Part shown: piece after piece, positions 1-64,000 of the stretch | Layout of the letters: each line of letters opens with the position of its first letter | Numbering within the stretch: the first letter of the stretch is position 1 | Origin: Prorocentrum cordatum | Taxonomy: Eukaryota | Reading direction: 5' to 3' | Assembly: GCA_963575745.1 (NCBI GenBank) | Contig: CAUYUJ010000045.1 | Span: 1 to 64,000, forward strand | DNA: 64,000 nucleotides | Translations under genes and position numbers: made by a program | Notes under the pieces: generated by a model | What the model saw: the letters and a program-made list of their open reading frames with translations, nothing else | Database searches by the model: none | What the model was told of the DNA's origin: nothing

Positions 1-2946
1 AGGAGGGGGCTTTGGTAGTGTTCTGGGGCGAGAAATTGTGGGGTTGGGGGTCTTCAAAAACAGAGCTCTCCCGGGGTGGGGATGTCAGGCCAGGAGGGGG
101 GCGTTGGAAGGTTCTGGACGAGAAATTGTCGGGTGGGGGTCAAAAAAACAGAGCTCTCCCGGGGTGGGGATGTCAGGCCAGGAGGGGGGCGTTGGTAGGT
201 TCTGGGCGAGAAATTGTGGGGTGGGGGGTCCCCCCCCAAAAAAGCTCTCGAGAAATTGTGGGGTGGGGGGTCCCAAAAAAAGAGCTCTCCCTGGGTGGGG
301 ATGTCAGGCCAGGAGGAGGGCGTTGGTAGGTTCTGGGCAACAAATTGTGGGGTTGGGGGTCCCAAAAACAGAGCTCTGCCGGGGTGGGGATGTCAAGCCA
401 GGAGGGGGGCGGTGATAGGTTCTCGGCGAGAAATTGCGAGGTGGGGGGTCCCAAAAACAGAGCTCTCCCGGGGTGGGGATGTCAGGCCAGGAGGGGGAGA
501 AATTGTGGGGTGGGGGGTCCCAAGAACAGAGGTCTCCCAGGGTGAGGACGTCAGGCCAGGAGGGGGGCGTTGGTAGGTTCTGGGCGAGAAATGTGGGGTG
601 GGGGTCCCAAAGAACAGAGGTCTCCAGGGTGTGGGGTGCCAGGCAGAGAGGGGCGTTGGTAGCTCTGGGCGAGAAATGCGGAGTGGGGGGTCCCAAGAAC
701 AGAGCTCGTCCGGGGTGGGGATGTCAGGCCAGGCGGGGGGGCGTTGGTAGGTTCTGTGCGAGAAATTGCGGGGTGGTTGGTCTCTAAAACAAAGCTCTCC
801 CAGGGTGGGGATGTCAAGCCAGGAGGGGGGCGCTGGTAGGTTCTGGGCCATAAATTGTAGGGTGGGGGGTCCCAAGAACAGAGCTCTCCCGGGGTGGGGA
901 TGTCAGGCCAGGAAGGGGGGCGTTGGTAGGTTCTGGGCAAGAAATTGTGGGGTGGGGGGTCCCAAAAACAGAGCTCTCCCGGGTTGGGGATGTCAGGCCA
1001 GGAGGGGGGCGTTGGTAGAATCTGGGGGAGAAGTTGCGAGGTGGGGGGTCCCAAAAACAGAGCTCTCCCTGGGTGGGGATGTCAGGCCAGGAGGAGGGCG
1101 TTGGTAAGTTCTGGGCGAGAAATTGTTGGGTGGGGGGTCCCCAAAACAGAGCTCTCCCAGGGTGGGGATGTCAGGCCAGGAGGGGGGCGTTGGTAGGTTC
1201 TGGGCGAGAAATTGTGGGGTGGGGGGTCCCAGAGACAGAGCTCTCCCGGGGTGGGGATGTCAGGCCAGGAGGGGGGCGTGTTGGTAGGTTCTGGGCGAGA
1301 AATGGTGGGGTGGGGGGTCCCAAGAACAGAGCTCCCGGGGTGGGCTGTCAGGCCAGGCGGGGGGGGCGGCTGGTAGAATCTGTTGGGAGAAATGCGAGGT
1401 GGGGGGGGTCCCACAAACAGAAGCCCTTCCCGGGGTGGGGAGGTCAGGCCAGGAGGGAGGGCGTGTACGAGGCTCGGGCGAGAAATTTGGGGGTGGGGGG
1501 TCCCAAGAACCAGAGCTCTCCCGATGTGGATGCAGGCAGGAGGGGGGCGTCGGAAGGTTACGGGCGAGTAATTATGGGGTGGGGGGGGGGCGGGGGGTCC
1601 CCAAGACAGAGCTCCCGAAGTGAAATGCAGGGCAGGAGGGGAGCGTTGTTATGGGTTAGGGGCGAGAAATTGCGGGGTGGGGGGTCCCAAGAGCAGAGCT
1701 CCCCCGAGGTGGGGATGCCAGGTCAGGAGGGGGGCGTTGGTAGGTTCCGGGCGAGGAATTGTGGGGTGGGGGGTCCCAAAAACGGAGCTTTCCCGGGGTG
1801 GAGATGGCAGGCCAGGAGGGGGGCGTTGGTAGGTTCCGGGCGAGAAATTATGGCGTGGGGGGTCCGAAGAACAAAGCTCTCCCGAGGTGGGGATGGCAGG
1901 CCAGGAGGCGGGCGTTGGTGGGTTCCGGTGGAGACATTGTAGGGTGGGCGGTCCCAACAACAGACCTCTCCCGAGGTGTGCGCCAGGCGAGTAGGGGGGC
2001 GTTGGTAGGTTCCGTGCAAGAAATTGTGGTGTGGGGGTCCCAAGAACAGAGTCCTCCCGAGGTGGGGATGCCAGGCCAGGAGGGGGGCGTTGGTAGGTTC
2101 TGGGCGAATAATTGTGGGGTGGGGGGTCCCAGAAACAGAGCTCTCCGGGGGTGGGGATGTCAGGCCAGGAGGGGGGGTTGGTAGGTTCTGGGCGGCGGAC
2201 ATTGTGGGGTGGGGGTCCCAAAACAGAGCTCTCACGGGGTGGGGAGGTCAGGCCAGGAGGGGGCGTTGGTAGCGTTCTGGGCGAGATTGTGGGTGGGGGG
2301 TCCAAAAACAAAGCTCTCCAGGGTGGGGATGTCAGGCCAGGAGGGGGGCGTTGGCAGGTTTTCTGGGCGAGAAAATTGTTGGGTGTGGGGGGTCCCAAAA
2401 AACAGAGCTCTCCTGGGGTGGGGATGTCAGGCCAGGAGGGGGGCGTTGGAAGGTTCTGGACGAGAAATTGTCGGGTGGGGGGTCAAAAAAAAAACAGAGC
2501 TTTCCCGGGGTGGGGATGTCAGGCCAGGCGGGGGGCGTTGGTAGGTTCTGGGCGAGAAATTGTGGGGTGGGGGGTCCCCAAAAAAAAGCTCTCCCTGGGT
2601 GGGGATGTCAGGCCAGGAGGGGGGCGTTGGTAGGTTCTGGGCGAAAAATTGTCGGGTTGGGGGTCCCAAAAACAGAGCTCTGCCGGGGTGGGGATGGCAA
2701 GCCAGGAGGGGGGCGGTGATAGGTTCTCGGCGAGAAATTGCGAGGTGGGGGGTCCCAAAAACAGAGCTCTCCCGGGGTGGGGATGTCAGGCCAGGGAGAA
2801 ATTGTGGGGTGGGGGGTCCCAAGAACAGAGGTCTCCCAGGGTGAGGACGTCAGGCCAGGAGGGGGGCGTTGGTAGGTTCTGGGCGAGAAATTGTGGGGTG
2901 GGGGGTCCCAAAAACAGAGCTCTCCCGGGGTGGGGATGTCAGGCCT
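1..2946. repeat. G-rich ~89-bp tandem satellite
   Basis: Unit ~GAGAAATTGTGGGGTGGGGGGTCCCAAAAACAGAGCTCTCCCGGGGTGGGGATGTCAGGCCAGGAGGGGGGCGTTGGTAGGTTCTGGGC. ACAGAGCTCTC recurs at 1146 and 1235 (89 bp apart). The array runs off the window start. Confidence 0.95.
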
Positions 2947-2954
2947 TACTCCAT

Positions 2955-3068
2955 AGGCTGTCTTATCTTATATATTATCATACCTTGTCATATATCTTAT
3001 CTTACCTTATCATATCTTGTGATCTCTTATCTTATCTTGAAGTATCTTATATTGTCTTGTCTTATCTG
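2955..3068. repeat. Degenerate (TCTTA/TATCA)n pentamer microsatellite
   Basis: AT-rich tcttatcttatatattatcatacc... directly after the 89-bp array. Confidence 0.8.
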
Positions 3069-3194
3069 GTGATTATCATTGGGAGGAGGGAGGCGCGAGC
3101 GGGAGGAAGGAGGAAGGAGGAGCAGTGGGAGGCGTCAGAGTAATAACAAGAACCCCAATCCTTAGGATATGGGGAAAAACAAAGACAACCAACC

Positions 3195-3820
3195 AATGAA
3201 TGGGGCCAGCCGAAGGGGGCCGGCAAACGAGCACGCGGCGACCAATGCAGCCGACGGACAGACGAAAACAAACAAAGACAAAACCAGCCAGGGAATGGGG
3301 CCAGCCGAAGGGGGGGGGCAGACGAGCCCGGGGCGACCAATGCAGCCAACGGACAAGCGAAAACAAACAAGCAACGCGCAGGGAACAACAAAAAACAGGG
3401 GGCGGGGCCAACCAGAGGGGGGGGGGCGGCGGGCGAGCCCGGGGCGACCCATGCAGCCCGCGGACGGGCGAAAGCAATCCAAAGCAAAGAAAACCATCCA
3501 GGACATGGGGCCAGTCGAGGGGGGGGGGGCGCCGCAGACGAGCCCGGGGCGACCAGTGCAGCCGACGGAAAAGCGACGCCATACAGAAGCAAATAATCTC
3601 AGCCAGGAAATGTGGCCAGCCGGGAGGGGCGGCAGACGAGCCCGCCGCGACCAATGCAGCCGACGGACATGCGCAAACAAACAAACAAACAACGCGCAAA
3701 AAAAAAGCCAGGGGGCGGGGCCAGCCGAGGGGCGCGGCGGACGAGCCCAGGGCGACCAATGCGGCTGATGGACAAGCGAAAACAAACGACGCAGACAAGA
3801 TAATTCGGCCAGCCGAGGGG
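3195..3820. repeat. Degenerate ~100-bp tandem repeat
   Basis: About 6 copies of GGGCCAGCCGA-G-run...GACGAGCCCGGGGCGACCAATGCAGCCGACGGAC...AAACAAAC. Confidence 0.8.
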
Positions 3821-4094
3821 GAGGAACAACACATTGCGCATGGCGGCGAGTGACCGTTTTCGGAGCAGCAGCGCCAGCGAAACAGAGGAAACACTCACGC
3901 GTGCATGACTGTGCGCGATTGCGCTTGGCAAATCCGCGCCCGGGAAAACAGGACAACACAGGTGCCCGATTGCGTGTGATTGTTTCAAGAAAAGGAAACA
4001 TTGCACGAGGAAACAACTTAATGCGATTTAGGAAGAGAGACCCCGCCATGCACGCGCACGTACGCATTGACGCATGCACGCGCGCATACACGCA

Positions 4095-4330
4095 CACACA
4101 CACAGAGGCAACATACGTTCGCGCAGACCGCAGGAGCATGGCAGAGCAGCGCTGCATAACACAGCAGTGCCGCAGACCACCATGCAACCACGCACGCACA
4201 CACATGCACATATTCCACGCACGCGCGCGCACGCGCAAACGCACGCACGCCGCGACATATATGCGCGGTAGACCAACAACAGAGCATACTTCACATACCC
4301 ACTGGAAAAGCGACGCTTCCCGTTGTCTTG
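4095..4330 (+). repeat. Dispersed ~230-bp repeat, copy 1 (copy 2 at ~9041-9262)
   Basis: CACACAGAGGCAACATACGT...CACAGCAGTGCCGCAGACCACCATGCA...AGAGCATACTTCACATAC is shared in the same orientation by both loci. Confidence 0.85.
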
Positions 4331-4639
4331 CCCGGTCAGGTTCCGCAAAATAGCGATTTCGCTTGAGACATCCTCGCTAAAATGAGATATCCGCGGCATC
4401 GCGGCTAACAGAAACAAGTTTTCGCTCGAGACATGTTCGAACAGATGATCGTCGCGAAATTCATTCATCTGCAACACTTGCGTTTTCGCTGGGGACATCC
4501 TCAGAAAATGCCCGGCAGCACGGCGGACCAGAAACAAATTATCCCGGCAAAGCAACCTAACAGCGATGTGTAGAAGCATATCTGAAAGCATTCCCCTTAA
4601 GATTCAGATGAAAATCCAGTTGTAGAATTCTGCTGTTCT

Positions 4640-4900
4640 CGCAGTCGTAGTCGCATTCGCGATGACAGTCGCAGCGGCAACGGCAGTCGCAGTCACAGCC
4701 TCAGCCTCAGCCTGCCTCAGCCTCAGCCTCAGCCTGCCTCAGCCTCAGCCTGCCTCAGCCTCAGCCTCAGCCTGCCTTCAGCCTCAGCCTCAGCCTCTGC
4801 CTTCAGCCTCGGCCCTCAGCCTCAGCCTGCCTCAGCCTCAGCCTCAGCCTGCCTCAGGCAGCCTCAGCCTGCCTCAGCCTCAGCATCAGCCTGCCTCAGC
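4640..4900. repeat. (GTCGCA)n then (CTCAGC)n hexamer microsatellite
   Basis: Direct reading of the sequence. Confidence 0.9.
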
Positions 4901-4902
4901 AG

Positions 4903-5152
4903 CATTCAAAATGTGCCCAGGAATGGAGTTCTGGGAACTAGAAGAACACGAAGTGGCTTACAGTTGGCTCCGGGCATTCAAAATCATGCCCAGGAATGGT
5001 TCTGGGAAATCGAAGAGCACGAAGTGGCCTACAGTTGGCTCCGGGCATCCAAAATGTGGCCCGGGAATGGAGTTCTGGGAAGTCGAAGAGCACGAAGTGG
5101 CCTACAGTTGGCTCCGGGCATCCAAAATGTGGCCCGGGAATGGAGTTCTGGG
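4903..5152. repeat. ~73-bp tandem repeat, ~3.5 copies
   Basis: CCGGGCATCCAAAATGTGGCCCGGGAATGG at 5041 and 5114. Confidence 0.85.
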
Positions 5153-5759
5153 AGCACCAAGAGCGATTTTGCGAGGATGTCCCAAGCGATTTCGGCTTCG
5201 GCGGCAGCCGTTCCGGGTCCCGCCCAGACCCCCCTGAGGAGTCATGATGCTCTCTTTTGAGACCACTAGAAACCTATCAGCAAGAGCTGTTAGGTAAAAA
5301 CACTGTTGAAATGTTGCATGTCGTTAGGGACGCCCTCCAACAAATGTGACGTTCTCAACATCGTCTTGACATCGTTCTTGAAGTGCTTCAAGGGGAAGAT
5401 ATGAGAGCCCAAAAAGGACCCCAATATGGCTCCAAGAGCGCACTGATGACTGCCGAAAATGACGATTTCGCTAGGGGCATCGACGAACAGCGAACACATA
5501 CACGAGCATCGTTTTGAAAACTGCTGCTCGAACATCGTCTTGGGACTGCTTTTGAAAAGGCTTCAAGATGGCCCAAGCCAAGCTTCTAACAGTGACGATT
5601 TCGCCAGGGACATCCTCAATTATCCTGCGACGTACCCGACCCTTTCTACACAATTGGTAATTGCATTCAGGACCACTCAATACCGAAGGACATATCGGCG
5701 CCATGGTATAGTGGTGATCTGCGCATGACGTACCTCCGCTGAGCCTCCCAGAAGCCCAT

Positions 5760-6690
5760 GCGCGCCAGGTGCGCCCAGCGCGCCAGGTGCGCCAGGTGCG
5801 CCACGTGCGCCACGTGCGCCACGTGCGCCACGTGCGCCAGGTGCGCCACGCGCCAGGCGCGCCGGGTGCGCCAGATGAGCCAGGCGCGCCAGGTGCGCCA
5901 AGTGTGCGCCAGGTGTGCGCCAGGTGTGCGCCCGGTGTGCCAGGTGCGCCATGTGCGCCCAGCGCGCCAGGTGCGCCCGGTGCGCCAGCTGCGCCAGGTA
6001 CGCCAGGTGCGCCAGGCGCGCCAGGCGCGCCAGGTGCGCCAGGTGCGCCAGTGGCGCCAGGCGCGCCAGGCGCGCCAGGTGCGCCAGGTGCGCCAGGCGC
6101 GCCAGGCGCGCCAGGTGCGCCAGGTGCGCCAGGCGCGCCAAGTGAGCCAGGTGCGCCAGGTGTGCGCCAGGTGCGCCTAGCGCGCCAGGTGCGGTGCGCC
6201 AGGTGCGCGCCAGGTGCGCCAGGTGCGCCAGGTGCGACAGGCGCGCCAGGTGCGCCAGGTCTGCGCTAGGTGTGGCAGGTGCGCCAGGTGCGCCAGGCGC
6301 GCCAGGTGCGCCAGGTGCGCCAGATGCACCAGGTGTGCCAGGTGTGCGCCAGGTGCGCGCCAGGTGTGCGCCAGGTGCGCCAGTTGCACCAGGCGCGCCA
6401 GGTGCGCCAGGCGCGCCAGGCGCGCCAGGTGCGCCAGGCGCGCCAGGTGCACCTGGCGCCAGGTGCGCGCCAGGTGCGCCCAGCGCGTCAGGTGCGCCCA
6501 GCGCGCCAGGTGCGCGCCAGGTGCGCGCCAGGTGCGCGCCAGGTGCGCGCCAGGTGCGCCAGGTGCGACAGGTGCGCCAGTTGCGCCAGGTGCGTCAGGT
6601 GCGCCAGGTGCGCGCCAGGTGCGCCCAGCGCGTCAAGTGCGTCAGGTGCGCCCAGCGCGCCAGGTGCGCCAGGTGCGCGCCAGGTGTGCC
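5760..6690. repeat. (GCGCCAGGT)n 9-bp minisatellite
   Basis: About 100 imperfect copies. A partial copy of the 102-bp satellite precedes it at ~5713-5758. Confidence 0.95.
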
Positions 6691-6691
6691 A

Positions 6692-7645
6692 AGGGGGCAG
6701 GGAGGCTTCAAAGTGGTCTGCGTAAGACGTACCTCCGCTGGGCCTCCCAGGAACCCACGAAAGTGGCGACAGTAGCGCAGATCGCAACCCCGCAGGGGAC
6801 AGGGAGGCCTCAAAGTGGTCCGCGTAAGACGTACCTCCGCTGGGCCTTCCAGGAACCCACGAAAGTGGCGACAGTTGCGCAGATCGCAGCCCCGCAGGGG
6901 ACAGGGAGGCCTCAAAGTGATGTGGCGACAGTTGCGCAGATCGCAGCCCCGCAGGGGACAGGGAGGCCTTAAAGTGATCTGCGTAGGACGTACCTCCGCT
7001 GGGCCTCCCAGGAACCCACGAAAGTGGCGACAGTTGCGCAGATCGCAGCCCCGCAGGGGACAGGGAGGCCTCAAAGTGATCTGCGTAGGACGTACCTCCG
7101 CTGGGCCTCCCAGGAACCCACGAAAGTGGCGACAGTTGCGCAGATCGCAGCCCCGCAGGGGACAGGGAGGCCTCAAAGTGATCTGCGTAGGACGTACCTC
7201 CGCTGGGCCTCCCAGGAACCCGCGAAAGTGGCTACAGGTGCGCAGATCGCAGCCCCGCAGGGGACAGGGAGGCCTCAACGTGATCTGCGTAGGACGTACC
7301 TCCGCTGGGCCTCCCAGGAACCCACGAAATTGGCGACAGTTGCGCAGGTCGCAGCCCCGCAGGGGACAGGGAGGCCTCAAAGTGATCTGCGTAGGGCGTA
7401 CCTCCGCTGGGCCTCTCAGGAACCCACGAAAGTGGCGACAGGTGCGCAGATCGCAGCCCCGCAGGGGACAGGGAGGCCTCAAAGTGATCTGCGTAGGACG
7501 TACCTCCGCTGGGCCTCCCAGGAACCTGCGACAGTGGCGACAGTTGCGCAGATCGCAGCCCCGCAGGGGACAGGGAGGCCTCAAAGTGATCTGCGTAGGA
7601 CGTACCTCCTCTGGGCTGCGCAGATCGCAGCCCCGCAGGGCACCG
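6692..7645. repeat. 102-bp tandem satellite, ~9 copies
   Basis: AAAGTGGCGACAG at 7021 and 7123. The ORF track shows the matching 34-aa periodicity. Confidence 0.95.
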
Positions 7646-8089
7646 CGAACACAGGAGAGAAGAAGGAGGAGAGGGCGGGAGGTGGATACCACAGTGCTCT
7701 ATTCAAAACGAGTACCCAACACAAGGAGGGTTGGGAAAGAAAGAGATGTGTGTGGCATCACACTGGCATGCTTGGTGATGGCACCGAGGCAACCCCTATA
7801 CGAGCCCCAAGCGAGGCCGAATATGATCCCAAGAGCGCCCTCGACATTCCTCAAACTTAGCATATCGCTAGAGACTTCCTCACCAACACCAGTTGTTCGC
7901 AACACCGTCTTTCACAAACACAAGCATTTCGCTGGAGACATCCACCAGGACATGCAAACCGCGAAGTTAACAAACGTATGGAAATGGGGGTATCGCTTGA
8001 GACATCCCCGAACAAATGAAACGCTGAAAACGCTGATTGAAGACCAGGCTAAAACTGAGCTTTTCGTCTGAGACATCTTCAGAACGTGA

Positions 8090-8945
8090 GCAGGATCACG
8101 GCAGTCCAACACGCAGAAGCATGTCAGAACGAGCGAGAGCACGGCAGAACACAGGAACACGGCAGAATACACATGAGCATTGCCGAACCCAAAGAACACA
8201 CAGGAGCACGGCAGAACAAACAGGAACACGGCCGACCACACATGAATATGGCAGGACACACAGGAGCACGAGGAGCACGGCAGAACACACATAATCCATA
8301 GGAGCACGGCAGAGCACACAGGAGCACGGCAGAGCACGCAGGCGCACGGCAGAACACACAGAACACAGGAACACGGCATAACACAGGAGCACTGCAACAC
8401 ACACAGGAGCACGACAGACCACAGGAGCAGGATGAGCACGGCAGAGCACGGCAGAACAAACAGGAGCGCGGCAGAACACGCAGGAGCATGGCAGAACACA
8501 CAAAACACAGGATCACGCCATAGTGAGCAGGAGCACGGCAGAACACACAGGAGCACGGCAGAACACAGAGAAGCACAGCAGAACACAGGTGCACGGCAGA
8601 ATTGACGGCAGAACACGCAGGAGCAATCGGAGCACGGCAGAACACACAGGATCACGAGGAGCACGGCAGAACACACACACACACACACACACACACAAAA
8701 CACATAGGAGCACGGCAGAACACACAGGAGCATGGCAGAACACATGGGAACGCGGCAGGTCACACAAGACACATAGGAGCACGGCAGAACAAGCAGCCGT
8801 TCGACAGAACACCCAGGAGCACGGCAAAACACAGGAACATTGCAGAACACATATGATCACGGCAGAGCAGGACCATGGCAGAACACAGGAACACGGCAGA
8901 GCACACAGGAGCACGGCATAACACGCAGGAGCACGGCAGAACACA
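8090..8945. repeat. ~20-bp minisatellite (CACGGCAGAACACACAGGAG)n
   Basis: Dozens of imperfect copies interspersed with (CA)n. Confidence 0.9.
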
Positions 8946-9040
8946 CATAACATCTATTCACATAGCCGCACCCGCATATAGGCACACGCACACAGGCACG
9001 CGCACACGCACACACAGGCACATACACACGCACAAACGCA

Positions 9041-9262
9041 CACACAGAGGCAACATACGTGCACGCAGTCCGCAGGAACACGGCAGAGCAGCACTGCATC
9101 ACACAGCAGTGCCGCAGACCACCATGCATTGACACACATGCACACGTTCCACGCACGCGCATGCGCAAACGCACGCACGCCGCGTCAATCTGCGCGGCAG
9201 ACCAACAGCAGAGCATACTTCACATACGTAGTGGACAAAAGCGACGGTTCCCGTTCTTCTTT
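9041..9262 (+). repeat. Dispersed ~230-bp repeat, copy 2
   Basis: Homologous to 4095-4330. Confidence 0.85.
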
Positions 9263-9353
9263 GGCCAGTCTCATGTTCAAAGTACACGACATTCGCTTAC
9301 GACATTTCGGGGCAACCCAGATGTCAGACCTGCTCCGGTGATTGAGCGAGATA

Positions 9354-9666
9354 GGTAAATCTGCTCCTCTCCGCCTCATCTTGCACTTGCCTCTCTTGCT
9401 GCCTTCCTTGCCACGCCCTGACACTGCGGCTTTGTACCGCAGCTGTTTGTACTTACAGGGTAGAAAAGGAGCGCGCCTGCCCTCGGCCGCCGCGCGTCGT
9501 CGGTCGTCGGCCGGCCGGCCTCCTCCCTTCCCACTCCTCAGTACAATTGCTTGACGGCGACTTTTAGTTTCATCGATGTCTCATCCCGTGTCCTCTACTA
9601 CTGAGCAGAGTCAACCCAAGATTTTACTACCTTTGTCATCTTACCCCGATTCTCAGAGGAAAGACT
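9354..9666 (+). repeat. 5' LTR
   Basis: Ungapped alignment to 31865-32172 at offset 22510, with 26 mismatches in 308 nt by hand count. A 2-nt indel lies just before the terminal ACT. Confidence 0.92.
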
Positions 9667-9680
9667 GGTTATCAGCCGAA
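9667..9680 (+). promoter_or_regulatory. Putative primer-binding site (GGTTATCAGCCGAA)
   Basis: Immediately follows the 5' LTR and is absent after the 3' LTR. Resembles half-tRNA PBSs (GGTTATG...) of copia/Ty5-type elements. Confidence 0.6.
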
Positions 9681-9990
9681 ACCCGCGACCAAGTCGCAAC
9701 AGGGATGAGCTATGATGAGACAGCCGAATTGCCCGTCAGAGCCGAGCTCGCATCACAAGTTGTACAACATGACGGGCAATAATCACAGGACGGCGGCCCG
9801 GGGAAGGGCCGCCCTCCCTCTTCTTCTATCGCCACTCGGGTCTCTCGTGGGAGGAGGAGGGGAAAAAGTTACAGATTTGTCCAGAGACGATTCCCCTTCT
9901 CGGATTCCGATCGGCGATCGTGAACAAACTCCAGACCCGACGAGGCGGGACGGCACAACAGCAAAGATATGATGAGGAGCATTCTCGTCG

Positions 9991-12900
9991 TTGATTGCCG
10001 TATCTTCGGACACGGTAAACTCCAGCCCGATTGCTACGCGGACTATTGTGCCGGCCGCTGGCCAAGCCAGTGGGTCGGGAGAAGCTGAAGGGCCCAGAGG
10101 CGTGTGCCCCACCGTCCCAGACGGATGGGGAAACGCACAAGGGACTCACCCCATCCCGATAGCCCTAAACGGACAGACCGGCCAAGACAGCGACGAACAG
10201 TTTGACGATGGAAACGATATTAACTGCGTGGAGGAAGACATTGAGTATGCCAATTATCAAGCGTCGCTTGGCCGAGATTTGTCTTCGATAATGGACGCAG
10301 AGCACCCCGTCCAAGTTGAGAGATGGCCCCCTGGGCAGGATACAATTGATTACCATCAAGTGGAAGCCCTCGGGGAAGCGTTTGCAATGCCAGATTCGGA
10401 CATTGAGATATGTGACCTGACGCCCCAGGCGGTCGAGGTGGAAATGGAATGTCAGACTCGAGCGAAGCATGACCGGGAGATCACAGGACGAACTCCCGCT
10501 CCTCAACTCAAGAAGCAGAAGGATGAGGATTATGACTTGAATGATTCTCCGCTTCAGAAAGGGTTCCATCGAACTGCCGTCGCCGCAGGCGATTGGCAAC
10601 CATCGATGCCCGTTGCAGTTGAGGATGATGAAATGATCACCCCCCCGGCTTCGCTGGACGAGTTGCTTAGACAAGGCGAAAGGGATGAGGAGCTTCGAGA
10701 GGCGGCTAGACCGCCAGAGAGCACGCACACACGTCCCAGATCGAATGCTTCGAGCCGGGGAAGGCCCAAGATGCCCAGATCTGGAGCTCGATCCACTTCA
10801 AGGAGCAACAGCACGATATCCATGCGCGAGACATGCTGGAACAGGAGCCCCAACTGCCCGCCCCGGGCGGGGAACAGGTGCCCGGGGAAAGCCCGCGTGC
10901 CGAGTGGGGCATGTAGGCGCCCAGTATGTAGAAGTTGCTCTGACGTGTGCCCGAATTGTAGCAATCAGTGGTTGCGTGTAGGCTACGTGCCGACGGAAGA
11001 GCATAATTGCTCGTGCCTTCTCATCCAGGCGATGCAGAATCAGGCTAGATTTGTTGAGGCCAAAACCCAGCGGGAATTTCTGGCCCGCGAAGCCCAGAGG
11101 GCCGAGAAGGCCCGACTGGACCGAGAAGAAATGAATGCAGTCGTTGAGGACGTTCGGAAGACGTTCGAGGCTGAGAGGCCCGCAATGGCCCAGGCGGTCA
11201 GAGAGCGGGAACAAGAACTGGTGGAACAGATGCCCCATCAAACCGCGGCTGCCAAGCAGCGCGCGGAAGAAGAAGCCGAGAACATATATGCTGAGATGAT
11301 CGCCTCCGAACGACAGGCCGTTATGACGGCGAACAGTCAGTCTGTTGATGCCGAGACTACATCCGCCGCCGTTGCGGCGGCGAGAAAAGAAGGAGAGAGG
11401 ATTGCCACAGCCAGGGCAGCACAAGAAAGACAGGAGCTCCAAGAACAACTTCAAACTGCCAGGCTGGAAGTGGCCAACGCCCAGATTGTAGCTGCGACGA
11501 TAGTTGATCAGAAAAATCAATATCGAGAAGAGCTTAAATTACATGAGAATGCCAGAGCATCTCTGCAGCGTGTGCAATTGAGCGACAGTGCGCGCCCACC
11601 GGCCAAGCCGGCTGGGGCGAGTAGACGGCCATCGCCGGCGGCCCAGCCGTCCGGCGAGATGCCCATGCCGCAGCCGCAGCCCGCAGAATGGGGCGACGAA
11701 GAGGGTTGCTCGATTTGCTTCAATCCGATAGTAGGAGATTGCGCCACCTGTGGATTGCCGGGCTGTAAAGATCACTTCGACGCGAGCGCCAAAGGGCGTT
11801 CTGCATGCACTCAAAAGAAGAGCTTGCCGGCAGAACAGGAGAAGTGGGACGAGCAGTGGCAAAAACGCAGTGATGGCCATGACTTTCGGGCTCAACAGCA
11901 GAAGCTTCTCGACGAATGTAGCGCTGACAAACTTCATGTTCAGCGAAGGAAGGAGCAAGCTGAGGAGCAGATTAGACTGAGCTCAGAAGGGTCAGCTGCC
12001 GACATCCGGGAGAAGGATGAGGCCCTGGCACGCGCAGTTGCATCAGAGAGAGAAGTGGTGAAGCTCAAAGCTATCATCACAAAGCCTTTTCCATATGGTG
12101 AGAAGGGGCAGGGAAAATTGCCCAACTTCAGTTCATTTGACATGCCTTTGCTTTCACAAGAAACGCCCGTGAGGCCTGTTATGCGACCCAACTTTATTAT
12201 TCCTGGCCCTGCAATCGAATGTCCGGCCAAGCCGAGTACCTCCGATAATGGTTTACCAATCAATATGAATTTCACAGGTACCAATGACGACATGGCTTTT
12301 GTCGATTATCATCCGTCCTCCAAGGATGGACCTGCGAGACCGCCAGCGGCCAAGCCGTCTGGCGGAAACAAAGACCATGCGCCAGCGGCAACGCCGTCGG
12401 GCGGGGCAGGACAGGATAAAGATGGAGATCACAGTAGTGTCGCACCAAGTGCAGATATTTTGTCGGCACTTACTGATGCCATCCGCGACCGGCCAGAGAA
12501 GCCGCCGCCGGGGAGTCCGGGGGGACCTGGATCCCCAGGCGGTGGAGGCGGTCGCGGCGGACCTCAGGGCCCAGGAGGGTCACGTGACCCGGGAGGCCTT
12601 GATGAGAGTACTCCGTTGGGCCAGTGGAGACATGTTGGAACCAATCAGAAAGTCGATCTGATGGACATTCCCGATGTTACAAACATACGGGAGTGGCAGA
12701 TGCATGCAGCCCGCGCGATTGCTGGATCATCTCCTGAGATTCAAGCAGCACCGCGTTGGATCACGGAAGCTATGGACCCTGCAGTGGATGAGGAACAGCT
12801 AAAAAAACAGGTCGCTTCAACGTCTTGGCATCATGATCGCCACGCATTTGATTGAGAAGTTCACCAACATGCGTAGGAATCGCGGTCTGTCCAATCATCA

Positions 12901-13942
12901 CATACACTTCCTTCAACAGATTAGTCGAATGGAGTACGGTGCCCAGAATGAGGAGAGGCTCTTGACGGGACGTGAGATGGTACGAGCCATTTGCTACTGG
13001 TGTTCTGTTAGATCGGAGTTAAGTCAACATCGCATTTCGCGTGATATCTTCAAGGGAGTCGTTGACTCAAATAAGCCAGATGCTGACTTATATCATTCTT
13101 ATAATGGATGGACAGACGTTTACCAACAGCTCTACGGCGTCCGACCTCCATCTGATGAGATGAGAGCTTCGATCCAGGCGCACTTCATCGAGCAACGCAG
13201 GAAGCCTAAGAAGTTAGACTTCGTGCGCCAACTTTACGACTTGTCCAGAGACAATTTAGGAGAAGGCGTAAGGTCTTACGAATGGCTCATGACTCAGATT
13301 GAAGGGATGATGTTGCGTGACGAAGAACGGAACATCAGCATGCATGAGAGTGTTCTGAACCAACGTGCCCGACGGGCGCGACTGGGCGGAGGTGGAGGCC
13401 ATGGCTATGACAATCGTCGAAATGCCAACGGCAAAGCCGCTCCGGCAGAAGTGGCAGCGCGTCTCGGGAAACCCACGGATGTGATGAAGAGTGGTTTGAC
13501 GAAGGGCGAGACGACGTGCAAGTCTGTGCGCAAGGACCAGACCTGCCCGAATGCATGTCAGGGATGCCCATTTAATCATAAGAAGCCAAAGGCCGCCGCA
13601 CCGGCCCAGCCGATCTTCCTCGCTCGGTGGATGAGGCGACGCCCGCGTCGGTCAAACCGAGAGCGGGGGGGAAGGAAGGTGTCCGCTGGCCAAGTCAGCT
13701 TGGGCGCCATTGCGCGCCCCGCCCGGTTAGCTCGGGGCCTTCCTGGGCAGAAGCAGGCCGGCCCTCATTTTTCAAAGGCCTTTATAAATTCTAGCGGAGG
13801 AGTTGACAGGAACCCCTCCGGTGGAGAGTTTCACCGCGAATGCGGGGAGCAAGTTGAGAATATTGTAAACATCCTCGCAAATTTCCTGCATCCTCTTGCT
13901 CGGGACGCTATCAAGATGTACTGGAGCGACCCCCCCAAGTAA
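9991..13942 (+). pseudogene. Extended gag-like region (Cys-rich fingers, coiled coil, Pro/Gly tracts, CCCH finger), frameshifted near 12.8 kb
   Basis: ORFs 9991-12855 and 12833-13942. Motifs CSIC..CATC..CKDH and CKSVRKDQTCPNACQGCPFNH. Positioned between the PBS and the protease. Confidence 0.7.
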
Positions 13943-14057
13943 AAGCTGCATTCGATCTCAGATGAAGGGTCGGCGCATGTTCCGCGCCCGATTTCGCCCC
14001 TCGACTGAGGAGCCCGCCACCACTTGCAGGAAGGCGCATCGCCGCGACCTGAAATAG

Positions 14058-14888
14058 TTGCCCTCAAGTGACAAAGACAGGTGGAAGTTCCCAGGGGAAA
14101 TGCGCCTACAGATGTCTACTCAGTCGAGAGCATCTGCTGCGGAGGCCCTGATCAGGGCGTCAGACCTCCAAGATGACGTCTGGCACCTTTGGTTGAGGGC
14201 TGAGGAAGGGGAAGAGGGCCCACACGGCACAGCCGCTGCGGGATGCACAGATAAGGATGGTGCGTATCTTGGAGCGCTGAGCTTTATTATTGATACAGGG
14301 TGTGGGTATAACCGCATAGCGGAAAAGTCTATTAAAAGTGCAGGTGCAATGATATTGATTCGAAAGTTTCCGCAATCGATCACTCTGAATACTGCCGGGG
14401 GAGAGTCACGAGCCCTCGGTTCCGTTCGCATAGCATGCCTTAAATTTAAGGGTGGTAGTTTTAACGCTTTAGTCATGCCGGAGACCCCGTGCGTGATCTC
14501 GGTAGGAGAGCGGTGCATGGATCGCGGCTTTAGTTTCTTCTGGCCAGCAGGCCAAAGACCCTACCTATTGTTGCCCAACGGTCAAAGAGTGGACCTGATC
14601 GTTGAGGGCAAGATTTCATACCTGACCCTTTCAGGCAAATTAGAGGCGCTGGGTCAGTGGATGCGTGAGGTTGCCGCTGGGGAGAGTGAACCTCCCGAGC
14701 GGTGGTGTTGCGTGACGCCAGGCGCTAAGGCATTTCTGGGCAGTGTGGAATCAGCGGGAGGCCCTCCGCCCCATGCTGTTCAGACTCGCGTGACCATAGA
14801 CCTGCATACACATGAGTTGATTGGCAACCACAGCTACGTTGACGGACGGCCGACTGAGCTCGCGCCCGTTTTTTTCCGTCCTCCTTAG
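14058..14888 (+). pseudogene. Retroviral-type aspartic protease
   Basis: FIIDTGCGY (DTG at 14292), flap-like LNTAGG, and ISVG. Confidence 0.85.
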
Positions 14889-14995
14889 ACTCTGCGGATA
14901 CCATCACTTATTTTTACGATTCGCCTCGCAAGGCTAGCGAAAGCGGTTGGAATCGGACACCGACCGGCATCGCGGCCTCCAAATGTTTTTCGATT

Positions 14996-16090
14996 TTGCC
15001 TTGCCACGGCCAAGCCGTTGGTCAGACCGACGAGCAGCCCAGCAAGGCCGTGGCCTGCGCAGCCGCATATAAGAACTCTTGTTGGCACGGGGTCTCAGGA
15101 TATCTCCCCTATGACATGGATCAAGGGTTGGACTCCGATGCGCGCGACGCGGCCCCCGGGCCCGAGGAGGGTGACATCGGAGACGCTGACGGTGCCGACT
15201 TAGTCGTCGTCGACGCACCGCCAGAACTCCACCCAGATGATGCAGAGGTTGAGGTGTCGGGTTCCCTTGCCGAGCGGCTCAAAAAGGCAGCAGCCCCCCT
15301 GCCGCATCTTCTAACTCATACTCCCAAGAACCCATGTTGTTCAGTATGCAATTGGGCCAAAACTATCAGAAGACAGCAGCGCAAAGCGCGCAACAAAGGG
15401 CTAAAGGTTCCCCGCCCATACGCTAACCCCACTTCGTTTGGGCACCTGGCGACGATGGACCATTGGTTTGCGATGGATGAACTCTCGCGGGGGCTCCATG
15501 ATGAGACCGCGCGCGTGATTTTTCGCGACCGAGCAACGGATTTCCTCGCCGCTCAGGGTGTACACGACAAGTCTGCGGCTCATGTTTGCAGCTTTTTAGT
15601 AAACCTCAAAGCCCCAGGAGAGAAGTTAGAGCATTGTTCTACCGATGGTGCACGTGAGCTTGCAAGGGCACGTTACGAGCTCAATATTGCACATGATCCT
15701 ACCATCCCAGGAAATAAGAAACAAAACGCTGTCGCCGAACGTGCGAACGGCGTGGTACAGATGGGGACCCGAGCGCTGCTCATGCAGGCGGGTCTCCCAC
15801 CACCATACTGGACGTATGCCGTTCGATACTTTTGTCTTTGCTACAATGCCAGGGCCCCTGAAGAGGGGAAGTCCAGTTGGGAACGTCGCTTCGGACACAT
15901 GTTTGAGGCTCCGCTTCTTCCCTGCGGGTCTCTCGTGCGCTATGCACCCCCGCCAGAGTCAAGATTCAGAACAACCAAGACTGGCGTCGCAATGATCCCT
16001 GGGATATACTTGGGATGCGTGCACAAAGCGGGGGGGCATGGTTGGTCCAGGAAGTTGCGTTATGCCGTTGAGACAACTGGGCGGACTTAA
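14996..16090 (+). pseudogene. Integrase (HHCC + rve core)
   Basis: HLLTH..KNPCCSVC; MDHW; STDGAREL; NAVAERANGVV..GTRALLMQAGLP..YW.YA; PGIYLG. Confidence 0.9.
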
Positions 16091-17550
16091 CATGGAATCT
16101 GGGCGCACGCCCGAGGGCAAACGACCCACCATAGAGAAGTCTGATCAGGTATACAGCAACATCTTGGACGGCACTGCGGAATATCAATCTCCTCAGTTTC
16201 CTTTGAGAAAAGCGTACGGGCAGGCAATGACTGAGGTGCGTTCCGTCACGATCCCTCCCGCAGGAGAGGCCGCGGCCGTCCCAGACTGTCCGCGGCAGTT
16301 GACGGGAGTGCGATCGGACAATCTATGTGGCGCAGATGAGCCTGCCATTCTCATGCCACCGCCTCCTCAAGAAGGCGAGGGCGCTCCACCACGAGACTCC
16401 GAGGCCGATTCCGATGATGATGACGGCCCGGGGGGCTTTATGCGTGGATGACGAGCCTGTGGTGATTGATGGCCGGGACCCACAGCGAGACTCTCACCCA
16501 GACGAAGATAATGACAAGATGTTAGGTCTCGCACATATTGTGTATCGTTTGGATCGACAATCGAACTTCTCAGCGGCCAAGCCGCGTGAGAAGGTCCCAG
16601 GGAAAGGGCGGCTCCTTGCCCGTGCGACCCAGAACCTTGATACGATAGAATACTTTGAGGACGGGCGTATCGTCGTTGGTCTGACGAGAGAAGAGTTGAC
16701 ACAAAAGCTCCCGTTAACAGGCCGTCGCAAGACGTGCAGTATACGTGTTGTACTTTACTATGTTCCCGCGACCCGTGCGTGGGTCGCAGATCCAGATCCT
16801 AAATACGGAGCTCAATGGTTGAAGAAATTGCCTGAATCCACCAACCCTGGAGTTCATCCTGGACGCTGGTTCAACATGAATCAAGCCCAACGTCGGCAGG
16901 CCGTCGAGCAATACAGGGCCGAAAAGAGAGGTTTCTTTGATATAGACGATCCTGGCCCTTGTCTTGGCCTCCTGCGTGACATAGGCTTGGACGTGGATGA
17001 CCCGCCAACTCCGTCCGAGCCCGCAGTGGCCCAGCCACCTGCCGTCCGTCCAATCTCTGAGGAGACCGAGGCCTACATTGCGAAACATCCTAAGGCAAGA
17101 AGAGCCGCACCGTGGGTTGCTGAGCGGTTTCGTCGTCTGGCGGCGCAGGGCGGCCAAGCCGCAGCTGTAGCTGCCGAGTCCTCTGAGGAGGATGATTCCG
17201 ACGAATATGTTTCGGGTGATGAGGATGTTTGGTGGAAGCAAACATGGTGCGGTGGTGCCGTAGCACGTGGCGGCGTTCCTTCCGGCCCAGCCGGCAGGGA
17301 CCCGTTATCCGATTATGAATCTGGGGCGACGCTAGAGGCAAGTTTGACCTTGAGTCCGGCGGCCGCCGCGTCGCGGCGAAGCGTGCCTCGGATGCCGTTG
17401 CCGAGGAGTTCGGCTCCAATGCCTAGTCACCGCGAGAAGGAGAAATTTGATATGGATTACTTATACAACCCTTTTACTGATCTCATCTCAGTTGTCGACG
17501 AGCCCTTCCAACTTCGCAGTGATTGGCAACGTGCTAAGATTGATGCCGCA

Positions 17551-18230
17551 GTAGCTCGCTGTGTTTCCAGAGATGAGGCCAAGGCTAACCAAGATGCCCA
17601 GGCCGCCCTCAGAAAGGAATGGAACATATTTCGAGACATAGGCACATGGAATGAGAGAGGGGTTAGGAAATATTTCGATGTTGTTGCGGAACTCAATGGA
17701 AAGACCGCACACTTTGGTCGTCTATTCGCAATTCTTGTCGGGAAAAACTCATAGTTGCCACTCGGACACAAAGATCGGAAATACAGTGGTCGGGTAGTTT
17801 TCGACGGTTCGAGCGAGAGATCAGAATAAGGATGTTGCTTTATTTCAAGAACATTCCAGCAGTCCTGCTACAATGCAGGCCAGCAAAGCAGCTGACACTT
17901 ACGGGCTTTTCGAAGGCCGTAGTATTGAACCAGCCGGCGCACGTCAGGCTTACACTCAGTCAAAGTTGGGTGGCATTCCAACGTGGGTATTCCTACCCCG
18001 CGATGAGTGGCCCAAAGAATGGTCGCGCATGCGCAATCCCGTATGCCCGTTGTTTCTATCTTTATACGGACACCCTGATTCGGGAGGATATCGGGAGCAA
18101 CGCTGCGAAGGGCATGTTACGGCTAAAGGATTTGTGAAATGTAGTCCGTGGCGTAGCTGCTATTTTCATAAGGAGTTGAAGCTGTTTTTGATAATTTACG
18201 TTGACGATTTTAAGCTGCCCGAAGGGTCTA
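17551..18230 (+). pseudogene. Copia-type reverse transcriptase (RVT_2-like), interrupted
   Basis: ALRKEW..GTW; AYTQSKL; LSLYGHPDSGG; IYVDDFKL (YVDD at 18197-18208). Internal stops and frameshifts. Confidence 0.92.
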
Positions 18231-18759
18231 GGAATAGACCCTGCGACCGCGGTCGGACGATATTTGGGCTGTGCACACAGACTGTCCACGCAGTTTGTTG
18301 AATGGCAAGGTGAGTTACCCACGGTTTTGGACCCGCCGCCTCCCAAAGTCAAGAAGAATGCCTCCGTCCCGGACGAGAGTAGCGAGGAGGAAACGGGGGG
18401 GGGCTCGGCGGCCCAGCCGCCCGAGCCATACCAACCGAGAGAACCCAAACAGGCCAGAGTCATAGAATACGACATGACTGACTTATTCGAGTCTTGTGCC
18501 ACTTTATATGCACAACTCACGGATACTGACCCAGCTACTTATCCCGCTGCGGGTACCCCGTTTGGACCCGAACTTGTTGACCTTGAAGACGGTCGAGGCG
18601 GCCCTAGAGGTGAAATTTGCTCTCCTGCAGAGGAAGCAATCGCCTCCGCGTTACATATCAAAATTGACGTTGGCCCCCCAGATCAAGAAATTGTGGTTCA
18701 CGGCTTTGACGCCGCAGCGGCCAGCCCCAATGGCCCGGGGCCACCGACCCAGTCGGGAG

Positions 18760-19440
18760 TGCTCCAGCCCATAGCGGCGAAAGCCTTGGTGAAGATCCTT
18801 GACGGTGCAAGGATGGCTCGATATGACTTGCTCCGTGCCGTGTGCCACACGGCCAGTTGCATTACTAAATGGACAGAGCAACAAGACATGGATCTTTCCC
18901 GCCTCATCTGTTACATCAAGTGTACTTCTCACGACCGTATGTCTTCATGGGTAGGTGATCGAATGGAGGATGTCTTGTCGAAGCAATACTCTGACGCGGA
19001 CCTGGCCAGTGACATCCGAACACATAGGAGCACAAGTGCCAGTTATCAAGCAATTTGGGGCCCATGCACCAGAGCTGGGCAGTCTATGGGATCTCAACGA
19101 CAGACGTGCGTTTCCCATAGTACTCTAGAGGCAGAAGTTGTGGCTGCTGACCGTGCCCTGCGAAAAGAGCTGCTTGCAGCCCTTCCGCTTTTGGAAATAT
19201 TGCTTGGAAGAGAAATACGTTGTTTGTTTTTAGAGGACAACCAGGCGGCGTGTAAGGTCATCAAAGCTGGATGGCCCATGAAGCTCATGCATCTACCGCG
19301 AGACCATCGCATTGATGCTGCAGCTGTGTCCGAACAATGTTCTCGAGGTATCGCTGGACTTCAGTACGAAAGGACTCAAGACGAAGCTGCCGACATTGGA
19401 ACGAAGAGGTTCGCATACCCTTTGGCTTGGGTTAAGGTAT
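18760..19440 (+). pseudogene. Copia-type RNase H
   Basis: ARMARYDLL; YSDADLASD..RSTS; SQRQTCVSHSTLEAE; EDNQAA; ADIGTK. Confidence 0.92.
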
Positions 19441-20049
19441 TATACCTCGTCAGCGCTGTGACTCCCAAATTTTGGCCCGCCAAGCGGCACCAAGACTATT
19501 TAGATTCAACGTGTTCAGACGGACCTCCCCTGAAACCCGGGGGGATTCTGAAGCCCCGCTTAGGTCCGAGTTCGGCTTTGCGGAGAGGAGCTGTTGCACC
19601 TAGCAAAAGGATGAACATGAAAAAGAAGCGCCCCAACAAGGGTAAGCCCGTTGTGCATTCTTCGAAGCGCCAAGTGCCCGGCTGTTACCGAGGTTGCCCC
19701 CGGCCAAGCCGCGGTGGCGAACGCTCCCAGCCAAGCTTCGGTGGCGAATGCGCCCGGCCAAGCCGTGGAAGCATGTGAAACTATTCATATTACGACCGAA
19801 GAAGGTTCCAGGACAAGCTCCGAGAAATCCAGAACGATGGAGGAGATAACCAAGGACAGCTCCGAGGTTGAGACGAGAGCGATGTTTGATATAACCGACA
19901 GCGGAACCGAGTCTAATACATCGAATTTGGCAAAAGAGATGTGCGAAGAACGATCGAGCGTTGAGCCAGTTAACGTTAAACAAGATATGCTCGGATACAA
20001 CCTTCATCTCCCTCGCCTTCCGCCTGCTGCTGCTGCTAACTTCCAGGAT

Positions 20050-20340
20050 AGGAGGGATCAATGGACACAACGCGGACAGAGTCTTAAACGATGGCGCTTT
20101 GTTCCCAGACTTGTCACGTTTATACCAGCGAATACCGATTGCCGGGTTGACCCGGACTGATTAGATGATAGACGTCGTACCTATGCCATCAACGCCCAAC
20201 ATGGTTTGACTGTAGATCGTACGGATAATTGGCGCGACGAAGATAATAAATATCATCACCCCTTCGAACAGAATTCGAACGGTGATTCCACTGATGGCGA
20301 CTATCACCCAAGTAGATGGACCGGCTGGACGGAATTCGGG
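20050..20340 (+). other. Small Trp-rich module (DxW..R..PR..F.P...DNW...WTGWTEF) of unknown function
   Basis: Read through a single in-frame TGA at 20158-20160, joining ORFs 19651-20160 and 20206-20490. Confidence 0.45.
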
Positions 20341-20385
20341 ATCCGGGAGGAATGCGCCCCGGCCACCGAGTGGACCGGGGACCGA

Positions 20386-21020
20386 CTCTTGTTAGAATAT
20401 TGTTGTGGCCCTCAGAGCAGGATCGGAAACCCCAGGAATTTTGTCGACGATTCGTGTAAGGTAATTGGTATACGGAGAAGGAAGATATGAGAACCGATGA
20501 GGATCGAAGATTGGCTCTGACTGCCATAAAGACGTCAAAGGAAAACACATCACGCTATGGGGCTCTGTGCCCTGCACAGGAGGTTCCCCCTGGCAATATG
20601 CGAACGAAGCCCATTATTTTCGCACTGGGAACCATAGAGCGATGCGTAGGCTTCGAGGCATTAGGACAGATTTCAGATATCTGTTTTGGAATTTCCGCGA
20701 GATTGCCCGTGCTGCGCACAAAACGGGGGGCACTGTTTGCATTGGGTGGCCAACTCAGTGTAATTATTGGAGGGGTCCCCAGGTGAAAGAGCTCATAAGG
20801 GAGCTGGAGTTTGTCAAAACGGCTTTGCATGGATGTGCGCATGGATTGATGGACAGCAAGGGTAATTTCATGAAAAAGCCTTGGACAATTGCATCCACGT
20901 CTCTCGACGTGACGGAGGGACTTGAGCAGATGTGACGGCGCGCGCGAGCATGTCGAGGCCAGAGGGCGAGAGTGTAAGTCAGCTGAGGATTACACGGATG
21001 CCTTTGCCAAGCAGGTTCAT
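20386..21020 (+). pseudogene. Cytosine-5 DNA methyltransferase-like domain inside the copia element
   Basis: Collinear motifs across frameshifts: LLEYCCG (motif I-like), LWGSVPCTGGSPWQ (catalytic PC at 20570-20575), IGWP (E->G-degenerate motif VI), HGCAHGL...KKPW, SAEDYTDAFA. Confidence 0.65.
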
Positions 21021-23314
21021 ATTGTTGTTGCTCGTGCCGCGGAGCGCGTGTTGTCGTCTCGTCGTCGTCCCATCTCATCCTCTGATTTCGTATGTGGCGC
21101 TGCCGTTTTGTCTCCAGAGCTTGCGCGGGCTGCCCAGCGGCCGGCCCCCCCTCGGACCGCGCGGCCGCCCTGTTTCGGCTGCGCGGGCCATGCCTGCCGC
21201 GGCCCCCGCGCGCCGGAGAGGTCATTGACCAAAGCCATGTGCCAACCGCTGGGAACCCCAGCGGCAAAGCCGTCGGGGGAGGACATGGCTTCGGTTTGCT
21301 CGGACGATATCATACACGAACTCGTTCCTGAGTCACCTGAGGACGGGGAACCTCAGGTTGAGCCCAAAGGAAAGGCTCCTTCCAATTCAAGTCGAAAGGC
21401 TACCCCACTGGCCCAGCCAAGTGGGGATGCCGCCCCGCCGGCCAAGCCGGCTGGGGAAGTGGCTGATCCTTTTAGTCCGAGCGATGTCGTGATGAATGAT
21501 GACATCGAAATGGAGGCTGGCGTAGAGATTCACGCAGAAGAGATCGCAGCTCGCATAAGAGCTGCTGACGCTGCCACCAACGACGACAAGAGGACAGCTA
21601 TCTCCTCGCAAGGGGATTGCAATTCCCGCGAGGAGAAATCCATCTTCCGTTGCTTTCCTGACAAGAGAGAATGGTCCAGGCCTAGTTATGCCGGGACTAT
21701 CAAGTTCGCACGCAAACGGGGATGGAGCCGGCGCTTCACGATGTGGAGAAACAACATATTATACAGACGGGGCGACCAAGTCGTCACCGCACATCCCAGA
21801 CGATCTTTGAGCGTCTGTTTTCCCAAGTCTCACAAGACCCGTGGACCGCCCATTGGACTACGACAGAATGGCAACGTGCCGTTTTGATTCTGCTCCCCCA
21901 GAACTTGACCAGATCCCAGTGGGTACTTTCTTTCAGTCGCATCTTGATGCGATGACGAAGCTGGTTTGCAGGTTGTATACAAACGCACCGGGGGAGACTC
22001 GACGCTCCGTCTGAACCCTCGAAAAGGGAGAGGTCGTGGGCCCCACTGTTGGCCCAGCCATTCGGCGAAAGACGATCTACGGAGACTTTGTGAGCGTCCC
22101 AGTAAGGGACACCAAGACAGAAGGTGCTCCCGACTTGTGGATGAACATCTGGGGCCCTTCACCACATATGCCTCCCCGTGGCAAAGCCATTGGGGGCGGT
22201 TGGAGCACGATTTTTGCCCTGCCTGTTATCAAAGGTCTGTCTTATACGCCAGTGCATGTTGTTGAGGAAGCTCTCGCCAAATCAGCCAGAGCAAATTAGT
22301 GTGAGTTTTCCCCATCAGCAGGCGGTGCATTGGCAGAAGGCTGCACCTCCGTGGACACGCCTATACGACTTTGATGCATGGCTCGCGAGGGATGGCCTTG
22401 ATGGCGATGCTGACTTGAACGATAAGCAGCCGCCTCAGCCAGACGCAGAGACTGAGGCCAACCAGCACGACCCAGTCGTTGCTGGAGAGAGGCCAGATCT
22501 GCTTGAAAATTCCGAACAGCAACGCCCTGAGGCGCCCTCGGAAGGCCCTCCTGGCCACAGAGAGGAGGGTCCTGACCGGGCGCCGAAAAGGCCACGCTTG
22601 GGAGCGGAGATGTCGACCGACCCAGTCGGTTCGCCAAGCAATCATGCGAACGTAGCCATCGCGCAGCCTTCGGCCGGATCCGGCCCACAAAAGCCATTGG
22701 ACAGTCCTGGTGCTGGTCGGCAGGCGGCCGGCGGAACATCCGCTGGGTCAGCCTCGAACCCGACTGCCCCGCCCGGCCAAGCCGGTGGCGGGGCGGGCGG
22801 AGGCTCTCCTCCCGGCCCAGCCAGTGGTGGAGGTGCTCCGTCTGGCCCAGGTGGCTCTCCCTCGGGAAGCGCCCCACCTTCCGGCAACCCCTCTGGGGGC
22901 GGCGGTGGAGATGGACCCCCAGATGCGGGGTCGACGATGGCGAGTGGCGAGGGTGATGGCCCGCCTTATTTTGGGCGGGGCCCCTGGAACGTCCTCGACT
23001 ATTATTGGGCAAAGGGAGAGTATGCTCCGAACCCCAGGCCGCCGACGAATGACTGGGAATCTACGGTGAATGATATTCTCAGGCTTCACGTGGACATCAC
23101 AGATCCCAAGTTGAAAAACTGGGCATTAAAGTTGTCGTTCCTTTAGAAGTGCCAGGCCATAACGCAGATTGCCCGACAGAACGGACACTCATGGATTCCA
23201 TTTGTTGGCGAGGACGTTGCGGCCATGATGGCCGCAGGCAAGTCTGTTAAGGACTTGTTCCGCCCTTTGTGCTTGGTGGATAATGGGACATGCAAGTTTT
23301 GGTCCTGTTACGTC

Positions 23315-23921
23315 CACATTGTCTCTGATTCAACGATCTCGTTTCGGAATGCGTCGAAGACAGTCACGCCCGGCCTTCTTCCTGAATACCATATGCGGGG
23401 TCACGTGCACGGCATTTCACAGAAGATCATGAGTGGATGCATGGCCCCTGGACTTCAGGAAGAGGCTAAGTGACTCACATGGGACGAGCATAAGTACTAC
23501 CAGAAAGGGATCCACACGCCGATGCGTTTCATCTTCTGGAACTTCAATGATATTGTTGATGGAACCGGCGAACTGAATGGAGTCGGCACAGGGGGAAAGC
23601 GGCAAGAAAATCCAACAATATCCGCTGGAAACCTCCGAATAATGGTAGAGGCGGCGGAGCGTCTGGTGGATGACGCGATCACCCGCGGAAAGGACGGAGC
23701 GATAGCGATCGTGTACGTTGGTGGGGGCCACGCATGCTGGCGGTCGGATGGATCCGGCGTAAGCCAGATGTGGGATGATGTTGCCACTCTCGTCAGGGCT
23801 CGAATGAACCGTCGGATTGAAAGCTACAAAGCTATGGCGATTTTTCCGCGAATAATGATTATTGACGGTGTGGGCCTTCACCGCAAACTGCGGCACCCGT
23901 CATGGGGATTTCTACCACTTT
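23315..23921 (+). pseudogene. SGNH/GDSL hydrolase-like domain
   Basis: Four blocks in order: HIVSDS (GDS-like), MSG, FWNFND (GxND-like), GDFYHF (DxxH). One in-frame TGA at 23471 and one frameshift. Confidence 0.55.
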
Positions 23922-25327
23922 TGTTCCGACCGCAGTGACTACAAGGTGGATGAGAACGGACGAGCGGCGAATGTGAAGGCGGCCCAGTTATGCGCTGAGC
24001 ACATGTTTAAGGCAGCCAAACTCGCCGCATTGTTCTTCTGCCAACCCTCCGGCGGCCCAGCCGTTCAGTGGGATGGGAGAACAAAGGCGAAAAGAGCCGA
24101 TGGGTATAAATTGCAAGACGCTACCATTGATGAGCTAGTCATGTACTTGCAAGACTGGAGCCCCACTGAAGGCAATGTGCCCAAGTCCGTGCTCAATACT
24201 CGCCCGTTCGAAGTAGCCTTGAACCCCGTGGAGTTCCCAGCCGTCCAAGACGGGTCTGGGGGCGGGGCGATCCATTCTTATTATTCCGATGCATTCATTG
24301 AATTTTTGAAGCGAGGGAATGCATATACAGGCTTTTTCCCGAGGCAAGATGATCATTACTTCATGTCGCGAAGTCGGATCTTTAGTCCGGGAATGCCCCC
24401 AAGAGGGAAACGCCTTCGACTGTCAACTGAAGGAGTGCAAAATGATGAACACATGCGCACGGCAGTTGATGAGTTTAAAAAGGCAGCACCTGCTACGGCA
24501 CCGAGCGGCCAAGCTGCCTCGGGCGAAGTTACTGCGCCGAGCGGCCCAGCCGCCTCGGGAGACGTTGCTGCGCCGAGCAGCCCAGCCCCCTCGGGTTGCG
24601 TTGCTGCCACGCGGGCGGCCCAGCCACCCCGCGGACCCGTTCTGGCCCCTGCAAAGGGCGTGCAGGATGTTAAGACACCTGGCGAAGCCGCGGAGGAAGC
24701 TCTCCGCATCAAATGCCCTGTCGGTCAGGCAACCACGCTCAGCCAAAAGTATAAGTTGCCAAAGCGCTTGAGAGTAGGCGGCGATCCTGACCGCCCTCAA
24801 GATTGGGAACTAGATTGGCCTGTGCATCGGACATACCAGAAAATTATGAAGTTGCCCTACACAAAAGCGCGCCTGACAAGGATCTAGTCCTTCACGATTT
24901 CCTCCGACCATTCACTGTGGCGAGCGGTGAGCTCTACAGACGCATGATGCCTACGAACGATTACCCGGGGGAAGAAGGCCGCGTTGAACGAGTGGCGCAA
25001 GGGGATAACCTGGCCCGCAGCAAGCAAGTCAATCTGATTCAGAGACACGCTAATGGAGAGGCGTGGCTGGGCTTTCAGATGCTGCAGAGGTCCACGAAGA
25101 CCCCAGTTTTGGAACCTAGTCATGTGGTTCCAAATTGGGCACGTTTCTTTGTGATTAAAGCCGATCGATCGTGTGCGGACCCCAAGGCTACCGTTGCTGA
25201 TCGCCTGAATTGGGCGAAGTTGTCAACGAAGGCCCACAGGACGGGCATCGATCACTGCGTTCAGCTGACTTTGCCATTCTATGTAACGGACGAAAAGCCT
25301 GTGGAGGTCCAAGACCCATCCACAGGC

Positions 25328-25640
25328 TGGGCCAGACAGTCCCACGGTACGCCTGTGACCGCCCTCCATTCTATTTTTGGAGGGCCATCAGCTGCTTACA
25401 TCCAACCCCCAATACGGAGGGATTACCAAACAGAACAAGGTTGGTGTATATTCATTTCCATGCACCAACAGTCCTGCCACGCATGCGACATATTCTGTCG
25501 CAGAGGAAACCTTTGGAGTCGGCATCTGGGCAACTGCGGAGATCTTTTTCTTCTCAAAGCCCCCAATCATCATGGGAAAACCAGATCAGTGCGTTTGCGA
25601 ACCATCTGAGATGGTATTGTATGAGCTTCGCCTCTACCAT
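25328..25640 (+). pseudogene. ADP-ribosyltransferase (PARP/H-Y-type)-like domain
   Basis: SHGT (25340-25351)..LHSI, a frameshift, then GVYSF (25443)..HATY..DQCV..VLYELRL. Confidence 0.55.
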
Positions 25641-28078
25641 TGGACTCCTGCGGCACTTCATTTCGCGCCAGCTTATGCCTACTTGCAACATGTCGCCAGA
25701 CAGAATAATTGGCCTGTGGAGCAAGACTTCGGGGTCGAACGGCATCGCGACAAAGCAAGGGAGGCTGCCACGGACCAAGTCCAGGAGGCACAGAGACAGT
25801 GGGTCCCAGATTTGGCACCCATTGATTGGCAGAAGGATCGAAGCCCTTATTTTGAGAACAACAGTAACTTCGACGATATTTGGCCATGGTTCCAGAAGAA
25901 AGGAGTCAGGCCCACAAAGATCCACCCGTTGCACAAAGACGAGGCTTCGGATGTATCGAAGGCGCTCGCCCAGGCTAACAAGGACAGAGACGAGGAGGCC
26001 AAAGCCAAGTCGTCGACGAGTGCACAGCAGCAGGCGCCGGCGGCAAAGCCGTCCGGCGCATCCTTTTCGCTTGGTACAGAGGACTTCCCACCTTTGGGAC
26101 AGCCTGCGGTGCGCGCTGGGAGAGCGCCCAAGTCTCCGCTCGGCAAAGCCGTGGCGGAGGCGTGGCCCCCACTTCCCAAAGTTGATGCACTTGCGAAAAC
26201 GCTTATGCCTCCACCCCCTCTGAGGGAGGGGCCATCACCAGTTGGATCAGCAAGCGAGGTGCCTAAGAAACCTCCGCCGCCCAATGCGATGGCGCCGCCG
26301 CCTGCTGCGAAGCCGAACGTCGCGCCGAGGAAGGACTCACCTTCACTAGAGAAGACGGACGCTGCGCCGAAGAAGCCTCCGCCCCCACCTCATTCGAGTC
26401 CAGAGGCACGTGCGCCGAAGCCCCCGCCAGCTAAAGTGGCGCGCCTCGGTACTGGAGCTGACGATCTTCCTGCATTCAAAGTTGCACAGCCACCGGCCAA
26501 GCCGGGGGTCTCGGGGACAGCGGAAGGCCCGCCCAAGCCTTGGGCACCGAGCCTTCGCGATCCCGACCCTATTGTCAGGCTCGACAGGTGGAATTTTGAT
26601 CGTTCGTCGCAAGCTGACCAAAATCTTCAGAAAGCTGGGGCCACGCCCAAGGCGGCGCCTCAGTGGTGCCGAGATCCGGGATCTTCCCAGCCTGCCCAGG
26701 GCAGTGCTGGGATGGACCAGACTGCAAAGGCGGAGAGCTCTGCCGCAAAGGCAGCGGCAGTTGAGACAGAAGTCAGAACTGCCGAGGATGTGAGCTCTGA
26801 TCGCCACGGAGGCAGTGAGAGGCCAGAGTTTCCTGCGGAATCTATTCCGAAGCAGACGGATGGAGATTCCTCGTCAGAGGAGTCACCTCAGCCGCGGGGG
26901 GCCGACGCTGCAACCGTCATTCTCAGATCTCTCCGAGAAATCTCCAAGACGCACTTCACGGGCAGGCAAGCACGTGGAGCACTGAGGAAAGAGAATGATT
27001 TCTTTTACCAGTGGTGTCGTACTGTTGCTGACCGGCCGCAAGAGGCCGAATATCCCGATGATTTGTTGGACATTGAAGAGTTTGTTGGCACAGCAGAGAG
27101 GATCTACGAGAAGGCTAAGATAAAGGGGGAAACATGAGCCGGGAAAATATTCGGAACCATGGAAGAAGTTCGCAAACGTCGTTGTTGAACACATCCGTCT
27201 GGTCGCGCCAGATATTGTTCCTACTCCAGTGATCGCCGCCAAGAGCAACAAACGTTCAAAGCCTCTCGCTGAGGGCGGATCTTTTGCGAGTGGAAGCAAA
27301 CTTCCTCCCCCCCCTGCTCCTCCGCCCGGCCCGGCCGCGACGGCGAGCTTACCTGCGCCCCCGCCTGGCCCGGCCAGAGCGGAGGCCGAACAGGCGAAGG
27401 GAGACAATGATGGTAGACTCGGGCGCTGATGCTGGATCACGCGCTGCGCCTCCAGAGGTTGCCGCGTCTTCCCCTGCCAAGCCACGTTCTACCGACGAGG
27501 AGGATGCGCCCGTTGCAAAGGCGCCGCCGCCAGTTGCCGCTCCAAGTGGACATCGCGCAGCGGAGCCTCCCTCCGTGGATCGAACCCCGGGTGTCCAAGA
27601 CACTCCGGGGTCCCTTGAGGCCAGTCCAGATCTTACCCAAATCAGTGGCTTCCCGTATGAATCGGGCCCTGAGCTCATTCCCATCGAGGAAGAGCATTAC
27701 CGATCTGGCCCAGCCTCTGCCAACTTCTGCAGAGAGCGGTTGCCACCTGCCCCTGACAAGCGGCAGCGTCAGCCCACGGACGATCCGCCCCAAGAGGACG
27801 ATCAGGAGATTAATGTCGGGCACGCTGACCACTTTAGGGGCAGAGAGCTGTATATTTCGCCGGACGAACGCATTCGAGTTATTCAGCGCGCGCCCCCTGA
27901 TCTAAGGCAGAGGGCGCGAGAGGCCCACATGATTGGTCCTGTCCCCCCGCGGGGAGAGGCCATTCGCAATCAGTCGAATAGTGCGCTCAGATGCATAGCA
28001 GAATTCGTTCAAGATCCCATACTTGTATTATTGAGCGAACTTCCCATAGACGAGGGCACCTTCGATTTGGCGCGATAA
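25641..28078 (+). pseudogene. Long Pro/Ala/Lys-rich low-complexity cargo ORFs
   Basis: ORFs 25377-27137, 27229-27429 and 27284-28078 are all on the element's sense strand. Confidence 0.55.
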
Positions 28079-28270
28079 TTTCTCAGTGCTGAGTTTTACT
28101 CCGACGATATTCCCGACGGATTTGATCCCCAGTCTTTCAAGTTTTTGAAACCATTGGTTGTTGGGGTCGATGATAGCAATAATCCGGCTGCCCTAGGCAG
28201 TGCGGATTTTAGGAGACCCCAAAGTTACCGAGTAGACGAGTTTGCCCAGCGCGTCGGCGACTGCGCAACG

Positions 28271-29064
28271 CATCTCGCGAGGCATTGTTCTGATGACGCG
28301 AAGTCCCTCGGGGGGCTGGGTCTACTTTGGAGGCCTGGTTGAGAAGATGACCGCGGACGGATTTGAATATCAGACATATGCACCTGCTGCGCACGGCCTA
28401 GCCGCGTTGCAGCAGGGAGCTGTGGAGGTCTTCGGTGTGCTTCCTGACGACAGTGCCAGCATCAGTGAGACGTCCGTTTACATGATGTGGCGCAACTACA
28501 AAGCATGGCCCTCTCAAGAGGCGGAGCGGACTACCTCTCCCATTCCTGTTTTCTATCGAGCGTGCCGCATTCCAACATTCCACTTTTGTTGCTTCAATTG
28601 AGAGAATGCACGTGCCCTATGACCCTGGCCTAGCCAGGTGTCATGGGCCCCTTCTCCAAAACACTGATATGGAGACTCTGTTGGAATCCGCGGTCGGAAA
28701 AGTGCAGTTCCCGAAGAGAGTCTCGGGGCTTTGCTTCGAGGCGTACTACGAATTGCTGAGGCTTCTCCTGACCAAGACGGATCCAAGTATGCAAGGCCAA
28801 GATCATCTTCCTTCGTGGCTAAGCCAGCGGAGGTATGGCGACCCTGCTCCTGCGAGGAAGCACATGGCCATGGGTAATAGCCCACAGCCAGGAGAGCCAC
28901 CATCAATCGGAGCATGGCCCGCAGGGGACACAGTCCTTCTGTGGGACCAGCTGCCGACTCACAGAGAGTCCTGGCCATTAATTCTTGTTTTCGATGGCCG
29001 TGTGCTCACTCGTTTTTCGTACCGGATCTGCCAGGACGGGACTCTTGTGTCCCGTGAAGTGCCG
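28271..29064 (+). pseudogene. Tpt1/KptA (RNA 2'-phosphotransferase)-like domain, divergent
   Basis: HLARH, GGWVY, FYRA followed by a frameshifted HS (cf. IRAxQGHS), ARKH (cf. RxHIH), PLILVFDG..QDGTLVSREVP. The HGT position reads QNT. Confidence 0.4.
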
Positions 29065-31616
29065 AGGTTCATTGATATCGACAAAGCCGCCACCCTTGTC
29101 AAAGTCAGCGACTGGTATGATCACAAAGAAAAGAACATGTTTATGTCTAGGTCAATTGTCTTCAACCAAGAGTGGACGTCATACGAGGCAAATCTTGATA
29201 ACACCTCAATGCTCGTCTGGATTCATACTGACGAGACTTTGTCATTGATCCCAGATCATATACCTCCATTGCTTCCCGCGGCAGAAGCATTTGTTCAGTC
29301 TGTCCCCTGGGAGGACGATGGTCGGTTCCCTTGCGCTAACTTGCACTGGGTGCGAACTGACTTTGGTCATTGCCCCTCCTGCAACAATCCGATCAAGTAT
29401 AAATGCAAGGTTGCCCACGATTATTTGCTGCAGTCGTACCGACATAAGGTCATTCCAACTTCGCTTGAGAAAACATGCATGTTGTTGCATGTTATCGATC
29501 CCGATCAGCTCCCTTACGAGCGTGATCTTTACGTTGGAGCGCGAGTAAACAGACAACGGAGAGCTTCGGCAGATGTAATATACAACACCAGCAACAATCT
29601 GCAGCAGGAGCGCAAGTGGACAACAAATAATCAGTACAATCGCTTGGATGCTTCGGGTCACTCCTTTGGAAACAGCCGCGCGGGTATTGTTCCTGCCTGG
29701 ATTCCTGACCGCGCCGCGGCCCAGCCGCCGGCGCGTCACCGCCCTTTCTTTCAATACCTCGAGCCTGTGAAGAGGCGATTCATTAAGCGGCTCGCACACT
29801 TGGCTCAGAGAGAAGCGACTCCAGCCCCAACGATCGCAGAGTGCTGGCCCACTTTGGGCCACAGAAATTGACCAGTATGCGCGTTCCATGTATTGCCCTG
29901 CTCTGGATGCCTTTGACTGGCCAGAGGAACCTGACACACGCTTTGAACCAATCGAAGGTTGGTTCCAATGGGAGCGCAACGTGGCTAAGGCGAACATCTT
30001 CGTGCCAACGTTTCGGACATTGCGCAATGCAAAAGATGGAACAGCACCCTGGCTGCCCATTGACCAGGGCAACGCCATGGACGTCGCGGGGCCCAGCCTA
30101 CGTGGACGTCCACCGGTTGCTTGGGAAAATATTTTCGTGGCACGTCTTCGTCGTGCTTCCCAGTCCGTCAGTAGGCGTGACAGAATGTGTTCCGAACACC
30201 CTCTCGTTTCAGTGTGCGCGCATGCCAAACCTGCCGCCGGTCCAACCGTGACGGCAGGTCAGGAGAATTTACACATGACCCTTGATTTCACTGCAGTCTG
30301 CGGGTCCCAGACCGAGCAGATAATTGGCGGGAAAATCAATCTTGATCAGCCCAATGGGTACGTGCATTCCCATCGCGACGACAAATCGTTGAACGTCGCC
30401 GTGACCGAGGATGGAGCCAAAGAAGTGGCCGCTCAATATGTCATGGAGCACACCAGCTATCGCCCGGAGGCAAATGACCCTGAACTATTACGACTATCGG
30501 GTGAAGTAACGCACGAAGCCCCAGAACATGTGCGGAGCACCATTGATTGGAACTCGAAGGTCCCTGTTCCAGCGCTGGAGTTGGGCCTTCACATTATTCG
30601 TGTGATTGTGATTGTTCGCGAGATCATTAGTTGCTTCGTCGCAGAGGGACATTGCATTGCATACCTTGGGGCTCACTTTCTTGCCCAAGGCACCGGAGTA
30701 TATTACAATGATGACAAGCGTCGAAAGGATGCATGCGCCCTTGATTGCCGCATTCGTGTGGCGATTGAGACAGACGACCTCATTGAGGAATGGGCCCGTA
30801 ATTTGGGTAAACAGGCTCGTAGCGATATCCGCTGTCATGGCATGAAGTTACAAAAAGCTATTTATTGGCTATACCCACATGTGGAAGCCACTGGGCTTCA
30901 AGACAAAGATGAAGGCCACTTTCGCGGTGCCCGCGGCAAGTTTGGTATTATTGTTGCCACTGCCGCAAGGGACACTATTAGATTCGCCAGAAAGCGAGCG
31001 ACTACTATTCGTGAGAGAGGAGGCGCCGATGGGCCCCCCGACGGCCAAGCCGATGCGGAGGAGCCCGCCTTGGCGAAAGCGAGGCCCAGACCGCCGCCTC
31101 CTCCGCGCAGACCCGACGTCCAAGACGATCGGACTAACGATGAAGTCACGGAATATCCGTGCTCTGCTGGCGGTCAAACCGCTGCGGCAGGATATGAGTA
31201 TTCATGATATTCGTCTGACAGGGACACGCGGAATTGGTCGAGGCCTACGCGCGCGCGGCGGAGCCATGGATGTCGGGCGCGGTGCTGCTGGCTACGACCC
31301 CTCGAAGCACTGCCCGCGCTACGCCAATGATGCGCCGGATGGATACTGGGCTCACCGGGGCGTGATGTCCTGGATGGGCCCGAGGGGGGGCAAGTCTCGA
31401 GCGTGGCATGTTGCGTGCCTGAACGACTACAACTACTACTTTCCGAGGAAAGGAAAGGACTCCAAGAACAAGAACAAGCGCAACAGGCCAGCGCCTTACG
31501 CTGGCCGCGGCAAGGGATTCAGATCCCGCTCGCCCCATTGGGCCGCAGGTCAGACGGGGGGCTCGTCATCTTCACATCCGAGACCTCCGTCTCCGCCATC
31601 GCGGGGATATCTTTAG
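29065..31616 (+). pseudogene. Unknown cargo ORFs up to the 3' LTR (CxxC motif; basic C-terminus)
   Basis: ORFs 28606-29871, 29888-31207 and 30879-31616 on the sense strand, ending ~240 bp before the PPT. Confidence 0.55.
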
Positions 31617-31855
31617 CACGAGATCTGAGGGAAGGCCGAGCCCGCGCGACCAAGTCGCTGCGGGCCCAACCGATCGACAAAGTCGTACCGGCAGAGAGAA
31701 TGTATTCAACTATTGGTGGGAATCGTCGGGTTTCTTCGGCCCTCAGCTCCCTGGCAGCCACCGTCGAGCGGTAAAAGTTTTTGCGGTTCGCTCCGGTGGT
31801 TGTATATATGCACAGGCCAGGGAGCTGTGGCTGGATGGGCCCTGCGAAACCCACC

Positions 31856-31864
31856 GCGGGGGGA
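31856..31864 (+). promoter_or_regulatory. Polypurine tract (GCGGGGGGA)
   Basis: Directly abuts the 3' LTR and is absent before the 5' LTR. Confidence 0.75.
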
Positions 31865-32174
31865 GTAAATATGCTTCTCTCCGCCTCATCTTACATTTGC
31901 CTCTCTTGCTGCCTTCCTTGCCACGCCCTGTCACTGCGGCGTTGTGCCGCAGCTGTTTGTGCTTGCAGGGTAGAAAAGGAGCGCGCCTGCCTTCGGCCGC
32001 CGCGTGTCGTCGGTCGTCGGCCGGCCGGCCTCCTCCCTTCCCACTCCTGAGTACAATTGCTTAACGGTTACTTGTAGTTTCATCGATGTCTCATCCCGTA
32101 TCCTCCACTACTGAGCAGAGTCAGCACGAGACCTTAATTCCTTTGTCATCTTGCCCCGATTCTCAGAGGAAACT
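31864..32174 (+). repeat. 3' LTR (AGT...ACT termini)
   Basis: Direct repeat of 9354-9666. Confidence 0.92.
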
Positions 32175-32714
32175 GTGGTTTCTGTATCTGCGTATAGGTA
32201 GGAAGGTGACCAGCTCTGAGGTTGAAGCCGAGTGCGTCAGCATTTCCCCCTGGTCGTAAGCATTGGGTTCGGGCAGCGCTGATTGCGCCCGAGAGTGGCC
32301 TTCGAACAGCGTTCAGGCGGAGACGGTAGCTGTAGTTCTCTCGGGTCTATGTTCGTCCCCTGTTGCCTCCTTGGTCGTTCCCTGGTGCCTCCTTGTGCTG
32401 CAGACTCCACGGAGGCCTAGTCATGCCTAGGTAGTAAAGCCCCAGGCCTCATCCAATTTTGCCCAAGTTTGTCCCAGCGAGCCCGAGAACCCAGTACGGC
32501 CCAATATGCCCCTTGCGAGGCCCCACCCCCAGAGCGAACCAATCTGCCTTCGAGAGGCCCCGAAGACGGTCCAGGAGGCTTCCGATACAACCCAGGGGAC
32601 GGCCGAAACCCTGGCAGGACACGCTCCGCGAAGGTGCCTGTCCCGACCCGGCCTGGTTTATCTATCTCCTCGAGGTTGTCCGTTTCCTGCCTTCTGTGGC
32701 ACGTCGCCCGCCAG

Positions 32715-32798
32715 GTCTCCGGCGGGACGGCGCCCTTTTTCGGCCTGCGCCTGCGGAACCCGGAGGCGGGGCAGTCCGAGCACTACTACATCGGGAAG
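32715..32798 (+). CDS. Exon A of a host inositol polyphosphate kinase (IPK/IPMK)-like gene: VSGGTAPFFGLRLRNPEAGQSEHYYIGK
   Basis: CCAG|G acceptor and AAG|GA donor, 84 nt, phase 0. Joins in frame to exon B. Confidence 0.65.
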
Positions 32799-33181
32799 GA
32801 TTCCGCGCCCTCGGCCACATCCTTGCGTTCCCTTTCCCTCGGCCCCATCCGCGCCCGCGTCTCGTGCCTTTCATCCTTCCTCTCATCCTCCGCCCCCCCT
32901 CTCCCGCGTCCCGTCCCGCTGCTGCCTCGCTCCTCCTGCTTCGTCGTTGTCGTCATGGGTCATCCGAGCCCGGCTGAGCGACGTCGTCATGGTCGTCGCC
33001 GCCGCCGTCGTCGTCCTCGTCGTCGGGGGCTGGCATCGGCGTCACCCAAACATATTAATACGATGTGCGCGTCGCCCCCAGAAAAAGGGACGACGCGTAT
33101 CCCAATATGTGTTCGGTGGCGGGTGCTTTCTGGCCATGTCGCTCGGGAAGCGATGTAGTATACTTTGTTTGTGGGTACCAA

Positions 33182-33877
<696 letters not shown>

Positions 33878-35562
33878 TGTCCTTGTGTGCCCCATGGCAA
33901 GTCGGGGGGGGAGATCTGCTTTGTAATCCCTGTAATCCTGGGGGGGGTCTCCAAGGCTGGTCGTCTTCGTCCTCGAAGTTGCTGAGAGGTTTCGTCGGTT
34001 CGTGGAGGCCTTCTCGCCTCAGGGCGCGTTCCAGCAGTTGCGCCTCGCCGACGGCTTTCTGGGGCTGCCCTGATCGTCCCGAACGGCCGCGGGAGGCCCG
34101 AATTTCGGCCCGAAGTCCACGTGGATAGGGGCCCGAATTTTGAAAGCCGAAGCCGGGTGCAGCCGTGGGTGCGCGACGCCGGAGGAGGCCACAGCCGGCC
34201 ATTAGGGCAGGTCGAGGGCTGATCGGCGCCCCGTCGACGGGCAGGGATCGCACCACGAACACTTCATGGTCAGAATTGGCGGCGCGCCGAGAGGAGAAGT
34301 GAGATGGGGCAGGCCCTCTCAGAAGGCAGCGGGGCAGATGCCCCGCTGGTCAGAGGCCCCGCTAGTCTTCCGAGAGGCCCTCTGTGTGGTTTCGGAAAGG
34401 GCTTTCGTTAGGATGTGCAAAAATACAGGCACACACGCAAACGTAGATTTCCAGAAGGTAGTGGATGGGAAGGCGGGAATCCATAAAATGTTGGCCAGCG
34501 TGGACCCCAAACAGCAGGTTCTTTCAGCCTTTGTGGTGCACAAGCGTTCGCCACCAGTCGCTTCTGCAACGACGTGCTCTTCTCACACTCGTCCTGGCCC
34601 TTGTCCTTCTGCCAGAGGTTCGCCAGTTGGATCCAGCCACTCGAACATCGCCTCCACGTCAACCTCAACTCCTTTTCCGAGAAACCCGAACTCGATCTCC
34701 TCGACTTCAGTGCAAAGGGTAGGCAAGGTAATAGACTCCTCAGGGGGTCCCTCTCCCTCATCTCCTCCTTCCCAGTAGTCATCAGGAACCACCCGGCGTC
34801 CTGCGCCGCGACGTACGGGAAAGCTTACTCGCGCGAACAGCACTGGGCCTCAAATGTAAGAAAGGCCCCCGCCCGACGCCGTCCGTGTGGAGAATCCCAC
34901 AGGTGATTGCCAGGATTCGCAGGCGATGTGTCTATTCCAACCCCGACTTTTCGACGAGCTATTCGGACACACCCCCATCGAGGATGGACGCCCCCCTCGT
35001 GTATCCCAGGGTTGGGCCCAAAATTGTTCGTCCATTCGAGAGCCCCACGAAGCCTGGGATAGGGGTCGACCCATCCCCTGTAAAGGATACTCACCTGCCC
35101 GATGTAGAACCACCACCCGCCAAAGGTGTCCAGCAGGAAGCTCGGCACGAAAGCAGCTCGCCGCCGCAGCCGTGGTAGAGAGGATTAGCCCCTTGGGCCT
35201 TGGCCAGGAGAACGGGGGATGGAGCCCCTCGGGGTTCCAGGGCGCGCGCGCGAGGCTTTCACACTGAGTTCGCGCGTGCGTTTTTCAGTGGTGTGCGCAC
35301 TCTGTGGCGTCCTCCTCTCCTTCCGCTTCCCCCTCCTCCTCCTCCTCTTCCTCCTCCTCCTCCTCCTCCTCCTCCTCCTCCTCTCTTTTCTTTTCTCTCG
35401 CCCCCCCTCCCCCCCAAAAAGAAATCAAAAAACAACGGACCAGTTTGTTTGTTCTCTTTTTCCCAACCATCCTGTGGTGTTGGGTCCTCGTTTTGAAGAG
35501 ACGGTGCCCCGCGTTCTCCTTCCTTCCTTCCTTCCTTCCTCCCGCTGCCTCCTCCCCCCTCC

Positions 35563-35658
<96 letters not shown>
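35563..35658. repeat. (CAT)n microsatellite
   Basis: Perfect tract abutting the 90-bp satellite. Confidence 0.98.
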
Positions 35659-37212
35659 TCGGCACACCCCTCACACGTTTCGTGGCTCCATAGGGAGCTC
35701 CACCGAAGGCCCCAGTGCCCGCGGCCGCATGCGTCACCCACACCCATTTCGGCACACCCCTCACACGTTTCGTGGCTCCATAGGGAGCTCCACCGAAGGC
35801 CCCAGTGCCCGCGGCCGCATGCGTCACCCACACCCATTTCGGCACACCCCTCACACGTTTCGTGGCTCCATAGGGAGCTCCACCGAAGGCCCCAGTGCCC
35901 GCGGCCGCATGCGTCACCCACACCCATTTCGGCACACCCCTCACACGTTTCGTGGCTCCATAGGGAGCTCCACCGAAGGCCCCAGTGCCCGCGGCCGCAT
36001 GCGTCACCCACACCCATTTCGGCACACCCCTCACACGTTTCGTGGCTCCATAGGGAGCTCCACCGAAGGCCCCAGTGCCCGCGGCCGCATGCGTCACCCA
36101 CACCCATTTCGGCACACCCCTCACACGTTTCGTGGCTCCATAGGGAGCTCCACCGAAGGCCCCAGTGCCCGCGGCCGCATGCGTCCCCCACACCCATTTC
36201 GGCACACCCCTCACACGTTTCGTGGCTCCATAGGGAGCTCCACCGAAGGCCCCAGTGCCCGCGGCCGCATGCGTCACCCACACCCATTTCGGCACACCCC
36301 TCACACGTTTCGTGGCTCCATAGGGAGCTCCACCGAAGGCCCCAGTGCCCGCGGCCGCATGCGTCACCCACACCCATTTCGGCACACCCCTCACACGTTT
36401 CGTGGCTCCATAGGGAGCTCCACCGAAGGCCCCAGTGCCCGCGGCCGCATGCGTCCCCACACCCATTTCGGCACACCCCTCACACGTTTCGTGGCTCCAT
36501 AGGGAGCTCCACCGAAGGCCCCAGTGCCCGCGCCCGCATGCGTCACCCACACCCATTTCGGCACACCCCTCACACGCTTCGTGGCTCCATAGGGAGCTCC
36601 ACCGAAGGCCCCAGTGCCCGCGCCCGCATGCGTCACCCACACCCATTTCGGCACACCCCTCACACGTTTCGTGGCTCCATAGGGAGCTCCACCGAAGGCC
36701 CCAGTGCCCGCGCCCGCATGCGTCACCCACACCCATTTCGGCACACCCCTCACACGTTTCGTGGCTCCATAGGGAGCTCCACCGAAGGCCCCAGTGCCCG
36801 CGGCCGCATGCGTCACCCACACCCATTTCGGCACACCCCTCACACGTTTCGTGGCTCCATAGGGAGCTCCACCGAAGGCCCCAGTGCCCGCTCCACCGAA
36901 GGCCCCAGTATGCGTCACCCACACCCATTTCGGCACACCCCTCACACGTTTCGTGGCTCCATAGGGAGCTCCACCGAAGGCCCCAGTGCCCGCGGCCGCA
37001 TGCGTCACTCACACCCATTTCGGCACACCCCTCACACGTTTCGAGGCTCCATAGGGAGCTCCACCGAAGGCCCCAGTGCCCGCGGCCGCATGCGCCACCC
37101 ACACCCATTTCGGCACACCCCTCACACGTTTCGTGGCTCCATAGGGAGCTCCACCGAAGGCCTCAGTGCCGCCGCCCGCATGCGTCACCCCCACCCATTT
37201 CGGCACCCCCCC
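35659..37212. repeat. 90-bp tandem satellite, ~17 near-identical copies; a diverged monomer lies at ~38380-38435
   Basis: GGCACACCCCTCACACG at 35661, 35751, 35841 and onward. Confidence 0.98.
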
Positions 37213-37218
37213 CGCATT

Positions 37219-37697
37219 TCTCGCACGGCAGGGTCATCACCACGGTGGCGTGCCAGGGGCGCACCATGCGCGAAGGCGACGGGGCGGGGGAACGGCGCTC
37301 CGGGGGCGGCCAGACCTCCGGGGCGCGAGCAGTCCGCGGCCAGACCATCTCTCGGTCCTGTGGACTCTCGCCCTGGGCCGTCGGCTGCCCGGCGCGCTGC
37401 TCCCTCGGTCGACGTCGCCCAGGCGTGATCCTGGATTGCGGCCGCCACGAGGTAGGGAACGGCAAGAAGGAGGACGACGACTGGTGGCTGGAGCTCTACG
37501 TGCTGCTCTCGCGCGCCACGCGCCACGAGGACCTCCTGCTCATGCGGGCGCCGCGCATCGAGTTCTTCCTGGCAGGGCCGCCGCAGGGCTTGCGGAAGCA
37601 GCTGGAGCAGTTTGCGGCGCGCACGAAGCGGTGCAGGAGGGAAGCGACGGCCCTCGCCAGGGAGCTCGGCTTCACCGAGTTCATCCGCGAGGCCTGA
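37219..37697 (+). pseudogene. C-terminal fragment of an SF1 (Pif1/Helitron-type) helicase with a 147-nt GC-AG intron (37276-37422)
   Basis: Spliced peptide VITTVACQGRTMREGVILD...LYVLLSRATR matches motifs V and VI. The 5' part is replaced by satellite. Confidence 0.7.
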
Positions 37698-38789
37698 CCT
37701 GAGGAGCGTCTCCCCCGAGCCGCGCCTTCTCTCGACTGCCCGACTAATTGTTTGGCCTCGCGCCGCGGACGACCCGCGCGCGTCGCTGGGACCCTCTCGG
37801 GGCGACCAGCGCGCGTCGCGGGAACTCCGTGCTGCGGGGGGCCCGGCGCCTCGTTCGCCCGTCGTCGCTCTGCCCAGCGGTCAGAGACTTGCCCGCTATC
37901 AGCCAGCCAGTTAGCTAGTCAGCTCTCTCTGCTTCGCGCAGCGGACGACCCGCGCGCGTCGCTGGGGCCCCGCCCGGGGCGACCAGCGCGCGTCGCGGGG
38001 ACTCCGCGCTGCGCTGCGCCCGCAGCCTTGGATTTTGGAGTGCGCGGGCAAAGAGGAAGGAAAAGAAGAGCCGAAAGCGGGCGCGATCCTCGCAAGAGGC
38101 GTGCCGACATGGGCGTCGCGACGTGCGGACGCTGCCGTCGGGGTTCCCGCGGAAGCTGCCTGCGGCGGCCACGCCCAGTGTCACGTGTGTTCGGACAGGC
38201 ATGCTCGAACCATTCACATTCGTATACACTTACACTAGGCGTTTCCATGATCGCACTCATGCAAATATATTCATTCGCGCGCAGACCCATTCATACTCAG
38301 ATTCCCTCGCGCTCTGACTCACCCGCGTTCTTTCTTTCGTAATCAGATCTATCGTATTCCTTTGCGTTGTGTACCCCGCCGCATTTCGGCACACCCCTCA
38401 TGCGGTTCGTGGCCCCATAGGGAGCGCCACCGAAGAATATACTCACAATTGCGATACTCACAACTGCATATGGTTGGGTCCTTCGCCAGGATATTTTTTT
38501 CTCGGGGGGGGCGAGGGGGGGGGAAACTTCCTCCTTATCGGCCCCCCCGCCGTATCCTCCTCCCTCCTCCTTCTTCCTACACCGACTGAAGCCGAAGCTG
38601 CACTGACGAAGCATGCAAGAGAGACGGGCCTGGAACTGCGCCGAGATCAACTCTAGTCTGCCGCCCCGGCTGTCTCGGGCATGAGGCGTACGGATCAAAC
38701 GGTACGAAATACCTGGCCAGCGATTTACATATGACTGGCGGTTCACTAACCTGCTGCAACCCACTAACAGGACGCAACAGAGCCTGCGC

Positions 38790-39420
38790 CAAGATACTCG
38801 ACTGACAGGGCGGGTACTGCTTGGCATGCGCAGTACGAAAAGACCCCTTCCGACGAAGTGCCAAAACATTCATCGCTGTGGGACGAGCATGCAAGCCGTC
38901 CCCTGCCAGGCAGAGCTCTGCAAAGCTCAACGACCAAAGCAGCATGGATGGCCATGCTGCGGGATAAGGCACCACATGTGCATTGATCAATGCTGATGAA
39001 ACGGACGTGCTCACCAAAGGTCGAGAGGGCCCTGATCTTTGGGAGCCTCCACACGGACGCCAGATGCTCCTCCTCGCGCCCTGAAGGCGGCGCCCCCTTC
39101 CAGCACTTCGGCGATGGAGCGGGGGCTGCGCCGTCGCCTGGACCATTGGCGGCTGGACGTGCTCCCGGGCCGCCGGTGCAACAGGCTCTTGACCAACATG
39201 CTGAACATCCAGCCACTGGTTCCCCCTCGAGTGCTCGCAGCAGTCCTCCGCTCGTGCATGAATGGTTGGATGACGGCCCGGAGGTTCCAGAAAATCGGGC
39301 GGTGCGTCTTGGGGTGCAGTCGAGCCGACGACTCGCTGGAACACTAGTGCCAGTGCCCAGTGTACCGCGATCTCTGTCGGCAACATCTACGATTGGAGCG
39401 CCTGGAGGCTGTAGCGGCAT
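38790..39420 (-). pseudogene. Degenerate DNMT-like fragment, probably a 5'-truncated DNMT-LINE
   Basis: ASVWRLP..ISIDQC..G and GSFRTAHAKQYPP..LAQAL across frames. Flanked by CCT-rich tracts at ~38556 and ~39431. Confidence 0.5.
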
Positions 39421-40259
39421 TGAGCGATTTCCTCCTCATCTCTTCTTCCTCCCGGCACTTTCGCGTGGATGGCCCGCCGGAGGGTGGCTCCGTCGCCGCC
39501 GCTTTGAGAGCTCTCAGTGTGTATGCCCTCTACCGCACGCACAGTGGTACGCGGCACGGCCACGCGGGAGAGAGGGGCACAGAGCTTTTCCGCGGTCTCC
39601 GCGAGGGTGCGCGGGGCCACGGGCCGGCGGCCGCCCTCGTTTCTGCGGTGCACAAGCGCCGACGCCAAGATTAGAATATGTGTTGCATTGGTAGGGTGTT
39701 GATTTGTTCGTCGGTTCCCCTCTCCTCCTCCTCTCCCTCCTCCTCCTCCTCCTCCTCCTCTTCCTCCTCCTCCTTCTCTTCTCCGCGTTCGCCGGCCGTC
39801 GGCGCCGCGGCGGCGTCGCTCCTCCTCCATTCGCTGGCTGCGTGGGCGGCTCTCGCTGAATCTTGTGAGCTAAATCACATGGTGTTTCTCCTCCCCGTAG
39901 TCGTTGCACGGGAGAGGCCCGCTTCGTGCGCCGTCGGTGGGTGCTGCGGCCGCGCTTGGCGGATAGTTCAGATTCGAATTCTATGTGTTGTGCTCCCCTG
40001 TTTCCTCCTTGCCCTGCTCCTCCTCCCGCCTTTCTCCTGCCATGGTGAATGTATTGTTTGGCCGTCGAGGCCATTCAATACGGGTTTGTCCAATAATGGT
40101 TTGGCAGGCCAGGGGATGATACGTTTCAGGGTCAATTTGTATCCTTCGGCATCTGGTTTCATTTGTCTTCTCCTCCTCCTCCTCCTCCTCCTCCGTGGGC
40201 GGCTCGTCCGACCTAACTCTAAAACATTTAGAACAGGTCGCTGCTAGGGTTCTCCTCTT

Positions 40260-40800
40260 CCTTGTGCACTTTTGCCTGTGTGTCTGTCATTCAGTGACGC
40301 TGCTGCTGTTGCCAGGTTTTTCCCCAATGCAGTTGAATGCCCCCATCGGAAAAAAACTTGGGTGCTCCATGATGCACGTTGCACCCGTGACTACACATTC
40401 GTACGCAGCGCGCACCATAGTCTGCAAAAGACGGTTTCCCCGCATAACCGCCCTCCAATACTTGGCAGTGCACGCTGGAAGGCCCCAAGGTCGGGCCGCT
40501 GATCGTAGCGCGCGTGAGAAAGAGAGAGAGAGAGAGAGCAGTCACGGGGCGGCCTGGCACGACCATGGGACTATGTATTACATGGTGGGCCGCTGAGAAC
40601 GCCAACCGCCTGTTTCTTCCAAAACATGCGTAAAAACCAGTCCGCTGAATAATTGCGCGCGAGGTCGCCCTCAGTAGCCTCCTGATCGATGTCGACCGAC
40701 AACATGACGACAGGCCACTGACAGCTCCTCTGCAGTTCGTCAAAGTACCATTGGACATCATATCTGCTGCGTTGTCCACAGAAACAATGAAGAAAGTAGG
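40260..40800 (-). pseudogene. LINE-encoded C5-DNA methyltransferase domain
   Basis: FLHCFCGQR (motif I), LSVDID, SGPPCNT (catalytic PC), PWGLP, GNRLL, MEHP (motif VI), TQAKVH remnant. Confidence 0.75.
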
Positions 40801-40994
40801 GCGTCTCGGTAGGAATTCGAGGCACAACGACACACTCCGACTCGACCGACGGCCTTTCCAGTCCTACCGTGGACACCCGTGAGACATCAGCGGTCGGCGG
40901 CCCACCTAGAGTAGGCCCTATGATCCTGCATGGCGGTTCATCCGCGGCCAGCCGAATCCCTGTGGCTGCTCTTACAGCCTTGGCTTCTTTAGCA

Positions 40995-41519
40995 TCAGCC
41001 TCTCTCAGCTCGAGAATAGTGGGAATTGAAAGGGGCTGCAGGTGCGAAGCAAGAACCGCCAGACACGACTTCGATCCGAACCGAAGGTGTGTTAGAAACC
41101 GTCCCCATCGAGTGCCACTGATATCCGCACGCTTGGCAAATGGACCCTAAGGCGTTTGTCCCAGCGATATCATACTGCGGATGTTTGATGGCCCGATGAC
41201 GCGACCATGCGGCCTTCGAATTGAACACCATGTCGCAATCGCGGCAATGAAGAACGGTATCGGAGCTTTCCTGCTTAGAAATTGGGGGCACTGGCAAGCC
41301 GGCTTGCTTGCGCACTTCAGCGAGCTTGGTTCGCCAAACACTGGACTCCGCATCGGCTTGTGCAATATGCTTTGCATTGCGCTCCGCCCCCCTGCACCAA
41401 GCGACCCATTGTTTCTTATCTTGACGAGCCACAGACAACCACCAGGACAAACCTCCGACAGGTTTCCACCGTTTGGGCGCCGTGACATGCTCCTGCATCC
41501 ACAAATTGTCCGAGTACAA
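40995..41519 (-). pseudogene. LINE ORF2 C2H2 zinc-finger region
   Basis: CRDCDMVFNSKAAWSRHRAIKH and CQACGYQW. Confidence 0.75.
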
Positions 41520-41814
41520 CAGAGCCGACTAGGAATCTTTCTTGTGCGCATGATAATTTATCATGAACAAGAGAGAGGGAGAAGCAACATCCAACAGCCT
41601 CTGCACAAACCTAAGACGCCTCAACTTCAGTGTGGTACCTGCAGGGAGCTGCCTACATGCAACATGCACCTCCGCCTTGGACGCTTCCAAGGTCTCGTCC
41701 CCTTGCTCCTTGCATCCCAGAGCTGCCCTCATAGACGCAAGGTAAACACTCTCAAGAACATCTAGGTTGCTGCTAGTCATGTCTCCCCAGACGGCACAAT
41801 GGAACATCGCCCTG

Positions 41815-43228
41815 CTATGACAGCGCCCCGGCATACTTGAGGCGCACCCCCAGCTCCAAGTCATTGTTTTCTTGAACGGCCTGCCTACGCCCCCCTAGTA
41901 CGCTCATTTGCGACCTATGCCTGCTCATGAACTCAGCACTCATTGATCCCGAGACGTGCACGACAGATCCCAAATTCTTGCAAGAGGAAGCAACGTGGAC
42001 GCATGACGAAGCCCCACTCACCGACAACGACCCACGAAGCTCACCAACTTCCCGTTTGACCTTCTTAGATCCAACTCCTACAGGGTGCAGAAGCAGGGTG
42101 GATTTACCAATCCCGTAATTAACGCTGGAACCTCGGGAAGCCATAACCTCATGAACATGCCTCACAACCACGCGGGCAAGGGGGATCACGTCATACGCGG
42201 AACCGCAAGATTGGAGGACGGCAAGATCATCAACATGTTATTGGCACACAACTCCAACTTCACACGGGTCATCTTCAGGTTTGAACGCGCGCATGCCAGC
42301 GTGAGCAATTGAGTGAACATCGATGGCAATGCATTCTGCAAAAAAACGTGCACGGATGTCCTGGCGCACTGGAGCGAATGCTAGAGTGAACAACAGGTCA
42401 GCTGCAGGCATTCCAGGCCTACTGCCCGTGGGAGCCAACGCCACCTTATCTGTGCCCTTAACCTGAAACCATGTGCATGAGTTGATGTCCTGCATCTGCT
42501 CATACAGGTGGAGATCGCCAATACGCTCAAACACAGATGGCTCAGCAAGCAACCTACGCATCACATGCTCTAGAGCAAGGGGGAGCTGGAGGTTATCCAT
42601 GATATCCTGAAGGGAGCCCTCTGCACCTGGGATGGGGGCCAAGAACTGCCGCACCACCGTGTGAAACGCAGCCTTCAAATCTGTGAAATATAGAACCGTG
42701 GACTGTCCGTTGCTACGCATGAAATCCTGACACACTCTGATTTGCAAAGAAGCGGCCGCTGTACCACGCCCAGGCCTACCCCCGCGCGGATCGATGTCCA
42801 TCAGCACGCCACCAACTTCGAGGATTCTCCTCCTCAGAAGCTTATGGTGGTGCTTACACACGTGGACCCCCAGCAGGATTTCTTGAAAGTTGCGCAGCAG
42901 CCTAGGGCCACCTTTTTTTGAACAGGTCGTGCGCAACACCCCCCTTCCACGCAAGCGGCCCCCGACAAGTGAGCTGAACTTTGTTTATTAGGAGAAACAG
43001 TGCGTCCACGCACGCAGACGGGGCCGCCTCATAAACATTACTGGTGATAAGATCTGGACCTCCGGTTCTCCCCCGGGCGGCTCGCTGCGCCGGCTCGCAC
43101 GAGACATCTCGAGACATGATGCTGGACAGATCTCCCGGGCCTTCCGATCGGAAGATGTTTTGTTGGTGGTTGTGAGCCTGCACGAGATCATCCACATCGC
43201 AGACGGTGGCCTCTTTCAGCTTTGGCAA
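41815..43228 (-). pseudogene. LINE reverse transcriptase
   Basis: WKGG; FTDLKAAFHTV; GSRPGMPAADLLF; HVDDLA (YxDD site, ~42220-42236); KNLG. Confidence 0.88.
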
Positions 43229-43718
43229 AAGGTTGCAATCATTCTAGCGCGAGCTGCTCCTGCGTTTCAAACGGGTTCCCCTCAGTACCTAAACGAATAT
43301 GCATGACATTAATGCCGCCCTTTTTTCGAACCACGCAGAAAGCCACCATGCACCTCACATTCCTCCACTCCTCCCTTCCGTCCCCCGCGGCAGTGGCCTC
43401 CTTGACCTGTGTCGAGGTATCTTACAAGAAACCTGTGCGATCAGCGCGCAACTTGGCCCTGAGTGCACGTTGCGACCGCCGCGAGAACAGGGCGCAGGCC
43501 CCGGCGAGACTTGCAAGAGAAATGTCGCATTCGCCCCAAAGACGGCGCATGAAAGCAAGGATCCCCACCTCCTCAGCGAAGGTAGGACAATCAGCCATGG
43601 CACATATGTCGTCAACGGGGTCGCTAGCTAGGGCAACGCTACGGGTGGCGAAATTACTAGCAGCACTGGAATCGCAATCACCAATGCGACGGAGGAAAGC
43701 CCTGATACATCGTCTAAC

Positions 43719-44745
43719 CTAGATCGCCCACAACGTTTCTGACTTGATATAACTCTTAAGCGGCCCGTGCGACATACGACAAACATGTTTGCTGGCGCAG
43801 TCTTGGAACCACCGACTCAGAATGGCGAATTGATCATTCACGTTGAGTGACCAGTGTACAAGCGGACAGCCACGCATATCCTGCTCGAAAGCTCCACACC
43901 GAGTCGGGTCCTGCATGAGGGCGGGGTCAATTGCAGGCATCGACTGTTTCCCAGTCACATGCTCCGCCCATGCCAAGCTAGCATATATTGGGTAGCGGTC
44001 CTGGTGCGAACGGTCCACATCTATGTCGTGCCACACTCCTCGCCTAACGATGGAGTCCTTCCAAGCTTGTGGGGTGCACACGTAGTCGATGCGATGCTTG
44101 CTACCACTGTTGCATTGGTAAGTGTATTGTGAGCCCTCGTCACCGTGCCATGTAGACACAGCGCATATCTTCACAGCACAACGCGAATTATGGAACAACA
44201 AACCGTTGTCATCCTCGATGTCAGGGCACATGCCTCCAACAGCCTCAGACAGATGCCCCAAGACGCCCGTTCGCATCCGCAAGCAGCACATCTACTTCAA
44301 AATGGCTCATCACCTGGCTGGCAGTTTTCCGCCAAGTCCTTCCTGGGGGGGGGGGGGGGGCTCGGCACATGGGGCATGAGCAACCATGGCGACGACATTC
44401 CAAACGGGGGCCTGCACCCGCGCGGCAACCCAACGATGGTTAATATCGAATACGGTACAGGTGGATGGTTTTAAACACAACTCTTCGCCCCCCTTCTTGG
44501 CATGCGGAACCTGGCAAGCAACCCAGAGCTATGATCCTAAGTTTTGTCCGTCCTCCGTTCCCGAAGCGATGCAGAAATAGCCATCTGCCATCTTGCACCT
44601 TTGTGGAGTCTTCGCCTCCTGGATGCCAGTAAAACGTACTTGCTCCCTAGCGAACTGGAGGCGCAGTTGCTGTCCCCGCAACACCGACCTCCCGCCCTTA
44701 ATAGAGTCCTGTGCAGATTCAGAAGTATAAGAAACTAAGGTGAAC
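43719..44745 (-). pseudogene. LINE AP endonuclease
   Basis: GIQEAK; DANGRLG; YTY..HRIDYV; QDRYPI (SDH-like). Confidence 0.8.
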
Positions 44746-44999
44746 TCACGCCTCGCCACGGTTTCGACACCTACCTCGAGCTCCGTATGGCCACGCGTTG
44801 TTGGCTTGCTGATCACGAAAGGTCCTTCTCCTCCCTCCTTGCAGTGCTGAGGCTGGCTTGGCAACTTTAAACTGCACAGATCCTGAAGCGCATACTGTTG
44901 CTGTTGCAAATGTGGGAGGGTACAAATCCACTACCAATCCAGAGAAGGGGTGTAGTAGAATTCACCAAGCAACGGGGGGGTACACACTGGCACTCGTGG

Positions 45000-45510
45000 G
45001 ACAAAGTAGATTTGGCAATGTCATCTGCCACTTCGTTCCAGCACTTCTTACAATCCCCGTGCACTTGTATAATCCAGGGCGCGTGCATGCCAGGGCGTGT
45101 GCATGCCAGAGCTGCCAGTTGCACAGTCTTTGCTGCCGGGGCGTGTGCATGCCTGACGAGCCCTGCAAGCTCTGGCTCGGCTACAGCAACTGCACGGCCC
45201 ATCACAATGCCAATTGCGGGCTCTGACTCAGAAAAGACAGTAATTGAGGGGAGGGGAGCGGCGGCGTCCAAGTAACAGGGGCACTTATCTGCAACCCATA
45301 GCAACGCCCACATGATCCCAACGAGTTCAGCCGTAGTGCGACTGATCGATTTGTTCAGCTGAAAGTTAATAGATTGGATTGCGAGACCTTTATATATCCA
45401 AGAAGCTCCACATCCCCTTCATCATTGGTGCAAGTGCCTACAACAGCCCACCCGCTCTCCGACCTATCCTTAGGCACCGATCCGTCGGTGTATAGCACGA
45501 CCTGTCTGGG
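45000..45510 (-). pseudogene. LINE RNase H (upstream of the endonuclease)
   Basis: VLYTDGS..SGWAV; TAELVGIMWAL; WNEVADDIAK. Confidence 0.8.
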
Positions 45511-46356
45511 CGGATTCTGCACGATGGTGGCCGCATCCAAGGCGAACTTCGCGACATCCTTAAGCGGAACATCCCCCATGTTCCTGAGCCAATCGATGGA
45601 ATTACCATGCTCCCTAAGGCACGCTTGCACTCGCTCGGCCCCTGAAAAATCACATTTGACAATGTCTATGGCGGTGGTTGTCAGCGTATCCAAACTGATG
45701 GCCATTTTTTGGTGCAGGGGGCGTCGGCGCTGGCGAAGCCGTGAGTGAGAGCGGACAGACGCTTGGGCTGTCTGGGTCATACTCGACAGCACCCGCTACC
45801 CCCCAAGTAACCCGCCCCCCCCCCCCCCCCCCGAAGACTACCCCCAATGGGCTGTGACCCCTTGCACTTCGCACACGGCAGGGGCAGATCCACCAGTCAC
45901 AGGTTGCGCAGAGCAGACAGAACAAAAAAGGCACAGCCGCATTCGAGGCAAACGGGCTTACCACTCCCCGAAGCCAGCCCCCCCCCCCCCCCCCCCTCCA
46001 CGCTTCAACCCGAGCCCCGCTTCCATATCCAGACGCTTGGGGAACAGGCGGCATCCTTAAAATTTGCGAACGTATCGAGCTGTGAGGCCATTCGTGCCTA
46101 TCTTCTGCTTCCCCTGCTGAATGCCAATCTGAGGTGATACCAAAACTAGCGCCTGCAACATGTGGTTCGGTACACATGGCACAGGCATCAGTGGATGCAC
46201 GCCTGCTGTTGCACGATTGTGATGCAAGTGGAACGGTCGTGGCTATATCGGGAAAGCTATGACGCGGCGGCCAAGCATCAGAGACCACAGGTAGACTAGC
46301 AACGCTCACCCCCACGTCATTCTGCACACAGGTCCTTGGCGCCTGCCCGCCCTCGA

Positions 46357-47901
46357 TCAGTTTCCCGCCCTGCGAGCAGCAGAAGCATTGCTGTCCTGCG
46401 ACTTCTTGGGCTCCTTCCTCGGCGGGGGCTCGCCAGTGGGCATACTGGATTCGATGATCTCGGGCTCCTCCGTGATCGAGCCCGCTGGCGTAGCGACGAA
46501 CGGGTCGCATCGGGTATCTCCCTGCACCGGCTGCATAGGAGAAATTCCGAATAGAACTGGATAACCTGGCACCCCATCCTCGACATCTGAACTCAATCCT
46601 GGCACAGGCTTCGCCGAGGCCTCCTTCCCAGGAGTGTGCGCGACTGGTGTCGAGGGCTGTGGCTGTGACGGCTGCTCCGTGGGAATCGGGGAGCGTGACC
46701 TCGATCTTGTCCCATCCTCGCCCTCCTGTGCCTCGAATGCCATTGATCTCGGACGGGGCTGCGCAACAGGCGTAGCAGGCACTGGTCCACTCGGAGTTGT
46801 GGGCGCTGCTGCATGCGCGGCTGGTTGCAATGGGGGCTGCGGAGGGAAGCCTGGCGGGGTGCCAGGCGCTGCTGCTGCTTGAGCCACCGCCTGCGGCGGA
46901 CCACCCATCTTCGCGTTCATCTCCGTGGTTGGTCCCATCCCCTGCTGCGCGAGCAACCTGTGGACCTGCTCGCTCTGGTGCATGACCGTCGTCATCATCT
47001 GCGTCATGACCTGCGAAATCTGATTGATCTGTTCCTGCGCACTCTGTCCAGGCGCCGATGGGGGCGGCGGCGGTGGCACCGCAGCCTGCGGGCGCCTCGC
47101 CGCGGCACCAGGAAGCGAGACAACTCTCCGCATATGTGCATCCCGTTGGTGCTGCTCCTGCTGCTGCTGCGGCTGTGGCTGCTCCCCATGCCCAGCGGTC
47201 GGGGCCGCCGCATGGCTGTCTGCGGGCGCAGCTCCTGCATACGCAAGATCGTCCTCCTCCTGGTACTGGTCCTCGAGCTCGTCGATCAGCTCCTTGACCC
47301 TGTCCAGCTCGTGGAGGATATCCGCCTCCTGCTCCGCTAATAGCTTGATCCTGCTCCTGGCGTTGCGCAACTTCTCGATGACCCTCTCCTTTCGAGCCCT
47401 CATCTCGCCCAACTGCTTGCCCGTCGGGAGTGTCTGACCGAGTGCGGCTTTGATGACACTTATTTTCTACTCGCATGCAGTGGCCTCGTCCAGAGCGCTG
47501 GCTCTGCGGGCGGCCGCAGCCATCTCTGCGAGCTCCTCGATCCTCCGATGGCCTTGTGCACGGAAGCTCCTGTGCGAGGCTTTGTCCGTTGGTGCCTCCA
47601 CGAAGTTTTCGTGCCCTATAACATCTGCTCTGCATAGGGGAACGATCCCGGAGATGAGGGCCTTGCACGCGCGTTCGGGCTTTGCACCACGGCTTGGAAC
47701 ACGGCTGGCGCTCCTCCTTGGATTGTCTGCTCGCCGGCTTCTCCTGCTGCTTGCGACCATGGTCGGTGGCACCGCGATCGACATTGAGCCATGCTGATGG
47801 CTGTCCACGCCCAGGTTGCCAGCCTTGCTGCCGCTGCTGATGACCCTGAAGCCTTTCCTCCCAAGCCCTTCCGCAGTGGCAGAACTTGTGGCCTTTGACA
47901 T
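46357..47901 (-). pseudogene. LINE ORF1 (coiled coil + Pro/Gln-rich)
   Basis: ATG at 47901. One in-frame TAG at 47467-47469 joins ORFs 47467-48168 and 46357-47412. Confidence 0.6.
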
Positions 47902-48082
47902 ATCGTCCGCACGGGCAGTTTCACTGACCACGCTCTGAGCGGTTCGCCATGGCAATTGCCGCGGGGGAGCAGGGCGGATCTGGCTGGAGCGGGAATGATG
48001 CCAAAATTGACGGGTCGCTCCTGGCAGGGCAGCCACCTGTGGAGCGACCAACAAGCGCTTCGCAACCTCGAGAAATGTGTTA

Positions 48083-48134
48083 TTTGAGCCAAAATAGCTT
48101 GAGCCAAAATGGCTTGGGCCAAAATGGCAACGGA
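48083..48134 (-). other. Genomic dinoflagellate spliced leader (2 mismatches) plus two tandem 15-nt relict leaders
   Basis: Minus strand reads TCCGTTGCCATTTTGGCCCAAG-CCATTTTGGCTCAAG-CTATTTTGGCTCAAA. Confidence 0.92.
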
Positions 48135-48157
48135 CTCCCTCCTCCTCCTCCTCCTCC

Positions 48158-48190
48158 TCCGTAGCCATTTTGGCTCAAGGCCATTTCGGG
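48158..48190 (+). other. Exact dinoflagellate spliced leader plus a degenerate relict
   Basis: TCCGTAGCCATTTTGGCTCAAG at 48158-48179, followed by GCCATTTCGGG. Confidence 0.95.
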
Positions 48191-48349
48191 AACTCACCCC
48201 CCCGACTCAAGTGGCCCGTGCCCGCCGCGCGCGAGAGAGGCCCTGGAGAGTGCCCCATTGGACAGGGGTCCTCTGCTTTCTTTTTTCCAGTCCACACACG
48301 CATTTTGCGCACTGTACCTTGCCCTGCAGTTCCGTTTTCATCGGCCGCA

Positions 48350-49371
48350 ATGGGCCGCCGCCGCGCTCAGCGTGAATCGTCTGGCAGTCCGAGGCACCTG
48401 CCCGTCAGTGCCAGGCACGCCCGCCGCTGCGGGTCCAGATCGCCGTCGAGTGAGCGTCGGAGCCGCAGTTCTGAGCCGTTCTCGCAGACTGCCATGCTGA
48501 AGAAGATGGAGTCCATGATGGAGGCTTTCTCGACCGCCATCGTCGGGGAGTTCCAAGCAGGACACAATGAGATATGGGAGAAGCTTGGTCATCATGAGGA
48601 GTATATAATAAGCCTGTCGTCTCGTCTGGACCACACGGCAGAAGGTATCCAGCACCAGCTTGCGGAGCAGCAGAAGCAGATTGACCACCTGAAGCAGAGT
48701 ACTTCCTCGTCGGCAGCTTCAACCGCTCCAAGTCAGGCTGGGGTGAACACCCTGGTGGCCCGCGGAGTGGACCGATAGGCGCGCCTCCAGACCGTCCCAG
48801 CAATCCTAAGAATAAGTACATCGGCACGTGGCCTCGCTCTGTATTGGCAAAGGCACGCGAGCAACACTACGACCAGCTGAAGCAGAGGTTCCCCGTCCTG
48901 TTGCGCGACGCTGAGGCGACGTTCAAGGGCGCCTCCCAGAGCTATGAGATCCAGTTCCCGTCGGAAGCCTCCGCGAAGCAGTTCATGCATTCTGCCAACG
49001 AGAGTCAGATGGCCTGGCGCGACCCCAGGAACGGCAGCGTCACGCCGCTTCGCTGCCGTGGAGACCTGCCTCTACCCGTACGTCTTCGTCAGCAGAACTT
49101 CTCGAAGATCTACCAGCCCCTGAAAGACCTGCTGGTTCGCTCGCCATTGTGGGGTGCGAGGACCAAGCTTGCCGTCAACGGCTTCAAGGGCCAGATGATG
49201 GTGCTAGATGAGTCGGAGGTGTGGCCTCTCGTGTCGCGCACGCACAGTGGCATGGGAGTTGAACAGTTCCACCCGCACTATGACGACCTGAAGGAATGGG
49301 GCATCGATGCGTCGCAGATTGACTCCATCGTCGACGACGCCGCCAACCAGATTGGCGCCGCTCGGCGCTAG
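48350..49371 (+). pseudogene. L1-like ORF1 (coiled coil, RRM-like, C-terminal domain) of a second SL-capped element; no sense ORF2 seen
   Basis: Heptad-like region, then (after a frameshift at ~48.77 kb) NKYIGTWP..EIQFPSEASAKQF..LRCRGDLPLPVR. Confidence 0.55.
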
Positions 49372-49599
49372 GGTGCTCTTCAGCGAGTCTTACGAGATGA
49401 TGTGAGCCCTTCTGCGATGCAGCCTGTGATAGGGGTCCACGCCGCTAATGCTCCTGCCATATCAGCGCCTTTTTTTCTCTTGTGCCTGGCAGCTCAGCTG
49501 CTGCCCTGTGCCTCTCCCTTGTCCATCTAGGCGGCGACCTTGTTGTGCTGCTGGCCTTCTGCTTCTTGTTCCCAGCTCTGTTGTCGATCTTGACCGACG

Positions 49600-50020
49600 T
49601 CGCCTCCGCCTGACCGAGCTCGCGCCTCACGATCAGCCTCTCCGCCGCCATGGCAGCCTGCTCCCTCTGCTTGTCCATCAGGCCCGTTTGCTCGGTCCAG
49701 GTAACCTCCAATTTCGGACGGGCATGCATGTGGGCCTTGTCCCGCAAGTTGATCACGACCACACGCTGCGCAGGGTCCACCGCCTTCCAGGTCATGCTGA
49801 TGGCGGCCCCAATGCGCGAGACCAGGAGCATGACCACTCCAGCGTTGCGCCCCTTGGCCTGCACATACACTCGGTTCCAGCGAGCCCACGGCGCCGCGCC
49901 ATGAATGCAGCCACCCCGCGCCGCGGCTCGACGTCGGCGCCCGCCAAGGTCTCGCACGGTTCCTCGCTCTCGACCTCCTTGGGGCCGATGATAAGCAGCT
50001 CGTACACCCCGTCCAGCTCC
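49600..50020 (-). pseudogene. Possible decayed AP-endonuclease fragment of another LINE
   Basis: LLIIGPKEV, NAGVVMLLV and RVVVINL..HMH weakly resemble APE strands. Confidence 0.25.
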
Positions 50021-51061
50021 GAGAGGGCGACAGCGCCGAGCAGCGCCTAGCCGAGGCGCCCGATCGCCGGCACCGTGTTGGAAGTCCGCGAGCCCCCGGG
50101 CTCGAAACAGGGCTGGAAGGATCCCAGGGCTCAAAGCGCGGGCCTCGCCCGCCACCTCTCGAAGCTATGGCCAAGGAAAACGGGCAAGTGTGCCATGCAT
50201 GAGGAGGCGGCGTTCTTTGGGTTTTCGGGGCAGTGCAAAGTATGGTGAAATACGCGTAGACTTGTTAGAGCAGATTCCGAAAGTCGGTAGGCGGCTGGCG
50301 TATTTCTCTTAACCATCGCGGTCGGCGGGGCATGGCCAGCGTTTCGCAACGAGGAAGCAGGTCATTCGATTCCGATTCAGTGTTCAAGATGCGGAGACGG
50401 GCCAGAAACGCCAAAACATAGTTTCTGCCTTTGCGGTTGCAATCGAGGATCCCCCGCTTTGAATATGTCCCAGGAGTTGCGGCGCAAAGCGCTCGCTTAG
50501 GGAGACAGTATTAAGTGTTCTTGGCATCGAGGCCTAATGCCATCGCATCTCACGGCTGTGGATGGTAGGGTGCCTCTGGAGGGTGGGTCCACGCTCTCCG
50601 CCACATGATGTATAGCAGATCGTTGGTTATCATTGAAATACTGTGCGGCGTGCGGGAGCTACCATCATCAGCAGCTTCGGAATGCATCTGATGAGTGTAA
50701 GAGCCCCCCTAGGCCCCAGTTGCCGAGACGCGTCGGAATATCTCGACGTAGGTTCGAGAGGTCTTGCTCCAAAATGTGTCAGCAATGTTGAGATGGCGGC
50801 CAGGTCCTCCTACTGTAGGTTGGGATCGCTTCGCGGTCGGTCTGACACCATCTTATCTGACCTCCTCACCACCTTTCCGTCCTCTTTCTCCTCGCCTTCC
50901 TGACGAGGAGGAGGAGGAAGAGGAGGAGGAGGAGGAGGAGTCATATTACGAACACGCTACAACTGTTCTGAGCTGCAGGCAGGGCAATGTAAACAGCAGG
51001 ATGGCGAGAAGGATAGGGGAGGAGAGACAGGATGAGGAGGGGGGGAGGCGCCGCCCCTGAG

Positions 51062-51144
51062 GACCTCGCCCACGCAATGGACGAGATTAACTTCTACGAG
51101 TCCGCGATGCACTGCGGCATGAGAGGCAAGGGAGAGCTCGCCAG
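51062..51144 (+). CDS. Exon B of the IPK-like gene: DLAHAMDEINFYESAMHCGMRGKGELA(R)
   Basis: GAG|G acceptor and CAG|GC donor. Contains the ExxFYE motif and ends in phase 2. Confidence 0.7.
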
Positions 51145-52810
51145 GCCGCGGGCCTCGCTGGGGCTGCGCATCGTCCCCGCCTCCCGTCCTCCTCGCTCCT
51201 ACGTCCCCCCGGGGACGCTTCCAGGGAAAAGCGCAGATTTCACACCAGGTTCCCCGGCAATTCTCTGCCATTCTGTGGCCAGACGGGCAGTCGCTCGGCA
51301 TGTTCCGTTGTCCCATGCTGGCTTGCCACTTGAGGCTAAACGAGAACACTGTCCAGTGTCCATTTTAGCGTCTGGGCCCTGAGCCCCCTACAGTGCCCAT
51401 GGCAGGGAATTCGAAGCCACCTGAGGACACTCCACTCTATGTCGACGGCACGGTGTCGGATTCGAGGCAAGGCGTATAAATGACTGGTCTAAGCAGACTT
51501 GTGTTGTAACGGAGTGGTGGTGCAAATCAGCATTTGACATTAATTTGTACCAGAAACCGAATGACATTGAAGTGTTGATTGGGAGCCGTGAAAGTGCTGG
51601 AGTGCAGTGAGTTACCTTCATTGCGGCGGATGGAGCCAGCATTTTGAGCGCAGCGACTGAGACGAGCGAGCCGAACGAAATGAGTGTACTCAGGGAAACG
51701 ATTGCGTGGAGCAAGACGGGCCGGGTGCAAGGTTAACAGAAAGGAGGCGAATTGAGCGGAAGGGAACATAACGGAATGAGATGGGTCGGACATGGAGATG
51801 CATTGAAGGATCAGGCGATGCATGTTTTACGCCGCTTCTGTGTTGCTTTTGTCTTCTTTGTCGAACTTACCTCTCCCGCCCCCAGGGCTCGGGAAGGATA
51901 GAACGAGGCTTTGGGAGCAAGGGGGTACGGAAGGTTCGTGTCGAGCCGACGCGGCAGCGACCCCGCCGTGGACGTTCAAGGTTGAACGCCGCCAGTGGTC
52001 CAGATTCGGCCAATATTGAAAGATCTGGCGATCGAAAAGCCGCAGATCGTTCAAGATTGAGCGATTTACGCGGTGTCAGAACCGACGCCCAGGCCGTCAC
52101 GACACGAACCCGCCATACGAAAGCCGCTGCGTGCAGCTGGTCGCGGCCCCCGCTGGGCACCTTCCTTGAGGCACGGCCGCCCTCGGCGCCAGTGGGCGCC
52201 GGGGTAGCCAGCCGCGTGCAGTGCTGAGTCCCCAATCCCCCTCCTTTTATTCAAGAGGCTTGCGCCATTCTGCCCACCCCCATAACACTGAATTCGTCAA
52301 GAGTCATGCCACCGTGCCTGGCCTGTGGGTCAGGAGCATCGGAGATGCACGTAGGTTCTTCTGGAATGCCTCTCAGGGGCCTCTTGGAGGGCTCTTGGGG
52401 GCATCTGGTTCGCTTTGGGTGGCCTCTCGGGGGCCTCGTGGGGGCCTCTTGGGGGCCTCGTGAGAGCCTCTTGGGGCCTCTTGGGGGCGCGTCGGGGCTC
52501 ACTGGGAGCCCCCCTTGTTTTTCCTACTCAAGCTTTTTGCCCCCTTGTGGCTCAGTGGGCCGTGGAAGCGATGGTGTAATTTTTTGTCGGGGTCAGTTTT
52601 ATAATTTTCTTTGTTTCCCCGGTTCCGTCGCCGTATTGTTTCTGGTTCCGTCGCCGCTTTGGTTGCGGTGGCGGTTCCGATTCCGATTCTGGCTCCTTTT
52701 TCTTTGTTTTGTCGAGCGTTATTTTATGACCGTTTCAATACCAAGAGTTAGACTCGAAAACACTTAAACATTTTTCTGCCGCTTCCAGGGCCTATTGAGC
52801 CCCCCAGAAG

Positions 52811-52889
52811 GCTCCTGCAGTTCGTCCCCGAGTACGCTGGCGTCCTGCGGGCCACCGAGGACGGGAAGGAGGGCCCGATGGACCTGCTG
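52811..52889 (+). CDS. Exon C of the IPK-like gene: (R)LLQFVPEYAGVLRATEDGKEGPMDLL
   Basis: AAG|G acceptor in phase 2 matches exon B. Contains the FxPxYxG motif and a CTG|GT donor. Confidence 0.7.
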
Positions 52890-53389
52890 GTGGGGCGCCC
52901 AGATGCTGCCGCCAGCTCCTGCCGCTGGCGTCGACGATCGGGGATCGGGGATCCATGTTTTCTCGGGGTTACAGTTGATAAGCGCAGAAGAAACACATTC
53001 GCAAACAGTAAGCTTTCGGAGCGCAGAGCGGGCACCTCAGAACGTTTTTGGATATGCCTCTTTTTCTTATTTGAAAGACAGCCCTAGCTTTGGAGGGGTA
53101 CCCTTCTGTTCATCGTGTTTGGGTACTCCCCGCCGTGCATTAGCTCTCGGTCTGGGTGCCTTCATGGGGCCTTGGGCGCTCGGCGAAGGGCCTCGTGTTC
53201 TTGACCTGTGTTCTCTTGGCCGCCTTTCGTTTTCGTTTTTATCTGTAGCCGCTGCCCTGGAGCCCGATCTCCCTGGACCTCCGGAGGCGGCCCGCATGGA
53301 TATCTGTTAGCCAGCGTTGGCCCCAAACAGTGTGTGTGTGTGTGTGGTTTTAGCTATCTATGTGGCGCAATCTAGGTAGAGCATTTCAA

Positions 53390-54980
53390 TGACAAGCAAC
53401 GCAATGTACAGCAACGCAATACAATGCAATGCAAAGCAAAGCAATGCAATGTAATGGAATTCAACGCAATGCAACGCAATGCAACTGCATACAACGCAAA
53501 GCCAGGCAAAACAATGTGATGCACAGCAATGCGAAGCAATGCAGCGAAATTCAAAGCAACGCAAAGCAATGCAAAGCAATGCAACGACATGTAAAGCAGT
53601 GCAAAGCGGGCGGTGACGCGGCGGCAGGCGGCGACCAAGCGGCGACGGCGTCCAGAACGACCCGCAGGCCCAGGCGACGGGCGGCGATTGGCGGTGACCA
53701 GGTGGCGACGGCAACCACATGGCGGCCAGAGCCGCCCGCAGGCCCAGGTCCTTAGAAAAGAAGATCGCCGTTGGAAAAAGCGCACATTGCAACCACCGGT
53801 GCGGAAACAAAGTCCGACCACCAGAGAGGAAGCAAATTGTTACCATTGGTGCCTTGGCATCGCTCGGACGTATGAATATGTTCTCGGCGAGGAGCATCGA
53901 TGAGCATCCCGGATCATCTACCGAGTCCATACACGCACGGAATCGAACAATGCACGGGGAATGGTTCTCCGAGCAATTTTTTACCACCGTATTCTACCGC
54001 ACCAGCACCTCCCCAGGACAAGCGGGGACGATAGGAGGAGTGTGAAAGGGGGCGGTGGGCACCTGCGAGCGGAGAGATTTGTGCGACAGAGGCAGGAGAC
54101 ACAGGAGAGCAAGGGGGCGGAATGACGACGGAGACGGAGGGAGACGTAGCGCAGAGAGCAGCGAGTGTGTGGGAGTGTTGTTTCTATCACTCTTTGGCAC
54201 TCGAAGTGGAGCGTACGGAAGTGGCATTCCTATGGCGCACCTGAAGCAGGCGTGTCTTGGGAATGGGGTCTGAGCACTGCGCAGCAACGCAAAGCAATGC
54301 AAAGCGATGCAGAGCGATGCTAAGCATGGCGTAGTCCTGCCATGCCAATCAGACCACAGCAATGTGTATCAAAGCTAAGCAGAGCAGTGCAAGGTCAAAC
54401 AAAGCAATGCAACGAAATGCAAAGCAATGCAAAACAAAGCAAGACAATGCACATGAGTGCAAAACAACGCAAGTCAATGCAGCACACTTAAAGCAATGTA
54501 ACGCAATACAAAGCCACGCAACTCAAAGCAAAGCAATGTAAATCAATGCCATGCGAAGCAACAACGCAAATCAAGGCAAGCCAGTGCAAAGCAATTCAAT
54601 GCAAAGCAAGCCAGTGCAAAGCAAGGCAAAGTAAGGCAAAGCCATGCACCTCAATGCGAAACAACACACTGCAAAGCAAGTGGAAGCAAGGCAAAGCAAA
54701 CCACATCAATGCAATGCAAAGCAAGGTGAAGCAAGGCAATGCATCGCGAAGCAAAGATATTCAACGACGAGGCGGCGACGGGGCGGCGACGGCGAGCACG
54801 GAATCGCAAGACGGGCTCGCAGACCCAGAGGACAGGCGGCGACGAGGCGGCGACGAGGCGGCGACGGCGAGCACGGAACCGCCAGACCAGCTTGCAGGCC
54901 CAGACGACGGGCGGGGACGAGGCGTCGACGGGGCATCGACGGCGAGCACGGAGCCGCCAGAGAGGCCCGCAGGCCAAGTT
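53390..54980. repeat. Two composite blocks: degenerate (GCAAT/GCAAA)n pentamer followed by GGCGGCGAC-rich repeats
   Basis: Blocks at ~53390-53750 and ~54280-54980 share the same layout. Confidence 0.8.
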
Positions 54981-55239
54981 CTTTACACAAGAAGTGCGAG
55001 CCCATAAGTGCAGGATCCGCTTCAGGCCTCTCTTCTTTGAGTTTTAGGATTCTCTTCGGAAGATTGGTCCTCAGATTCCCCTTGAGCGACGCTAGGGCGG
55101 AACGCGGGGAAGCAGGCAAGCAGACGAGCAACGGGGGACGGGGGGGGACAGTGGCGGGAGAGCGAGAGAGCAGGAGAGCGGGAGAGCGTTACTCACAATA
55201 TTTATTGTGGACTTGCGTTCAAACATATATTTGCGAGGG

Positions 55240-55652
55240 ATAGAGGAAGGCGAGGAAGATAAGGAGGAGTAGGAGACGAGACGAGAAGAGACGAGAAGAG
55301 AAGACACGAGACGAGACGAGAAGAGACGAGAAGAGAAGATACCAGAAGGAGGAGGAGGAGGATTTAAGGAGGAGGAGGAGGAGCATCGTGCAGAAGAGGA
55401 GGATGAGGAGGATAGTGAGGACGATCGTGAGGAGGAGTACCAGGAGGAGGGGAAGGGGGCGGAGGAGGAGGAGGAGGAGGAGAAGGAGGAGGAAAGCGGA
55501 TGAACATGCGGATGAGAACGGGGAGGGTGAGGAAGAGGATAGTGAGGAGCAGGATGATGATGAGGAGGAGGAGGAAGAGGAGGAGGAGGAGGAGGAGGAA
55601 CGCGGAGGATGATGCGAATGAGGAGTGGGAGGAGGACGAGGAGGACGAGGAG

Positions 55653-55694
<42 letters not shown>

Positions 55695-55840
55695 GCAGAA
55701 CGCGGATGAGAACGCGGATGCACATTGCGAGGAGGAGAAAGCGAATGAGGAAGAGGAGGGGGATCATGAGGAGGAGAAAGAACATGATGAGGATGAGGAG
55801 AGCGAGCAGGATTCGAATAGCGAGAAGGAGGAGGAGGAGC
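55240..55840. repeat. Purine-rich (GAG/GAC/GAT)n and (GAGAC)n low-complexity tract
   Basis: Direct reading of the sequence. Confidence 0.9.
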
Positions 55841-58260
55841 ACTATGATAATGTTGATATATTGATGGGATGGCAAGGTCTTACATCGGGCGCAAGTGTGT
55901 GGCGGCACCGGGTCTACCGAGTGAGGATTTACAGCGCGGAGCGGCAAGTGTAGTACAGTAGGGGCCCGTGCCAAGACACGCTCAGCTTCCCGCCAAGGCA
56001 CCCTGGGATTCCTGGATTTCCATGGAGCTGCGATGGAAACGTGGCGCTCGCATGCCAGACGCTCATGTGCATCCTCGGATGTCAGGGTTGGGTTTCTTGC
56101 GGGAGTTTTTTTTGATCGAGCCCTTATTGTAACCATTGTGTCAATGATTGGTTTCTGCCAGCCTCTGAGCGCCAGTTTGTGTTTGGTTGTTGGCTGACCC
56201 CTTGAGCGTGCTGTTTGTGCTCTATCCGTTGGCGCCCTTCAGGTTTGAGACCGTGTCGGTAGAACGCGAAGGTCAGTTGTGATCGCAATGTGAAACGTAC
56301 CTCAGGGAAACACTACATAGACCACAGTCTAGCAGAGCTCGCCGCGATCTTGCCCAACCGTCTAGTGTATCAAGGTGCCTGCAGCAACCCTCGCCCCCCT
56401 CGCCTGGGCAATGGGTCAGAGGCCACATGGATGTTGGTCGGGCCATCTGGAGACGATGTTTCATCGTCCCTGCCGTCCCGGAAACCATTTCAGGGGACCA
56501 GAGAATTTGTGGCTCTAGAAAACGTCAATTACGGACCCACCAGACGCGAAACCGCAGTCTAACACGCCCGGAACCTGCGAAGGCAAAGTGGCGGATTTCG
56601 ATAGGATTCAGCACGGGGGCCGCAGTCGGAGATCTGGAAGGCATGCATTTCCAAGCTGAACGCTGATAAGCTTCCGTCACAGGGAGATGTTTTCGACGTT
56701 TGCTACAGGGGCCCGAGCATGGTCTTGTCTGAACTTGATCCGCAGAATATCTGCTACGTGCATTTCAGGTGCGAGGGGGTGAATGCAACGGTCGCTGATT
56801 GCCCCGTGGTCCGAGGGCTGAAGTATAGATTGTCCGATGTGCGGAATATTGTGCGCGACATCGTTGGTTCTTTGGGTATTTCGCCACTTCGTGCGCTGCG
56901 ACGTACTGCGCGGCATCTACGCGCCGGTCATGATGGCGGCGGTTGGGGATGGTGGAGATGGCGAGGGCGCTTGGGATAACGTGAAGTTTTACTCATCGAC
57001 TCATCGACTCATCAAAAAAAAAAACTCAAACGACGCGACGCTCGATCCTCACTTGTTCGTCGACGACAACGAGTGGCAGAACAGCGCGCGCTTCGGCTTG
57101 CGCGAGAGGCAACTTTGCATAGCAGAGTCGAAAACAACGCGTCCGCCCCAGATCAAGATCGACGCTGGCGTGCTTGAAGGTTCCATCGCTAGCGGGGAGG
57201 CGTTCGCCAGGGCGAACTTCGGCTTCCCCGGTCAAGTTCGCTGCGATAACAGGAAGAAGCAGCATGGTTGCAAGCGTGACGGCGCGCGGCGAATCACGTC
57301 GGCCCCCCGGGGCGCTGCCGCGCAGGACTTGGAAGTGCGCGGGCGCGAAGCAGCGCCCAGAAAGTCCCTGGCGGAGTCTGTTGACCGTCGGTGCCGGACG
57401 TCGGCACTGGGTCTTGCTGCGCTAGTCCCTGATTGCAGAGACGTGGATATTGAGAGCGGTTGTTCTTGAAAACTGCATCGGGCATCCTGGGCCTGTCGGC
57501 GCGCCCCGCTGCAGCCCGCGCTTATCCGGGGGAGTTGCGCGGCCGACTTGGGCTGAGCAGGGGGGCTCGTTAGCCATCGTGAGCGCGTTCGAACCAGATA
57601 ATCTCGATGGCCGCGCGAAGGCGCCGACTCGCTGGCACGTCCGCCGCCCGACTAATCTGGGCTGCGAGCCCAGGCCCGCGTGCGTCGCATAATTCTCGTC
57701 CGGCAGCGCGGGCGGCCGCCCAGCGGCTGCGAAGCAACGTCGGGCGCGTCAACGAGCTCCGCGAAATTTTTCGCGGCGGGCAGGGGGCAAGCAGCAGCGT
57801 GGCGATGGGGCGCCAGTTAGCGAAGGTCGAGAAGTGAGCGAGGGGGGAGACGCGAGAGAGCCGCGCAGACATTTTGGCGTTCCCAGATCGCTGGCGAAAA
57901 TTAGCGGAGCTTTGGCATCTTAGTTAATATAGGCGGACACCGATGTCAAATTCTTCGACGGGCAGTAGCACAACGAATTAAGTTCCACAGTGCGAGTCGA
58001 CCAGGTGCTGGGGCTGTCCAGGGGATCGCGTTTCCAGCGCCGTCTGCGCGCCCGGCGAAAAATGGTTCATGGGGGCGCGGCCTGGAGGCGACGCTTGCTT
58101 TCTCTCTGACGACGAACAGGCACTTCGCCATATAGGCAGCTCTGCAGTCTGCTCGGTTGCGGACGCCGCTGACATCGCCGTCTTGGTTGCCCACGTCAGC
58201 ATTGGCGTCGACAGAGGACAAGTGCGGGTTCGAGGATCTGCTCGCGCGTTCGAACAACGT

Positions 58261-58870
58261 GGGAGAGCGCGCGCGGGATCCGATATTGAAGGCCATCGCA
58301 TTCTTTTGAAGGGCCTGATTCGGACATGCAGGAAGCACCTGTTTGGGCGACTTTGCGCGGAAGGCCCATCGGCTGAATGTGGCCAGGGAAGCTCGGCGGG
58401 CCGTTCTGGCCCCCCAGGGGGTGCCGTAGAACTTGACATCAATATTGCCTTCCTCAGCTTGGCGGTTGCGGCCACGGCGCAGCGCGGGCAATCCAATGTC
58501 CAAGCGGAGTTCCCTCTTCTGCGCGGCATTGTCAACGAGTAGGGCGGGCGGGGGGATTTGTTGCTCGGCACTTGGATGTCGAGGCGGGCGTCGCCAAGAA
58601 ACAGTTAATGTCTGCGACCAGCCCCTACGGGCGGCACTCGCCTGACCCAGTGGGGCGGCCTGATGTGCTCGCGCAGCTGGATGCTCACAAACAGGTTGTG
58701 AATGCATTGGTTCTTCGCCTAGAGCACGACGCCTGGCATCGGGGGGCCGCGACCAGATTGCCGCTCGCATCGCGTGGTCTGTGGCGAGATGGAATGCAGG
58801 GCGTCGATGGGCGTGGAGCGCGTTTTGAAGGATGCGGGCGCCGTGCCGATCTCTTTGGTCTTCGATTGCA
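58261..58870 (+). pseudogene. Decayed family-A-like (TVpol-type) polymerase domain
   Basis: GR...LLKGLIRTCRKHL; VELDINIAF (motif A); AKKQLMSATSPYG (motif B); MECRA..ISLVFDC (motif C), collinear across frameshifts. Confidence 0.45.
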
Positions 58871-61800
58871 TGTGCTCCTTGCCCGTGGGCTTTGACGTTT
58901 ACGGCGGCAGCTTCGCCGACTTCGCGTCTGAAACTGAGGCCGGCCGAGCACGGGGCGTCTATGCGCATGACAGATCTAGGCGGCGCAGAGATTCCCTGGA
59001 GGAGATCCGCCCGAGAGCAAGCTGCGAAGAGCCGAGATCAAGAAGGCGCTCTTGCGTCTCCGCCGCGCCGCGGCGACTCTTCCGCCCCCCCCCCGACAGC
59101 GGCTCACAAGGAGTTGCGGCTGAAGCTGCAGGGGCTCGGGCTTGAGGCCCGACGCAGCTCGGGCACCCCCGCCTGCCAATCTCGCATGCCAGCTTGCTGC
59201 CTTGGCCGCCTGGCGACCTTTAGGCTTTGGGCTCCCAGGCTTATGTTGTTTGACTTCTGGGGCCCACTGTTCCGGCTGCGAGGGCGCCGCGCCCTGGGGC
59301 CTCTTCGGCGCCAGCGCGGCGAAGAGGATCCGGTCGCCTTCGCGGCTGACCGCGGCGCTGAACGCGGGGGTCGCGCGGCGCGCGGCGCGGCGCAGTGACG
59401 GAGACCAGGCCAACATCGCGCCATCTGCGCGATGATCTCATGGCACCCCCTGCCTTCTTCTCCTCTCCCACCTCCCGCGCGCGCGCTGAGCCGCGGTCGC
59501 GCCTGCCCTCGCCCGGCTGCCCCTGCAGCCGCCGCGCGCGCCTCTTGCGGGGCGGGTCGCGCTTTTAGACCCCGTGCAGGCCGGTTTTCGGGTCATTTCT
59601 AGACCGCAGTTTGACTGCAATCTGAGCAACATTAGAACGAGATTAGAGCGCAATGAGACCAACATTGGACCATAATTTAACCAGAGTTGGACCGCGATGA
59701 GACCACGTCATGACCGCAATTAGACCGCCGCGGGCCCCACTTGCGCCCGGCGTTCCGTTCGAGCGCCTCGGGGGGCCCTCGGGGCTGCGAGATGGGCGGC
59801 CGCGGGCGCAGGCCAGGTGGCGAGATCGCGCTGTCGTGGCAATGCCGCAGGCAAAACTGCGTCTCCCCATTGCAGACAAGACATGGGAAACGAGCGACCG
59901 ATCTTTTGAATTCGCCCGGCGGAGATTCGGCGGAGATTTGCCGCGGTCGTCTTGACGACGCGCGGACCGTGCTTGGATAGCAATCATATCGAATTTCGAC
60001 CAGAATTAAGTCGCATTTAGACCAACGCTAGAGCACACTTAAGATGGAATTAGACCGCAATTAGATAGCAATTAGACCGCAACCAGACCGCGGGCCAAGG
60101 TGGGGGGCGCCGGTCACGAGGGGGATCGGAACCGGAAGGAGAATTTGAATTATCGTAGAAAAAAGAGGTGCGCTCATGGGCGCGGGGAGGAGAAAGCGGA
60201 GAGGGGGAAGAGGGGAACAGCATCAACAAGAGGAGCAGGACAGCGATGCGATCATGACGCTGGCGAGGGGGTGGAGGGCGGGGACGTCGAGCGGGGGCAT
60301 TCGCAAAGGGGGGGGCGGGCGCGAGAGAAACCAGGGGGGGGGCAGGACGAAAGGGGCGGTTGACGACGGCGACGACGACGAGCGGACGAGGTGGGCGGGT
60401 TTGGGGGAAGCACGGCCCCCAAGCGGAAACGCCGAATCAACCTCTATCCCCCCGCCGGAAATGCCAAATCAACGTCTAGCGATTTCTGGCCTTCTCCCGT
60501 GGGCCTCTACAGCAGAAGCTCGCGGTCGTTCGCGGGGGCAGCATGCGCGCTGCGATCGCGCCCGCAAATTTGGATTTGGTTGCTGGGGCGTCGAGCCAGG
60601 CAGCATGCGCCAGTGGCCCGTATTCCGATCGGCAACAGCAGAAGATTCACCCTCCTCTGATTCTCCAAGAAGTACAGCTGAGCGACGCTTTCTGCGCCGA
60701 CCTTGCGCGCGCCTGCTCACTGCGTTTTGGAGCGCCTGGGACTCGCGGCCGCGCAGTTGGATTCCGCGCCCGCGGGGGGGTTCGCAGCGCGCTTGTGCGC
60801 GACTCGGAACAGGACGTGGTGGCGCAGATAGGCGACAATGCTTTTGATTATACATTTACCCACTGGGGCGACGGGCGGCGCCGCGCTCGCGTGCTGCGAG
60901 TCAGCGAGGAGGATTCTGTCGACGGCAGCGTTGATACTGGCGCGTTAGATTCGATTGCTGGCCCCTCTCCGTCGCGCGCCAAGAAACCCGCCAGTCAAAC
61001 TTGCTCGAGGCGGCTCGCGGGCCAGGGCCCCCTTCTTGCGCCGAAGTGGGGCGCTCGACGCGCGGGGGCGAAGGGCGCGGGGTGCCCATCGCAGAAGAGC
61101 AGCTCGCACGGGCGAGCGCCCTGCGCGCGACGTGGCGCGCAGTCCCAGAGGTTGAGGCCAGGGCAGGCGGAATGAAGCCTCGACCTAAAATCGATCCATG
61201 ATACGACAGAGAGCGCGCTGAATCGGCTTCGCATTCGCGGCGGAATTAGGAGGGGCATGAAGGGCATGGCGCGCCCGCGCTCCGGGAACGGCAGAGCTGA
61301 CTTGGTGTTCTGAAGGATGCGTTCAATCGTGGGCTGCGGTGCAGGTGCAAACGCTGCGCTTGCCGCGGATTCGCGGTGCTCCAAAGTGGCCGTCCGCCCT
61401 TCTCGCGCGCTCATGGGCCGCGATCGTCGCTTTTCAATGGCCAGCTTGCTACGCTCGCGCGCGTGCCCCCCGGCGCCTCTCGCGCGACTGCGAGGCGCTT
61501 GCCTTCCACGTTGAACCGCGAAGTCTTTGCGGGCATGAGCAGGCGGCAGCGTCGGCAGAGAGCGAAGTCCCCCGTCGAGCGCGAAGACAGCCAGCGAGTT
61601 CGGCACGGGGAAGGCTCGGCACGGCGCAGGAGCTGGCGGGGCGGCGTTCGGCAGGCGCCGGGCGGAGGATGATTGCGACGAGGTTTCGCGGGAGCAGCGG
61701 GCTGGCCTGATTGGGCGGGGTCGGCCTGATTATTTGGCCCGTGTTCCGACGTCATCGCGCGCGGCGTAGCGTTCGCCTGGCCCAGGGGCCATCGCGAAGG

Positions 61801-62799
61801 TTGATTGGGGGCCCCATCGCAGATCGCTACACGCGCAATCGTCAGCGCCGACAGGGCCAAGAGCAACGCCGCGAAGGTGGATGGCGCCAAGCTCGACTCG
61901 GTCCGCCATTGCAAGAAGCGCGCGAAGCGGGGTGAAAAGTGGATCTGGGCGAAGCCAACCAACGTGCGCCTCTCGACGCACGAGCTTCCCAGTGGGTCTG
62001 AGGTGAAGACAAGGGAAAGCACTTAGATCATGGATCGAGCGCGGCGTTTCATCCGCGAGACGCTTAGAGGCCGCTCCATGGCGCCGGGCGCCGAGAGGTC
62101 TGCTGCCGCCGTTCGCAGCGCACAGTGGCCGTGCTGGAATCGAGCAAAAGATCTATGGCTGCGGGCGGGCGAGACGATGAGGGCGAATTCCCGGCGCGCG
62201 CGGGCTCGCCGCGTGGTCGGGCGGGGGGAGCTGCGGCGCTCAGACGCCGCACCTTGGATGGACTGTCTTTGGGCGCGTGCAGCGCCGTAGACCAAGTGCC
62301 GCGCTATCGTCGCAGGAGGAAAACCATCGCCCGCGTCGTCGCATTTCGGAGCCGGCTGAACAACATCCTTAGCTGATGTAGAGCCACATATAATGTCCAG
62401 ATTGGCATGTTCGGCTGCTTGAGTAGCTTGACCAGCGTGCCAACATCCTACCGATGATAAACAACACACTTCGTCACCCCATCAAAACCGAATCATTGCC
62501 AGTCCTGACGCGGCCACCGCCGCGCGTTATTCCCTTGGATAAATTGCGCTGGAATCGAAACCAGAGCGAATTCGATTGCAGCCCATTGCATAACAACCGT
62601 TTGGCATGCAGCAGCCAGTGATGTTGCAATCGGACGTTAGCGATTGCTTGGCTTGCAGCCAGTTGCACTGCAACTGCATGTATTGCGAGCGATTGAATTG
62701 CAATTGGTTGGGTTGCAGATAGCAAAGCGGATCGCTGGATACTTGTGTGTGTGGGGGGCTAGCACGCACACACACACGCACACATACATATACACATAT

Positions 62800-64000
62800 A
62801 CATACCTATACGACCACCCTTCGGGTGATAAGGAGGTGGGGGGGGGGGGGGGCCAACGTCGCACTCGATCGATTTCACTTTCGATATCACGATCGATCTC
62901 ACTATCGATCTCACATTCGGTCTCACGATCGATCTCACTATCGATCTCTCATTCGGTCTCACTATCGATTTCCCTATCGATCTCACATTCGGTCTCACTA
63001 TCGATCTCACTATCGATATCACTATCGATCTCGCAATCGATCTCACATTCGGTCTCACTGTCGATCTCACTATCGATCTCACTATCGATCTCACCATCGA
63101 GTTCACATTCGGTCTCACGATCGATCTCACTTTCGGCCTCACTATCGATCTCACTATCGATCTCACATTCGGTTTCACTATCGATCTCACTATCGATATC
63201 GATCTCACAATCGATCTCACAATCGATCTCACAATCAATCTCACTTTCGGTCTCACTATCGATTTCACTATCGATATCACAATCGATCTCACAATTGATC
63301 TCACATTCGGTCTCACTATCGATATCACATTCGGTTTCTCTATCGATATCATCATTACCATCATCATCATCAGCACCATCATCATCATCATCAACATCAT
63401 CATCATCGGGACACCACCGGGACACCGACGGGACACCGGCGGGACACCGGCGGGGCACCGCGCGCCACCGGCCGCCCGGTGGAGAATCACGTGGTCCGGC
63501 CGCGCCTCAGCCACAGAGGACACCACCAGGACACAGGCGGGACACCGCGCGCCACCGGCCGCCCGGTGGAGAATCATTTGGTCCGGCCGCGCCTCAGCCA
63601 CAGGAGACTTTCCTCTCGCCCGCCCGCGCAGCTTCGCCTCGCCCGCACGCACGGCACGCACGAACACGAAACCGAAATCGATTTCCCGGTAGGGGGGCTC
63701 TCCGTTCCACTTCGATCACGCCCCCTCACCTCCGATCTATATATATATACCTATGCGACCACCCATCGGGTGATAAGGAGGCGAAGGGGGGGAGGGACCA
63801 ACGTCGCACTCGATCGATCTCACTCTCGATATCACTGTCGATCTCACTATCGATCGCACATTCGGTCTCACTATCGATCTCACTATCGATCTCCCGTTCG
63901 GTCTCACTATCGATTTCCCTTTCGATCTCACATTCGGTCTCGCTAATGATCTCACTATCGATATCACTTTCGATATCGCAATCGATCTCACATTCGGTCT
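62800..64000. repeat. Two tandem copies of an element with a hairpin-bearing head followed by a (CGATCTCACTAT)n 12-bp array
   Basis: Head TACCTAT(A/G)CGACCACCC(T/A)TCGGGTGATAAGGAGG...CCAACGTCGCACTCGATCGAT at ~62802 and ~63748. Confidence 0.9.

Follow-up and report, generated by a model that had tools for sequence, protein, structure and literature searches.

A decayed 22.8-kb copia-type LTR element from Prorocentrum cordatum with an extra conserved domain in Pol and long coding sequence downstream of RNase H

Among described retrotransposons that bear DNA methyltransferase (DNMT) domains are SymbioLINE-Dnmt and SymbioDIRS-Dnmt3 of Symbiodinium and KnitGypsy-Dnmt3 of Klebsormidium (de Mendoza et al. 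2018, PMC5890265); the Copia superfamily in Symbiodinium, in the wording of the relevant section of that study, 'lacks any DNMT domain'. LTR elements of bdelloid rotifers contain captured extra ORFs or domains (PMC5408684), orchid Ty3/gypsy elements an AlkB-type m6A demethylase domain (PMC9289625), and the accessory retroelement domains treated by Morozov et al. (2019, PMC6338049) include a chromodomain, a DnaQ-like exonuclease, an SF1 helicase and DNA methylases, the words 'phosphotransferase' and 'ADP-ribos' having no occurrence in the text of that paper. Common to these last three cases and the element described here is the fixation of non-canonical domains in retroelement polyproteins; unlike it, none of the cases in the sections concerned is a copia element with ~12 kb of cargo.

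The element lies in a 64,000-nt stretch of DNA from Prorocentrum cordatum (GCA_963575745.1, CAUYUJ010000045.1:1–64000), referred to here as the window, and the window is satellite-rich DNA. Identified in it is a decayed copy of a copia-type LTR element of 22.8 kb, in which a primer-binding site (PBS), a gag-like region, protease (PR), integrase (IN), reverse transcriptase (RT), RNase H (RH), cargo and a polypurine tract (PPT) follow one another on the + strand between two LTRs; many frameshifts and stops have inactivated the copy. Shared with Ty1/copia elements (Pseudoviridae) are the LTRs, the PBS after the 5' LTR, the PPT before the 3' LTR and the order PR–IN–RT–RNase H, together with the RVT_2-type RT of relatives and, in the related metagenome locus L022, a 5-bp target-site duplication (TSD) and TG..CA ends. 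Unlike Ty1/copia elements, the window element is two to four times the usual length, has a gag-like region of ~1,300 aa with CCCH instead of CCHC fingers, contains an extra conserved domain in Pol and up to 12 kb after RNase H, and has a core too diverged for Pfam recognition. The LTR pair, PBS, PPT and copia gene order uphold the very large copia-type element proposed in an initial annotation of this DNA. The window probably contains one old, inactivated giant Ty1/copia-type element, with the structure LTR–PBS–gag-like region with CCCH motif–PR–IN–RT–RNase H–PC domain–~10.5 kb of coding sequence–PPT–LTR, whose extra sequence is part of the element and includes no foreign insert; this degree of confidence applies to the structure and not to the functions proposed below.

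The LTR pair is a direct repeat (9355–9654 and 31865–32164; 91% identity, spacing 22,510 nt) that blastn stretches to 9355–9670 and 31865–32180 (90.8% over 316 nt). The LTRs, 312–316 nt long and 9% diverged from each other, are placed at 9355–9666, where the ends are accurate to a few bases and the 3' edge is fixed by the conserved PBS after it, and at 31865–32176. Directly downstream of the 5' LTR, and preceded by a T, is the PBS-like sequence GGTTATCAGCCGAAAC (9667–9682), which we take to resemble the plant copia tRNA-iMet PBS. Immediately 3' of the 5' LTR of L022 is GGTTATCAGCCGTAAC, and GGTTATCAGCCG[A/T]AAC after the 5' LTR is common to both elements. Abutting the 3' LTR is a PPT-like G run, GCGGGGGGGA (31855–31864), which like the PBS was identified by sequence reading; L022 has a G-run PPT, GGCGGGGGG, at the same place. 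Compared by eye and unaligned, the LTR regions of the window element and L022 have no nucleotide likeness besides the PBS core. Inside the element there are no other repeat pairs of at least 150 nt.

The oversized gag-like region (9976–13939) comprises, in translation, ORFs 9976–12852 and 12803–13939 and ends in a CCCH-type zinc-finger-like motif. This finger is read by eye only in the window; at the corresponding place in L008, L018, L021 and L022, CCCH fingers are Pfam-significant. Segment 12815–13579 matches ORF1 of locus L005, the relative used for comparison throughout the core (29% identity; E = 5e-24 by tblastn, 1e-27 by phmmer).

Following the gag-like region is the aspartic protease (14058–14885; DTG at ~14292–14300; 51% identity to L005, E = 1e-74), which gives the best Pfam match of the window's core, a weak hit to gag-asp_proteas under the cut-off (E = 0.013). 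The integrase (14858–16448; HHCC at ~15305–15349; D, D and E at ~15458, 15644 and 15737; 47% identity to L005, E = 6e-89) is broken by a 1-nt frameshift near 16030, where many sibling contigs are without one base. Its ORF had no significant integrase match in the PDB (phmmer E = 0.57 for Ty1 integrase, 0.57–1.3 for integrases), the top row being a phage coat protein at E = 0.0014. Located between integrase and RT is a partly conserved spacer (16449–17532) for which no family was found and of which 16543–16986 is 48% identical to L005 (E = 2e-38).

The reverse transcriptase (17533–18374; YVDD at ~18197–18208) is spread over three frames in the window copy, is 70% identical to that of L005 (E = 1e-63) and matches 14 other metagenome loci by tblastn. 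No match of its pieces to RVT_2 (PF07727) was found at E ≤ 10. RVT_2 is the sole RT family matched in relatives, whose RTs are 33–70% identical to that of the window; it is over threshold in L009 (55.3 bits, E = 9e-15) and L007 (32.8 bits) and under threshold in L005, L008, L010, L018, L021, L022 and L029. The C-terminal part of RT and RNase H (18417–19520; motifs read in translation) are 64% identical to L005 (E = 8e-134). At ~19.4 kb is the canonical copia pol end, with an ADxxTK-type motif (~19389–19406) of a kind that we take to be the typical end of copia pol.

Searched against Pfam, the 28 + strand ORFs of the window matched no family at E ≤ 0.01, and the 22 cargo and gag ORFs gave chance-level rows only at E ≤ 10. 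The order PR–IN–RT–RNase H comes from motif reading and from colinear tblastn matches to L005, L018, L019, L021 and L022, and colinearity with L005 begins in the gag-like region and runs on into the PC domain, at the identities given above for PR, IN, RT and RH and at 52% for PC. As judged by motifs and colinear matches to relatives, the gene order is copia-like.

Separated from RNase H by a variable junction (19521–20382; stop at 19776–19778; no homologue found), in which sibling contigs have skips or indels (19432>19621, 19655>19696 and 19736>19800), is the first cargo module, a domain of ~220 aa that we refer to here as the PC domain (20383–21050). It is characterized by near-invariant PCTGG..W, EWP..C.YW and GC..GL blocks. 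The window copy runs through four successive reading frames, with the last frame shift at 20925; its PC dipeptide is at 20570–20575, and Gly replaces the near-invariant Glu at 20744–20746. The domain (20.3–21.1 kb) has 51 database homologues at E ≤ 1e-3 and is present in 30 metagenome loci, in 18 of which a copia-like core accompanies it on the same strand; 14 of these have it downstream of RNase H, the other 4 between IN and RT. It is often found inside one intact ORF with pol, of 1,600–3,100 aa; single PC-containing ORFs are of 2,877 aa in L005 (open-ended), 2,474 aa in L008, 3,108 aa in L018, 1,947 aa in L010 and 1,611 aa in L021. The huge polyprotein of the initial annotation is thus borne out for this first module, which in intact relatives is predicted to be translated in one giant ORF with PR–IN–RT–RH. 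The dN/dS check proposed there gave 0.06–0.14 for the PC domain of relatives (0.115, 0.063 and 0.137 in three pairs). The PC domain is a conserved Pol module of a widespread clade and is under purifying selection.

In having an enzyme-like domain in the coding region, sometimes within Pol, at a place that varies by lineage and under purifying selection, the clade resembles the DNMT-bearing retrotransposons as characterized in the corresponding sections of PMC5890265. Those elements belong to different hosts, and the domains described there are bona fide Pfam DNA_methylase domains whose catalytic residues are conserved, whereas the PC domain matches no family.

The PC domain had initially been read as a DNMT, with which its PC motif and one glutamate are compatible; database and profile comparisons did not substantiate this. 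The PF00145 profile matched none of 48 PC-domain siblings at E ≤ 1, and no relevant Pfam family was found in those 48; the PC-containing ORFs of relatives matched neither PF00145 nor another relevant Pfam family for this domain (E ≤ 0.01–0.1), and no window ORF matched PF00145 at E ≤ 10. PDB profile searches with the domain returned nothing, and a fold search was non-specific. None of the hhalign matches is significant (Dcm, E = 0.13; TesA, E = 0.4; RsmB, E = 0.33); the best local match to E. coli Dcm sets the PC of the domain on FPCQ of Dcm. The named Atlas clusters closest to it belong without exception to the DNMT family or clan, the nearest being PF00145 (score 0.87, 164 shared features), which we regard as a lead only. 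Cytosine-5 DNA methyltransferases are characterized by motifs that include I (FxGxG, the SAM loop), VI (ENV), VIII (QxRxR) and X. In a 30-sequence alignment (A10), the motif IV Pro-Cys dipeptide is present in the near-invariant PCTGG, and the glycine-rich SAM loop, ENV and QxRxR are not conserved: no glycine is conserved in the motif-I-like stretch (E[FL]C[CT].), the fit to ENV consists only of the Glu of EWP, KKPW occupies the place expected for QxRxR, and a GNxVP-like end is lacking. In order and spacing, the PC, E and GC..G..KKPW blocks presumably parallel DNMT motifs IV, VI and VIII.

Our best guess, a tentative one, is that the PC domain could be a Cys/Glu-dependent nucleic-acid-modifying enzyme on a Rossmann-like α/β scaffold, distantly cytosine-5 methyltransferase-like; the odds are no worse for a hydrolase that binds Zn or for a purely structural role. 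With close to an even chance of being right is the broader alternative that neither the PC domain nor the other cargo modifies nucleic acids, the PC domain serving in structure or assembly or acting as a Zn-binding cysteine hydrolase or protease, and the cargo mostly disordered linker or particle-associated protein, comparable with the extra ORFs of other large LTR elements. The domain keeps Cys and His residues (C..YW, GC and C.G...H.H) that suggest metal binding, its SAM-binding glycine loop is not conserved, and much of 21–27.7 kb is proline- and alanine-rich low-complexity sequence; the DNMT-only Atlas neighbourhood, the order and spacing of the three blocks, and the placement of the best Dcm match on the PC motif argue the other way. 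The most specific version of the methyltransferase-like reading is rather unlikely: the PC domain would be a new, highly derived retroelement cytosine-5 (DNA or RNA) methyltransferase-like family and, with NAD+-using Tpt1-type modules, would set apart a clade, so far undescribed, of giant copia-like elements in marine algae and protists whose RNA or cDNA is chemically marked or repaired in the particle by enzymes of their own. If true, it would be the first methyltransferase-like case in Copia, a superfamily reported to have no DNMT domains.

Further downstream is a conserved segment initially read as Tpt1-like (27683–29043), with ARH..GGW, RAC / QHS and CHGP motifs, in three successive frames with one in-frame stop. 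It is colinear with the homologues P0003 (42–49% identity), P0054 and P0055, of which P0003 and P0055 read across the window's breaks at 28.3 and 28.55 kb. P0003 matched no Pfam family at E ≤ 10, and its structure model has a pLDDT of 38. A local HMM of four Tpt1-like sequences found no window ORF at E ≤ 10 and gave P0003 0.7 bits; hhalign of the window segment with KptA aligned only 16 columns around RAxQGHS, at a probability of ≤1%. The window family has the ARH and RAxQGHS-type motif only, the latter shared with Tpt1/KptA (PF01885), to which the segment is not significantly related.

The Tpt1 assignment fares better outside the window, in four relatives (L008, L010, L024 and L022) that carry a Tpt1/KptA-like domain, one of them over the Pfam threshold. 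ORF1 of L008 matches PF01885 at E = 2.3e-7 (31.5 bits, cut-off 26) and shares 30% identity over 93 aa with E. coli KptA, with residues 5–93 aligned, LRH and IRAxQGH included. Under the cut-off are L010 (E = 8e-5), where the domain shares an ORF with pol, and L024 (E = 4e-4), where the match spans positions 6–171 of the 177 in the model; the L022 domain was found with a local HMM (E = 6e-7). Unlike Tpt1/KptA proteins, the domains of the relatives form part of giant retroelement proteins. The catalytic tetrad of Tpt1 is Arg-His-Arg-Arg; as read from a shallow alignment, L008 keeps R-H, L010 R-H-R and L024 R-(G)-R-R, and none of the relatives' domains keeps the full tetrad. A Tpt1/KptA-like domain, as identified by these matches, is recurrent among related elements; whether these modules are catalytically active is doubtful.

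A copia-like element of this kind would replicate as any copia element does: a tRNA would prime reverse transcription at the conserved PBS, the G-run PPT would prime the plus strand, and integration would leave a 5-bp duplication as in L022. It would make one or a few giant polyproteins, whose accessory modules may enter the virus-like particle and there have the RNA or cDNA of the element itself as their substrate. The relatives' Tpt1-like modules might use NAD+ in binding or processing RNA ends that bear a 2'-phosphate or 5'-phosphate.

Same-strand coding sequence extends for ~12 kb after RNase H, ~10.5 kb of it after the PC domain, and homologues attest it as coding for at least three stretches (20.3–21.1, 27.7–29.0 and 29.7–31.3 kb). 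The middle cargo (21051–27682), made up of long low-complexity, proline-rich stretches and ORFs of no assigned family, had no Pfam or PDB match and no relative in the 30 metagenome loci. It includes segment 23147–24884, annotated initially as SGNH, where no Pfam family was found at E ≤ 10 and phmmer against the PDB gave antibody chains only (E ≥ 0.07). SGNH/GDSL hydrolases have blocks I, III and V with GDS, GxND and DxxH; SDS, NFND and DFYH strings are readable in 23147–24884 and are unsupported as SGNH blocks. The last segment (29662–31300), with an ALDCRIR..DDLIE.WA motif region, has 50 representative homologues at E ≤ 1e-3 (28–83% identity), and no Pfam family was found in its 51 members. 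No window ORF matched a Pfam ADP-ribosyltransferase family, although such an enzyme had been named. None of the four enzyme names is verified in the window itself, and the virus-style counter-defence arsenal that they had suggested found no backing in two viral-contig scans and a BFVD fold search, which gave nothing usable.

The element family is highly multicopy. In DNA run X1, possibly the sample behind the window's own assembly, 12,358 contigs matched 12300–32250 at ≥80% likeness, only 979 of them at ≥99%, and covered all 30 bins. Sibling indels at 14869, 16030, 17814, 20466, 20925 and 25374/25376 join adjacent window ORFs by frame arithmetic. Siblings P0077 and P0097 read across 20466–20520, and P0071, P0079 and P0105 across 20925. 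The homologues P0034 and P0047 run through the ORF boundary near 29.8 kb. Sibling copies restore the reading frames at the window's break points, in line with the initial view of frames broken by frameshifts.

Under an improbable alternative, the copia-like element is of normal size and stops, PC domain included, near 21.1 kb, and 21.1–31.6 kb was added by one or more unrelated insertions on the same strand, or by transduction of host genes, and spread afterwards with the subfamily. The 10.5 kb after the PC domain is found only in the window's own lineage: no relative of the cargo beyond 21.1 kb is present in any of the 30 PC-bearing metagenome loci, despite 3.5–10 kb of downstream room in L022, L018, L024 and L013. 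A skip of 21456>26035 is seen in one sibling form. With an identity to the window of only 28% and a place on a 2-kb contig of unclear context, P0034 could be a host gene. Against a chimera, LTRs, TIRs and poly-A-type ends are all absent from within 21.1–31.6 kb, repeats in the cargo are limited to two short direct families with none inverted, and the PPT comes after the cargo, directly before the 3' LTR. The whole of 21.1–31.6 kb is multicopy with diverged copies, and diverged sibling contigs cover the middle cargo in all bins. In L022, whose TSD is intact, coding sequence likewise continues for 5.5 kb from the PC domain to the 3' LTR, and the Tpt1-like domain of L010 shares its ORF with pol. 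An AAKPSG-type peptide motif, a pattern chosen post hoc, occurs eight times on the + frames of the element, four times each in the gag region and the cargo, and nowhere else in the window on either strand. Even a captured stretch would now be part of the transposing unit. The multicopy state and lack of internal terminal repeats favour cargo that belongs to the element family over an unrelated nested insert, as initially proposed.

Very improbable is a third possibility, that the LTRs derive from two insertions of one family (nested or tandem copies, or inter-element recombination) and the 22.8 kb is not one transposed unit: the outer LTR borders have no readable TSD (no matching 4–6-mer), LTR identity is only 91% and rearrangement is common in satellite-rich surroundings, but each internal part occurs once in canonical order from PBS to PPT, no third LTR or LTR fragment lies within the element, and a 5-bp TSD would be expected to have decayed by the time the LTRs are 9% diverged. 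Given the missing TSD and the LTR difference, the single giant element that we favour may be a recombinant of two family members. A clean insertion of 14.8 kb is seen in its relative L022, where the LTRs are 99% identical and the TSD GCTTG lies on both sides, and the element family is seemingly common in marine algae.

The element in the window is a genuine, decayed representative of a giant copia-like family. Its Pol has two extensions: a conserved domain without a matching family, referred to here as the PC domain after its PC motif, and lineage-specific coding sequence. The element is enclosed by two direct repeats, each about 300 nt long (9355–9654 and 31865–32164, 91% identity), with a spacing of 22,510 nt; blastn extends this LTR pair to 9355–9670 and 31865–32180 (90.8% identity over 316 nt). 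T-GGTTATCAGCCGAAAC adjoins the inner edge of the 5′ LTR and GCGGGGGGGA directly precedes the 3′ LTR, and no target-site duplication is readable at the outer LTR borders. Together with a core in copia order and same-strand coding sequence downstream of RNase H (the cargo), the widely spaced LTR pair bears out the element structure proposed in the initial annotation. By blastn there is no further repeat pair of at least 150 nt inside the element, and the cargo (19300–31900) contains no inverted repeats; its direct repeats form two families, both short.

The core was read in translation on the plus strand. It comprises a protease with a DTG motif, followed by an integrase (H-x3-H..C-x2-C with D, D and E), a reverse transcriptase (RT; LYGHPDSG and YVDD) and an RNase H, which closes near 19.4 kb with an ADxxTK-type motif. 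These motifs, which we take to be copia-typical, were located by hand counting from the translations, with a possible error of a few bases. Pfam assigns no family at E ≤ 0.01 to 28 plus-strand ORFs of the window, the sole relevant row at E ≤ 10 being gag-asp_proteas (E = 0.013, ORF 14058–14885), and a PDB search with the integrase ORF gave nothing significant. By tblastn, the window ORFs are colinear with relatives at metagenome loci (L-numbers), whose RTs match in Pfam the copia-type family RVT_2 alone: L009 (E = 9e-15, 55.3 bits) and L007 (32.8 bits) exceed the 31.6-bit cut-off and seven other relatives fall under it. The closest relative is L005, with identities of 51% (protease), 47% (integrase), 70% (RT), 64% (RNase H) and 52% (PC domain).

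Following RNase H as the first cargo module is the PC domain (about 220 residues, 20383–21050, plus strand). Scanning metagenome contigs with a small PC-domain alignment (A8) identified 30 loci with the domain, at 25–55% identity; tblastn with all window ORFs places a copia-like core on the same strand at 18 of them, and at the remaining 12, on contigs that are short for the most part, the domain stands alone. The A8 scan also gave a viral-contig locus (L002), which was rejected as a match of only 26 residues that tblastn did not reproduce at E ≤ 1e-4. The domain has shifted position inside Pol over evolution, lying after RNase H at 14 loci (L005, L006, L011, L013, L015, L017–L023, L028 and L029) versus upstream of RT at four (L007, L008, L009 and L010), where in L008 and L010 it is visibly flanked by integrase and RT. 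Intact relatives carry the PC domain and pol in one ORF: L005 (3365–11995, 2,877 aa, open where the contig ends), L008 (3244–10665, 2,474 aa), L018 (31–9354, 3,108 aa), L010 (920–6760, 1,947 aa) and L021 (1383–6215, 1,611 aa). The L005 pol ORF is in frame with a preceding gag-like ORF (2–3361), a single stop (3362–3364) lying between them that could reflect read-through or one mutation. A near-identical element occurs at L017, L019, L028 and L029, four contigs from separate records; when L017 and L019 are compared, 19 of about 693 nucleotide sites differ in the PC domain. This likeness suggests that the family was recently active in the sampled community.

Among the 30 sequences of the larger PC alignment (A10), the blocks PCTGG..W, EWP..C.YW and GC..GL are near-invariant and KKPW, C.G...H.H and E.YT are common; a near-invariant Glu is replaced by Gly in the window copy. 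The dN/dS of this cargo module in the relatives is 0.115 for L003/L005 (183 codons), 0.137 for L017/L019 (231 codons) and 0.063 for L004/L005, where dS is saturated. Values of 0.46 (L017/L019 over RT–RNase H, L017/L029 over the PC domain) were set aside because one partner is interrupted there by a frameshift or a stop. Pfam detects no relevant family in 48 PC siblings or in any PC-containing ORF of the relatives, and PDB profile searches with the domain return no match at E ≤ 10. Profile and fold comparisons likewise lead to no enzyme family: hhalign alignments of A10 with Escherichia coli Dcm (E = 0.13, the PC motif placed on FPCQ), TesA (E = 0.4) and RsmB (E = 0.33) are not significant, and Foldseek with the domain model finds nothing at E ≤ 1e-3 in the PDB or BFVD. 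The AlphaFold model of the PC homologue P0103 (pLDDT 57.5) alternates strands with helices, and on this model the domain is predicted to be α/β, without a matching family. The nearest named cluster in the Atlas is PF00145 (0.87, 164 shared features), a lead only. The name DNMT, proposed for the cargo in the initial annotation, is unproven. In its favour are the PC dipeptide, a single Glu and the order of blocks; the SAM loop, ENV and QxRxR speak against it.

Three cargo stretches have protein homologues. The first (20501–20932) matches 51 proteins at E ≤ 1e-3, of which 48 carry the EukProt label Pyramimonas sp.; in view of these labels a dinoflagellate host, assumed at first, was set aside. 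The second (28486–29868) matches P0003 (E = 1e-47), which is colinear with window 27848–29043 across three frames and one stop; P0054 and P0055 carry this alignment out to 27683. For the third (29771–31204), the search at E ≤ 1e-3 yields 50 representatives with 28–83% identity, most of them short fragments; 31 reach E ≤ 1e-10. P0034 and P0047 span the ORF boundary near 29.8 kb.

In one DNA sequencing run (X1), 12,358 contigs match 12300–32250 at a likeness of at least 80% and cover 30 of 30 bins; 979 lie at ≥99%, 2,443 at 95–99%, 4,479 at 90–95% and 4,457 below 90%. On these counts, this spread of likeness and this coverage, core and cargo are highly repeated and diverged in the X1 genome, possibly the window's own source; runs X2 and X3 yielded no usable cover. 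Sibling indels relative to the window lie at 14869 (−2), 16030 (−1), 17814 (+2), 20466 (+1), 20925 (+2) and 25374/25376 (−1), each uniting two neighbouring window ORFs by frame arithmetic. Those at 20466 and 20925 are confirmed by sibling proteins that are continuous there (P0077 and P0097 over 20466–20520; P0071, P0079 and P0105 over 20925). Restored in this way by indels and proteins, the reading frames agree with the earlier description of the cargo as coding sequence broken by frameshifts. One sibling form lacks 21456–26035. An AAKPSG-type peptide motif, a pattern recognized post hoc, has four copies in the gag region and four in the cargo, and is absent from the rest of the window. Also within the cargo, three 36-nt tandem units (24494–24601) encode a repeated APSG.AASG.V peptide, and sibling contigs show varied skips of 41–53 nt there, so that the repeat number is variable.

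The 10.5 kb beyond the PC domain have no relative among the 30 metagenome loci by tblastn or phmmer. The phmmer search compared 36 queries (gag, cargo and siblings) with every ORF at the loci, and past 21.1 kb it yields only two rows, both at chance level (E = 0.0017 and 0.013). Scans with the 29.7–31.3 kb segment (A4) yielded 295 pattern matches and zero relatives in the metagenomes, and no relative among viral contigs. This region seems either specific to the window lineage or diverged past detection. PDB sequence and profile searches with A5 (the 27.7–29.0 kb segment), A7, A10 and the 23.1–23.9 kb stretch gave nothing significant.

Of the enzymes proposed for this cargo, SGNH finds no support in Pfam searches of the window ORFs or in the PDB search with the 23.1–23.9 kb stretch, and ART none in Pfam searches of the window ORFs. 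The Tpt1 proposal is unproven for the window itself; its relatives carry Tpt1-like domains. The likeness of the window family to KptA is confined to the short blocks ARH..GGW, RAxQGHS and CHGP; hhalign of A5 with KptA aligns 16 columns around RAxQGHS at a probability of 1%, and its alignments with L008 ORF1 and A9 are not significant. Pfam finds no family in P0003, which scores 0.7 bits with a local HMM built from four Tpt1-like sequences that matches no window ORF; its AlphaFold model (pLDDT 38) is too low for use, and its residues 115–330 have no usable match in the Atlas. Among the relatives, L008 ORF1 matches PF01885 (E = 2.3e-7) with 31.5 bits, above the cut-off of 26, and shares 30% identity with E. 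coli KptA along 93 aa. PF01885 is also matched in the L010 pol ORF downstream of RNase H (E = 8e-5) and in L024 downstream of the PC domain (E = 4e-4, model positions 6–171 of 177), both under the cut-off, and the local HMM detects a Tpt1-like domain downstream of the PC domain in L022 (E = 6e-7). In L008 (723–2909) it is the 5′ ORF that carries the Tpt1-like domain; in L010 (6002–6407) and L024 (2706–3345) this domain is found downstream of pol or PC. The PC domain shifts place as well, and accessory modules were thus shuffled within the clade.

L022 is a textbook insertion of 14.8 kb. Its LTRs (1212–1334 and 15912–16034) are 99% identical and have TG..CA ends, GCTTG is duplicated (5 bp) on both sides, the polypurine tract is a G-run, and GGTTATCAGCCGTAAC follows the 5′ LTR, with the same primer-binding-site core as in the window. 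Separating its PC domain from the 3′ LTR are 5.5 kb. Near the 3′ end, after the Tpt1-like region, ORF 14261–15292 contains a zinc knuckle of CCHC type (PF00098, E = 1.4e-4, over the cut-off); the fingers in the gag-like region are of CCCH type.

Copia elements are regarded as compact (5–10 kb) and conservative in content. The presence of the PC domain on 30 metagenome contigs, 18 with a core, points to a widespread clade unlike these, found also in a Pyramimonas-labelled data set, with Pol polyproteins reaching over 3,000 aa that hold a conserved domain without a Pfam or PDB relative, and with repeated recruitment of a Tpt1/KptA-type domain. With it come a new protein family open to testing, for which L005, L008 and L018 are intact experimental templates, and a case study in the limits of coding-capacity expansion in an LTR retrotransposon. 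If the PC domain is a methyltransferase, the idea of self-methylating retrotransposons would reach Copia. DNMTs are described in LINE, DIRS and Gypsy elements, and Symbiodinium Copia as being without any DNMT domain, by de Mendoza et al. 2018 (PMC5890265). The text of Morozov et al. 2019 (PMC6338049) lists a chromodomain, a DnaQ-like exonuclease, a helicase and a DNA methylase as accessory domains and contains neither 'phosphotransferase' nor 'ADP-ribos'. No report of a Tpt1/KptA/PTS_2-RNA domain in retrotransposons was found in the literature covered, outside which lie most subscription journals.

The DNA around the element is satellite for the most part. A second retroelement remnant, unrelated to the copia-like element, occupies 40500–48000 on the minus strand; its ORF 42241–42984 (minus) has a weak RVT_1 match (E = 2e-4, under the cut-off), and the adjoining minus-strand ORFs, including one of 756 aa (45653–47920), match no Pfam family. 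Tandem arrays of several kinds lie at 1–2945, 5756–7616, 8086–8952, 33048–33880, 35658–37211 and 62796–64000. An array of the 20-nt GGAGCACGGCAGAACACACA type stops about 400 nt upstream of the 5′ LTR, and the array at 35.7–37.2 kb has a 90-nt period with units 96–97% identical.

Follow-up and report, generated by a model that had tools for sequence, protein, structure and literature searches.

Multiple dispersed packaging signals, which mediate assembly, have been described in single-stranded RNA viruses (Twarock and Stockley, PMC6281560; for enterovirus-E, PMC7793301). As those accounts present them, these signals are many short stem-loops spread genome-wide, coding sequence included, with a common loop motif, variable stems and little information per site, and in all of this the hairpins analysed here are similar. 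However, the viral signals are, in the same accounts, capsid-RNA contacts of non-retro viruses that SELEX, cross-linking or structures have demonstrated, whereas the present hairpins are carried by an LTR retrotransposon and their putative reader is a CCCH finger region of Gag. Retroviruses and the yeast elements Ty1 and Ty3 have localised packaging signals (Psi) (PMC4974528, PMC8096270). In the descriptions given there, zinc fingers of Gag/nucleocapsid select the genomic RNA via exposed stem-loop bases, and in the present element, too, the first hairpins follow directly on the primer-binding site within the leader; but Psi is described as a single complex structure in the 5′ leader or at the start of gag, whereas the element carries about 70 simple hairpins over 22 kb.

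Zinc fingers of Gag/nucleocapsid are usually CCHC, whereas those of the element are CCCH. A CCCH finger is also found in Roquin and Regnase-1, which read triloop stem-loop decay elements in host 3′-UTRs, usually one or two per mRNA; these too are short stems with a three-base loop, read for the most part by shape plus loop, but they trigger decay and are recognised mainly by the ROQ domain. In DNA, d(GCGAAGC) is an exceptionally stable mini-hairpin, a G-N-A triloop closed by C-G. The C-G closing pair and three-base loop recur here, and two relatives of the element (L026 and L030) have antisense loops of this kind, but the loops of the locus itself are CAA/CCA (antisense TTG/TGG) and wobble favours the sense strand. 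Rickettsia palindromic elements and mitochondrial GC clusters are mobile modules, from tens of nt to over 100 nt in length, which a given site either carries as an insertion or lacks; as with these, GC-rich hairpin sequence is tolerated in-frame in ORFs and translated to linker-like peptides, but the element's copies differ by substitution, share only 9-13 nt and have flanking stems unique to each site. Finally, Chi, KOPS and DNA uptake sequences are oriented, over-represented oligomers in bacterial chromosomes, which the machinery of the cell reads as linear DNA words. They share with the element a short, strand-specific word, dense over coding sequence, as a mark of "self", but the word carried by this eukaryotic retroelement is the loop of a hairpin. 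Our literature searches found no earlier description of hairpins dispersed in this way.

Results

The window, by which we mean the whole 64-kb stretch of DNA analysed, contains a 22.8-kb LTR retrotransposon of the Ty1/copia type with an internal region at about 9666-31864. A direct repeat of 91% identity (9355-9654 and 31865-32164) is its LTR pair; from this repeat, alignment and reading of the sequence, the 5′ LTR was placed at 9355..9665 and the 3′ LTR at 31865..32175 (both + strand, ends approximate), with a purine run, GGGGGGAG, just upstream of the latter. Immediately 3′ of the 5′ LTR, reading of the sequence gives a primer-binding-site-like TGGTTATCAGCC (9666..9677, +), which we take to resemble copia tRNA-iMet primer sites. 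The pol region (14058..19775, +) has broken frames; motifs found by eye, with homologues, give the order protease (DTG), integrase (HHCC, D-D-E), reverse transcriptase (YVDD) and RNase H, and homologues of the element's proteins are named Ty1/Copia RNase HI or carry RVT_2, which upholds the copia identity proposed in an earlier, sequence-only reading of this DNA. That reading had also placed a CCCH finger in Gag. A pattern match for one, CKSVRKDQTCPNACQGCPFNH (13517..13579, +), lies close to the end of the gag region and is the candidate reader of the hairpins; a Pfam search of the window's ORFs gave no domain calls, this finger included, and zf_CCCH_4 exceeds the Pfam cut-off in Gag of the relatives L032, L024 and L026, in agreement with the placement.

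The window holds 36 copies of the motif GGC-MMA-GCC, against 5.49±2.43 expected (100 dinucleotide shuffles, largest 12). Of these copies, 33 are on the + strand inside the element, spanning 10060-31051, two lie outside it (45930 and 54635), and one is on the − strand (25325), for a strand ratio of 33:1. All 30 positions listed in the earlier reading are exact GGCMMAGCC on the + strand; its count of about 30 was nevertheless too low, as three + strand copies (14226, 22180 and 27707) and the − strand copy had been overlooked. It had noticed no enrichment outside the element; the counts are 33 inside and two outside within the window, where the outside control is 41 kb of flanks, largely tandem repeats. 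The flanking bases it gave as (C) and (G) are also found, with C at −1 in 26/33 and G at +1 in 24/33, and the 11-mer CGGCCMAGCCG has 19 exact copies, every one on the + strand and within the element. Loops on GGC/GCC stems on the + strand are CCA (14), CAA (13), AAA (5) and ACA (1), and their complements number 1/0/0/0; the strand bias is thus strong.

The 33 apices are exact matches on the + strand, and each was folded with 16-nt flanks (kcal/mol in parentheses). GGCCAAGCC is at 10060..10068 (−21.9), 11601..11609 (−21.0), 12225..12233 (−8.4), 12348..12356 (−21.0), 15008..15016 (−11.7), 16575..16583 (−19.7), 17152..17160 (−25.4), 19702..19710 (−18.4), 19756..19764 (−12.2), 21440..21448 (−24.5), 22775..22783 (−29.0), 26495..26503 (−16.3) and 31043..31051 (−21.1). 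GGCCCAGCC is at 11640..11648 (−26.1), 13603..13611 (−5.7), 17028..17036 (−11.8), 17284..17292 (−25.5), 18410..18418 (−24.7), 21410..21418 (−22.6), 22051..22059 (−8.8), 22814..22822 (−16.1), 24054..24062 (−16.1), 24543..24551 (−14.9), 24617..24625 (−15.4), 27707..27715 (−3.6), 29718..29726 (−23.7) and 30090..30098 (−20.7), those at 13603, 22051 and 27707 being without an extended stem. GGCAAAGCC is at 13430..13438 (−9.9), 21263..21271 (−16.4), 22180..22188 (−20.3), 26042..26050 (−22.9) and 26142..26150 (−26.3), and GGCACAGCC at 14226..14234 (−12.8).

These sites belong to a wider class, in which the stems vary under a fixed loop (GGC/GCC 27, GAC/GTC 7, GTC/GAC 7). On any 3-bp stem, CAA loops number 36 against 6.0 expected (complement loop 4) and CCA loops 28 against 6.3 (complement loop 7); the class NNN-C[A/C]A-N'N'N' has 64 sites where about 12-16 are expected. 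The internal region (9666..31864, +) holds 70 sense-strand triloop hairpins, the 33 above and 37 on other stems, whose loops start at 9690, 10117, 10425, 10597, 11253, 12066, 12320, 12446, 13653, 14825, 16281, 16558, 18749, 18845, 19481, 19732, 20363, 21008, 21777, 22472, 22622, 23389, 24246, 24710, 25310, 25776, 26648, 26944, 27596, 28266, 29251, 30242, 30307, 30686, 31121, 31175 and 31651 (all +). The first, GCGAC-CAA-GTCGC (9685..9697, +), lies 8 nt past the primer-binding-site-like sequence in the non-coding leader, where more hairpins follow, and the identical 13-mer forms the last (31646..31658, +), about 200 nt upstream of the 3′ LTR; none of the 70-site set is in the LTRs. Spacing is close to random (CV 0.75-0.91 in the window, L032, L024, L031 and L030; 1.09 in L001).

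The 9-mer is the tip of longer hairpins: with native flanks the fold averages −18.0 kcal/mol, against −13.6±0.56 with swapped flanks (0/1000 permutations). Over the 70 sites the fourth pair, which was not selected for, forms in 60 and the fifth in 39, the covariation score is 0.606 vs 0.178, and the mean helix has 10.3 pairs. In a 203-nt context the closing pair has a median probability of 0.83, compared with 0.03 in control hairpins. The "mini-hairpin" of the earlier reading is therefore real but was drawn too narrowly: its 3 bp only cap helices of about 10 pairs on average, and GGC/GCC is just the most frequent among several stems that covary.

A DNA-binding site had been offered as an alternative. 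Read as double-stranded sites with the dyad GGC...GCC, bound by a host or element protein, it could draw on the core half-sites, which are dyad-symmetric, with inverted CGG/CCG in the extended form. This is now highly improbable because the loops are strictly strand-polar: the strand ratio is 33:1, the loop is asymmetric and stays fixed while stems vary freely, and a duplex-binding site would not need some 10 pairs of flanking complementarity.

The motif had been judged not to be a simple peptide constraint, and this is strongly supported. The motif passes the codon-shuffle control suggested in that reading: with the protein held fixed, 300 synonymous-codon shuffles gave 2.9±1.6 copies (maximum 8) where 33 are observed, 300 codon-order shuffles gave 1.0±1.0, and for all CAA/CCA hairpins 63 compare with 15.7±4.0 under synonymous shuffles. 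The variable translation reported earlier is also correct (AKP/AQP in phase 2, GQA/GPA/GKA in phase 0, and phase 1 for one or two others). The 70 sites divide 29/11/29 by codon phase, and phases are mixed within 11 single uninterrupted ORFs, so copies are not confined to one frame. Because of the shuffles and the use of all three phases, we conclude that the signal is at the nucleotide level. A recurring peptide (P-A-K/Q-P-S-G) or low-complexity linker together with codon bias could draw on the [P/A]-A-[K/Q]-P that roughly half of the sites with a GGC stem encode in one phase, and on a context rich in Pro/Ala/Gly/Ser (0.45 vs 0.33, an excess that partly follows from GC-rich palindromes and alone does not prove linker placement). 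The synonymous shuffles, in which every peptide is kept, reject it as a sufficient explanation; with three phases used even inside single ORFs of homology-confirmed frame, and highly diverse tripeptides encoded at the hairpins of intact relatives, it is scarcely credible.

The trait is present in this copia element, as had been noted, but is not unique to it. Relatives from metagenomes are built alike but use other loops on the sense strand (TCA, TTT/TCT, TCC, TTC, GNRA tetraloops), and the C-G closing pair is common to every family. Among related loci of at least 5 kb, the top triloop is at least 1.9 times the shuffle maximum in 11/26. Preferred stem length is sharp per family (4 bp in L021 and L024; 6 bp in L001, where a TCA loop sits on exact 6-bp stems of arbitrary sequence). 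In relatives with intact ORFs hairpins occur in all three phases and exceed synonymous shuffles (L032, 114 vs 21.4; L024, 112 vs 30.6; L001, 24 vs 3.5). Enrichment is 5-10-fold in elements whose intact ORFs measure 2,000-2,900 codons.

Evidence for conservation is mixed, and it comes from relatives rather than the window's own family. In the L026 group, favoured-hairpin bases are less diverged than control hairpins in 7/8 pairs (p<0.01 in 4), and the closest pair, L030/L026, shows no difference in divergence (5.0% vs 4.7%). Between distant families favoured hairpins are kept slightly more often than controls, in the same direction in 7/7 comparisons and significantly in 2. These patterns bear on whether the hairpins are a mutational by-product, in which template switching by reverse transcriptase perfects quasi-palindromes and base editing, acting where loop bases are exposed, possibly sets the loop sequence. 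The weak conservation between distant families and the null result in the closest pair would fit, as would the aligned hairpins in which families differ by C vs T at the third loop base (GCC/GCT, ACC/ACT, TCC/TCT), as loop deamination would give. A neutral process does not, however, account for arbitrary stems bearing a constant loop and closing pair, the sharp stem lengths, the enrichment in intact ORFs or the lower divergence in 7/8 pairs; copies, moreover, differ by substitution and not insertion (gaps hold 9/84 favoured sites vs 17/199 controls). We consider a by-product distinctly unlikely.

Which strand folds can be approached through wobble pairs. In the window, + strand helices contain 60 G-U pairs vs 33 on the − strand, and over families the G-U:A-C ratio is 160:76 vs 747:626 in controls (p=1.2e-4). 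Restricted to 4-pair stems in the window alone, the test is flat (11 G-U vs 9 A-C), and the two strands of the window fold equally well (−18.4 vs −18.1), so that strand assignment relies mainly on loop polarity and the modest wobble counts. The functional form could be the single-stranded DNA that reverse transcription produces, such as hairpins of the minus strand with complementary loops, serving as pause, priming, strand-transfer or protection sites while a very long template is copied. Besides the equal folding and the C-G closing pair of all families, this reading is kept in play by L026 and L030, whose favoured sense loops TTC/TCC/TGC are GAA/GGA/GCA antisense and so of the G-N-A class of exceptionally stable DNA mini-hairpins. 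But neither the window (TTG/TGG) nor L032 (AAA/AGA) has antisense loops of the G-N-A class, and the wobble counts point to the sense strand. In L006, GCTC-GAAA-GGGC pairs on the sense strand only, the T-G of its conserved stem becoming a C-A mismatch on the other, and no known replication step of LTR elements uses dozens of internal hairpins. A single-stranded DNA role is therefore unlikely, and we infer that RNA is the active form.

Discussion

The hairpins of this element are enriched, strand-polar, independent of frame and peptide, and paired beyond the motif in a site-specific manner, and those of its relatives have family-specific loops. Very probably they are a selected sense-strand nucleic-acid structure, the selection signal being that seen in relatives of the L026 group. 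Because some 70 of them share a loop and relatives' hairpins have loops of their own, they look like many redundant RNA tags. At their tip a C-G pair closes a triloop of C[A/C]A (rarely AAA or ACA) on a G-N-C/G-N'-C stem. The stem-loops span leader, gag, pol and cargo of a multi-copy element, and are fitted into coding sequence by codon choices that are synonymous or conservative, for the most part within linker-like, Pro/Ala/Gly/Ser-rich stretches. In the full-length sense RNA they would most likely act as redundant, low-information sites for an element-encoded RNA-binding protein, most plausibly through Gag's C-terminal region of CCCH zinc fingers. They would thereby label the very long RNA as the element's own and aid its collection and condensation into particles, a use already suggested in the sequence-only reading. 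Taken whole, as dispersed sense-RNA sites for an element protein, likely Gag, used in packaging, this is the reading we favour, tentatively and at a little under an even chance; the specific part, that Gag's fingers are the reader and packaging the purpose, is a shade more tentative. Two points run against it: triloops on 4-5-bp stems alone are weak RNA structures, and known retroelement packaging signals are leader-localised rather than dispersed. The sequencing runs listed as containing the element included none of RNA.

Alternatively, a host or cargo protein instead of Gag might read the same sense-RNA hairpins. These could then promote nuclear export of the long RNA in unspliced form, shield it from decay or RNA silencing, keep cryptic splicing or polyadenylation in check, or pace translation from one domain to the next. 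The structural evidence is identical for both, and because the hairpins spread almost at random and prefer linker-like contexts, any function set by how many hairpins there are, not by where they lie, would fit. However, even closely related families have unlike loops (L001 has TCA and the window CMA, with RNase H 62% identical), which makes co-evolution with an element-encoded reader easier to imagine than a conserved host factor, itself only hypothetical. We regard a role other than packaging as possible but doubtful.

The hairpins extend over the cargo as well, which the sequence-only reading had taken to be a long-term part of the element. Hairpin density is uniform over core and cargo, and contigs from one DNA run cover the two alike, as a multi-copy family; together these observations give some support to a long-standing cargo.

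Results

Across the window the motif GGCMMAGCC, a GGC/GCC stem closing an MMA loop, occurs 36 times, as compared to 5.49±2.43 expected from dinucleotide shuffles (largest 12). Each of the 30 coordinates between 10060 and 31052 at which the sequence-only reading had placed it is an exact plus-strand match, and three further plus-strand copies lie at 14226, 22180, and 27707; the region of the LTR retrotransposon (9355–32175) contains a single minus-strand copy (25325), and elsewhere in the window the motif is found only at 45930 and 54635. The loops on GGC/GCC stems are CCA (14), CAA (13), AAA (5), and ACA (1), their reverse complements being present on such stems 1, 0, 0, and 0 times, respectively. 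The 33 plus-strand sites also share flanking composition (C at −1 in 26/33 and G at +1 in 24/33, C-rich at −8 to −4, G-rich at +12 to +15), and the 11-mer CGGCCMAGCCG has 19 exact copies, every one of them in the element region and on the plus strand. The outside control for motif frequency consists of 41 kb of flanks that are mostly tandem repeats, and such flanks are poor controls. These repeats (1–9300, 32400–39800, 53300–55800, and 62700–64000) have periods of 9, 12, 15, 89–90, and 102 nt and include a G-rich 89-nt satellite at 1–2950 and a 90-nt array at 35550–37300. Within the element, an imperfect tandem of ∼36 nt, present threefold at 24500–24630 (APSGQAASGEVT / APSGPAASGDVA / APSSPAPSGCVA), includes three hairpin apices (24543, 24617, and, with one mismatch, 24506), and a few hairpins have therefore been multiplied through local duplication.

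Folded with 16-nt flanks, most sites form helices of 8–13 pairs with site-specific lower stems (e.g., ...CCGCCAGC-GGC CAA GCC-GTCTGGCGG... and ...GTCTCCGCTC-GGC AAA GCC-GTGGCGGAGGC...). Their mean fold energy is −18.0 kcal/mol versus −13.6±0.56 when flanks are swapped between sites (0/1000 permutations reach the native value), −13.0 for shuffled flanks, and −9.0 for random 41-mers of the element. The class extends beyond GGC stems: on any perfect 3-bp stem in the internal region (9666–31864) CAA loops number 36 against an expected 6.0 (complement, 4) and CCA loops 28 against 6.3 (complement, 7), and neither LTR contains a hairpin with a CAA, CCA, AAA, or ACA loop. Stems under these loops covary (GGC/GCC 27, GAC/GTC 7, GTC/GAC 7, plus others). 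In an alignment of 70 sites (the 64 CAA/CCA hairpins and 6 sites in which a GGC stem carries an AAA or ACA loop), where pairs 1–3 are paired by construction and outer pairs are unselected, the fourth pair is formed in 60/70 sites (CG 40, UA 9, GC 6, UG 3, AU 1, GU 1), the fifth in 39/70, and the sixth in 27/70; the covariation score is 0.606 against 0.178±0.021 for shuffles and at most 0.218 for slid partners. Contiguous Watson-Crick stems peak at 4–5 bp, and with small bulges allowed the mean helix has 10.3 pairs. Within 203 nt of context the median closing-pair probability is 0.83 (at least 0.5 in 46/70), as compared to 0.03 (19/70) for control hairpins, i.e., those with other loops. Site density is even between 9.7 and 31.7 kb (4–11 per 2 kb). 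The primer-binding-site-like sequence is followed 8 nt later by the first site, GCGAC-CAA-GTCGC, and an identical 13-mer forms the last (31651), ∼200 nt before the 3′ LTR. The coefficient of variation of spacing is 0.75–0.91 for the window and for four relatives; in L001 (the closest relative) it is 1.09. Such values are near random and uninformative. A search of 9000–32500 on both strands against Rfam 15 gave 0 matches at gathering score.

A constraint on the encoded peptide does not account for these sites. With phase set by the longest ORF at each place, phase-2 sites encode [P/A]-A-[K/Q]-P and phase-0 sites G-[Q/P/K/T]-A, and an occasional site among the 33 is in phase 1. Codon-order shuffles yield 1.0±1.0 copies, and synonymous-codon shuffles with amino acids fixed yield 2.9±1.6 (max 8, n = 300), versus 33 observed, so that the enrichment raised in the sequence-only reading persists under codon-preserving controls. 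Far from falling in one frame, the 70-site set is distributed over the phases as 29/11/29, and phases are mixed inside 11 single ORFs, including that at 16303–17751, the frame of which is confirmed by homology to L001 (residues 81–483). The synonymous shuffles, together with the mixed phases within single ORFs, thus rule out a peptide repeat or linker motif; the earlier proposal of a signal at the nucleic-acid level was correct, and the feature is larger than was then described.

The carrier is a 22.8-kb element bounded by a direct repeat (9355–9654 and 31865–32164, 91% identity). Two of its features were read from the sequence: a primer-binding-site-like TGGTTATCAGCC at 9666–9677, directly 3′ of the 5′ LTR, and a G-rich purine run, GGGGGGAG, before 31865, i.e., 5′ of the 3′ LTR. 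A tRNA scan of the window found none, and a Pfam search of 32 plus-strand ORFs in the window (E≤0.01) gave no relevant match. By eye, the translations follow copia gene order (DTG protease, HHCC/D-D-E integrase, YVDD reverse transcriptase, RNase H), all of these motifs being in broken frames, and the same order is found in tblastn matches to L001. The RNase H ORF has 32 homologues, the best named of which, a protein derived from a transcript and labelled Pyramimonas sp., has 82% identity; among the homologues, P0011 is named Ty1/Copia RNase HI, and P0017, P0018, and P0029 carry precomputed PF07727 (RVT_2). RVT_2 scores in the related metagenome loci L032 and L001 are 16.7 and 16.4 bits, under the 31.6 cut-off. 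Among the sequencing runs listed there is no RNA run with the element, and one public DNA run contains a quarter of the sequence words looked for. This DNA run yields 12,782 contig pieces of at least 80% identity, which cover all 30 bins of 9900–29899, differ from the window at 3,748 variant places, and carry indels near breaks in its reading frames; the element thus represents one degenerate member of a high-copy family. The cargo, ∼10 kb of further plus-strand ORFs at 21900–31800 that are multi-copy in these contigs, is likewise covered and thus belongs to that family. Hairpin density in the cargo is normal, and its ORFs have no Pfam match and no counterpart among 75 related loci.

Those 75 loci, each of which codes for a relative of the RNase H region, were found by scanning metagenome contigs; no relatives were found in viral contigs. 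Several contain an intact element in which gag and pol share a frame with just one stop between them, and in L001, L024, L026, and L032 a further downstream ORF also follows in the same frame after a single stop codon (e.g., L032, 5475–5477 and 13821–13823), an arrangement that suggests stop-codon readthrough rather than frameshifting. L001 (62% identity) lacks GGCMMAGCC and has instead 24 TCA-loop hairpins (4.5 expected), 10 of them with exact 6-bp stems of unrelated sequence (e.g., CGAGCC-TCA-GGCTCG and CGTTTC-TCA-GAAACG). Three of the five alignable L001 hairpins lie within 8–21 nt of a window hairpin; these are too few to count, and the hairpins of both elements probably do no more than occupy permissive linkers. 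Other families have other sense-strand loops: TTT 53, TCT 33, and ACT 23 in L032/L035; TCT 31 and CCT 21 in L021; TCC in L024, L031, and L045 (52, 55, and 25, respectively); TTC in L026/L030 (27 and 31); 15 GTGA tetraloops in L005; and 10 copies of GCTC-GAAA-GGGC in L006. In L015 a linear word with no obvious hairpin, TTACGCAG, has 17 sense-strand copies at sites from 509 to 10590, and a family-specific tag may thus not always be a stem-loop. The GGCAAAGCC copies on the L032 antisense strand are simply the GGC-TTT-GCC hairpins of that locus's sense strand. A top triloop whose count is at least 1.9 times the maximum reached by any loop across 10 shuffles is found in 11 of the 26 loci that are 5 kb or longer, near-duplicates (L032/L035 and L026/L029/L030) being counted among the 11; L009, L020, L028, L065, and more of the 26 have no such motif, and the trait is therefore frequent, not universal. 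In the intact ORFs of relatives, hairpins use every one of the three phases, the peptides they encode are highly varied, and hairpin counts exceed those of synonymous shuffles (L032, 114 vs 21.4±4.2; L024, 112 vs 30.6±5.0; L001, 24 vs 3.5±1.9).

Loop polarity always follows the coding strand. Where one of four pairs is non-Watson-Crick, the G-U:A-C ratio is 160:76 under favoured loops (those enriched in the family concerned) versus 747:626 under other loops (odds ratio 1.76, p = 1.2e-4); this is a pooled effect, which is gone with five pairs, and in the window alone the ratio is 11:9. The extended helices of the window contain 60 G-U pairs in the plus-strand fold versus 33 in the minus-strand fold, at equal energies (−18.4 vs −18.1), and a conserved L006 stem has a T-G pair, for which the opposite strand would have C-A. 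Together these observations give modest support to the sense strand, without separating RNA from plus-strand DNA. The hairpins may act in single-stranded DNA intermediates. A peptide motif and a site on duplex DNA are both effectively excluded.

Selection was assessed in a group of relatives that are 79–94% identical (L026/L030/L029/L037/L033). Favoured-loop hairpin bases differ less than control hairpin bases in 7/8 pairs, which are not independent, with p<0.01 in 4: L026–L029 (18/405 favoured vs 113/1161 control), L026–L037 (6/189 vs 83/666), L030–L037 (7/198 vs 64/576), and L026–L033 (15/144 vs 131/648). The closest pair shows no difference (34/675 vs 77/1638), as would fit neutral decay after insertion. 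Between distant families, favoured helices are retained slightly more than controls in 7/7 comparisons (significant in 2). Same-column hairpins number 23–31 in four family pairs and 9–10 in two comparisons with L030, against a shift null of ∼1; because 22–52% of control hairpins are likewise retained, these counts are not strong evidence. Where hairpins align, there is a systematic difference between families at the third base of the loop (GCC/GCT, ACC/ACT, TCC/TCT): L024 has C there, and both L021 and L032 have T, which could reflect changed reader specificity or a loop-directed C-to-T change. The hairpins as a whole may be a mutational by-product, a reading to be weighed beside the lower divergence of favoured-loop bases in most of the close pairs. 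One could also envision a mobile palindromic mini-insertion, but hairpin differences between copies of the relatives are substitutions, not indels: between L030 and L026, 9/84 favoured sites and 17/199 controls fall in gaps, and in the other pairs 0–1 do so. No metagenome or viral contig provided a DNA relative close enough to the window's own family, and we therefore infer selection on its hairpins by analogy.

A candidate reader is encoded by the elements themselves. CCCH fingers bind single-stranded RNA. The Gag ORFs of L032, L024, and L026 match zf_CCCH_4 at 33.1, 34.1, and 30.5 bits (Pfam cut-off 29), six relatives have three CCCH fingers in the last 180 Gag residues, and the window encodes one (CKSVRKDQTCPNACQGCPFNH, 13517–13579, plus strand) just upstream of the protease. 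Judged by these motifs, the fingers are candidates for recognizing the hairpins.

Discussion

The hairpin feature is real, strong, and general; its mechanism we infer. The data fit many redundant, family-specific, putative protein-binding hairpins on the sense RNA, which may instead serve some other RNA-level role. The closest known principle is that of the dispersed packaging signals of RNA viruses (PMC6281560). As in assembly mediated by such signals, there are 70 stem-loops with a common C[A/C]A loop motif and covarying stems (relatives being alike, with other loops), and these lie across the whole element, coding regions included, in three phases and on the sense strand. In contrast, the packaging signals of retroviruses and Ty are localised (PMC4974528); unlike such a Psi, in the 5′ leader or start of gag, the sites of this element reach 31651. 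In the retrotransposon literature within our coverage, which excludes subscription journals, we found no description of such hairpins.

A bolder reading, possible rather than probable in our judgment, is that a clade of giant copia-type retrotransposons in aquatic protists uses a "hairpin code," in which each family would have its own triloop or tetraloop hairpin in dozens to >100 copies across its coding sequence, the loop co-evolving with the CCCH fingers of its own Gag, so that each family would package only its own very long RNA. Were this true, it would be the first instance of a retroelement assembling through dispersed packaging signals, and could account for how 15–23-kb RNAs with cargo are encapsidated. 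Hairpins acting as Gag-binding tags would carry the principle of dispersed packaging signals beyond small RNA viruses, to retroelements, and would offer a testable answer to how LTR retroelements far above the usual 5–9 kb recognize and package their RNA. Family-specific loops make natural swaps possible, pairing the loop of family A with the Gag of family B, and provide a simple sequence signature by which protist genomes and metagenomes could be searched for such elements and the elements classified. Regardless of function, the hairpins are a strong second layer of information over ∼20 kb of coding sequence, which bears on the interpretation of codon usage, synonymous rates, and "linker" peptides in these elements.

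One further protein-level observation concerns a domain directly after RNase H (window 20161–20932; L001 11973–12338) with motifs like EYCCG... and S-PCTGGSPWQ, which is common to 22/75 related loci and the C-termini of the RNase H homologues P0011 and P0007. It has no Pfam match and no PDB sequence match, and its nearest named protein-atlas cluster, C-5 cytosine DNA methylase (score 0.87), is a lead only.
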